Program-made: the position numbers and the translations under genes
Part shown: positions 1-64,000 of the stretch, in pieces
Layout: every line of letters starts with the position of its first letter
Position numbering within the stretch: position 1 is the first letter of the stretch
The notes under the pieces: generated by a model
What the model was told of the DNA's origin: nothing
The model's database searches: none
Seen by the model: only the letters and a program-made list of their open reading frames with translations
DNA from: Eledone cirrhosa
Taxonomy: Eukaryota
DNA length: 64,000 nucleotides
Reading direction: 5' to 3'
NCBI GenBank assembly: GCA_964016885.1
Contig: OZ024745.1
Location: 3,472,001 to 3,536,000 of the forward strand

Positions 1-2824
1 GGAGCATGCAAGCTTCGTTCCTCTCTAGTCTGCGTATATCCTCTGCACACAATGCCCAGGTCTCACTACCATGCAACATTGCTGTTCGTATGCAGGCATC
101 GTACAACCTGCCTTTCATTTTTAGGGAGAACCCTTTAGCAGCTAATAGTGGTATAAGCTCTCTGAACATTTTCCAACCAGTTCTGACTCTAGCTACAGTA
201 CTTTCAGAGCACCCTCCCCCACTGCTGATTTTATCGCCCAGGTAACGGAAGCTGTCCACTATTTCTATAGAACCCTCTGCGCAATTGAAAGAGCTAGTAT
301 TTTGTGGGCACTTGCTGCTACTTATTGCACCAGAACACCGGCCACATGTAAAATCTATGTTCTTAGTTAGCTTACCTGTGATCCCACTACATCTTTTATG
401 CACCCATACTTTGCATTTAGGACATAAAATGGAGTTTCTACCTACGCCTTTCCTACACACCGAGCACGACCATTTCCCAGAAGGGACCGCCGCCTTGTTT
501 TCTTTCCTACAAACTAGAACTTTGGTCTTAGCCAGGTTAATTTTAAGTCCTTTTGACTCTAGGCCGTGCTTCCATGTTTGGAATTTCTTCTCTAGCTCGG
601 CCATTGATTCCGCTATGAGTGTCAGGTCGTCTGCGTATAGGAGTTCCCATGGGCAGCCTGTCTTGAACTCCTCTGTTATAGCCTGAAGGGCAATAATAAA
701 TAGTAGGGGGCTGAGAACAGAGCCCTGATGGACGCCAACTTTTACGCTAAACTCTTCACTATATTCGTTGTTAATTCTAACCTTGCTGACTGTTTCTTTA
801 TACATGGCTTGTATAGCCCTCACAAGCCATTCGTCAACGCCTAGTTTTCTAAGAGCCCACCAGATAATGGAGCGGGGGACTCTGTCGAAGGCTTTCTCCA
901 GGTCGACAAAAGCTAAGTAGAGGGGTTTACCTTTAGCTAGGTACTTCTCCTGTAGTTGTCGTACTATGAAAAGAGCGTCTGTGGTGCTTTTGCCTGACAC
1001 AAACCCGAACTGCATTTCATCTAGGTCAATTCTCTCTCTGATTAGTTGCGCTATTACTTTTTCCGTGACCTTCATGACCTGGTCGATTAATTTAATGCCT
1101 CTATAGTTACTCCTATCTAGGGCGTCTCCTTTACCCTTATAACAGTTAACGATGATGCTGCTATGCCAGTCCTTCGGAACAACCCCATTCTGTACGACTT
1201 GGTTAACTATGCGGGTGACCATGGTGTGTCCCACCGTGCCAGATGCCTTCAGCATCTCAGCAACTATTTCCGAAGGCCCAGCCGCCTTACCCGTCTTCAT
1301 ATCCTTGATTGCCTTACTTATTATACTCCCCTCGACTAACACTGCTGGTCCCTCTATTGGGTCGATATGGGGGAGACTGTCTTTCTCCCATTTATTCTCC
1401 TCATTTAGTAGCCTTTCATAGTGACACTTCCAAGCTACCTTCTTATCAGTGTCGGTGATGGCAAGTATGCCATCATCGTTAAGTACACACTTCTCCCCGA
1501 CAATATCACGGTTTTCCTTGACGCATTGCCTAGCAATCCTGAACACCTCACGTTTTTGGTCATCGCGTTGTAGAACATGCTTGAACTTTCTTTCCTCAGC
1601 TTCCCTTCTTGCTAAGTACACTTCTCTCCTAGCTTCCCTCCTGGCCACTTGATAGTCTACTCTACTTCCCCCATCCCGCCATACTTTCCAAGCCTGCTTT
1701 TTGGCCTGCTTTGACCCCTCCACCCTACTGTTCCACCACCATGTTACTCTCCTCCTGCCCACAGGCCTGCTCCAGCCACAGACTTCGTCTGTCGCCAACA
1801 GCAGGTTTGCTTTCAGAAATTCCCACTGTCCCTCTATATTGTCCGATTCTAGATGCTCTTCCTTACTGTCGAAAGCATCAAGTAATATGCTTTGAAATTT
1901 ATTTCTGGTTGTGGGGTCCTTTAGTTTCCATATTTTCCTCCTGAGGATAGTCCTCTTCTGCTGTCGAGTACGTCTCGTCCTGACTATGAGGTCGCTAATT
2001 ATCAGTCTATGTTGGGAGGTGCATTCTTCTTGGGGGAGGGATTTAGTGTTTACAACAGACACTCTGTCACGTCTTCTGGTAAGGATATAATCTACCTGGC
2101 TTGTGTGTTCCCCGGATCTATAGGTGATCAGGTGATTGTCACGTTTTTTGAAGTTAGTGTTACAGATAGTTAGGTTATTTGCATCACAGAATTCCAGGAT
2201 TCTGGAGCCTTCCTCATTTCTAGTACCAAACCCATAGCCTCCATGGATTTCGTCGTAGCCGTCACAATGTTGTCCAACGTGACCATTTAGGTCGCCTGCA
2301 ATAATTATATAGTCACTGTCAGATATTTGGGAGGTAGTTAGCAACAGTGTCTCATAGAATCTGTCTTTTATAGTGCCGGGCAGTCCGGATTGGGGTGCGT
2401 GCGCAGATATTACTGTCACCGTAGTTCTATTGAGGACAAGTCGTATTTTAATTATTCTGTCGTTCACTCTATTTACGTCTATTATCTTATCTGCCCACTT
2501 TTCTGCTACCATGATTCCTACTCCACCCAGCCCATCGTTGTTTCCCACCCAGAAAAGCTTATAACATCGTTTTTTACCCTCAATGAATCTAGCAGACCCA
2601 CCCCTCCACCTGGTCTCTTGAATACAACAAACATCGACCTCCTTACGTTCAAGCATTTCTACAACCTCGTTAGCGCGACCCTTTAGGGTGCCTACATTTA
2701 TGGTACCAACTCTGAAGTTTTGGGTTGCGTTTGGAGGGTGGGGGTGGTGGGGGGCGGGGGGAGATAGGGTTATGTTAGCCATCCGCGGACGATACAGAGA
2801 GGAGTGCTCGCATTCTCGTCCACG
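1..2824 (-). CDS. APE endonuclease-reverse transcriptase ORF of RTE-A copy 1 (partial, runs off the window)
   Basis: Manual translation gives RGRECEHSSLYRPRMANITLSPPAPHHPHPPNATQNFRVGTINVG... in one frame. The ORF track lists no minus-strand fragments here, consistent with a frame open to the window edge. Confidence 0.8.
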
Positions 2825-2826
2825 AT
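1..2826 (-). mobile_element. RTE-clade LINE, family A copy 1 (5'-truncated at a TA tract; 3' part lies outside the window)
   Basis: Colinear with the family A ORF at 34725-37745 at a constant offset of 35044 (antisense ORFs 285/35329, 1152/36196, 1701/36745). Homology ends at ...CTCGTCCACGA|TATA. Confidence 0.93.
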
Positions 2827-2854
2827 ATAATATATATATATAAATATATATATT
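2826..2854. repeat. short imperfect (TA)n tract
   Basis: TATAATATATATATATAAATATATATATT between two LINEs. Confidence 0.95.
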
Positions 2855-2885
<31 letters not shown>

Positions 2886-3168
2886 CCGTTTTACGTCCGT
2901 TCTTCCACGCTAGCATGGGTTAGACGGGTTGTCCTGTTGTGGGCAGTGTCTGGTCGGCTGACCATGCCTTGCTCATACAGGAACTGATCTGGCTTGATTT
3001 CTACAGCTGGATGCCCTTCCTAACACCAACCTCATTTACAGTGAGTGCTGGGTGCTTTTTCGTGGCGCCTACACGTCCACTTTACAGTGTGGGCTGGGTG
3101 CTTTTTTGCCGTGGCACCTCCACGACCACCTTGCGGAGGGGGGAGTGGGGGCATATTGTTTATATGCT

Positions 3169-6100
3169 TCAGCATGTACCCATGGGAGGTCGGGTACCCT
3201 GTATTACTGCGTGACGCCAGAAGTCACGGTCGTGTGTCATTGTCTTTGAGAGGTGTAGTTGGGTAAGGTCGGCTTTTATCACCTCATCCCAAGTCATCTT
3301 GGGTCTCCCCACTCCGCGGTTTCCATCAACTTCTAGTGCTCTGCACCTTTTTATGCAGCTGTCATCCTTCATACGCATCACATGTCCATACCAGCGTAAC
3401 CGCCTCTCCTGCACGCAGCATTTGATTCCTCTTATGCTCAGTCTCTCTCTCAATTCCTTTATGCTTTGTCGTTCACGTATATTACTGTTACACATCCATC
3501 GGAGCATGCAGGCTTCGTTTCTCTCTAATCTACGTAAGTCTTCCACCTTCAGCGCCCAGGTCTCACTACCATGCAACATCGCTGTTCGGATACACGCATC
3601 ATACAGTCTGCCTTTCATTCTGAGGGAGAAGCCTTTTGCAGCTAGCAGTGGTAGTAGTTACCTAAACTTCTTCCATCCCGTTCTTACCCTAGTTATTGTA
3701 CTTTCTGAGCACCCACCTCCGTTGCTAATTCGGTCACCTAGGTAGCAGAAGCTGTCTACTGTTTCTACAGGGCCCTCCCAGAGATTGGTGGTACTTGTTT
3801 CCTGTGGCTGTTTGCTTGCTGTTTCAGCACAGCTGCTGCATGTGAAGCCTACATTCTTAATTAAGCTTCCTGAGATCCCGCTACATCTCTTGTGTACCCA
3901 TTGTTTGCATTTGGGGCAGAGAATGGAGTTCCTACCTACACCTTTCCTACATACTGAGCAAGGCCATTTCCCTGAGGGGATCTGGGTTCTGTTTTCTCGT
4001 CTACTTACAAGGACATTAGTCTTTGTCATGTTGACTTTGAGGCCCTTTCTCTCTAGTCCCTGCTTCCAGGTTTGGAATTTATTCTCTAGTTCTACCATAG
4101 ATTCAGCTATGAGTGCGAGGTCATCAGCATACAGGAGTTCCCATGGGCATCCGGTCTTAAACTCCTCCGTTATTGCCTGCGGGACTATGATGAACAGGAG
4201 AGGGCTAAGAACAGAGCCCTGGTGGACCCCAACCTGTACGCTAAATTCCTCGCTATACTCATTGCTAATCCTAACTTTGCTGACTGCTCCCCTATACATG
4301 GCTTGTACCGCTTTCACAAGCCATTCATCTACTCCTAGTTTTCTAAGAGCCCACCAGATTACTGCACGTGGAACTCTGTCAAAGGCTTTCTCAAGGTCGA
4401 CAAATGCCAAGTAGAGTCGCTTACTTTTAGCTAGGTACTTTTCCTGTAATTGCCTCACAAGGAAGAGGGCATCAGTGGTGCCTCTCCCTGGTACAAACCC
4501 AAATTGCATCTCGTCTATATTCACCCGGTCCCTAATCAGCTGTGCTATAACTCTTTCTGTTACTTTCATGACCTGGTCCATCAACTTTATACCTCTATAG
4601 TTTCCTCTATCTAGTGCATCGCCTTTACCTTTGTAGCAGTTGACAATGATGCTACTGCACCAATCTTTTGGTATGGCCCCTTCTAGTATTACCTGGTTAA
4701 CGATACGTGTGGTTATAGTGTGACCTACAGACCCAGATGCCTTCAGCATCTCGGCAGCTATACCCGATGGACCGGTTGCCTTCCCCATCTTCATATCTCT
4801 GATTGCCTTACTTACTACGCTGCCGCTGACTTGTACTGCTCGTCCCTCTATAGGGTCTACGTGGGGTAGGGTCTCTTCTTCCCATGCATTCTCCTCATTT
4901 AGTAATCTATCATAATGACTCTTCCATGCATCTTTCTTCTCAGCACTTGTGAGGGCAAGCTCACCTTTATCATTCCGGATACACTTCTCTCCAATGACAT
5001 CACAACTATCTCTGACACACTGCCTCGCAATCTTGAATACCTCCTGTTTCTGGTCCTCACGTTGTAAAACATGCTTGAATTTTCTATCCTCTGCTTCCCT
5101 CCTAGCTAAGTATACTTGTCGCCTAGCTTCCCTCTTGGTCTCTATGTAATGTACCCTGCTCCCCCCGTTCTTCCATTCTTTCCATGCCTGTCTCTTGGCC
5201 TTGACTGCTTCATCTACCTTATTGTTCCACCACCAAGTCACTCTCCTCCTGCTTGAGGTCTTACTCCAGCCACAAACCTCATCCGTCGCCTCTAGTAAGT
5301 TATTTTTTAGGAACTCCCAGTTCTCTTCTACGTTAAATGTCTCTATCTGTTCTTCTTTACTGTCGTAGGCGTTGAGTAAAATATCTTTAAATCTGTTACT
5401 GGTTGAGGGGACTTTCAGCTTCCAGATCTTTCTTCTCCAGGTTGGCCTCTGTTTCAGGGCTCGTCTAGTTCTGACCGTGAGGTCGCTGACAACTAAGCTA
5501 TGTTGGGATGTACATTCCTCACTAGGGAAGGCTTTTGTGTTTACGACTGTCCATCTGTCACGTCCTCTGATGAGGATAAAATCTAACTGACTAGAGTGCT
5601 CCCCTGATCTATAGGTGATCAGGTGGTTGTCGGGTTTTTTAAAGTTTGTGTTACATATCGACATGTCATTGGCGTCGCAGAATTCTAGAAGTCTGAATCC
5701 TTCTTCATTCCTTGTGCCAACTCCATGGCCTCCATGTACTCTATTGAAGCCGTCGCAGTGTTTACCTACGTGTCCGTTAAAATCTCCTGCAATGATTAGG
5801 AAGTCCTTGTCGTCTGTTAGAGCAGTAGTGTGTATTAGGGACTCGTAAAACCTATCCTTAAGTTCGTCTGGCAGCCCCGATTGGGGTGCGTAAGCTGATA
5901 TTATTGTGGTAATTGTCTTATTCAGGACTAGTCTGAGTTTAATGATTCTAGCATTTACCCTGTACACTGAGATTACTTTATCTACCCACTTGTCAGCTAA
6001 TAGTATACCTACACCACCCATCCCATCGTCATTTCCCACCCAGAAAAATTTGTAGCACTGGCTTTTTCCTACAAGGACTCTAGCAGACCCTCCTCTCCAT

Positions 6101-6288
6101 CTAGTCTCTTGCACACAGCATACATCAACTTCCTTTCGCTCTAGCATTTCTACGATTTCTCCTGCTCTTCCTTTCATTGAGCCTACATTGATGGTACCAA
6201 TTCGGAGTTTTGGGCATTTGTCGACACTCGTAGGGGAGGGTCTCTGGGTTGGCGCTTCACGTGGGTGCTTGGTAGCTCGCAGATTCAT
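3169..6288 (-). pseudogene. RTE-B APE-RT-PHD ORF with one premature stop
   Basis: APE motifs GTINVG, VQETRW, AYAPQ, GDFNGH, DFIL, SQH; RT motifs YRGIKL, QFGF, DLEKAFD, GVHQGSVLSP, YADD, YLG. TAA at 3658-3660 where copy 2 has GAA (KFRELL). ORFs 3658-6288 and 3169-3618 are in the same frame. Confidence 0.93.
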
Positions 6289-6530
6289 ATTTCATCTATT
6301 GATTCAGAGTTGCTCGTGTATTCCCAGCTCATCCATCCATAACGGTGGGGAAATTGAGGGCTAGAAGAACAGTGGTGGTGGGGTAATGGCAGGGTGTGTT
6401 GGGATGCGCCAGAGGAGGAGAGAGTTAGTTAGGCAGGTAGTAGCAGCAGCAGTGGAAATGGCATGCTAGGTTTGATTGGTCGAATAGACTATGGTGGTGT
6501 GTGGGGGTGGGGGGGTGGGGGGAACTTGTG

Positions 6531-9500
6531 AGGTAGGAAGTGAGGGTCGCATGGTAAATATCCAAGTTAATACTACATCAGTAAAATTAACAATAATAAC
6601 GTCATGAAAAACTACTAAGAGAAACCCTCGAAAATTTATCGCTAATACAGCAGGGAAAATTTAACGCTAATACAGCAGGGAACATCATAATATTAACGAC
6701 AATATGTAGGCTAAAATACCTTCGTAGATTAGATGGATGGCTGGAAAAATTGGAATCAGCTCTAGTGATACATTTTAGCAGAGAAGAATGGGAAAGTGTC
6801 TTATCTCTTCAATATTTTCAGATTGAATGAATTAGGTTAAAGACAGGGTAGTAGCTTTAAAGAAGTGCATAGAGAGGGGGGTAGGAACTGAGGGTCGCAT
6901 GGTAAATAACTGAGAGAGATACAATAGGATTAGAATACCGCATGGTAAATATCCAAGTTAATAAGTTAATACTACATCAGTAAAATTAACAATAATAACG
7001 TCATGAAAAACTACTAAGAGAAACCCTCGAAAATTTATCGCTAATACAGCAGGGAAAATTTAACGCTAATACAGCAGGGAACATCATAATATTAACGACA
7101 ATATGTAGGCTAAAATACCTTCGTAGATTAGATGGATGGCTGGAAAAATTGGAATCAGCTCTAGTGATACATTTTAGCAGAGAAGAATGGGAAAGTGTCT
7201 TATCTCTTCAATATTTTCAGATTGAATGAATTAGGTTAAAGACAGGGTAGTAGCCTTAAAGAAGTGCATAGAGAGGGGGGGTAGGAACTGAGGGTCGCAT
7301 GGTAAATAACTGAGAGAGATACAATAGGATTAGAATACCGCATGGTAAATATCCAAGTTAATAAGTTAATACTACATCAGTAAAATTAACAATAATAACG
7401 TCATGAAAAACTACTAAGAGAAACCCTCGAAAATTTATCGCTAATACAGCAGGGAAAATTTAACGCTAATACAGCAGGGAACATCATAATATTAACGACA
7501 ATATGTAGGCTAAAATACCTTCGTAGATTAGATGGATGGCTGGAAAAATTGGAATCAGCTCTAGTGATACATTTTAGCAGAGAAGAATGGGAAAGTGTCT
7601 TATCTCTTCAATATTTTCAGATTGAATGAATTAGGTTAAAAACAGGGTAGTAGCCTTAAAGAAGTGCATAGAGAGGGGGGGGTAGGAACTGAGGGTCGCA
7701 TGGTAAATAACTGAGAGAGATACAATAGGATTAGAATACCGCATGGTAAATATCCAAGTTAATAAGTTAATACTACATCAGTAAAATTAACAATAACGTC
7801 ATGAAAAACTACTAAGAGAAACCCTCGAAAATTTATCGCTAATACAGCAGGGAAAATTTAACGCTAATACAGCAGGGAACATCATAATATTAACGACAAT
7901 ATGTAGGCTAAAATACCTTCGTAGATTAGATGGATGGCTGGAAAAATTGGAATCAGCTCTAGTGATACATTTTAGCAGAGAAGAATGGGAAAGTGTCTTA
8001 TCTCTTCAATATTTTCAGATTGAATGAATTAGGTTAAAGACAGGGTAGTAGCCTTAAAGAAGTGCATAGAGAGGGGGGGGTAGGAACTGAGGGTCGCATG
8101 GTAAATAACTGAGAGAGATACAATAGGATTAGAATACCGCATGGTAAATATCCGAGTTAATACTACATCAGTAAAATTAACAATAATAACGTCATGAAAA
8201 ACTACTAAGAGAAACCCTCGAAAATTTATCGCTAATACAGCAGGGAAAATTTAACGCTAATACAGCAGGGAACATCATAATATTAACGACAATATGTAGG
8301 CTAAAATAGCTTCGTAGATTAGATGGATGGCTGGAAAAATTGGAATCAGCTCTAGTGATACATTTTAGCAGAGAAGAATGGGAAAGTGTCTTATCTCTTC
8401 AATATATTCAGATTGAATGAATTAGGTTAAAGACAGGGTAGTAGCCTTAAAGAAGTGCATAGAGAGGGGGGGGGGTAGGAACTGAGGGTCGCATGGTAAA
8501 TAACTGAGAGAGATACAATAGGATTAGAATACCGCATGGTAAATATCCAAGTTAATAAGTTAATACTACATCAGTAAAATTAACAATAACGTCATGAAAA
8601 ACTACTAAGAGAAACCCTCGAAAATTTATCGCTAATACAGCAGGGAAAATTTAACGCTAATACAGCAGGGAACATCATAATATTAACGACAATATGTAGG
8701 CTAAAATACCTTCGTAGATTAGATGGATGGCTGGAAAAATTGGAATCAGCTCTAGTGATACATTTTAGCAGAGAAGAATGGGAAAGTGTCTTATCTCTTC
8801 AATATTTCAGATTGAATGAATTAGGTGAAAGACAGGGTAGTAGCCTTAAAGAAGTGCATAGAGAGGGGGGGGGGGTAGGAACTGAGGGTCGCATGGTAAA
8901 TAACTGAGAGAGATACAATAGGATTAGAATACCGCATGGTAAATATCCGAGTTAATACTACATCAGTAAAATTAACAATAATAACGTCATGAAAAACTAC
9001 TAAGAGAAACCCTCGAAAATTTATCGCTAATACAGCAGGGAAAATTTAACGCTAATACAGCAGGGAACATCATAATATTAACGACAATATGTAGGCTAAA
9101 ATACCTTCGTAGATTAGATGGATGGCTGGAAAAATTGGAATCAGCTCTAGTAATACATTTTAGCAGAGAAGAATGGGAAAGTGTCTTATCTCTTCAATAT
9201 TTTCAGATTGAATGAATTAGGTTAAAGACAGGGTAGTAGCCTTAAAGAAGTGCATAGAGAGGGGTGGGTAGGAACTGAGGGTCGCATGGTAAATAACTGA
9301 GAGAGATACAATAGGATTAGAATACCGCATGGTAAATATCCAAGTTAATAAGTTAATACTACATCAGTAAAATTAACAATAACGTCATGAAAAACTACTA
9401 AGAGAAACCCTCGAAAATTTATCGCTAATACAGCAGGGAAAATTTAACGCTAATACAGCAGGGAACATCATAATATTAACGACAATATGTAGGCTAAAAT

Positions 9501-12500
9501 ACCTTCGTAGATTAGATGGATGGCTGGAAAAATTGGAATCAGCTCTAGTGATACATTTTAGCAGAGAAGAATGGGAAAGTGTCTTATCTCTTCAATATTT
9601 CAGATGGAATGAATTAGGTGAAAGACAGGGTAGTAGCCTTAAAGAAGTGCATAGAGAGGGGGGGGGGGGGTAGGAACTGAGGGTCGCATGGTAAATAACT
9701 GAGAGAGATACAATAGGATTAGAATACCGCATGGTAAATATCCAAGTTAATAAGTTAATACTACATCAGTAAAATTAACAATAACGTCATGAAAAACTAC
9801 TAAGAGAAACCCTCGAAAATTTATCGCTAATACAGCAGGGAAAATTTAACGCTAATACAGCAGGGAACATCATAATATTAACGAAAATATGTAGGCTAAA
9901 ATACCTTCGTAGATTAGATGGATGGCTGGAAAAATTGGAATCAGCTCTAGTGATACATTTTAGCAGAGAAGAATGGGAAAGTGTCTTATCTCTTCAATAT
10001 TTTCAGATTGAATGAATTAGGTTAAAGACAGGGTAGTAGCTTTAAAGAAGTGCATAGAGAGGGGGGGAGTAGGAACTGATGGTCGCATGGTAAATAACTG
10101 AGAGAGATACAATAGGATTAGAATACCGCATGGTAAATATCCAAGTTAATAAGTTAATACTACATCAGTAAAATTAACAATAATAACGTCATGAAAAACT
10201 ACTAAGAGAAACCCTCGAAAATTTATCGCTAATACAGCAGGGAAAATTTAACGCTAATACAGCAGGGAACATCATAATATTAACGACAATATGTAGGCTA
10301 AAATACCTTCGTAGATTAGATGGATGGCTGGAAAAATTGGAATCAGCTCTAGTGATATATTTTAGCAGAGAAGAATGGGAAAGTGTCTTATCTCTTCAAT
10401 ATTTTCAGATTGAATGAATTAGGTTAAAGACAGGGTAGTAGCCTTAAAGAAGTGCATAGAGAGGGGGGGGGGTAGGAACTGAGGGTCGCATAGTAAATAA
10501 CTGAGAGAGATACAATAGGATTAGAATACCGCATGGTAAATATCCAAGTTAATAAGTTAATACTACATCAGTAAAATTAACAATAACGTCATGAAAAACT
10601 ACTAAGAGAAACCCTCGAAAATTTATCGCTAATACAGCAGGGAAAATTTAACGCTAATACAGCAGGGAACATCATAATATTAACGACAATATGTAGGCTA
10701 AAATACCTTCGTAGATTAGATGGATGGCTGGAAAAATTAGAATCAGCTCTAGTGATACATTTTAGCAGAGAAGAATGGGAAAGTGTCTTATCTCTTCAAT
10801 ATTTTCAGATTGAATGAATTAGGTTAAAGACAGGGTAGTAGCCTTAAAGAAGTGCATAGAGAGGGGGGTAGGAACTGAGGGTCGCATGGTAAATAACTGA
10901 GAGAGATACAATAGGATTAGAATACCGCATGGTAAATATCCAAGTTAATAAGTTAATACTACATCAGTAAAATTAACAATAACGTCATGAAAAACTACTA
11001 AGAGAAACCCTCGAAAATTTATCGCTAATACAGCAGGGAAAATTTAACGCTAATACAGCAGGGAACATCATAATATTAACGACAATATGTAGGCTAAAAT
11101 ACCTTCGTAGATTAGATGGATGGCTGGAAAAATTGGAATCAGCTCTAGTGATACATTTTAGCAGAGAAGAATGGGAAAGTGTCTTATCTCTTCAATATTT
11201 CAGATTGAATGAATTAGGTGAAAGACAGGGTAGTAGCCTTAAAGAAGTGCATAGAGAGGGGGGGGGGTAGGAACTGAGGGTCGCATGGTAAATAACTGAG
11301 AGAGATACAATAGGATTAGAATACCGCATGGTAAATATCCAAGTTAATAAGTTAATACTACATCAGTAAAATTAACAATAACGTCATGAAAAACTACTAA
11401 GAGAAACCCTCGAAAATTTATCGCTAATACAGCAGGGAAAATTTAACGCTAATACAGCAGGGAACATCATAATATTAACGAAAATATGTAGGCTAAAATA
11501 CCTTCGTAGATTAGATGGATGGCTGGAAAAATTGGAATCAGCTCTAGTGATACATTTTAGCAGAGAAGAATGGGAAAGTGTCTTATCTCTTCAATATTTT
11601 CAGATTGAATGAATTAGGTTAAAGACAGGGTAGTAGCTTTAAAGAAGTGCATATAGAGGGAGGGGGGGTAGGAACTGAGGGTCGCATGGTAAATAACTGA
11701 GAGAGATACAATAGGATTAGAATACCGCATGCTAAATATCCAAGTTAATAAGTTAATACTACATCAGTAAAATTAACAATAATAACGTCATGAAAAACTA
11801 CTAAGAGAAACCCTCGAAAATTTATCGCTAATACAGCAGGGAAAATTTAACGCTAATACAGCAGGGAACATCATAATATTAACGACAATATGTAGGCTAA
11901 AATACCTTCGTAGATTAGATGGATGGCTGGAAAAATTGGAATCAGCTCTAGTAATACATTTTAGCAGAGAAGAATGGGAAAGTGTCTTATCTCTTCAATA
12001 TTTTCAGATTGAATGAATTAGGTGAAAGACAGGGTAGTAGCCTTAAAGAAGTGCATAGAGAGGGGGGGGGTAGGAACTGAGGGTCGCATGGTAAATAACT
12101 GAGAGAGATACAATAGGATTAGAATACCGCATGGTAAATATCCAAGTTAATACTACATCAGTAAAATTAACAATAATAACGTCATGAAAAACTACTAAGA
12201 GAAACCCTCGAAAATTTATCGCTAATACAGCAGGGAAAATTTAACGCTAATACAGCAGGGAACATCATAATATTAACGACAATATGTAGGCTAAAATACC
12301 TTCGTAGATTAGATGGATGGCTGGAAAAATTGGAATCAGCTCTAGTGATACATTTTAGCAGAGAAGAATGGGAAAGTGTCTTATCTCTTCAATATTTTCA
12401 GATTGAATGAATTAGGTTAAAGACAGGGTAGTAGCCTTAAAGAAGTGCATAGAGAGGGGGGGGTAGGAACTGAGGGTCGCATGGTAAATAACTGAGAGAG

Positions 12501-15500
12501 ATACAATAGGATTAGAATACCGCATGGTAAATATCCAAGTTAATAAGTTAATACTACATCAGTAAAATTAATAATAACGTCATGAAAAACTACTAAGAGA
12601 AACCCTCGAAAATTTATCGCTAATACAGCAGGGAAAATTTAACGCTAATACAGCAGGGAACATCATAATATTAACGACAATATGTAGGCTAAAATACCTT
12701 CGTAGATTAGATGGATGGCTGGAAAAATTGGAATCAGCTCTAGTGATACATTTTAGCAGAGAAGAATGGGAAAGTGTCTTATCTCTTCAATATTTCAGAT
12801 TGAATGAATTAGGTGAAAGACAGGGTAGTAGCCTTAAAGAAGTGCATAGAGAGGGGGGGGGTAGGAACTGAGGGTCGCATGGTAAATAACTGAGAGAGAT
12901 ACAATAGGATTAGAATACCGCATGGTAAATATCCGAGTTAATACTACATCAGTAAAATTAACAATAATAACGTCATGAAAAACTACTAAGAGAAACCCTC
13001 GAAAATTTATCGCTAATACAGCAGGGAAAATTTAACGCTAATTCAGCAGGGAACATCATAATATTAACGACAATATGTAGGCTAAAATACCTTCGTAGAT
13101 TAGATGGATGGCTGGAAAAATTGGAATCAGCTCTAGTGATACATTTTAGCAGAGAAGAATGGGAAAGTGTCTTATCTCTTCAATATTTTCAGATTGAATG
13201 AATTAGGTTAAAGACAGGGTAGTAGCCTTAAAGAAGTGCATAGAGAGGGGGGGGGTAGGAACTGAGGGTCGCATGGTAAATAACTGAGAGAGATACAATA
13301 GGATTAGAATACCGCATGGTAAATATCCAAGTTAATAAGTTAATACTACATCAGTAAAATTAACAATAACGTCATGAAAAACTACTAAGAGAAACCCTCG
13401 AAAATTTATCGCTAATACAGCAGGGAAAATTTAACGCTAATACAGCAGGGAACATCATAATATTAACGACAATATGTAGGCTAAAATACCTTCGTAGATT
13501 AGATGGATGGCTGGAAAAATTAGAATCAGCTCTAGTGATACATTTTAGCAGAGAAGAATGGGAAAGTGTCTTATCTCTTCAATATTTTCAGATTGAATGA
13601 ATTAGGTTAAAGACAGGGTAGTAGCCTTAAAGAAGTGCATAGAGAGGGGGGGTAGGAACTGAGGGTCGCATGGTAAATAACTGAGAGAGATACAATAGGA
13701 TTAGAATACCGCATGGTAAATATCCAAGTTAATAAGTTAATACTACATCAGTAAAATTAACAATAACGTCATGAAAAACTACTAAGAGAAACCCTCGAAA
13801 ATTTATCGCTAATACAGCAGGGAAAATTTAACGCTAATACAGCAGGGAACATCATAATATTAACGACAATATGTGGGCTAAAATACCTTCGTAGATTAGA
13901 TGGATGGCTGGAAAAATTGGAATCAGCTCTAGTGATACATTTTAGCAGAGAAGAATGGGAAAGTGTCTTATCTCTTCAATATTTCAGATTGAATGAATTA
14001 GGTGAAAGACAGGGTAGTAGCCTTAAAGAAGGCGGGGGTAGGAACTGAGGGTCGCATGGTAAATAACTGAGAGAGATACAATAGGATTAGAATACCGCAT
14101 GGTAAATATCCAAGTTAATAAGTTAATACTACATCAGTAAAATTAACAATAACGTCATGAAAAACTACTAAGAGAAACCCTCGAAAATTTATCGCTAATA
14201 CAGCAGGGAAAATTTAACGCTAATACAGCAGGGAACATCATAATATTAACGACAATATGTAGGCTAAAATACCTTCGTAGATTAGATGGATGGCTGGAAA
14301 AATTAGAATCAGCTCTAGTGATACATTTTAGCAGAGAAGAATGGGAAAGTGTCTTATCTCTTCAATATTTTCAGATTGAATGAATTAGGTTAAAGACAGG
14401 GTAGTAGCCTTAAAGAAGTGCATAGAGAGGGGGGGGTAGGAACTGAGGGTCGCATGGTAAATAACTGAGAGAGATACAATATGATTAGAATACCGCATGG
14501 TAAATATCCAAGTTAATAAGTTAATACTACATCAGTAAAATTAACAATAACGTCATGAAAAACTACTAAGAGAAACCCTCGAAAATTTATCGCTAATACA
14601 GCAGGGAAAATTTAACGCTAATACAGCAGGGAACATCATAATATTAACGACAATATGTAGGCTAAAATACCTTCGTAGATTAGATGGATGGCTGGAAAAA
14701 TTGGAATCAGCTCTAGTGATACATTTTAGCAGAGAAGAATGGGAAAGTGTCTTATCTCTTCAATATTTTCAGATTGAATGAATTAGGTTAAAGACAGGGT
14801 AGTAGCTTTAAAGAAGTGCATAGAGAGGGGGGGGGTAGGAACTGAGGGTCGCATGGTAAATAACTGAGAGAGATACAATAGGATTAGAATACCGCATGCT
14901 AAATATCCAAGTTAATAAGTTAATACTACATCAGTAAAATTAACAATAATAACGTCATGAAAAACTACTAAGAGAAACCCTCGAAAATTTATCGCTAATA
15001 CAGCAGGGAAAATTTAACGCTAATACAGCAGGGAACATCATAATATTAACGACAATATGTAGGCTGAAATACCTTCGTAGATTAGATGGATGGCTGGAAA
15101 AATTAGAATCAGCTCTAGTGATACATTTTAGCAGAGAAGAATGGGAAAGTGTCTTATCTCTTCAATATTTTCAGATTGAATGAATTAGGTTAAAGACAGG
15201 GTAGTAGCCTTAAAGAAGTGCATAGAGAGGGGGGGTAGGAACTGAGGGTCGCATGGTAAATAACTGAGAGAGATACAATAGGATTAGAATACCGCATGGT
15301 AAATATCCAAGTTAATAAGTTAATACTACATCAGTAAAATTAACAATAACGTCATGAAAAACTACTAAGAGAAACCCTCGAAAATTTATCGCTAATACAG
15401 CAGGGAAAATTTAACGCTAATACAGCAGGGAACATCATAATATTAACGACAATATGTGGGCTAAAATACCTTCGTAGATTAGATGGATGGCTGGAAAAAT

Positions 15501-18500
15501 TGGAATCAGCTCTAGTGATACATTTTAGCAGAGAAGAATGGGAAAGTGTCTTATCTCTTCAATATTTCAGATTGAATGAATTAGGTGAAAGACAGGGTAG
15601 TAGCCTTAAAGAAGTGCATAGAGAGGGCGGGGGTAGGAACTGAGGGTCGCATGGTAAATAACTGAGAGAGATACAATAGGATTAGAATACCGCATGGTAA
15701 ATATCCAAGTTAATAAGTTAATACTACATCAGTAAAATTAACAATAACGTCATGAAAAACTACTAAGAGAAACCCTCGAAAATTTATCGCTAATACAGCA
15801 GGGAAAATTTAACGCTAATACAGCAGGGAACATCATAATATTAACGACAATATGTAGGCTAAAATACCTTCGTAGATTAGATGGATGGCTGGAAAAATTA
15901 GAATCAGCTCTAGTGATACATTTTAGCAGAGAAGAATGGGAAACAGGGTAGTAGCCTTAAAGAAGTGCATAGAGAGGGGGGGTAGGAACTGAGGTCGCAT
16001 GAGTAAATAACTGAGAGAGATACAATAGGATTAGAATACCGCATGGTAAATATCCAAGTTAATAAGTTAATACTACATCAGTAAAAATTAACAATAACGT
16101 CATGAAAAACTACTAAGAGAAAACCCTCGAAAATTTATCGCTAATACAGCAGGGAAAATTTAACGCTAATACAGCAGGGAACATCATAATATTAACGACA
16201 ATAGTGTAGGCTAAAATACCTTCGTAGATTAGATCGGATGGCTGAGAAAATTGGAATCAGCTCTAGTGATACATTTTAGCAGAGAGAATGGAAAGTGTCT
16301 TATCTCTTCAACTATTTTCAGATTGAATGAATTAGGTTAAAGACAGGGTAGTAGCTTTAAAGAAGTGCATAGAGAGGGGGGGGTAGGAACTGAGGGTCGC
16401 ATGGTAAATAACTGAGAGAGATACAATAGGATTAGAATACGCGCATGCTAATATCCAAGTTAATAAGTTAATACTACATCAGTAAAATTAACAATAATAG
16501 AACGTCATGAAAAACTACTAGAGAAACCCCTCGAAAAATTTATCGCTAATACAGCAGGGAAAATTTAACGCTAATACAGCAGGGAACATCATAATATTAA
16601 CGACAATATGTAGGCTAAAAATACCTTCGTAGATTAGATGGATGGCTGGAAAAATTGGAATCAGCTCTAGTGATACATTTTAGCAGAGAAGAATGGGAAA
16701 GTGTCTTATCTCTTCAATATTTTCAGATTGAATGAATTAGGTTAAAGACAGGGTAGTAGCCTTAAAGAAGTGCATAGAGAGGGGGGGGTAGGAGCTGAGG
16801 GTCTGCATGGTAAATAACTGAGAGAGATACAATAGGATTAGAATACCGCATGTTAAATATCCAAGTTAATAAGTTAATAATACATCAGTAAAATTAACAA
16901 TAACGTCATGAAAAACTACTAAGAGAAACCCCTCGAAAATTTATCGCTAATACAGCAGGGAAAATTTAACGCTAATACAGCAGGGAACATCATAATATTA
17001 ACGACAATATGTAGGCTAAAATACCTTCGTAGATTAGATGGATGGCTGGAAAAATTGGAATCAGCTCTAGTGATACATTTTAGCAGAGAAGAATGGAAAG
17101 TGTCTTATCTCTTCAATATTTCAGATTGAATGAATTAGGTGAAAGACAGGGGTAGTAGCCTTAAAGAAGTGCATAGAGAGGGGGGGGTAGGAACTGAGGG
17201 CTCGCATGGTAAATAACTGAGAGAGATACAATAGGATTAGAATACCGCATGGTAAATATCCAAGTTAATACTACATCAGTAAAATTAACCAATAATAACG
17301 TCATGAAAAACTACTAAGAGAAACCCTCGAAAATTTATCGCTAATACAGCAGGGAAAATTTAACGCTAATACAGCAGGGACATCATAATATTAAACGACA
17401 ATATGTAGGCTAAAATACCTTCGTAGATTAGATGATGGCTGGAAAAATTGGAATCAGCTCTAGTGATACATTTTAGCAGAGAAGAATGGGAAAGTGTCTT
17501 ATCTACTTCAATATTTCAGATTGAATGAATTAGGTTAAAGACAGGGTAGTAGCCTTAAAGAAGTACATAGAGAGGGGGGGGTAGGACTGAGGGTCACATG
17601 GTAAATAACTGAGAGAGATACAATAGGATTAGAATACCGCATGGTAAATATCCAAGTTAATAAGTTAATACTACATCAGTAAAATTAACAATAACGTCAT
17701 GAAAAACTACTAAGAGAAACCCTCGAAAATTTATCGCTAATACAGCAGGGAAAATTTAACGCTAATACAGCAGGGAACATCATAATATATTAACGACAAA
17801 TATGTAGGCTAAAATACCTTCGTAGATTAGATGGATGGCTGGAAAATTGGAATCAGCTCTAGTGATACATTTTAGCAGAGAAGAATGGGAAAGTGTCTTA
17901 TCTCTTCAATATTTTCAGAGTTTGAATGAATATAGGTTAAAGACAGGGTAGTAGCCTTAAAGAAGTGCATAGAGAGGGGGGGGTAGGAACTGAGGGTCGC
18001 ATGGTAAATAACTGAGAGAGATACAATAGGATTAGAATACCGCATGGTAAATATCCAAGTTAATAAGTTAATACTACATCAGTAAATTAACAATAACGTC
18101 ATGAAAAACTACTAAGAGAAAACCCTCGAAAATTTATCGCTAATACAGCAGGAACATCATAATATTAACGACAATATGTAGGCTAAAATACCTTCGTAGA
18201 TTAGATGGATGGCTCGAAAAATTGGAATCAGCTCTAGTGATACATTTTAGCAGAGAAGAATGGGAAAGTGTCTTATCTCTTCAATATTTCAGATTGAATG
18301 AATTAGGTTAAAGACAGGGTAGTAGCCTCTTAAAGAAGTGCATAGAGAGGGGGGGGTGGTAGGAACTGAGGGTCGCATGGTAAATAACTGATAGAGATAC
18401 AATAGGATTAGAATACCGCATGGTAAATATCCAAGTTAATAAGTTAATACTACATCAGTAAAATTAACAATAACGTCATGAAAAACTACTAAGAGAAACC

Positions 18501-21500
18501 CTCGAAAAATTTATCGCTAATACAGCAGAGGAAAATTTAACGCTAATACAGCAGGGAACATCATAATAGTAACGACAATATGTAGGCTAAAATACCTTCG
18601 TAGATTAGATGGATGGCTGGAAAAATTAGAATCAGCTCTAGTGATACATTTTAGCAGAGAGATAGAATGGGAAAAGTGTCTTATCTTCTTCAATTATTTT
18701 TCAGATTGAATGAATTAGGTTAAAGACAGGTGCTAGATAGCCTTATAGAGAAGTGCATAGAGAGGGGGGGGAGTAGGAACTGAGGGTCGCATGGTAAAAT
18801 AACTGAGAGAGATACAATATGATTAGAATACCGCATGGTAAATATCCTAAGTTAAAATAAAGTTAAATACTACATCAGTAAAAATTAACAATAACGTCAT
18901 GAAAAACTACTAAGAGAAACCCTCGAAAATTTATCGCTAATACAGCAGGGAAAATTTAACGCTAATACAGCAGGGAACATCATAATATTAACGACAATAT
19001 GTAGGCTAAAATACCTTCGCTGAGATTAGATGGATGGCTGGAAAAAATTGGAACTCAGCTCTAGTGATACATCTTAGCAAGAGAAGAATGGGACAGTGAG
19101 TCTTATCTCTTCAATATTTTCAGATTGAATGAATTAGGTTAAAGACAGGGTAGTAGCTTTAAAGAAGAGGCATAGAGAGGGGGGGGGTAGGAACTGAGGG
19201 TCGCATGCGTAAATAACCTGAAGAGAGATACAATAGGATTAGAATACCGCATGGTAAATATCCAAGTTAATAAGTTAATACTAACATCAGTCAAATAACA
19301 ATAACGTCATGAAAAACTACTAGAGAACCCTCGAAATTTATCGCTAATACAGCAGGGAAAATTTAACGCTAATACAGCAGGGAACATTCATAATCTTACT
19401 AACGACAATATGTAGGCTAAAATACTTCGTAGAATTAGATGGATGCTGGAAAAATTGGAATCAGCTCTAGTGATACATTTTAGCAGAGAAGAATGGAAAG
19501 TGTCTTATCTCTTCAATATTTCAGATTGAATGAATTAGGTTGAAAGACAGGGTAGTAGCCTTAAAGAAAGTGCATAGAGAGGGGGGGGTAGGAAACTGAG
19601 GGTCGCATGGTAAATAACTGAGAGAGATACAATAGGATTAGAATACCGCATGGTAAATATCCAAGTTAATAAGTTAATACTACATCAATAAAATTAACAA
19701 TAATAACGTCATGAAAAACTACTAAGAGAAACCCTCGAAAATTTATCGCTAATACAGCAGGGAAAATTTAACGCTAATACAGCAGGGAACATCATAATAT
19801 TAACGACAATATGTAGGCTAAAATACCTTCGTAGATTAGATGGATGGAAAAATTGGAATCAGCTCTAGTGATACATTTTAGCAGAGAAGAATGGGAAAGT
19901 GTCTTATCTCTTCAATATTTCAGATTGAATGAATTAGGTGAAAGACAGGGTAGTAGCCTTAAAGAAGTGCATAGAGAGGGCGGGGGTAGGAACTGAGGGT
20001 CGCATGGTAAATAACTGAGAGAGATACAATAGGATTAGAATACCGCATGGTAAATATCCAAGTTAATAAGTTAATACTACATCAGTAAAATTAACAATAA
20101 CGTCATGAAAAACTACTAAGAGAAACCCTCGAAAATTTATCGCTAATACAGCAGGGAAAATTTAACGCTAATACAGCAGGGAACATCATAATATTAACGA
20201 CAATATGTAGGCTAAAATACCTTCGTAGATTAGATGGATGGCTGGAAAAATTAGAATCAGCTCTAGTGATACATTTTAGCAGAGAAGAATGGGAAAGTGT
20301 CTTATCTCTTCAATATTTTCAGATTGAATGAATTAGGTTAAAGACAGGGTAGTAGCCTTAAAGAAGTGCATAGAGAGGGGGGGGGGGTAGGAACTGAGGG
20401 TCGCATGGTAAATAACTGAGAGAGATACAATAGGATTAGAATACCGCATGGTAAATATCCAAGTTAATAAGTTAATACTACATCAGTAAAATTAACAATA
20501 ACGTCATGAAAAACTACTAAGAGAAACCCTCGAAAATTTATCGCTAATACAGCAGGGAAAATTTAACGCTAATACAGCAGGGAACATCATAATATTAACG
20601 ACAATATGTAGGCTAAAATACCTTCGTAGATTAGATGGATGGCTGGAAAAATTGGAATCAGCTCTAGTGATACATTTTAGCAGAGAAGAATGGGAAAGTG
20701 TCTTATCTCTTCAATATTTTCAGATTGAATGAATTAGGTTAAAGACAGGGTAGTAGCTTTAAAGAAGTGCATAGAGAGGGGGGGGGTAGGAACTGAGGGT
20801 CGCATGGTAAATAACTGAGAGAGATACAATAGGATTAGAATACCGCATGCTAAATATCCAAGTTAATAAGTTAATACTACATCAGTAAAATTAACAATAA
20901 TAACGTCATGAAAAACTACTAAGAGAAACCCTCGAAAATTTATCGCTAATACAGCAGGGAAAATTTAACGCTAATACAGCAGGGAACATCATAATATTAA
21001 CGACAATATGTAGGCTAAAATACCTTCGTAGATTAGATGGATGGCTGGAAAAATTGGAATCAGCTCTAGTGATACATTTTAGCAGAGAAGAATGGGAAAG
21101 TGTCTTATCTCTTCAATATTTTCAGATTGAATGAATTAGGTTAAAGACAGGGTAGTAGCCTTAAATAAGTGCATAGAGAGGGGGGGGGGTAGGAGCTGAG
21201 GGTCGCATGGTAAATAACTGAGAGAGATACAATAGGATTAGAATACCGCATGTTAAATATCCAAGTTAATAAGTTAATAATACATCAGTAAAATTAACAA
21301 TAACGTCATGAAAAACTACTAAGAGAAACCCTCGAAAATTTATCGCTAATACAGCAGGGAAAATTTAACGCTAATACAGCAGGGAACATCATAATATTAA
21401 CGACAATATGTAGGCTAAAATACCTTCGTAGATTAGATGGATGGCTGGAAAAATTGGAATCAGCTCTAGTGATACATTTTAGCAGAGAAGAATGGGAAAG

Positions 21501-24500
21501 TGTCTTATCTCTTCAATATTTCAGATTGAATGAATTAGGTGAAAGACAGGGTAGTAGCCTTAAAGAAGTGCATAGAGAGGGGGGGGTAGGAACTGAGGGT
21601 CGCATGGTAAATAACTGAGAGAGATACAATAGGATTAGAATACCGCATGGTAAATATCCAAGTTAATACTACATCAGTAAAATTAACAATAATAACGTCA
21701 TGAAAAACTACTAAGAGAAACCCTCGAAAATTTATCGCTAATACAGCAGGGAAAATTTAACGCTAATACAGCAGGGAACATCATAATATTAACGACAATA
21801 TGTAGGCTAAAATACCTTCGTAGATTAGATGGATGGCTGGAAAAATTGGAATCAGCTCTAGTGATACATTTTAGCAGAGAAGAATGGGAAAGTGTCTTAT
21901 CTCTTCAATATTTCAGATTGAATGAATTAGGTGAAAGACAGGGTAGTAGCCTTAAAGAAGTGCATAGAGAGGGGGGGGTAGGAACTGAGGGTCGCATGGT
22001 AAATAACTGAGAGAGATACAATAGGATTAGAATACCGCATGGTAAATATCCAAGTTAATACTACATCAGTAAAATTAACAATAATAACGTCATGAAAAAC
22101 TACTAAGAGAAACCCTCGAAAATTTATCGCTAATACAGCAGGGAAAATTTAACGCTAATACAGCAGGGAACATCATAATATTAACGACAATATGTAGGCT
22201 AAAATACCTTCGTAGATTAGATGGATGGCTGGAAAAATTGGAATCAGCTCTAGTGATACATTTTAGCAGAGAAGAATGGGAAAGTGTCTTATCTCTTCAA
22301 TATTTTCAGATTGAATGAATTAGGTTAAAGACAGGGTAGTAGCCTTAAAGAAGTACATAGAGAGGGGGGGGGTAGGAACTGAGGGTCACATGGTAAATAA
22401 CTGAGAGAGATACAATAGGATTAGAATACCGCATGGTAAATATCCAAGTTAATAAGTTAATACTACATCAGTAAAATTAACAATAACGTCATGAAAAACT
22501 ACTAAGAGAAACCCTCGAAAATTTATCGCTAATACAGCAGGGAAAATTTAACGCTAATACAGCAGGGAACATCATAATATTAACGACAATATGTAGGCTA
22601 AAATACCTTCGTAGATTAGATGGATGGCTGGAAAAATTGGAATCAGCTCTAGTGATACATTTTAGCAGAGAAGAATGGGAAAGTGTCTTATCTCTTCAAT
22701 ATTTTCAGATTGAATGAATTAGGTTAAAGACAGGGTAGTAGCCTTAAAGAAGTGCATAGAGAGGGGGGGGTAGGAACTGAGGGTCGCATGGTAAATAACT
22801 GAGAGAGATACAATAGGATTAGAATACCGCATGGTAAATATCCAAGTTAATAAGTTAATACTACATCAGTAAAATTAACAATAACGTCATGAAAAACTAC
22901 TAAGAGAAACCCTCGAAAATTTATCGCTAATACAGCAGGGAACATCATAATATTAACGACAATATGTAGGCTAAAATACCTTCGTAGATTAGATGGATGG
23001 CTCGAAAAATTGGAATCAGCTCTAGTGATACATTTTAGCAGAGAAGAATGGGAAAGTGTCTTATCTCTTCAATATTTCAGATTGAATGAATTAGGTTAAA
23101 GACAGGGTAGTAGCCTTAAAGAAGTGCATAGAGAGGGGGGGGGGGGGTAGGAACTGAGGGTCGCATGGTAAATAACTGATAGAGATACAATAGGATTAGA
23201 ATACCGCATGGTAAATATCCAAGTTAATAAGTTAATACTACATCAGTAAAATTAACAATAACGTCATGAAAAACTACTAAGAGAAACCCTCGAAAATTTA
23301 TCGCTAATACAGCAGGGAAAATTTAACGCTAATACAGCAGGGAACATCATAATATTAACGACAATATGTAGGCTAAAATACCTTCGTAGATTAGATGGAT
23401 GGCTGGAAAAATTAGAATCAGCTCTAGTGATACATTTTAGCAGAGAAGAATGGGAAAGTGTCTTATCTCTTCAATATTTTCAGATTGAATGAATTAGGTT
23501 AAAGACAGGGTAGTAGCCTTAAAGAAGTGCATAGAGAGGGGGGGGGTAGGAACTGAGGGTCGCATGGTAAATAACTGAGAGAGATACAATATGATTAGAA
23601 TACCGCATGGTAAATATCCAAGTTAATAAGTTAATACTACATCAGTAAAATTAACAATAACGTCATGAAAAACTACTAAGAGAAACCCTCGAAAATTTAT
23701 CGCTAATACAGCAGGGAAAATTTAACGCTAATACAGCAGGGAACATCATAATATTAACGACAATATGTAGGCTAAAATACCTTCGTAGATTAGATGGATG
23801 GCTGGAAAAATTGGAATCAGCTCTAGTGATACATTTTAGCAGAGAAGAATGGGAAAGTGTCTTATCTCTTCAATATTTTCAGATTGAATGAATTAGGTTA
23901 AAGACAGGGTAGTAGCTTTAAAGAAGTGCATAGAGAGGGGGGGGGGTAGGAACTGAGGGTCGCATGGTAAATAACTGAGAGAGATACAATAGGATTAGAA
24001 TACCGCATGGTAAATATCCAAGTTAATAAGTTAATACTACATCAGTCAAATTAACAATAACGTCATGAAAAACTACTAAGAGAAACCCTCGAAAATTTAT
24101 CGCTAATACAGCAGGGAAAATTTAACGCTAATACAGCAGGGAACATCATAATATTAACGACAATATGTAGGCTAAAATACCTTCGTAGATTAGATGGATG
24201 GCTGGAAAAATTGGAATCAGCTCTAGTGATACATTTTAGCAGAGAAGAATGGGAAAGTGTCTTATCTCTTCAATATTTCAGATTGAATGAATTAGGTGAA
24301 AGACAGGGTAGTAGCCTTAAAGAAGTGCATAGAGAGGGGGGGGTAGGAACTGAGGGTCGCATGGTAAATAACTGAGAGAGATACAATAGGATTAGAATAC
24401 CGCATGGTAAATATCCAAGTTAATAAGTTAATACTACATCAATAAAATTAACAATAATAACGTCATGAAAAACTACTAAGAGAAACCCTCGAAAATTTAT

Positions 24501-27500
24501 CGCTAATACAGCAGGGAAAATTTAACGCTAATACAGCAGGGAACATCATAATATTAACGACAATATGTAGGCTAAAATACCTTCGTAGATTAGATGGATG
24601 GAAAAATTGGAATCAGCTCTAGTGATACATTTTAGCAGAGAAGAATGGGAAAGTGTCTTATCTCTTCAATATTTCAGATTGAATGAATTAGGTGAAAGAC
24701 AGGGTAGTAGCCTTAAAGAAGTGCATAGAGAGGGCGGGGGTAGGAACTGAGGGTCGCATGGTAAATAACTGAGAGAGATACAATAGGATTAGAATACCGC
24801 ATGGTAAATATCCAAGTTAATAAGTTAATACTACATCAGTAAAATTAACAATAACGTCATGAAAAACTACTAAGAGAAACCCTCGAAAATTTATCGCTAA
24901 TACAGCAGGGAAAATTTAACGCTAATACAGCAGGGAACATCATAATATTAACGACAATATGTAGGCTAAAATACCTTCGTAGATTAGATGGATGGCTGGA
25001 AAAATTAGAATCAGCTCTAGTGATACATTTTAGCAGAGAAGAATGGGAAAGTGTCTTATCTCTTCAATATTTTCAGATTGAATGAATTAGGTTAAAGACA
25101 GGGTAGTAGCCTTAAAGAAGTGCATAGAGAGGGGGGGGGTAGGAACTGAGGGTCGCATGGTAAATAACTGAGAGAGATACAATAGGATTAGAATACCGCA
25201 TGGTAAATATCCAAGTTAATAAGTTAATACTACATCAGTAAAATTAACAATAACGTCATGAAAAACTACTAAGAGAAACCCTCGAAAATTTATCGCTAAT
25301 ACAGCAGGGAAAATTTAACGCTAATACAGCAGGGAACATCATAATATTAACGACAATATGTAGGCTAAAATACCTTCGTAGATTAGATGGATGGCTGGAA
25401 AAATTGGAATCAGCTCTAGTGATACATTTTAGCAGAGAAGAATGGGAAAGTGTCTTATCTCTTCAATATTTTCAGATTGAATGAATTAGGTTAAAGACAG
25501 GGTAGTAGCTTTAAAGAAGTGCATAGAGAGGGGGGGGGTAGGAACTGAGGGTCGCATGGTAAATAACTGAGAGAGATACAATAGGATTAGAATACCGCAT
25601 GCTAAATATCCAAGTTAATAAGTTAATACTACATCAGTAAAATTAACAATAATAACGTCATGAAAAACTACTAAGAGAAACCCTCGAAAATTTATCGCTA
25701 ATACAGCAGGGAAAATTTAACGCTAATACAGCAGGGAACATCATAATATTAACGACAATATGTAGGCTAAAATACCTTCGTAGATTAGATGGATGGCTGG
25801 AAAAATTGGAATCAGCTCTAGTGATACATTTTAGCAGAGAAGAATGGGAAAGTGTCTTATCTCTTCAATATTTTCAGATTGAATGAATTAGGTTAAAGAC
25901 AGGGTAGTAGCCTTAAAGAAGTGCATAGAGAGGGGGGGGGTAGGAGCTGAGGGTCGCATGGTAAATAACTGAGAGAGATACAATAGGATTAGAATACCGC
26001 ATGTTAAATATCCAAGTTAATAAGTTAATAATACATCAGTAAAATTAACAATAACGTCATGAAAAACTACTAAGAGAAACCCTCGAAAATTTATCGCTAA
26101 TACAGCAGGGAAAATTTAACGCTAATACAGCAGGGAACATCATAATATTAACGACAATATGTAGGCTAAAATACCTTCGTAGATTAGATGGATGGCTGGA
26201 AAAATTGGAATCAGCTCTAGTGATACATTTTAGCAGAGAAGAATGGGAAAGTGTCTTATCTCTTCAATATTTCAGATTGAATGAATTAGGTGAAAGACAG
26301 GGTAGTAGCCTTAAAGAAGTGCATAGAGAGGGGGGGGTAGGAACTGAGGGTCGCATGGTAAATAACTGAGAGAGATACAATAGGATTAGAATACCGCATG
26401 GTAAATATCCAAGTTAATACTACATCAGTAAAATTAACAATAATAACGTCATGAAAAACTACTAAGAGAAACCCTCGAAAATTTATCGCTAATACAGCAG
26501 GGAAAATTTAACGCTAATACAGCAGGGAACATCATAATATTAACGACAATATGTAGGCTAAAATACCTTCGTAGATTAGATGGATGGCTGGAAAAATTGG
26601 AATCAGCTCTAGTGATACATTTTAGCAGAGAAGAATGGGAAAGTGTCTTATCTCTTCAATATTTTCAGATTGAATGAATTAGGTTAAAGACAGGGTAGTA
26701 GCCTTAAAGAAGTGCATAGAGAGGGGGGGTAGGAACTGAGGGTCACATGGTAAATAACTGAGAGAGATACAATAGGATTAGAATACCGCATGGTAAATAT
26801 CCAAGTTAATAAGTTAATACTACATCAGTAAAATTAACAATAACGTCATGAAAAACTACTAAGAGAAACCCTCGAAAATTTATCGCTAATACAGCAGGGA
26901 AAATTTAACGCTAATACAGCAGGGAACATCATAATATTAACGACAATATGTAGGCTAAAATACCTTCGTAGATTAGATGGATGGCTGGAAAAATTGGAAT
27001 CAGCTCTAGTGATACATTTTAGCAGAGAAGAATGGGAAAGTGTCTTATCTCTTCAATATTTTCAGATTGAATGAATTAGGTTAAAGACAGGGTAGTAGCC
27101 TTAAAGAAGTGCATAGAGAGGGGGGGGGTAGGAACTGAGGGTCGCATGGTAAATAACTGAGAGAGATACAATAGGATTAGAATACCGCATGGTAAATATC
27201 CAAGTTAATAAGTTAATACTACATCAGTAAAATTAACAATAACGTCATGAAAAACTACTAAGAGAAACCCTCGAAAATTTATCGCTAATACAGCAGGGAA
27301 AATTTAACGCTAATACAGCAGGGAACATCATAATATTAACGACAATATGTAGGCTAAAATACCTTCGTAGATTAGATGGATGGCTGGAAAAATTGGAATC
27401 AGCTCTAGTGATACATTTTAGCAGAGAAGAATGGGAAAGTGTCTTATCTCTTCAATATTTCAGATTGAATGAATTAGGTTAAAGACAGGGTAGTAGCCTT

Positions 27501-30500
27501 AAAGAAGTGCATAGAGAGGGGGGGGGTAGGAACTGAGGGTCGCATGGTAAATAACTGATAGAGATACAATAGGATTAGAATACCGCATGGTAAATATCCA
27601 AGTTAATAAGTTAATACTACATCAGTAAAATTAACAATAACGTCATGAAAAACTACTAAGAGAAACCCTCGAAAATTTATCGCTAATACAGCAGGGAAAA
27701 TTTAACGCTAATACAGCAGGGAACATCATAATATTAACGACAATATGTAGGCTAAAATACCTTCGTAGATTAGATGGATGGCTGGAAAAATTAGAATCAG
27801 CTCTAGTGATACATTTTAGCAGAGAAGAATGGGAAAGTGTCTTATCTCTTCAATATTTTCAGATTGAATGAATTAGGTTAAAGACAGGGTAGTAGCCTTA
27901 AAGAAGTGCATAGAGAGGGGGGGGGGTAGGAACTGAGGGTCGCATGGTAAATAACTGAGAGAGATACAATATGATTAGAATACCGCATGGTAAATATCCA
28001 AGTTAATAAGTTAATACTACATCAGTAAAATTAACAATAACGTCATGAAAAACTACTAAGAGAAACCCTCGAAAATTTATCGCTAATACAGCAGGGAAAA
28101 TTTAACGCTAATACAGCAGGGAACATCATAATATTAACGACAATATGTAGGCTAAAATACCTTCGTAGATTAGATGGATGGCTGGAAAAATTGGAATCAG
28201 CTCTAGTGATACATTTTAGCAGAGAAGAATGGGAAAGTGTCTTATCTCTTCAATATTTTCAGATTGAATGAATTAGGTTAAAGACAGGGTAGTAGCTTTA
28301 AAGAAGTGCATAGAGAGGGGGGGTAGGAACTGAGGGTCGCATGGTAAATAACTGAGAGAGATACAATAGGATTAGAATACCGCATGGTAAATATCCAAGT
28401 TAATAAGTTAATACTACATCAGTCAAATTAACAATAACGTCATGAAAAACTACTAAGAGAAACCCTCGAAAATTTATCGCTAATACAGCAGGGAAAATTT
28501 AACGCTAATACAGCAGGGAACATCATAATATTAACGACAATATGTAGGCTAAAATACCTTCGTAGATTAGATGGATGGCTGGAAAAATTGGAATCAGCTC
28601 TAGTGATACATTTTAGCAGAGAAGAATGGGAAAGTGTCTTATCTCTTCAATATTTCAGATTGAATGAATTAGGTGAAAGACAGGGTAGTAGCCTTAAAGA
28701 AGTGCATAGAGAGGGGGGGGTAGGAACTGAGGGTCGCATGGTAAATAACTGAGAGAGATACAATAGGATTAGAATACCGCATGGTAAATATCCAAGTTAA
28801 TAAGTTAATACTACATCAATAAAATTAACAATAATAACGTCATGAAAAACTACTAAGAGAAACCCTCGAAAATTTATCGCTAATACAGCAGGGAAAATTT
28901 AACGCTAATACAGCAGGGAACATCATAATATTAACGACAATATGTAGGCTAAAATACCTTCGTAGATTAGATGGATGGAAAAATTGGAATCAGCTCTAGT
29001 GATACATTTTAGCAGAGAAGAATGGGAAAGTGTCTTATCTCTTCAATATTTTCAGATTGAATGAATTAGGTTAAAGACAGGGTAGTAGCCTTAAAGAAGT
29101 GCATAGAGAGGGGGGGGGTAGGAACTGAGGGTCGCATGGTAAATAACTGAGAGAGATACAATAGGATTAGAATACCGCATGTTAAATATCCAAGTTAATA
29201 AGTTAATACTACATCAGTAAAATTAACAATAATAACGTCATGAAAAACTACTAAGAGAAACCCTCGAAAATTTATCGCTAATACAGCAGGGAAAATTTAA
29301 CGCTAATACAGCAGGGAACATCATAATATTAACGACAATATGTAGGCTAAAATACCTTCGTAGATTAGATGGATGGCTGGAAAAATTGGAATCAGCTCTA
29401 GTGATACATTTTAGCAGAGAAGAATGGGAAAGTGTCTTATCTCTTCGATATTTTCAGATTGAATGAATTAGGTTAAAGACAGGGTAGTAGCCTTAAAGAA
29501 GTGCATAGAGAGGGGGGGGGTTAGGAACTGAGGGTCGCATGGTAAATAACTGAGAGAGATACAATAGGATTAGAATACCGCATGGTAAATATCCAAGTTA
29601 ATAAGTTAATACTACATCAGTAAAATTAACAATAACGTCATGAAAAACTACTAAGAGAAACCCTCGAAAATTTATCGCTAATACAGCAGGGAAAATTTAA
29701 CGCTAATACAGCAGGGAACATAATAATATTAACGACAATATGTAGGCTAAAATACCTTCGTAGATTAGATGGATGGCTGGAAAAATTGGAATCAGCTCTA
29801 GTGATACATTTTAGCAGAGAAGAATGGGAAAGTGTCTTATCTCTTCAATATTTCAGATTGAATGAATTAGGTTAAAGACAGGGTAGTAGCCTTAAAGAAG
29901 TGCATAGAGAGGGGGGGGTAGGAACTGAGGGTCGCATGGTAAATAACTGAGAGAGATACAATAGGATTAGAATACCGCATGGTAAATATCCAAGTTAATA
30001 AGTTAATACTACATCAGTAAAATTAACAATAATAACGTCATGAAAAACTACTAAGAGAAACCCTCGAAAATTTATCGCTAATACAGCAGGGAAAATTTAA
30101 CGGTAATACAGCAGGGAACATCATAATATTAACGACAATATGTAGGCTAAAATACCTTCGTAGATTAGATGGATGGCTGGAAAAATTGGAATCAGCTCTA
30201 GTGATACATTTTAGCAGAGAAGAATGGGAAAGTGTCTTATCTCTTCAATATTTTCAGATTGAATGAATTAGGTTAAAGACAGGGTAGTAGCTTTAAAGAA
30301 GTGCATAGAGAGGGGGGGTAGGAACTGAGGGTCGCATGGTAAATAACTGAGAGAGATACAATAGGATTAGAATACCGCATGGTAAATATCCAAGTTAATA
30401 AGTTAATACTACATCAGTAAAATTAACAATAATAACGTCATGAAAAACTACTAAGAGAAACCCTCGAAAATTTATCGCTAATACAGCAGGGAAAATTTAA

Positions 30501-30837
30501 CGCTAATACAGCAGGGAACATCATAATATTAACGACAATATGTAGGCTAAAATACCTTCGTAGATTAGATGGATGGCTGGAAAAATTGGAATCAGCTCTA
30601 GTGATACATTTTAGCAGAGAAGAATGGGAAAGTGTCTTATCTCTTCAATATTTTCAGATTGAATGAATTAGGTTAAAGACAGGGTAGTAGCCTTAAAGAA
30701 GTGCATAGAGAGGGGGGGTAGGAACTGAGGGTCGCATGGTAAATAACTGAGAGAGATACAATAGGATTAGAATACCGCATGGTAAATATCCAAGTTAATA
30801 AGTTAATACTACATCAGTAAAATTAACAATAATAACG
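6531..30837. repeat. tandem array of ~61 copies of a ~393-402 bp unit
   Basis: GTAGGAACTGAGGGTCGCATGG recurs at 6881, 7281, 7682 ... 30318, 30718. Each unit carries a duplicated CGCTAATACAGCAGGG, a duplicated CGCATGGTAAATA and a variable G-run. Confidence 0.99.
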
Positions 30838-30880
30838 ATTATATATATATATATTATATATATATATATTATATATATAC
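30838..30880. repeat. imperfect (TA)n tract
   Basis: Direct reading. Confidence 0.95.
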
Positions 30881-33800
30881 ATAACTTTGAATAACTTTGA
30901 AATGTTTTGGCCAGTATTGGCCCAGGCCATGTCTAACTTAATAGCAGCACCTGGCGAAGTCTTTCAATTCAGGATTTGGGCGCCATGGCCCATTCGAGAA
31001 GAGAATTACTGTTTGCGGAGACATATCCGGGTGTGGGTGGTTTGTCCGGGATTACTTGGAGGAATTTGTCCAAAGACTTCTTGAATTTTGTGTGGTCAGT
31101 TTCTGTTTTGACGTGACCTAGTGTGATGTTGAAGAGAGCAGGGCCAATTGAGGTGAAATAATTGTGCCGTATTGTTGTTATGAGTTGCGATTTAGATTTT
31201 TGTTTGGGACGGATAGCAAGGGGCCCAAGCCTTGGGTGTAATTTGAAGGTGATGCCAACATCATTTGGGCAGTGATGATGAAACATTTTCCACATCATGC
31301 AGATAATATAACGCTCACGGCGACGTTGGAGTGAGTAAAGTTTCAGCTTTTCTAGTCGACCCCAGTAGTCAAGGTCTGACATGCCATCTATCTTTTTCGT
31401 GATTGCCCTTTGGGGAGCTTCAAGTTTCATGATACTTTGTTTCGTGTGGGGAGACCACAGTGAACAACAGTATTCAAGGTGTGGTCGGGCAAAAGTAGAG
31501 AAGGATAATGGTGTGGGAATCTCTCGACTGGAAGGTTCTGAGGATCCAGGAACACATTCTGCGGGCCATGTCAACTTTGCTGCTTATATGCGTGGTCCAG
31601 CTTATGTTGCTGTCCACGGTTACTCCCAAGTCTCTGATGTTGTTAGATGCCACGAGAGTTTCACCGGAGGGAAGGGAGTACGGGAGTTTCAGAGCATCCT
31701 CTTTTCCAAAGTGGATCAGTTCGAATTTGTCTTCGTTCAGTAACATGTTGTTCTTTTCCGCCCATTGGGTAACAGCCAGTAGGTCTGACTGAAGGCTTAT
31801 CCGGTCATCCACGCCATTGATGACCTTTTGGAGCTTGGAATCATCAGCGAAAATTCTAATGTTGCTGTGTTTGATGATGTCAGTGATGTTATTAATATAG
31901 ATGATGAAGAGAAGTGGGCCCAACACAGTGCCTTGTGGGACCCCACTACTGACTTTGGCTGGACTGGATTTGACTCCTTCGACTACAACATGTTGGGTTC
32001 TGTTTGACAGGAAGCTCTTGATCCACTGCAGCAGCTTTCCAGTGACACCAATATTGGACAGCTTTCTCAGTAGAATGTTGTGATCAACCCTGTCAAAGGC
32101 CTTGCTGAAATCAAGGTAGATAACATCAGTGTTGGAACCCTCTCCCAAGGCTCTCAAAATGTCATCAAAGTGATGCAATAGCTGCGTCAGGCAATCCCTT
32201 CCATTACGGAATCCATGCTGGTTGGAGTTCAGCATATTGTTACTCTCAAGGAAGTGAGTCATTCGCGATCTCACCACTCTCTCAAATACCTTAATGATAT
32301 GAGAGGTGAGTGAGATTGGACGGTAATTCACGGCAAGGGATTTGTTTCCTTTTTTGAAAACTGGGACAACAGACTGGGATAGAAGGTTTTCTGGCACATA
32401 TCCAGCATCCAGTGAGTTCCGCCACAGATTGGCAAGAGGAGATGCAAGTTGGTGTTGACACGCCTTCAAGACACAAGCAGGGAACCTATCGGGACCTACT
32501 ACTGAATTATACTTGATTTCCTTTATTGCCGCTAAGACATCAGGGGCGCCAAACGTTATGTCCGATAAGGTGTAATAGGGAGTAACATTGCCGATACAGC
32601 CCAGATCGGCCATATCAGGATTGCTGAAAACAGAGCAGTATTGTTTCTGCAGTATCTCACCCATGGTTTTAGCATTGTCTTGAAGAGTGCCATTTTCATC
32701 AATTAGAGGGCCAACAGTGGAGCCAGTGATTTTGTGTTTTTTTGCAAATGAAAAGAACACTTTGGGATTGAGTTTGATCTTCTCAATGGCCCAGGCCTCT
32801 TCAGCTCTTCTCTGATTGTTGATGATAGGCATCATATTGTTTTGGAGGTTATGTTTTTTAATCTCTAGTGATGAAATGGCAGTCAAGTTGATGTGTTGCT
32901 GCTGACAGTATTTCAGCTTGTTGATTTTTTTGTTCGTTCTCTTAATTTTCCTGATGAGCGTTTTTCTATTTCTAGGGATTCTGCTCTTAGATTTGTTTAT
33001 AGTTCTTAATGGGGTGTGTTTTGCACATATGTTTGTAACAGTGTCTACAAATTTCTGCCAGGACTTTTTGATGTTAGTGGGTGTATGAGTGTGCGTGAAG
33101 GACCAGTCGACATGTGCAAGATCATGACTGATCGCTTCCCAGTTTGCATTGTGGAAATCCATAGCGTCAAACGGATGGACAGGAGAGATGACATTGGGTT
33201 TGTATATTGGACGGTGGAATCTCAGATCACAGAGAACCATGTCATGATCAGAGAGTAGAGTTTTCTCCACTGCAATATTGTGGATATTGTCAGTGTGATT
33301 GCTGAAAATTAAGTCTAGGACGTTTTTGTGGCACCTCGTTGGTTCGAGCACCAGTTGGGACAGGAAGAAATCATCCATGAAGTCAAGAAGCGATTCCACT
33401 GCTTCCCTGTCAGAGGTTGAGGCTGAAGAACCTGGAGGCAGGCTGTTTGTGGACCAGTCAACTCCGGGGAGGTTGAAGTTCCCCATCATTAAAATGTTGT
33501 CAGGGTGACACTCTTGGATGAAACACTTTATGCTGTTGAGGCATTCCTTGAAGCATGGTACAGGCGTTTGGGGTGGCCTATAGAGCCCAACTACTATTAG
33601 GTTGTTGGTTTGACTGAATACAGTGACTGCTTCGCAGTATCCATTAGTAAATATGTTCATAGCCTCTGTTGAGAAAGAATTATGGACATAAATGGCAGTC
33701 CCACCCTTTCTTCTGCCAGCGCGATCAGCACGGATGACTTTGAAATTTTTCACTTTCACCTCGGCTTCCAAGTGGAGGTTGCTGAGATGGGTTTCAGTGA

Positions 33801-34165
33801 GGACGAAGAAAGGGATGTGGTTTGGATGGACATCAACCCAGTCCTCCAGGAATTTGATCTTCCATTTTTGAATATTGGTGGAAGAGCTGATGCCTTGGGC
33901 GTTAAGCAAAAATGTTGAGGCGAGAGTGGATGGTTTTAATTGTTTTGGTGTGTTGTTAATTTATTTGTTTGTTAATGGCAGCAGTGGGGTGATAGTGGAG
34001 GGTGGTGCTGGGTGATAGCTCGAATGTTTTTTTCCAGTTCTTTTGCCAGATTCATTATGGCTAAAAAAGAGAAAGAAGTTTCATGTTTAGAAGACTGTTG
34101 GTGACTGTGGTAGTGGTTTTTTTTATGTAGGTTATGGTTTTTGTTTTTGCTTTTATTTTTATTTT
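30881..34165 (-). mobile_element. CR1-group LINE, family C copy 1 (5'-truncated within a probable ORF1 tail)
   Basis: 3' end (TTCAAAGTTA)x2 identical to that of the copy at 60388-61490. APE-RT ORF2 with CR1-like C-terminus ([30 protein letters not shown]). Confidence 0.88.
30969..33909 (-). pseudogene. CR1-group ORF2 (APE + RT), frameshifted
   Basis: [51 protein letters not shown] 5-bp loss from a CTTCT repeat near 31500, relative to the copy at ~60862, splits it into ORFs 31474-33909 and 30969-31574. Confidence 0.92.
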
Positions 34166-34204
34166 ATATATATATATATTATATATATATATATATATTA
34201 TATA

Positions 34205-34282
<78 letters not shown>

Positions 34283-34327
34283 ATACATATATATATATAT
34301 ATTATATATATATATTATATATATATT
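34166..34327. repeat. imperfect (TA)n tract with TTA interruptions
   Basis: Direct reading. Confidence 0.97.
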
Positions 34328-34724
34328 ATCATCATCATCATCATCATCATCAGGTTTAGCGTCCGTGTTCCACGCTTGCATGGGTTTGGACGGGGGTTTT
34401 CCCACTTGAGGCAAGAGTGGTTGTCTTGCTCGCATAGGACTGTCTGGCGGGTTTTCTACAGTTGGATGCCCTTCCTAACACCAACCACATTTACAGTGTG
34501 GGGCTGGGAGGTTTTTACCGTGTTGCCTACACGGCCACATTTACAGCGTGGACTGTGTGTTTTTTGTCGTGACACCTACACGATCTCATTTGTTTCGGCC
34601 TGGGTGTTGTGGGACCAACATAACTTTACATTGAAAGGGGCGGTGTGGGTGGGGTGGAGGTGGTGGGACGGGGGTGTGTTTTGATAGAGATGCCTACTGA
34701 CTGTAGTAGGTTTTTACTTTGTAT

Positions 34725-37700
34725 TTAGGTAAGGCGGGTCTTCTCTATTACTGAGTACCGCCAAAGGTCTCGGTCCAGTGACATTGTCTTGGAGAGGTGT
34801 AAGCGTGTGAGGTCGGAATTTATCAGCTCGTCCCATGTTTTTCTGGGTCTGCCTACTCCGTGGCTACCGTCTATCTTTATTGCCCTGCACTTTGTTATAC
34901 AGCTGTCGTCTTTCATGCGCATCACGTGACCGTACCAACGTAGCCTTCTCTCGAGTAAACAACACTTGATCCCTCTTATTTCTAATTTTTTCCTTAGTTC
35001 GTTTATGCTTTGCCGTTCACGTATATTACTATTGCACATCCAGCGGAGCATGCAAGCTTCGTTCCTCTCTAGTCTGCGTATATCCTCTGCACACAATGCC
35101 CAGGTCTCACTGCCATGCAGCATTGCTGTTCGTATGCAGGCATCGTATAACCTGCCTTTCATTTTTAGGGAGAACCCTCTAGCGGCTAATAGTGGTATAA
35201 GCTCTCTGAACTTTTTCCATCCAGTTCTGACTCTAGCTACTGTACTTTCAGAGCACCCTCCCCCACTGCTGATTTTGTCACCCAGATAACGGAAGCTGTC
35301 CACTATTTCTATAGAACCCTCTGCGCAGTTGAAGGAGCTAGTATTTTGTGGGCACTTGCTGCTACTTATTGCACCAGAGCACCGGCCACATGTAAAATCT
35401 ATGTTCTTAGTTAGCTTACCTGTGATCCCACTACATCTTTTATGCACCCATACTTTGCATTTGGGACATAAAATGGAGTTTCTACCTACGCCTTTCCTAC
35501 ACACTGAGCATGGCCATTTCCCCGATGGGACCGCCGCCTTATTTTCTTTCCTACAAACTAGAACTTTAGTCTTAGCCAGGTTAATTTTAAGGCCTTTTGA
35601 TTCTAGGCCGTGCTTCCACGTTTGGAATTTCTTCTCTAGTTCGGTCATTGATTCAGCTATGAGCGTTAGATCATCTGCGTATAGGAGTTCCCATGGGCAG
35701 CCGGTCTTGAACTCCTCTGTTATAGCCTGAAGGGCAATAATAAATAGTAGGGGGCTAAGTACAGAGCCCTGATGGACACCAACTTTTACGCTAAACTCTT
35801 CACTATATTCGTTGTTAATTCTAACCTTACTGACTGTTTCTTTATACATGGCTTGTATAGCTCTCACAAGCCATTCGTCAACACCTAGTTTTCTAAGAGA
35901 CCACCAGATAATGGAACGGGGGACTCTGTCGAAGGCTTTCTCCAAGTCGACAAAAGCTAAGTATAGGGGTTTACTTTTAGCTAGGTACTTCTCCTGTAGT
36001 TGTCGTACAATGAAAAGAGCGTCTGTGGTACTTTTGCCTGACACAAACCCGAACTGCATTTCATCTAGATCAATTCTCTCTCTGATTAGTTGCGCTATTA
36101 CTTTTTCCGTGACCTTCATGACCTGGTCGATTAATTTAATGCCTCTATAGTTACTCCTATCTAGGGCATCTCCTTTTCCCTTATAGCAGTTAACGATGAT
36201 GCTGCTACGCCATTCCTTCGGAACAACCCCATTCTGTACGACTTGGTTAACTATCCGGGTGACCATGGTGTGTCCCACCGAACCAGATGCCTTCAGCATC
36301 TCAGCAACTATTTCCGAAGGCCCAGCCGCCTTACCCGTCTTCATATCTTTGATTGCCTTACTTATTATACTACCTTCAACTAACACTGCTGGTCCCTCTA
36401 TTGGATCGATCTGGGGGAGACTGTCTTTCTCCCATTTGTTCTCCTCATTTAGAAGCCTTTCGTAGTGACACTTCCAAGCTACCTTCTTATCAGCGTCGGT
36501 GATGGCAAGTATGCCATCATCGTTAAGTACACACTTCTCCCCGACAATATCACGGTTTTCCTTGACACATTGCCTGGCAATCCTGAACACCTCACGTTTT
36601 TGGTCCTCACGTTGTAGAACATGCTTGAACTTTCTTTCCTCTGCTTCCCTTCTTGCGAAGTACACTTGTCTCCTAGCTTCCCTCCTGGCCACTTGATAGT
36701 CTTCTCTACTTCCCCTATCCCGCCATACTTTCCAAGCCTGCTTTTTGGCCTTAATTGACTCCTCCACCTTACTGTTCCACCACCATGTTACTCTCCTCCT
36801 ACCTACAGGCCTGCTCCAGCCACAGACTTCGTCTGCCGCCGTCAGCAGGTTTGCTCTCAGGAATTCCCACTGTTCCTCTATATTATACGACTCTAATTGC
36901 TCTTCCTTACTGTCGAAAGCGTCAAGTAATTTGCTTTGAAATTTATTTCTGGCTATGGGGTCCTTTAGCTTCCATATTTTTCTCCTGAGGATAGTCCTCT
37001 TCCGCTGTCTAGTACGTCTCGTCCTGACTATGAGGTCGCTAATTATCAGTCTATGTTGGGAGGTGAATTCTTCATGGGGGTGGGATTTAGTGTTAACAAC
37101 AGACACTCTGTCACGTCTTCTGGTAAGGATATAATCTACCTGGCTTGTGTGTTCCCCCGATCTATAGGTGATCAAGTGATTGTCTCGTTTTTTGAAGTTA
37201 GTGTTACAGATAGTTAAGTTATTTGCGTCGCAGAATTCCAGGATTCTGGAGCCTTCCTCATTTCTAGTACCGAACCCATAGCCTCCATGGATTCCGTCAT
37301 AGCCGTCACAATGTTGTCCAACGTGACCATTTAGGTCGCCTGCAATAACTATATAGTCACTGTCGGTTATTTGGGAGGTAGCGAGCATCAGTGTCTCGTA
37401 GAATCTGTCTTTTATAGCGCGGGGCAGTCCGGATTGGGGTGCGTACGCAGATATTACTGTCACCGTAGTTTTATTGAGGACAAGTCTTATTTTAATTATT
37501 CTGTCGTTCACTCTATTTACGTCTATTATCTTATCTGCCCACTTTTCTGCTACCATGATTCCTACCCCACCCAACCCATTGTCATTTCCCACCCAGAAAA
37601 GCTTATAGCATCGTTCTTTACCCACGATGAATCTAGCCGACCCTCCCCTCCACCTGGTCTCTTGAATACAACAAACATCGACCTCCTTACGTTCAAGCAT

Positions 37701-37745
37701 TTCTACAACCTCGTTAGAGCGACCCTTTAAGGTGCCTACATTCAT
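34725..37745 (-). CDS. RTE-A APE endonuclease + reverse transcriptase + PHD-type finger (1006 aa; true start probably ATG 37957, upstream of a homopolymer frameshift)
   Basis: All APE and RT motifs are present (QET, YAP, GDLNGH, QFGF, DLEKAFD, YADD, YLG), with an RTE-type C-terminus [16 protein letters not shown]. Confidence 0.95.
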   Translation of the reverse strand: MNVGTLKGRSNEVVEMLERKEVDVCCIQETRWRGGSARFIVGKERCYKLFWVGNDNGLGGVGIMVAEKWADKIIDVNRVNDRIIKIRLVLNKTTVTVISAYAPQSGLPRAIKDRFYETLMLATSQITDSDYIVIAGDLNGHVGQHCDGYDGIHGGYGFGTRNEEGSRILEFCDANNLTICNTNFKKRDNHLITYRSGEHTSQVDYILTRRRDRVSVVNTKSHPHEEFTSQHRLIISDLIVRTRRTRQRKRTILRRKIWKLKDPIARNKFQSKLLDAFDSKEEQLESYNIEEQWEFLRANLLTAADEVCGWSRPVGRRRVTWWWNSKVEESIKAKKQAWKVWRDRGSREDYQVARREARRQVYFARREAEERKFKHVLQREDQKREVFRIARQCVKENRDIVGEKCVLNDDGILAITDADKKVAWKCHYERLLNEENKWEKDSLPQIDPIEGPAVLVEGSIISKAIKDMKTGKAAGPSEIVAEMLKASGSVGHTMVTRIVNQVVQNGVVPKEWRSSIIVNCYKGKGDALDRSNYRGIKLIDQVMKVTEKVIAQLIRERIDLDEMQFGFVSGKSTTDALFIVRQLQEKYLAKSKPLYLAFVDLEKAFDRVPRSIIWWSLRKLGVDEWLVRAIQAMYKETVSKVRINNEYSEEFSVKVGVHQGSVLSPLLFIIALQAITEEFKTGCPWELLYADDLTLIAESMTELEKKFQTWKHGLESKGLKINLAKTKVLVCRKENKAAVPSGKWPCSVCRKGVGRNSILCPKCKVWVHKRCSGITGKLTKNIDFTCGRCSGAISSSKCPQNTSSFNCAEGSIEIVDSFRYLGDKISSGGGCSESTVARVRTGWKKFRELIPLLAARGFSLKMKGRLYDACIRTAMLHGSETWALCAEDIRRLERNEACMLRWMCNSNIRERQSINELRKKLEIRGIKCCLLERRLRWYGHVMRMKDDSCITKCRAIKIDGSHGVGRPRKTWDELINSDLTRLHLSKTMSLDRDLWRYSVIEKTRLT

Positions 37746-38060
37746 GGTACCAACTCTGAAGTTTTGGATTGCGTTTGGAGGGTGGGAGCGGTGGGGCGCG
37801 GGGGGGATGGGGTTATGTTAGCCATCCTGGGCCGAAACAAGGAGGAGTGCTTGCATTCTCGTCCACGAGGTGAATTTGGCTTTATCTTTGGCATTGTCGC
37901 TGAGCGTCCACATTTTTCTCTCTTCAACTCTCCAGAATTCCGTAGTCCATCCATCATATCGAAAAGCAACCAGTTAAGCGATAGTATGGGCCTCTGACTT
38001 ATGATTGGTCCACGTAATAATGGTGGTGCGTGGGGGCGGGAGGGAGGGATGATGGGTTGT

Positions 38061-41000
38061 TAGCGAGAATGTAAGGTTTAAGATAAGATCGCCGTATTTT
38101 GGGCATGATTTAACAATAAACGAAAATACAAGATTTGTTTTGTTTAAGAAAATACGATAGAGAAAATGCGGTGATAGGGAAAATATGATTTTTAGAGAAA
38201 AGATATGATATAGAATGGTGAAAATATGATATAGTGTGAAATTAGGACATAGAAGTGATTGAATGAATGGGTTCGAATGGAGAGAAGAATCGAGAAAAAA
38301 TTGGGCATAATTTAACAATAAACGAAAATACAAGATTTGTTTTGTTTAAGAAAATACGATAGAGAAAATGCGGTGATAGGGAAAATATGATTTTTAGAGA
38401 AAAGATATGATATAGAATGGTGAAAATATGATATAGTGTGAATTTAGGACATAGAAGTGATTGAATGAATGGGTTCGAATGGAGAGAAGAATCGAGAAAA
38501 AATTGGGCATAATTTAACAATAAACGAAAATACAAGATTTGTTTTGTTTAAGAAAATACGATAGAGAAAATGCGGTGATAGGGAAAATATGATTTTTAGA
38601 GAAAAGATATGATATAGAATGGTGAAAATATGATATAGTGTGAAATTAGGACATAGAAGTGATTGAATGAATGGGTTCGAATGGAGAGAAGAATCGAGAA
38701 AAAATTGGGCATAATTTAACAATAAACGAAAATACAAGATTTGTTTTGTTTAAGAAAATACGATAGAGAAAATGCGGTGATAGGGAAAATATGATTTTTA
38801 GAGAAAAGATATGATATAGAATGGTGAAAATATGATATAGTGTGAAATTAGGACATAGAAGTGATTGAATGAATGGGTTCGAATGGAGAGAAGAATCGAG
38901 AAAAAATTGGGCATAATTTAACAATAAACGAAAATACAAGATTTGTTTTGTTTAAGAAAATACGATAGAGAAAATGCGGTGATAGGGAAAATATGATTTT
39001 TAGAGAAAAGATATGATATAGAATGGTGAAAATATGATATAGTGTGAAATTAGGACATAGAAGTGATTGAATGAATGGGTTCGAATGGAGAGAAGAATCG
39101 AGAAAAAATTGGGCATAATTTAACAATAAACGAAAATACAAGATTTGTTTTGTTTAAGAAAATACGATAGAGAAAATGCGGTGATAGGGAAAATATGATT
39201 TTTAGAGAAAAGATATGATATAGAATGGTGAAAATATGATATAGTGTGAAATTAGGACATAGAAGTGATTGAATGAATGGGTTCGAATGGAGAGAAGAAT
39301 CGAGAAAAAATTGGGCATAATTTAACAATAAACGAAAATACAAGATTTGTTTTGTTTAAGAAAATACGATAGAGAAAATGCGGTGATAGGGAAAATATGA
39401 TTTTTAGAGAAAAGATATGATATAGAATGGTGAAAATATGATATAGTGTGAAATTAGGACATAGAAGTGATTGAATGAATGGGTTCGAATGGAGAGAAGA
39501 ATCGAGAAAAAATTGGGCATAATTTAACAATAAACGAAAATACAAGATTTGTTTTGTTTAAGAAAATACGATAGAGAAAATGCGGTGATAGGGAAAATAT
39601 GATTTTTAGAGAAAAGATATGATATAGAATGGTGAAAATATGATATAGTGTGAAATTAGGACATAGAAGTGATTGAATGAATGGGTTCGAATGGAGAGAA
39701 GAATCGAGAAAAAATTGGGCATAATTTAACAATAAACGAAAATACAAGATTTGTTTTGTTTAAGAAAATACGATAGAGAAAATGCGGTGATAGGGAAAAT
39801 ATGATTTTTAGAGAAAAGATATGATATAGAATGGTGAAAATATGATATAGTGTGAATTTAGGACATAGAAGTGATTGAATGAATGGGTTCGAATGGAGAG
39901 AAGAATCGAGAAAAAATTGGGCATAATTTAACAATAAACGAAAATACAAGATTTGTTTTGTTTAAGAAAATACGATAGAGAAAATGCGGTGATAGGGAAA
40001 ATATGATTTTTAGAGAAAAGATATGATATAGAATGGTGAAAATATGATATAGTGTGAAATTAGGACATAGAAGTGATTGAATGAATGGGTTCGAATGGAG
40101 AGAAGAATCGAGAAAAAATTGGGCATAATTTAACAATAAACGAAAATACAAGATTTGTTTTGTTTAAGAAAATACGATAGAGAAAATGCGGTGATAGGGA
40201 AAATATGATTTTTAGAGAAAAGATATGATATAGAATGGTGAAAATATGATATAGTGTGAAATTAGGACATAGAAGTGATTGAATGAATGGGTTCGAATGG
40301 AGAGAAGAATCGAGAAAAAATTGGGCATAATTTAACAATAAACGAAAATACAAGATTTGTTTTGTTTAAGAAAATACGATAGAGAAAATGCGGTGATAGG
40401 GAAAATATGATTTTTAGAGAAAAGATATGATATAGAATGGTGAAAATATGATATAGTGTGAATTTAGGACATAGAAGTGATTGAATGAATGGGTTCGAAT
40501 GGAGAGAAGAATCGAGAAAAAATTGGGCATAATTTAACAATAAACGAAAATACAAGATTTGTTTTGTTTAAGAAAATACGATAGAGAAAATGCGGTGATA
40601 GGGAAAATATGATTTTTAGAGAAAAGATATGATATAGAATGGTGAAAATATGATATAGTGTGAAATTAGGACATAGAAGTGATTGAATGAATGGGTTCGA
40701 ATGGAGAGAAGAATCGAGAAAAAATTGGGCATAATTTAACAATAAACGAAAATACAAGATTTGTTTTGTTTAAGAAAATACGATAGAGAAAATGCGGTGA
40801 TAGGGAAAATATGATTTTTAGAGAAAAGATATGATATAGAATGGTGAAAATATGATATAGTGTGAAATTAGGACATAGAAGTGATTGAATGAATGGGTTC
40901 GAATGGAGAGAAGAATCGAGAAAAAATTGGGCATAATTTAACAATAAACGAAAATACAAGATTTGTTTTGTTTAAGAAAATACGATAGAGAAAATGCGGT

Positions 41001-44000
41001 GATAGGGAAAATATGATTTTTAGAGAAAAGATATGATATAGAATGGTGAAAATATGATATAGTGTGAAATTAGGACATAGAAGTGATTGAATGAATGGGT
41101 TCGAATGGAGAGAAGAATCGAGAAAAAATTGGGCATAATTTAACAATAAACGAAAATACAAGATTTGTTTTGTTTAAGAAAATACGATAGAGAAAATGCG
41201 GTGATAGGGAAAATATGATTTTTAGAGAAAAGATATGATATAGAATGGTGAAAATATGATATAGTGTGAAATTAGGACATAGAAGTGATTGAATGAATGG
41301 GTTCGAATGGAGAGAAGAATCGAGAAAAAATTGGGCATAATTTAACAATAAACGAAAATACAAGATTTGTTTTGTTTAAGAAAATACGATAGAGAAAATG
41401 CGGTGATAGGGAAAATATGATTTTTAGAGAAAAGATATGATATAGAATGGTGAAAATATGATATAGTGTGAATTTAGGACATAGAAGTGATTGAATGAAT
41501 GGGTTCGAATGGAGAGAAGAATCGAGAAAAAATTGGGCATAATTTAACAATAAACGAAAATACAAGATTTGTTTTGTTTAAGAAAATACGATAGAGAAAA
41601 TGCGGTGATAGGGAAAATATGATTTTTAGAGAAAAGATATGATATAGAATGGTGAAAATATGATATAGTGTGAAATTAGGACATAGAAGTGATTGAATGA
41701 ATGGGTTCGAATGGAGAGAAGAATCGAGAAAAAATTGGGCATAATTTAACAATAAACGAAAATACAAGATTTGTTTTGTTTAAGAAAATACGATAGAGAA
41801 AATGCGGTGATAGGGAAAATATGATTTTTAGAGAAAAGATATGATATAGAATGGTGAAAATATGATATAGTGTGAAATTAGGACATAGAAGTGATTGAAT
41901 GAATGGGTTCGAATGGAGAGAAGAATCGAGAAAAAATTGGGCATAATTTAACAATAAACGAAAATACAAGATTTGTTTTGTTTAAGAAAATACGATAGAG
42001 AAAATGCGGTGATAGGGAAAATATGATTTTTAGAGAAAAGATATGATATAGAATGGTGAAAATATGATATAGTGTGAATTTAGGACATAGAAGTGATTGA
42101 ATGAATGGGTTCGAATGGAGAGAAGAATCGAGAAAAAATTGGGCATAATTTAACAATAAACGAAAATACAAGATTTGTTTTGTTTAAGAAAATACGATAG
42201 AGAAAATGCGGTGATAGGGAAAATATGATTTTTAGAGAAAAGATATGATATAGAATGGTGAAAATATGATATAGTGTGAAATTAGGACATAGAAGTGATT
42301 GAATGAATGGGTTCGAATGGAGAGAAGAATCGAGAAAAATTTGAACGTTACTTTATACCGAAGGGAACAGCCATCCCAGAAATAGCGAGTTGGCGATTTT
42401 GATTAATTTTGGTAGGGTTTTATCTTATATGTATAGAGAGGGAGGGGGGGGGCAGGAACCAGCATGATGAATGGGTAGGGGGTAGAATATGGGATGGAGC
42501 AGAGGTTAAAAGTTTAAATAGGTACTCGAAGATTTGCGTAAAACTTAGCAAGTTTAACAAATTATATTTAAAGGAATATATAATAGTGATAGCGAGAATG
42601 TAAGGTTTAAGATAAGATCGCCGTATTTTGGGCATGATTTAACAATAAACGAAAATACAAGATTTGTTTTGTTTAAGAAAATACGATAGAGAAAATGCGG
42701 TGATAGGGAAAATATGATTTTTAGAGAAAAGATATGATATAGAATGGTGAAAATATGATATAGTGTGAAATTAGGACATAGAAGTGATTGAATGAATGGG
42801 TTCGAATGGAGAGAAGAATCGAGAAAAAATTGGGCATAATTTAACAATAAACGAAAATACAAGATTTGTTTTGTTTAAGAAAATACGATAGAGAAAATGC
42901 GGTGATAGGGAAAATATGATTTTTAGAGAAAAGATATGATATAGAATGGTGAAAATATGATATAGTGTGAATTTAGGACATAGAAGTGATTGAATGAATG
43001 GGTTCGAATGGAGAGAAGAATCGAGAAAAAATTGGGCATAATTTAACAATAAACGAAAATACAAGATTTGTTTTGTTTAAGAAAATACGATAGAGAAAAT
43101 GCGGTGATAGGGAAAATATGATTTTTAGAGAAAAGATATGATATAGAATGGTGAAAATATGATATAGTGTGAAATTAGGACATAGAAGTGATTGAATGAA
43201 TGGGTTCGAATGGAGAGAAGAATCGAGAAAAAATTGGGCATAATTTAACAATAAACGAAAATACAAGATTTGTTTTGTTTAAGAAAATACGATAGAGAAA
43301 ATGCGGTGATAGGGAAAATATGATTTTTAGAGAAAAGATATGATATAGAATGGTGAAAATATGATATAGTGTGAAATTAGGACATAGAAGTGATTGAATG
43401 AATGGGTTCGAATGGAGAGAAGAATCGAGAAAAAATTGGGCATAATTTAACAATAAACGAAAATACAAGATTTGTTTTGTTTAAGAAAATACGATAGAGA
43501 AAATGCGGTGATAGGGAAAATATGATTTTTAGAGAAAAGATATGATATAGAATGGTGAAAATATGATATAGTGTGAAATTAGGACATAGAAGTGATTGAA
43601 TGAATGGGTTCGAATGGAGAGAAGAATCGAGAAAAAATTGGGCATAATTTAACAATAAACGAAAATACAAGATTTGTTTTGTTTAAGAAAATACGATAGA
43701 GAAAATGCGGTGATAGGGAAAATATGATTTTTAGAGAAAAGATATGATATAGAATGGTGAAAATATGATATAGTGTGAAATTAGGACATAGAAGTGATTG
43801 AATGAATGGGTTCGAATGGAGAGAAGAATCGAGAAAAAATTGGGCATAATTTAACAATAAACGAAAATACAAGATTTGTTTTGTTTAAGAAAATACGATA
43901 GAGAAAATGCGGTGATAGGGAAAATATGATTTTTAGAGAAAAGATATGATATAGAATGGTGAAAATATGATATAGTGTGAAATTAGGACATAGAAGTGAT

Positions 44001-47000
44001 TGAATGAATGGGTTCGAATGGAGAGAAGAATCGAGAAAAAATTGGGCATAATTTAACAATAAACGAAAATACAAGATTTGTTTTGTTTAAGAAAATACGA
44101 TAGAGAAAATGCGGTGATAGGGAAAATATGATTTTTAGAGAAAAGATATGATATAGAATGGTGAAAATATGATATAGTGTGAAATTAGGACATAGAAGTG
44201 ATTGAATGAATGGGTTCGAATGGAGAGAAGAATCGAGAAAAAATTGGGCATAATTTAACAATAAACGAAAATACAAGATTTGTTTTGTTTAAGAAAATAC
44301 GATAGAGAAAATGCGGTGATAGGGAAAATATGATTTTTAGAGAAAAGATATGATATAGAATGGTGAAAATATGATATAGTGTGAATTTAGGACATAGAAG
44401 TGATTGAATGAATGGGTTCGAATGGAGAGAAGAATCGAGAAAAAATTGGGCATAATTTAACAATAAACGAAAATACAAGATTTGTTTTGTTTAAGAAAAT
44501 ACGATAGAGAAAATGCGGTGATAGGGAAAATATGATTTTTAGAGAAAAGATATGATATAGAATGGTGAAAATATGATATAGTGTGAAATTAGGACATAGA
44601 AGTGATTGAATGAATGGGTTCGAATGGAGAGAAGAATCGAGAAAAAATTGGGCATAATTTAACAATAAACGAAAATACAAGATTTGTTTTGTTTAAGAAA
44701 ATACGATAGAGAAAATGCGGTGATAGGGAAAATATGATTTTTAGAGAAAAGATATGATATAGAATGGTGAAAATATGATATAGTGTGAAATTAGGACATA
44801 GAAGTGATTGAATGAATGGGTTCGAATGGAGAGAAGAATCGAGAAAAAATTGGGCATAATTTAACAATAAACGAAAATACAAGATTTGTTTTGTTTAAGA
44901 AAATACGATAGAGAAAATGCGGTGATAGGGAAAATATGATTTTTAGAGAAAAGATATGATATAGAATGGTGAAAATATGATATAGTGTGAATTTAGGACA
45001 TAGAAGTGATTGAATGAATGGGTTCGAATGGAGAGAAGAATCGAGAAAAAATTGGGCATAATTTAACAATAAACGAAAATACAAGATTTGTTTTGTTTAA
45101 GAAAATACGATAGAGAAAATGCGGTGATAGGGAAAATATGATTTTTAGAGAAAAGATATGATATAGAATGGTGAAAATATGATATAGTGTGAAATTAGGA
45201 CATAGAAGTGATTGAATGAATGGGTTCGAATGGAGAGAAGAATCGAGAAAAAATTGGGCATAATTTAACAATAAACGAAAATACAAGATTTGTTTTGTTT
45301 AAGAAAATACGATAGAGAAAATGCGGTGATAGGGAAAATATGATTTTTAGAGAAAAGATATGATATAGAATGGTGAAAATATGATATAGTGTGAAATTAG
45401 GACATAGAAGTGATTGAATGAATGGGTTCGAATGGAGAGAAGAATCGAGAAAAAATTGGGCATAATTTAACAATAAACGAAAATACAAGATTTGTTTTGT
45501 TTAAGAAAATACGATAGAGAAAATGCGGTGATAGGGAAAATATGATTTTTAGAGAAAAGATATGATATAGAATGGTGAAAATATGATATAGTGTGAAATT
45601 AGGACATAGAAGTGATTGAATGAATGGGTTCGAATGGAGAGAAGAATCGAGAAAAAATTGGGCATAATTTAACAATAAACGAAAATACAAGATTTGTTTT
45701 GTTTAAGAAAATACGATAGAGAAAATGCGGTGATAGGGAAAATATGATTTTTAGAGAAAAGATATGATATAGAATGGTGAAAATATGATATAGTGTGAAA
45801 TTAGGACATAGAAGTGATTGAATGAATGGGTTCGAATGGAGAGAAGAATCGAGAAAAAATTGGGCATAATTTAACAATAAACGAAAATACAAGATTTGTT
45901 TTGTTTAAGAAAATACGATAGAGAAAATGCGGTGATAGGGAAAATATGATTTTTAGAGAAAAGATATGATATAGAATGGTGAAAATATGATATAGTGTGA
46001 ATTTAGGACATAGAAGTGATTGAATGAATGGGTTCGAATGGAGAGAAGAATCGAGAAAAAATTGGGCATAATTTAACAATAAACGAAAATACAAGATTTG
46101 TTTTGTTTAAGAAAATACGATAGAGAAAATGCGGTGATAGGGAAAATATGATTTTTAGAGAAAAGATATGATATAGAATGGTGAAAATATGATATAGTGT
46201 GAAATTAGGACATAGAAGTGATTGAATGAATGGGTTCGAATGGAGAGAAGAATCGAGAAAAAATTGGGCATAATTTAACAATAAACGAAAATACAAGATT
46301 TGTTTTGTTTAAGAAAATACGATAGAGAAAATGCGGTGATAGGGAAAATATGATTTTTAGAGAAAAGATATGATATAGAATGGTGAAAATATGATATAGT
46401 GTGAAATTAGGACATAGAAGTGATTGAATGAATGGGTTCGAATGGAGAGAAGAATCGAGAAAAAATTGGGCATAATTTAACAATAAACGAAAATACAAGA
46501 TTTGTTTTGTTTAAGAAAATACGATAGAGAAAATGCGGTGATAGGGAAAATATGATTTTTAGAGAAAAGATATGATATAGAATGGTGAAAATATGATATA
46601 GTGTGAATTTAGGACATAGAAGTGATTGAATGAATGGGTTCGAATGGAGAGAAGAATCGAGAAAAAATTGGGCATAATTTAACAATAAACGAAAATACAA
46701 GATTTGTTTTGTTTAAGAAAATACGATAGAGAAAATGCGGTGATAGGGAAAATATGATTTTTAGAGAAAAGATATGATATAGAATGGTGAAAATATGATA
46801 TAGTGTGAAATTAGGACATAGAAGTGATTGAATGAATGGGTTCGAATGGAGAGAAGAATCGAGAAAAATTTGAACGTTACTTTATACCGAAGGGAACAGC
46901 CATCCCAGAAATAGCGAGTTGGCGATTTTGATTAATTTTGGTAGGGTTTTATCTTATATGTATAGAGAGGGAGGGGGGGGGCAGGAACCAGCATGATGAA

Positions 47001-48189
47001 TGGGTAGGGGGTAGAATATGGGATGGAGCAGAGGTTAAAAGTTTAAATAGGTACTCGAAGATTTGCGTAAAACTTAGCAAGTTTAACAAATTATATTTAA
47101 AGGAATATATAATAGTGATAGCGAGAATGTAAGGTTTAAGATAAGATCGCCGTATTTTGGGCATGATTTAACAATAAACGAAAATACAAGATTTGTTTTG
47201 TTTAAGAAAATACGATAGAGAAAATGCGGTGATAGGGAAAATATGATTTTTAGAGAAAAGATATGATATAGAATGGTGAAAATATGATATAGTGTGAAAT
47301 TAGGACATAGAAGTGATTGAATGAATGGGTTCGAATGGAGAGAAGAATCGAGAAAAAATTGGGCATAATTTAACAATAAACGAAAATACAAGATTTGTTT
47401 TGTTTAAGAAAATACGATAGAGAAAATGCGGTGATAGGGAAAATATGATTTTTAGAGAAAAGATATGATATAGAATGGTGAAAATATGATATAGTGTGAA
47501 TTTAGGACATAGAAGTGATTGAATGAATGGGTTCGAATGGAGAGAAGAATCGAGAAAAAATTGGGCATAATTTAACAATAAACGAAAATACAAGATTTGT
47601 TTTGTTTAAGAAAATACGATAGAGAAAATGCGGTGATAGGGAAAATATGATTTTTAGAGAAAAGATATGATATAGAATGGTGAAAATATGATATAGTGTG
47701 AAATTAGGACATAGAAGTGATTGAATGAATGGGTTCGAATGGAGAGAAGAATCGAGAAAAATTTGAACGTTACTTTATACCGAAGGGAACAGCCATCCCA
47801 GAAATAGCGAGTTGGCGATTTTGATTAATTTTGGTAGGGTTTTATCTTATATGTATAGAGAGGGAGGGGGGGGGGGGCAGGAACCAGCATGATGAATGGG
47901 TAGGGGGTAGAATATGGGATGGAGCAGAGGTTAAAAGTTTAAATAGGTACTCGAAGATTTGCGTAAAACTTAGCAAGTTTAACAAATTATATTTAAAGGA
48001 ATATATAATAGTGATAGCGAGAATGTAAGGTTTAAGATAAGATCGCCGTATTTTGGGCATGATTTAACAATAAACGAAAATACAAGATTTGTTTTGTTTA
48101 AGAAAATACGATAGCGAAAATGCGGTGATAGGGAAAATATGATTTTTAGAGAAAAGATATGATATAGAATGGTGAAAATATGATATAGT
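38061..48189. repeat. composite tandem array: 21 x 202 bp, spacer, 21 x 202 bp, spacer, 3 x 202 bp, spacer, partial monomer
   Basis: 202-bp periodicity is visible in the sequence and in the ORF track. Spacers at 42341-42627, 46870-47156 and 47763-48052. Confidence 0.99.
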
Positions 48190-48210
48190 ATTATATATAT
48201 ATTATATATA

Positions 48211-48286
<76 letters not shown>

Positions 48287-48297
48287 ATATATATATA

Positions 48298-48342
<45 letters not shown>

Positions 48343-48344
48343 AT

Positions 48345-48376
<32 letters not shown>

Positions 48377-48564
48377 ATTATATATATTATATATATATTA
48401 TATATATATTATATATATATTATATATATATATATATTATATATATATTATATATATATTATATATATATTATATATATATATATTATATATATATATAT
48501 ATTATATATATATTATATATATATATATATTATATATATATATATATTATATATATATATATAT

Positions 48565-48598
<34 letters not shown>

Positions 48599-48753
48599 AT
48601 ATATATATAATATATATATATATATAATATATATATATATATATAATATATATATAATATATATATAATATATATATATAAATAATATATATATAATATA
48701 TATATATATATAATATATATATAATATATATATAATATATATATAATATATAT

Positions 48754-48818
<65 letters not shown>

Positions 48819-48820
48819 AT

Positions 48821-48867
<47 letters not shown>

Positions 48868-48875
48868 ATATATAT

Positions 48876-48910
<35 letters not shown>

Positions 48911-48960
48911 ATATATATATAATATATATATAATATATATATGATATATATATAATATAT

Positions 48961-49002
<42 letters not shown>

Positions 49003-49096
49003 ATATTATATATGTATATATATATTATATATATATATTATATATATATATATTATATATATATATTATATATATATATATATTATATATATATAT

Positions 49097-49128
<32 letters not shown>

Positions 49129-49222
49129 ATTATATATATATATATATATTATATATATATATTATATTTATATATATATATATTATATATATATATTATA
49201 TATATATATATTATATATATAT

Positions 49223-49311
<89 letters not shown>

Positions 49312-49381
49312 ATATATATCATATATATATATATATTATATATATATTATATATATATATATTATATATATATATTATATA

Positions 49382-49426
<45 letters not shown>

Positions 49427-49551
49427 ATATATTATATATATATATATATTATATATATATATATATTATATATATATATATATTATATATATATATATAT
49501 TATATATATATATATATTATATATATATATATATTATATATATATATATAT

Positions 49552-49615
<64 letters not shown>

Positions 49616-49691
49616 ATATTATATATATATATTATATATATATATATATTATATATATATATATATTATATATATATATATTATATATATA
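48190..49691. repeat. 1.5-kb imperfect (TA)n tract
   Basis: Direct reading; TTA- and TAA-type interruptions occur in blocks. Confidence 0.98.
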
Positions 49692-51639
49692 TTACTCTTT
49701 TACTCATTTACCTGTTTCAGCCATCCGGCTGAGGCCATGCTGGGGCACCGCCCTTGTTGCTACACATTTTATCTCCAGCCTGTATAGGTTGGCCACTGGT
49801 GTAGGAGGGAGTTTGTTGCTGCTGCCCTTAGGTTTCCCTCGTGTCTTGCTGTGGGCTCATCCGGGATCCTGGATAACAAGGTGTCGAGATGTTTCTTAAA
49901 GACATCCACCTCCACGTCATGCAAGTCTCGCAGATGCCTCGGCAGCCTGTTGAAGAGTTGAGGGCCCTTGAATCCCAGGCTATTGCAATACCTGCTCCTT
50001 ATTCTAGATGTGGAAGACGGGACCTTTGGCACCACACAGTGACGTCCTGTTCGACGGTTGGTCCAGCTCCCAATGCCAAAGTTTGGTGCTAGTCCCTCCA
50101 GGATTTTCCACATGTAGATCACTGCGTATCTCTCCAGTCTTCGCTCCAAGGAGTAGAGGTTCAGTTCCTTCAGCCTCTCCCAGTAGCTTGTCTCCCTCAT
50201 CTTGGCAATCCTCTTGGTGTAGCTTCGCTGGATTGCCTCAAGCTCTGTGGTTAGTTTGACACTATGGGGTGACCACAGCTGGGAGCAGTAGTCCAGGCGG
50301 CTTAGGACAAAAGTCCTCCACAGTGTCAACATGGTGTCTCGATCTCTTGTAAGGAAAGTCCTCAAGATCCAGCCAGCGAATCGTCTACATGCTGTCGCCA
50401 CCTTCATGATGTGTGAAGAAAAAGATGCATCATCGCTCATGTCTATGCCCAGGTCTCGTATCGATTTTGACACGGGGATATCGGTCCCTCCTGGTCCTGT
50501 GTAGCTGTGTTCCGCTATATTTGTGTTTGTGTTTGCAGGTTTGTATTGTAGGGCTTGGAATTTGCCAGCATTAAACTGCATGTTGTTTTCTTCCGCCCAT
50601 CTGTATATGGCATCCAGATCCTGCTGTAAGAGGGCAGCGTCAGCCGGGTTTTTGATTGCCTGTGCTACCTTAGTGTCATCAGCATAGCTAGTGAGGGATG
50701 TTGTTGCATGCACCACAGAGGGCATGTCCGAGAGAGCCACTAAAAACAGTAGTGGTCCCAGGACTGTCCCCTGAGGCACCCCACTTGTTATCGGTGTTTC
50801 CCTCGAGAGGGCCCCATTTGCTGCGACTGCCTGGCTTCTGTCCCTCAGGAAGCCATGCAGCCACTCACCTACTTTTCCAGTTATGCCGAGTCCGTGTAGT
50901 TTGTGACATATCATTCCGTGGTCGACCTTGTCAAAGGCCTTCGCAAAGTCAAGATATATCACGTCTACATGTGAGCTGTCTAGTAGCTGTCTCAGTACCC
51001 AGTCGTAGTGATGTAGCAGCTGTGTAAGGCAGCTTCTTCCTGGGCGGAAGCCATGTTGCGTGCTAGTCAGGCGGTCATTTTCTTCGAGGAAAGTGATTAG
51101 TTTCTTTCTGACGACTCGCTCCATGACCTTACTGATATGCGACGTCAGGGAGACTGGCCTATAGTTCTTGGCCTCCGCTCTACTACCTCCTTTATGGATA
51201 GGGCATATTGTGCCTTCTTTCAGCTCCCTGGGTAGTACACCGCTAGCCAAGGAGCTTCTGAAGAGCATCTTCAGTGGAGTTGCTAAGGCCCGCTTACATA
51301 TTTTTAGGAGAACTGCTGGGAATCCATCAGGTCCAGCAGCCGAGTCTGTTCTAATTTCATCAATGGCGTACACCACATCCTCCTCCGTTATGTCTATGTG
51401 GTTGATGGTTGCCATTTCTTGATGTAGTGTTGTGGCATCAAAGAACTCCTCTGGCTTCGTTATTTGCATGTGCCTCAGTGGACATGTGAAGACACTTTTG
51501 TACTGTTCGTTCAATATTTCATATATCTCTTGGGGATTTTCGGTTAATGAACCGTCCGTGTGGAAGAGTGGTCCAATCTTGCAGTGTACTGAGGCAGTTT
51601 CTTTTGCAAATTTAAAGAAGGCCTTAGGGTTTGTTTTAA
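49692..51639 (-). mobile_element. CR1-group LINE, family D, 5'-truncated
   Basis: RT ORF. The 3' end reads TTACTCTTTTACTCATTTACCTGTTTCAGCC...GGCCATGCTGGGGCACCGCC on the plus strand. Flanked by TA on both sides. Confidence 0.88.
49769..51514 (-). CDS. CR1-group reverse transcriptase and C-terminal domain (partial, 5'-truncated; frame open to ~51639)
   Basis: [55 protein letters not shown]. Confidence 0.93.
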   Translation of the reverse strand: MNEQYKSVFTCPLRHMQITKPEEFFDATTLHQEMATINHIDITEEDVVYAIDEIRTDSAAGPDGFPAVLLKICKRALATPLKMLFRSSLASGVLPRELKEGTICPIHKGGSRAEAKNYRPVSLTSHISKVMERVVRKKLITFLEENDRLTSTQHGFRPGRSCLTQLLHHYDWVLRQLLDSSHVDVIYLDFAKAFDKVDHGMICHKLHGLGITGKVGEWLHGFLRDRSQAVAANGALSRETPITSGVPQGTVLGPLLFLVALSDMPSVVHATTSLTSYADDTKVAQAIKNPADAALLQQDLDAIYRWAEENNMQFNAGKFQALQYKPANTNTNIAEHSYTGPGGTDIPVSKSIRDLGIDMSDDASFSSHIMKVATACRRFAGWILRTFLTRDRDTMLTLWRTFVLSRLDYCSQLWSPHSVKLTTELEAIQRSYTKRIAKMRETSYWERLKELNLYSLERRLERYAVIYMWKILEGLAPNFGIGSWTNRRTGRHCVVPKVPSSTSRIRSRYCNSLGFKGPQLFNRLPRHLRDLHDVEVDVFKKHLDTLLSRIPDEPTARHEGNLRAAATNSLLHQWPTYTGWR

Positions 51640-51814
51640 TATATTATATATATATATATATTATATATATATATTATATATATATATTATATATATATTA
51701 TATATATATATTATATATATATATATTATATATATATATTATATATATTATATATATATATTATATATATATATATATATTATATATATTATATATATAT
51801 ATATTATATATATA
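51640..51814. repeat. imperfect (TA)n tract
   Basis: Direct reading. Confidence 0.97.
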
Positions 51815-54528
51815 TCATCATCATCATCACCGTTTTACGTCCGTTCTTCCACGCTAGCATGGGTTAGACGGGTTGTCCTGTTGTGGGCAGTGTCTGGTCG
51901 GCTGACCATGCCTTGCTCATACAGGAACTGATCTGGCTTGATTTCTACAGCTGGATGCCCTTCCTAACACCAACCTCATTTACAGTGAGTGCTGGGTGCT
52001 TTTTCGTGGCGCCTACACGTCCACTTTACAGTGTGGGCTGGGTGCTTTTTTGCCGTGGCACCTCCACGGCCACCTTGCGGTGGGGGGGGGGGGCATATTG
52101 TTTATATGCTTCAGCATGTACCCATGGGAGGTCGGGTACCCTGTATTACTGCGTGACGCCAGAAGTCACGGTCGTGTGTCATTGACTTTGAGAGGTGTAG
52201 TTGGGTAAGGTCGGCTTTTATCACCTCATCCCAAGTCATCTTGGGTCTCCCCACTCCGCGGTTTCCATCAACTTCTAGTGCTCTGCACCTTTTTATGCAG
52301 CTGTCATCCTTCATACGCATCACATGTCCATACCAGCGTAACCGCCTCTCCTGCACGCAGCATTTGATTCCTCTTATGCTCAGTCTCTCTCTCAATTCCT
52401 TTATGCTTTGTCGTTCACGTATATTACTGTTACACATCCATCGGAGCATGCAGGCTTCGTTTCTCTCTAATCTACGTAAGTCTTCCACCTTCAGCGCCCA
52501 GGTCTCACTACCATGCAACATCGCTGTTCGGATACACGCATCATACAGTCTGCCTTTCATTCTGAGGGAGAAGCCTTTTGCAGCTAGCAGTGGTAGTAGT
52601 TCCCTAAACTTCTTCCATCCCGTTCTTACCCTAGTTATTGTACTTTCTGAGCACCCACCTCCGTTGCTAATTCGGTCACCTAGGTAGCAGAAGCTGTCTA
52701 CTGTTTCTACAGGGCCCTCCCAGAGATTGGTGGTACTTGTTTCCTGTGGCTGTTTGCTTGCTGTTTCAGCACAGCTGCTGCATGTGAATCCTACATTCTT
52801 AATTAAGCTTCCTGAGATCCCGCTACATCTCTTGTGTACCCATTGTTTGCATTTGGGGCAGAGAATGGAGTTCCTACCTACACCTTTCCTACATACTGAG
52901 CAAGGCCATTTCCCTGAGGGGATCTGGGTTCTGTTTTCTCGTCTACTTACAAGGACCTTAGTCTTTGTCATGTTGACTTTGAGGCCCTTTCTCTCTAGTC
53001 CCTGCTTCCAGGTTTGGAATTTATTCTCTAGTTCTACCATAGATTCAGCTATGAGTGCGAGGTCATCAGCATACAGGAGTTCCCATGGGCATCCGGTCTT
53101 AAACTCCTCCGTTATTGCCTGCAGGACTATGATGAACAAGAGAGGGCTAAGAACAGAGCCCTGGTGGACCCCAACCTGTACGCTAAATTCCTCGCTATAC
53201 TCATTGCCAATCCTAACTTTGCTGACTGCTCCCCTATACATGGCTTGTACCGCTTTCACAAGCCATTCATCTACTCCTAGTTTTCTAAGAGCCCACCAGA
53301 TTACTGCACGTGGAACTCTGTCAAAGGCTTTCTCAAGGTCGACAAATGCCAAGTAGAGTGGCTTATTTTTAGCTAGGTACTTTTCCTGTAATTGCCTCAC
53401 AAGGAAGAGGGCATCAGTGGTGCCTTTCCCTGGAACAAACCCAAATTGCATCTCGTCTATATTCACCCGGTCCCTAATCAGCTGTGCTATAACTCTTTCT
53501 GTTACTTTCATGACCTGGTCCATCAACTTTATACCTCTATAGTTTCCTCTATCTAGTGCATCGCCTTTACCTTTGTAGCAGTTGACAATGATGCTACTGC
53601 ACCAATCTTTTGGTATGGCCCCCTCTAGTATTACCTGGTTAACGATACGTGTGGTTATAGTGTGACCTACAGACCCAGATGCCTTCAGCATCTCGGCAGC
53701 TATACCCGATGGACCGGTTGCCTTCCCTATCTTCATATCTCTGATTGCCTTACTTACTACGCTGCCGCTGACTTGTACTGCTGGTCCCTCTATAGGGTCT
53801 ACGTGGGGTAGGGTCTCTTCTTCCCATGCATTCTCCTCATTTAGTAATCTATCATAATGACTCTTTCATGCATCTTTCTTCTCAGCACTTGTGAGGGCAA
53901 GCTCACCTTTATCATTCCGGATACACTTCTCTCCAATGACATCACAACTATCTCTGACACACTGCCTCGCAATCTTGAATACCTCCTGTTTCTGGTCCTC
54001 ACGTTGTAAAACATGCTTGAATTTTCTATCCTCTGCTTCCCTCCTAGCTAAGTATACTTGTCGCCTAGCTTCCCTCTTGGTCTCTATGTAATGTACCCTG
54101 CTCCCCCCGTTCTTCCATTCTTTCCATGCCTGTCTCTTGGCCTTGACTGCTTCATCTACCTTATTGTTCCACCACCAAGTCACTCTCCTCCTGCTTGAGG
54201 TCTTACTCCAGCCACAAACCTCATCCGTCGCCTCTAGTAAGTTATTTTTTAGGAACTCCCAGTTCTCTTCTACGTTAAATGTCTCTATCTGTTCTTCTTT
54301 ACTGTCGTAGGCGTTGAGTAAAATATCTTTAAATCTGTTACTGGTTGAGGGGACTTTCAGCTTCCAGATCTTTCTTCTCCAGGTTGGCCTCTGTTTCAGG
54401 GCTCGTCTAGTTCTGACCGTGAGGTCGCTGACAACTAAGCTATGTTGGGATGTACATTCCTCACTAGGGAAGGCTTTTGTGTTTACGACCGTCCATCTGT
54501 CACGTCCTCTGATGAGGATAAAATCTAA
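51815..54528 (-). mobile_element. RTE-clade LINE, family B copy 2, 5'-truncated inside the endonuclease domain
   Basis: Near-identical to 2870-5587, with a (CAT)n tail. Homology stops at ...GATAAAATCTAA, followed by TCTAGGA and TA. Confidence 0.94.
52111..54528 (-). pseudogene. RTE-B ORF remnant with a premature stop
   Basis: ORFs 52111-53736 and 53866-54183 are in frame. TGG>TGA at 53866-53868 relative to copy 1 (KDAWKSH). Confidence 0.9.
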
Positions 54529-54534
54529 TCTAGG

Positions 54535-57088
<2,554 letters not shown>

Positions 57089-58758
57089 ATCATCATCATC
57101 ATCATCATCAACGTTTAACGTCCGTGTTCCACGCTTGCATGGGTTTGGACGGGGGTAGTCCCACTTGAGGCAAGAGTGATTGTCTTGCTCGCATAGGACT
57201 GTCTGGCAGGTTTTCTACAGTTGGATGCCCTTCCTAACACCAACCACATTTACAGTGTGGGTCTGGGAGGTTTTTACCATGTTGCCTACACGGCCACATT
57301 ACAGCGTGGACTGTGTGTTTTTTTGTCGTGACACCTACACGATCTCATTTGTTTCGGCCTCGATGGCGCGGCACCAACATAACTTTACATAGAACGGGGT
57401 AGTGTGGATGGGGGTGGTGGGACGGGGGTATATTTTGTTAGAGATGCCTACTGGCTGGAGTAGGTTTTACTATATATTTAGGTAAGGCGGGTCTTCTCTG
57501 TTACTGAGTACCGCCAAAGGTCTCGGTCCAGTGACATTGTCTTGGAGAGGTGTAAGTGTGTGATGTCGGAGTTTATCAGCTCGTCCCAGGTTTTTCTAGG
57601 TCTGCCTATTCCGTGACTACCGTCTATCTTTATTGCCCTGCACTTTGTTATACAGCTATCGACTTTCATGCGCATCACGTGTCCATACCAACGTAGCCTT
57701 CTCTCGAGTAAACAACATCTGATCCCTCTTATCTCTAATTTTTTCCTTAGTTCGTTTATGCTTTGCCGTTCACGTATATTACTGTTACACATCCAGCGGA
57801 GCATGCAAGCTTCGTTCCTCTCTAGTCTGCGTATATCCTCTGCACACAATGCCCAGGTCTCACTGCCATGCAGCATTGCTGTTCGTATGCAGGCATCGTA
57901 CAACCTGCCTTTCATTTTTAGTGAGAACCCTTTAGCAGCTAATAGTGGTATAAGCTCTCTGAACTTTTTCCAACCAGTTCTGACTCTAGCTACAGTACTT
58001 TCAGAGCACCCTCCCCCACTGCTGATTTTATCGCCCAGGTAACGGAAGCTGTCCACTATTTCTATAGAACCCTCTGCGCAATTGAAAGAGCTAGTAGTTT
58101 GTGGGCACTTGCTGCTACTTATTGCACCAGAGCACCGGCCACATGTAAAATCTATGTTCTTAGTTAGCTTACCTGTGATTCCACTACATCTTTTATGCAC
58201 CCATACTTTGCATTTAGGACATAAAATGGAGTTTCTACCTACGCCTTTCCTACACACCGAGCACGACCATTTCCCAGAAGGGACCGCCGCCTTGTTTTCT
58301 TTCCTACAAACTAGTACTTTGGTCTTAGCCAGGTTAATTTTAAGTCCTTTTGACTCTAGGCCGTGCTTCCATGTTTGGAATTTCTTCTCTAGCTCGGCCA
58401 TTGATTCCGCTATGAGTGTCAGGTCGTCTGCGTATAGGAGTTCCCATGGGCAGCCTGTCTTGAACTCCTCTGTTATAGCCTGAAGGGCAATAATAAATAG
58501 TAGTGGGCTGAGAACAGAGCCCTGATGGACGCCAACTTTTACGCTAAACTCTTCACTATATTCGTTGTTAATTCTAACCTTGCTGACTGTTTCTTTATAC
58601 ATGGCTTGTATAGGCCTCACAAGCCATTCGTCAACGCCTAGTTTTCTAAGAGCCCACCAGATAATGGAGCGGGGGACTCTGTCGAAGGCTTTCTCCAAGT
58701 CGACAAAAGCTAAGTAGAGGGGTTTACCTTTAGCTAGGTACTTCTCCTGTAGTTGTCG
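57089..58758 (-). mobile_element. RTE-clade LINE, family A copy 3 (3' part; interrupted by the assembly gap)
   Basis: (CAT)n tail and a 3' UTR homologous to 34328-34724. RT/PHD/C-terminal frame open from the gap to the stop at 57478. Confidence 0.93.
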
Positions 58759-58958
58759 NNNNNNNNNNNNNNNNNNNNNNNNNNNNNNNNNNNNNNNNNN
58801 NNNNNNNNNNNNNNNNNNNNNNNNNNNNNNNNNNNNNNNNNNNNNNNNNNNNNNNNNNNNNNNNNNNNNNNNNNNNNNNNNNNNNNNNNNNNNNNNNNNN
58901 NNNNNNNNNNNNNNNNNNNNNNNNNNNNNNNNNNNNNNNNNNNNNNNNNNNNNNNNNN
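58759..58958. other. scaffold gap (200 N)
   Basis: Run of N. Confidence 1.
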
Positions 58959-59238
58959 CTGGCAAGGCGGGTCTTCTCTGTTACTGAGTACCGCCAAAGG
59001 TCTCGGTCCAGTGACATTGTCTTGGAGAGGTGTAAGTGTGTGATGTCGGAGTTTATCAGCTCGTCCCAGGTTTTTCTAGGTCTGCCTATTCCGTGGCTAC
59101 CGTCTATCTTTATTGCCCTGCACTTTGTTATACAGCTATCGACTTTCATGCGCATCACGTGTCCATACCAACGTAGCCTTCTCTCGAGTAAACAACATCT
59201 GATCCCTCTTATCTCTAATTTTTTCCTTAGTTCGTTTA
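58959..59238 (-). mobile_element. RTE family A copy 4, short 5'-truncated fragment (C-terminal coding end)
   Basis: Matches ~57480-57759 with a few substitutions (GGCAAGG vs GGTAAGG; CCGTGGCTAC vs CCGTGACTAC). Ends in a (TA/TG)n tract. Confidence 0.9.
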
Positions 59239-59330
59239 TGTATATGTATATATATATGTATATATATATATGTATATATATATATATGTATATATATATA
59301 TGTATATATATATATGTATATATATATATG

Positions 59331-59361
<31 letters not shown>

Positions 59362-59500
59362 GTATATATATATGTGTATATATATATGTGTATATATATA
59401 TGTATATATATATATGTATATATATATATGTGTATATATATATGTGTATATATATATGTGTATATATATATGTATATATATATATGTATATATATATATG

Positions 59501-59563
<63 letters not shown>

Positions 59564-59613
59564 ATATATATATGTATATATATATGTATATATGTATATG
59601 TATATATATCTAT

Positions 59614-59661
<48 letters not shown>

Positions 59662-59727
59662 GTATATGTATATATATATATGTATATGTATATATATATA
59701 TGTATATGTATATGTATATATATATAT
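59239..59727. repeat. (TA)n tract with TG interruptions
   Basis: Direct reading. Confidence 0.97.
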
Positions 59728-59790
59728 CGTCCAAACCCATGCAAGCGTGGAACACGGACGTTAAGCGTTGATGATGATGATGATGATGAT
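59728..59790 (+). mobile_element. 63-bp extreme 3' tip of RTE family A (hairpin plus (GAT)7)
   Basis: CGTCCAAACCCATGCAAGCGTGGAACACGGACGTTAAGCGTT(GAT)7 is the reverse complement of 57090-57151, with one substitution. Confidence 0.93.
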
Positions 59791-60111
59791 GTATATATAT
59801 GTATATATATATGTATATATATATATGTATATATATATAGATGTATATATATATATATGTATATATATATATGTATATATATATATGTATATATATATAT
59901 ATGTATATATGTATATATGTATATGTATATATATATATGTATATACATATATATATATGTATATATATATATATGTATATATATATATGTATATATATAT
60001 GTATATATGTATATATATATATGTATATATATATATGTATATATATATATGTATATATATATATGTATATGTATATATATGTATATGTATATATATGTAT
60101 ATATATATATG

Positions 60112-60178
<67 letters not shown>

Positions 60179-60269
60179 ATATGTATATATATATATGTAT
60201 ATATATATGTATATATGTATATATGTATATATATATATGTATATATATATGTATATATGTATATATGTA

Positions 60270-60300
<31 letters not shown>

Positions 60301-60339
60301 ATATATATGTATATATATATGTATATATATATATATGCA

Positions 60340-60370
<31 letters not shown>

Positions 60371-60387
60371 ATATATATATGTATATA
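59791..60387. repeat. (TA)n tract with TG interruptions
   Basis: Direct reading. Confidence 0.97.
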
Positions 60388-61490
60388 GGGAGTCAAATCA
60401 AGCCCAGCCAAAGTCAGTAGTGGAGTCCCACAAGGCACTGTGTTGGGCCCACTTCTCTTCATCATCTATATTAATGACATCACTCACATCATCAAACACA
60501 GCAACATTAAAATTTTCGCTGATGATTCCAAGCTCCAAAAGGTCATCAATGGCGTGGATGACCGGATAAGCCTTCAGTCAGACCTACTGGCTGTTACCCA
60601 ATGGGCAGAAAAGAACAACATGTTACTGAACGAAGACAAATTCGAACTGATCCACTTTGGAAAAGAGGATGCTCTGAAACTCCCGTACTCCCTTCCCTCC
60701 GGGGAAACTCTCGTGGCATCTAACAACATCAGAGACTTGGGAGTAACCGTGGACAGCAACATAAGCTGGACCACGCATATAAGCAGCAAAGTTGACATGG
60801 CCCGCAGAATGTGTTCCTGGATCCTCAGAACCTTCCAGTCGAGAGATTCCCGCACCATTATCCTTCTCTTCTCTACTTTCGCCCAACCACACCTTGAATA
60901 CTGTTGTCCACTGTGGTCTCCCCATACGAAACAAAGTATCATGAAACTTGAAGCTCCTCAAAGGGCAATCACGAAAAAGATAGATGGCATGTCAGACCTT
61001 GACTACTGGGGTCGATTGGAAAACCTGAAACTTTACTCACTCCAACGTCGCCGTGAGCGTTATATTATCTGCATGATGTGGAAAATGTTCCATCATCACT
61101 GCCCAAATGATGTTGGCATCGCCTTCAAGATACACCCAAGGCTTGGGCCCCGTGCTATCCGTCCCATTCAAAAATCTAAATCGCAACTCATAACAACAAT
61201 ACGGCACAATTATTTCACCTCAATCGGCCCTGCTCTCTTCAACATCACACCAGGACACGTCAAAACAGAAACTGACCACACAAAATTCAAGAAGTCTTTG
61301 GACAAATTCCTCCAAGTAATCCCGGACAAACCACCCACACCCGGATATGTCTCCGCAAACAGTAATTCTCTTCTCGAATGGGCCATGGTGCCCAAATCCT
61401 GAATTGAAAGACTTCGCCAGGTGGTGCTATTAAGTTAGACATGGCCTGGGCCAATACTGGCCAAAACATTTCAAAGTTATTCAAAGTTAT
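60388..61490 (+). mobile_element. CR1-group LINE, family C copy 2, 5'-truncated within RT
   Basis: Near-identical to the reverse complement of 30881-31978; ends in (TTCAAAGTTA)x2. Confidence 0.93.
60440..61402 (+). CDS. C-terminal part of CR1-group ORF2 (RT, partial)
   Basis: [31 protein letters not shown]; uninterrupted frame. Confidence 0.9.
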
Positions 61491-61525
61491 ATGTATATAT
61501 ATATATGCATATGTATATGTATATA

Positions 61526-61618
<93 letters not shown>

Positions 61619-61659
61619 GTATATATATATATATGTATATATATATGTATATATATATG

Positions 61660-61690
<31 letters not shown>

Positions 61691-61694
61691 TTAT
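61491..61694. repeat. (TA)n tract with TG interruptions
   Basis: Direct reading. Confidence 0.97.
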
Positions 61695-62300
61695 GTCAGG
61701 TCACCAGTTGGTGCTACTGGTAACATGTATCCCAGTACAACCCGTCTCATGGTCGGGTCGTTGGCGACTAAACTGGCAACCCCACCAAGGTTTCTTGGTG
61801 AGGAGGGTGACTTTGGACATCCTGCAGGACTAAAAACAAAACCTGTCAAAGGGCAAAGGAGCTCTGAAGAGTCAATGGCCATCCAAAATCACTGGGAGAG
61901 ATGACCCCTTAGCCTTTGTCAAGGCAGAATTCTAGGAGAAGTAAAACTCTGATATAACACCTGCAACCCTGATAGTATCCAATGATGTTGACTTGTTCTT
62001 CTTTTTGGTAAATATCATCTTGGTTAAGAGAGTGGGACTGGCTTTGTGCAGTGCCTTTGCTCACCATAAAAGCTTCACCGCACAGGCATTGCTTTATATC
62101 TGGAGATCTCTCTGCACTTGTCGTCACATGGTACCATGGGCCCAGCACTATGTGTCAATAATTGTCACAAGTGTAGTGTTTGTACCAGAGTTTTCAAGTC
62201 GCTGGCTGGACTAAAAAGTCACACTCGTTCAGCGCATCGGTAGGGGTTCTCCTACATGGATATAAACTAGTGGCCATACTCGAAAACGAGTTGGCAGCCA

Positions 62301-62302
<2 letters not shown>
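61695..62302 (+). mobile_element. short non-autonomous, internally deleted RTE/BovB-like element (5' UTR fused to 3' end)
   Basis: Bounded by TA on both sides. 62172-62243 translates to a C2H2 finger, [23 protein letters not shown], typical of RTE/BovB-type C-termini. 3' hairpin GCCA-T-ACTCG-AAAA-CGAGT-TGGC at 62273-62295. The 5' part contains CTAGGAGAAGTAAAACTCTGA, resembling RTE 5'-UTR motifs. No RT. Confidence 0.7.
61699..61776 (+). ncRNA. possible degenerate HDV-like self-cleaving ribozyme
   Basis: P2-like CCAGT (61732-61736)/ACTGG (61772-61776); CCC in the L3 position with GG at 61755-61756; P4 hairpin GTCG-TTGG-CGAC followed by TAA. P1 and P3 pair poorly. Confidence 0.4.
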
Positions 62303-63585
<1,283 letters not shown>

Positions 63586-64000
63586 TTACTTTAAATATAT
63601 ATATCATGCTACCTCGAAAGTCAAAAATCCCGCTCATACACCCTCCACCCACCATCTTCACGAGGGGTTGCGGTCAGCCACTCTCTCTCTCTCTCTCTCT
63701 CCCTTCCCCTCTCTCTCTCTCTCTCTTAGCTACACACACACATATATAAGATAAATTCCCGTTCATGTTTATTCACTTTCGCCAAACAATTGCTGCTTCA
63801 ACTACCCCTACTACGGTGTAACCATGTAATCGTAACGTTCACGTTTTTCCTATCTACTCCACACACCACAATTTCGTACATAGACCAAACATCCAATCTC
63901 GCAAAATCCGAAATCTGTATTTTTTGTTATTTATTAAGGTTTAAATACGGTGTTTATGTCGTATTGAACAGAACAAATCTTGCAGTTTTGCTTTTTGTTA
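63586..64000 (+). repeat. diverged relative of the RTE-A 5' array unit (spacer + monomer) in plus orientation; includes (CT)n at 63681-63726
   Basis: Colinear matches to the reverse complement of the 42140-42580 region: CTTTAAATATA, a pyrimidine run, ATATAAGATAAA, TCGCCAA, GTAACGTTCA, AACAAATCTTG..TTT..TTGTTA. Confidence 0.6.

What the first reader, a model, noticed from the sequence alone, without database searches (positions are those of the whole stretch)
6289..48189. RTE LINE lineage whose 5' ends are multi-kilobase, family-specific tandem arrays
Seen: both RTE copies that reach their ORF start continue, after only ~100-250 bp of unique leader and with no TA tract, into a head-to-tail array (B: ~61 x 400 bp, 24 kb; A: 202-bp monomers plus spacers, 10 kb). 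Each array stops mid-unit at a TA tract, as the 5'-truncated elements do. Two diverged families show the same architecture with different repeat sequences, so chance adjacency to a satellite is unlikely. Established: RTE elements are normally ~3-4 kb with short 5' UTRs; mouse L1 carries a few ~200-bp promoter monomers. Inference: the unit is a renewable promoter/leader module of the element that can expand to satellite scale, making this LINE lineage a seeder of satellite arrays.
Basis: partly seen in the sequence, partly recalled or inferred. Interest (0 to 1): 0.88.

Follow-up and report, generated by a model that had tools for sequence, protein, structure and literature searches.

The report
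RTE LINE leader repeats become satellites
Two young jumping-gene families carry their own repeated front end, usually one to a few copies, which at some sites has grown to 10-63 kb, most likely by local DNA duplication after the element landed; the repeat is likely a promoter like that of mouse L1, but this is untested.

Summary
Confirmed and genome-wide. Both elements are single-ORF EN-RT-PHD (RTE-type) LINEs. With queries holding no repeat sequence, 34 of 39 family-B and 34 of 39 family-A copies run into the same monomer at the same junction; the others end in the leader or at the junction. All 18 unit-query loci and all 19 unit clusters on 209 Mb of C1 sit on an element: no free array was found. 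The title overstates size: median arrays are 0.5-0.7 kb, with a tail to 63 kb. The giants likely grew in place: one variant sits in 14 units of the window's B array and nowhere else in 3 Gb. Monomers turn over faster than the ORF (a subfamily 91% like A has a 495-bp monomer that BLAST barely aligns). Promoter function is untested; 5' ends show no fixed start within the monomer, unlike mouse L1. Closest known: mouse/rat L1 monomer promoters (up to 50 monomers); I found no description for RTE in 10 literature searches. This scan noted the same layout before on other DNA (e1-8673048, e1-9500732, e1-9547972).

The parts
2855..6530 (-). Family B RTE-type LINE body: (ATC)n tail 2855-2885, 3' UTR, EN-RT-PHD frame 3169-6291 with one in-frame stop, unique C-rich leader 6289-6530
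6531..6563 (-). Terminal partial monomer of B; the fixed junction register shared by other copies
6564..30837 (-). Family B 5' array, 61 full ~400-bp monomers plus a partial one; repeated blocks of variants; one variant in 14 units and nowhere else in the genome
30838..30883 (.). TA tract at the 5' end of array B
34328..38058 (-). Family A RTE-type LINE body: (ATC)n tail 34328-34352, EN-RT-PHD frame 34725-37817 (1030 aa) plus upstream frame 37742-38059, short leader
38058..48189 (-). Family A 5' array: 202-bp units with spacers at 42344-42631, 46873-47160 and 47766-48056; basic monomer is spacer + unit (about 491 bp); two identical 4.5-kb blocks
48190..49692 (.). 1.5-kb periodic TA tract at the 5' end of array A

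Best explanation
Two young RTE-type LINE families carry a family-specific tandem monomer as a built-in 5' part, which is likely a renewable promoter with dispersed starts, and at some sites the array has likely grown after insertion, by local DNA duplication, to 10-63 kb. Steps: (1) shown: monomer joined to the leader in one register in nearly all copies that reach that far; (2) inferred: transcripts begin in the leader and monomers, so new copies land with part of a monomer to a few monomers, ending mid-unit, often in (TA)n; (3) strongly inferred: unequal exchange or replication slippage then duplicates blocks of monomers, which restores the array for the next round and now and then runs to satellite size; (4) shown: monomers are remodelled (202-bp and 98-bp sub-repeats, diverged types) much faster than the ORF.
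For: Fixed junction: 34 of 39 B and 34 of 39 A copies found with unit-free queries. Position-ordered sample: of the first 49 of 967 exact hits of a B ORF-start 22-mer, 30 carry the unit or a 71-95% variant, 16 end inside the leader, 3 end at the junction (9 of the 30 judged by coordinates only). No free arrays: 18 of 18 unit-query loci and 19 of 19 unit clusters on C1:1-208.7 Mb lead into an element. Growth in place: a 25-mer variant has 14 hits genome-wide, all in the window's B array; another has 173 hits, 169 counted in one 63-kb array; variants come in repeated blocks, and single-unit substitutions per kb are lower than private substitutions in the element body in 9 of 11 arrays with both measured (window B 0.71 vs 4.28; 63-kb array 0.22 vs 3.62). 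Arrays of 5 kb or more lie next to TA tracts of 300 bp or more in 6 of 13 cases against 14 of 97 short ones (p 0.013). Turnover: A's 491-bp monomer aligns with the 495-bp monomer of a subfamily 91% alike in the body only weakly (z 8.6, 0 of 200 shuffles). For starts in this region: no unique 5' terminus or shared upstream flank among 118 loci, no ribozyme or stable fold, and 5' ends about 1-1.5 per kb in leader and array against about 0.4 per kb in the ORF (9 copies at the 3' end, 3 at the ORF start). Precedent: mouse L1Md, mean 2.7-3.1 monomers, longest 50, put down to unequal crossing-over (PMC6454616, passages and section 7).
Against: 5' ends are spread evenly over the B monomer (n = 67, Rayleigh p about 0.52, chi-square p 0.47) and not significantly clustered in the A unit (n = 33, p 0.72 and 0.15), whereas mouse type A monomers show a common truncation site at the start site. 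The units are AT-rich (29-38% GC) and CpG-poor, unlike rodent monomers. No RNA data were seen. Body 'private' rates are against only 8-20 other copies, so they overstate post-insertion change; one 8-unit array goes the other way (2.53 vs 1.65) and one ties at 0. No clear target-site duplication encloses array plus element at sites with unique flanks, and none was evident in 4 truncated control copies. Polishing could erase single-unit differences, and the middle of array B has indel noise.
Confidence: 0.62

Rival explanations
1. The monomer is an integral but passive 5' repeat: transcription starts in the unique leader or comes by read-through from host DNA, and array ends are plain reverse-transcription truncations. 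Growth in place as in the best explanation.
For: Even spread of 5' ends over the monomer; similar end density in leader (1.3 per kb) and array; 8 of 16 leader ends fall within 39 bases near the first in-frame ATG (post hoc, Poisson p about 0.001); the RTE element Perere-3 is described as using host promoters and a ribozyme (PMC8501958, passages).
Against: No shared upstream flank (5' transduction) among 118 loci; no ribozyme found; most young copies that pass the leader carry monomers, so most templates began upstream of the leader; the layout is kept in three subfamilies with different monomers.
Confidence: 0.22
2. The long arrays were made at insertion: reverse transcriptase copied a donor RNA with a long array, or jumped back repeatedly on the template or on a circular RNA.
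For: Monomer variants are shared between loci; one 8-kb array is strictly periodic, six times [5 units + spacer]; small re-copied bits of unit occur at some 5' junctions.
Against: Variants confined to one array across 3 Gb; nested, irregular block patterns that differ at every locus; 5' ends come at about 1-1.5 per kb, so 24-63 kb in one pass is very unlikely.
Confidence: 0.07
3. The junctions are real but the 10-63-kb lengths are inflated by assembly error.
For: Two 4.5-kb blocks of array A are 100% identical; indel noise in array B; one 26.5-kb array ends at a gap; no spanning read was seen.
Against: Six arrays over 10 kb are assembled without a gap from TA or unique flank to element, each with its own variants and block pattern.
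Confidence: 0.08
4. The elements inserted into pre-existing satellites.
For: None beyond adjacency in the window.
Against: One junction register on many chromosomes, repeat only on the 5' side, no free arrays.
Confidence: 0.01

Closest known systems
Mouse L1Md (A, Gf, Tf) and rat L1 monomer-plus-tether 5' UTRs (PMC6454616 abstract, background, section 7 and passages; PMC5381506 passages; PMC9022269 abstract)
   Same: Tandem monomers joined to the ORF by a short unique tether of about 250 bp; variable copy number; 5' end inside a monomer; family-specific monomer types; rare very long arrays put down to unequal crossing-over (50 monomers, 11.3 kb).
   Different: RTE-type single ORF, not L1; monomers AT-rich and CpG-poor; no common 5' end position; arrays reach 24-63 kb (up to 170 units) with higher-order blocks; about 1 in 26 copies over 10 kb (3 of 78); promoter activity not tested.
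RTE-clade LINEs, e.g. Octopus RTE-2_OV (PMC9115989 passages) and Schistosoma Perere-3 (PMC8501958 passages)
   Same: One ORF of about 1040-1110 aa with APE endonuclease and RT, a zinc-binding module, microsatellite 3' tail. RTE-2_OV has a 1109-aa frame; intact family A has 1111 aa stop to stop.
   Different: No 5' tandem repeat is mentioned for RTE-2_OV ('tandem' 0 times in the main text; UTRs about 600 nt); Perere-3 has a 5' twister ribozyme, not found here. Identity of A or B with RTE-2_OV could not be tested: no sequence seen (1 of 8 held supplements searched; two more are too large to read).
Retroelement-derived satellites, e.g. SINE-derived satellites of squamates (PMC10702118, search listing and start of abstract only)
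   Same: Tandem arrays grown from part of a retroelement.
   Different: Here the repeat is already tandem in the active element, and the arrays stay attached to a near-intact copy.

Membership tests
RTE-clade LINE | Single ORF with APE endonuclease followed by RT, no ORF1 | tested here: met
   Pfam Exo_endo_phos, RVT_1 and PHD in one frame; no other long frame upstream
RTE-clade LINE | Short microsatellite 3' tail | tested here: met
   (ATC)n / (GAT)n tails at 2855-2885 and 34328-34352
RTE-clade LINE | RT groups with named RTE references in a tree | tested here: inconclusive
   No labelled tree was built. Named homologues include 'craniofacial development protein' at 46% and Bombyx endonuclease-RT at 34-37%; that these labels mark RTE is recalled
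RTE-clade LINE | Target-site duplication | tested here: inconclusive
   Most flanks are TA or minisatellite on both sides; no clear duplication at unique flanks
Rodent L1-type monomer promoter | Tandem monomers joined at a fixed point to a unique tether before the ORF | tested here: met
   34 of 39 and 34 of 39 copies; 30 of 33 reaching the junction in a position-ordered sample
Rodent L1-type monomer promoter | Variable monomer number with a truncated 5'-most monomer | tested here: met
   76 bp to 63 kb over 118 arrays
Rodent L1-type monomer promoter | 5' ends cluster at a start site within the monomer | tested here: not met
   Even spread: B n = 67, p about 0.5; A unit n = 33, p 0.15-0.7, against mouse type A
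Rodent L1-type monomer promoter | CpG-island-like monomer | tested here: not met
   29-38% GC, 5-9 CpG per unit
Rodent L1-type monomer promoter | Promoter activity of the monomer | not testable with these tools
   No RNA run with more than a small share of the stretch
Ribozyme-headed LINE or retrozyme | HDV-like, twister or hammerhead ribozyme in leader or unit | tested here: not met
   Rfam: no ribozyme at E up to 5; recalled core motifs absent; fold z-scores 0.18 and -0.77. Divergent variants could be missed
Free satellite DNA family | Arrays that exist apart from the element | tested here: not met
   0 of 18 unit-query loci and 0 of 19 clusters on C1:1-208.7 Mb are free (family B); one 26.5-kb A array ends at a gap and cannot be judged

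The most novel reading that the evidence does not exclude
An RTE lineage has independently evolved L1-style monomer promoters that renew themselves by tandem duplication, turn over between subfamilies, and in hundreds of dated insertions give a running series from half a monomer to 60-kb higher-order arrays: satellite DNA caught being born on live retrotransposons, with array growth feeding back on which copies become sources.
Probability: 0.4. Interest if true: 0.72.

Novelty: new variant of a known kind. Interest (0 to 1): 0.55.

Why it matters
How monomer promoters are renewed and how satellites begin are both open questions, and the mouse offers few long arrays. Here hundreds of young insertions of known structure each start a small array at a new site, and some have grown to higher-order arrays of tens of kilobases. 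That makes rates and modes of tandem growth, and their dependence on the neighbourhood, directly measurable across alleles and species. It would also be a second, independent origin of the monomer-and-tether design, and it means repeat libraries built from short reads or consensus trimming cut off the true 5' ends of these LINEs.

Tried and rejected
Insertion into pre-existing satellites: rejected by the fixed junction. A unique 5' terminus upstream of the array: none; a 42-bp piece shared by three loci proved to be a spacer variant. Ribozyme in unit or leader: none. Target-site duplications: not informative. Public runs: contigs of four runs under four organism labels hold pieces of the ORF start and of the unit, with head-to-tail joints; one contig runs from the ORF 30 bases into the terminal unit, one short of the tool's bar for bridging; no record spans the stretch, and none is a long read or RNA. 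A depth profile along the whole element was not obtained. A bacterial promoter scan does not apply to this organism. One search's distance and haplotype part had a bug and was redone; one search's script stopped early after printing the maps used. The first junction searches held unit sequence and so were biased; counts come. Literature: 10 searches gave no paper on 5' monomer arrays in RTE elements; a 2026 Octopus vulgaris repeat annotation (PMC13282606, passages) does not mention them. Repbase entries and most subscription journals are not searched.

Full report
Setting. The window is G000:C5:3472001-3536000 of a 3.0-Gb assembly in 1796 contigs. It is a pile of LINEs separated by TA tracts. 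Earlier notes of this scan call the genome an octopus; I did not test that.

Observation. Array B spans 6564-30837 (61 full units of about 400 bp) and array A 38058-48189 (202-bp units with three spacers). Each continues without a break into a short leader and a minus-strand frame with endonuclease, RT and PHD domains, ends in an (ATC)n tail, and stops at its far end in mid-unit at a TA tract. A and B are 75% alike over the ORF and unalike in their units. The window's copies are broken: B by one in-frame stop, A by a frameshift near its start; many sisters of A have a 1111-aa frame and a sister of B 1038 aa.

Is the unit part of the element? Yes. Queries without unit sequence gave 40 places per family. 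Leaving out the window's own copy, 34 of 39 B and 34 of 39 A copies carry the unit in the same register; the other five of each end inside the leader or within about 35 bases of the junction, mostly at TA. These samples favour close sisters, so I also took the first 49 of 967 exact hits of a B ORF-start 22-mer in chromosome order: 9 have the exact unit 22-mer upstream by coordinates (one of them 2.1 kb away, not fetched for this test), 1 was already known to end in the leader, and of 39 fetched, 21 carry the unit or a 71-95% variant, 15 end in the leader or ORF start and 3 at the junction. No copy had a different, shared 5' end. Conversely, all 18 loci outside the window found with the unit lead into a B element, as do all 19 unit clusters on C1:1-208.7 Mb. 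The unit 22-mer has 1103 hits genome-wide, so this subtype is a small part of the genome. For A, one 26.5-kb array ends at an assembly gap and cannot be judged.

How long? B: 18 arrays up to 0.5 kb, 8 to 1 kb, 7 to 2 kb, 1 of 10.7 kb (median 494 bp). A: 14, 7, 6, then 4 of 2-5 kb, 1 of 7.9 kb, 2 of 23-25 kb (median 684 bp). The longest seen is 63 kb, about 170 B units, from a TA tract to a 99% full-length element. The window, with two giants side by side, is unusual.

How did the giants arise? Most likely in place. A variant 25-mer has 14 hits in the whole assembly, all in the window's B array and spread along it. Another has 173 hits, 169 of them counted in the 63-kb array. Variants and spacers come in repeated blocks that differ at each locus; the window's A array holds two identical 4.5-kb blocks. 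Substitutions found in only one unit are rarer per kb than private substitutions in the element body in 9 of 11 arrays with both measured; one ties and one 8-unit array goes the other way. The body figure is an upper bound and polishing may erase differences. Long arrays tend to have long TA tracts beside them (6 of 13 against 14 of 97, p 0.013), which points to a neighbourhood that favours tandem growth. No read spanning an array was seen, so exact lengths rest on the assembly.

Turnover. A subfamily 91% like A in the body has a 495-bp monomer (25 loci examined, a second copy visible in 7). It aligns weakly but significantly with A's spacer-plus-unit of about 491 bp (z 8.6), so A's 202-bp unit is a sub-repeat of an older monomer. 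B shows the same: a 98-bp sub-repeat, a pure 98-bp array at one locus, and older types 71-79% alike.

Is it a promoter? Untested. In mouse, 5' ends cluster at the start site in the monomer (PMC6454616 section 7). Here 67 B ends are evenly spread over the unit and 33 A ends are not significantly clustered. In favour: no unique 5' terminus and no shared upstream flank among 118 loci, no ribozyme or stable fold, and 5' ends three to four times denser per kb in leader and array than in the ORF, on small numbers. This fits dispersed starts, but also easier completion of insertion in AT-rich sequence (33 of 67 B ends begin with TA or AT, about 15 expected). I put the promoter step at about 0.6-0.7, growth in place at about 0.85, and the architecture at 0.97.

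Comparison. The layout works like the monomer-and-tether 5' UTR of mouse and rat L1 (PMC5381506 passages; PMC9022269 abstract), where the mean is 2.7-3.1 monomers and the longest 50, ascribed to unequal crossing-over (PMC6454616). It is not a member of that family: other clade, AT-rich monomers, no common start position. The octopus element RTE-2_OV is described with UTRs of about 600 nt and no tandem repeat (PMC9115989 passages); its sequence was not seen (supplements 6 and 8 are too large to read and may bear on this). Ten literature searches found no account of 5' monomer arrays in RTE elements. Earlier notes of this scan report the same layout at another site of this genome and twice in another genome; they are unchecked and came after my own first reading.

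Verdict. Real, genome-wide and not found in print for this clade; a new variant of a known design. The arrays stay attached to their elements, typical ones are short, and the promoter role needs RNA data. Interest 0.55.

Noticed in passing
window 30884-34164 and 49693-51638 (minus strand); fragment 60389-61487 (plus): Two further LINE families (EN-RT, 42% alike to each other, 26-31% to A and B) with other short-repeat tails, also sitting in TA tracts; they recur beside several long arrays (C21, C4:234.6 Mb, C1:365.7 Mb, L167, L194). CR1-like by recall, not tested.
   Followed up: partly
B leader, element positions 219-257 (window about 6274-6312): 8 of 16 copies that end in the leader end within 39 bases around the first in-frame ATG (post hoc p about 0.001): a possible start or processing site, or AT microhomology.
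   Followed up: partly
L196:480-4593, L156/L227, L204, L340-L344: Several elements sit inside 18-30-bp minisatellites present on one or both sides; these families seem to favour microsatellite and minisatellite targets, not only (TA)n.
   Followed up: no
L200 and L201 (C1:421.101-421.116 Mb); L209 (C2:144.099-144.103 Mb): Whole blocks of element plus array plus TA tract are duplicated in tandem 6.8 kb and 3 kb apart: further sign of local duplication.
   Followed up: no
window 48190-49692, 54535-57090, 59237-60387, 62303-63604: TA tracts of 1-2.5 kb, each with its own period (13-18 bases), so the tracts themselves look locally amplified.
   Followed up: no
all monomers (window 6564-6963, 38101-38302, 46873-47160): Strong strand bias: the sense strand is G-poor and pyrimidine-rich (A unit has 9 G in 202 bases).
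   Followed up: no
window 58759-58958: 200-base assembly gap inside an A-like copy, with overlapping element sequence on its two sides.
   Followed up: no
L172 (C5:3.542-3.552 Mb): Another family A copy with a 2-kb array lies about 14 kb beyond the window's end, on the opposite strand.
   Followed up: partly
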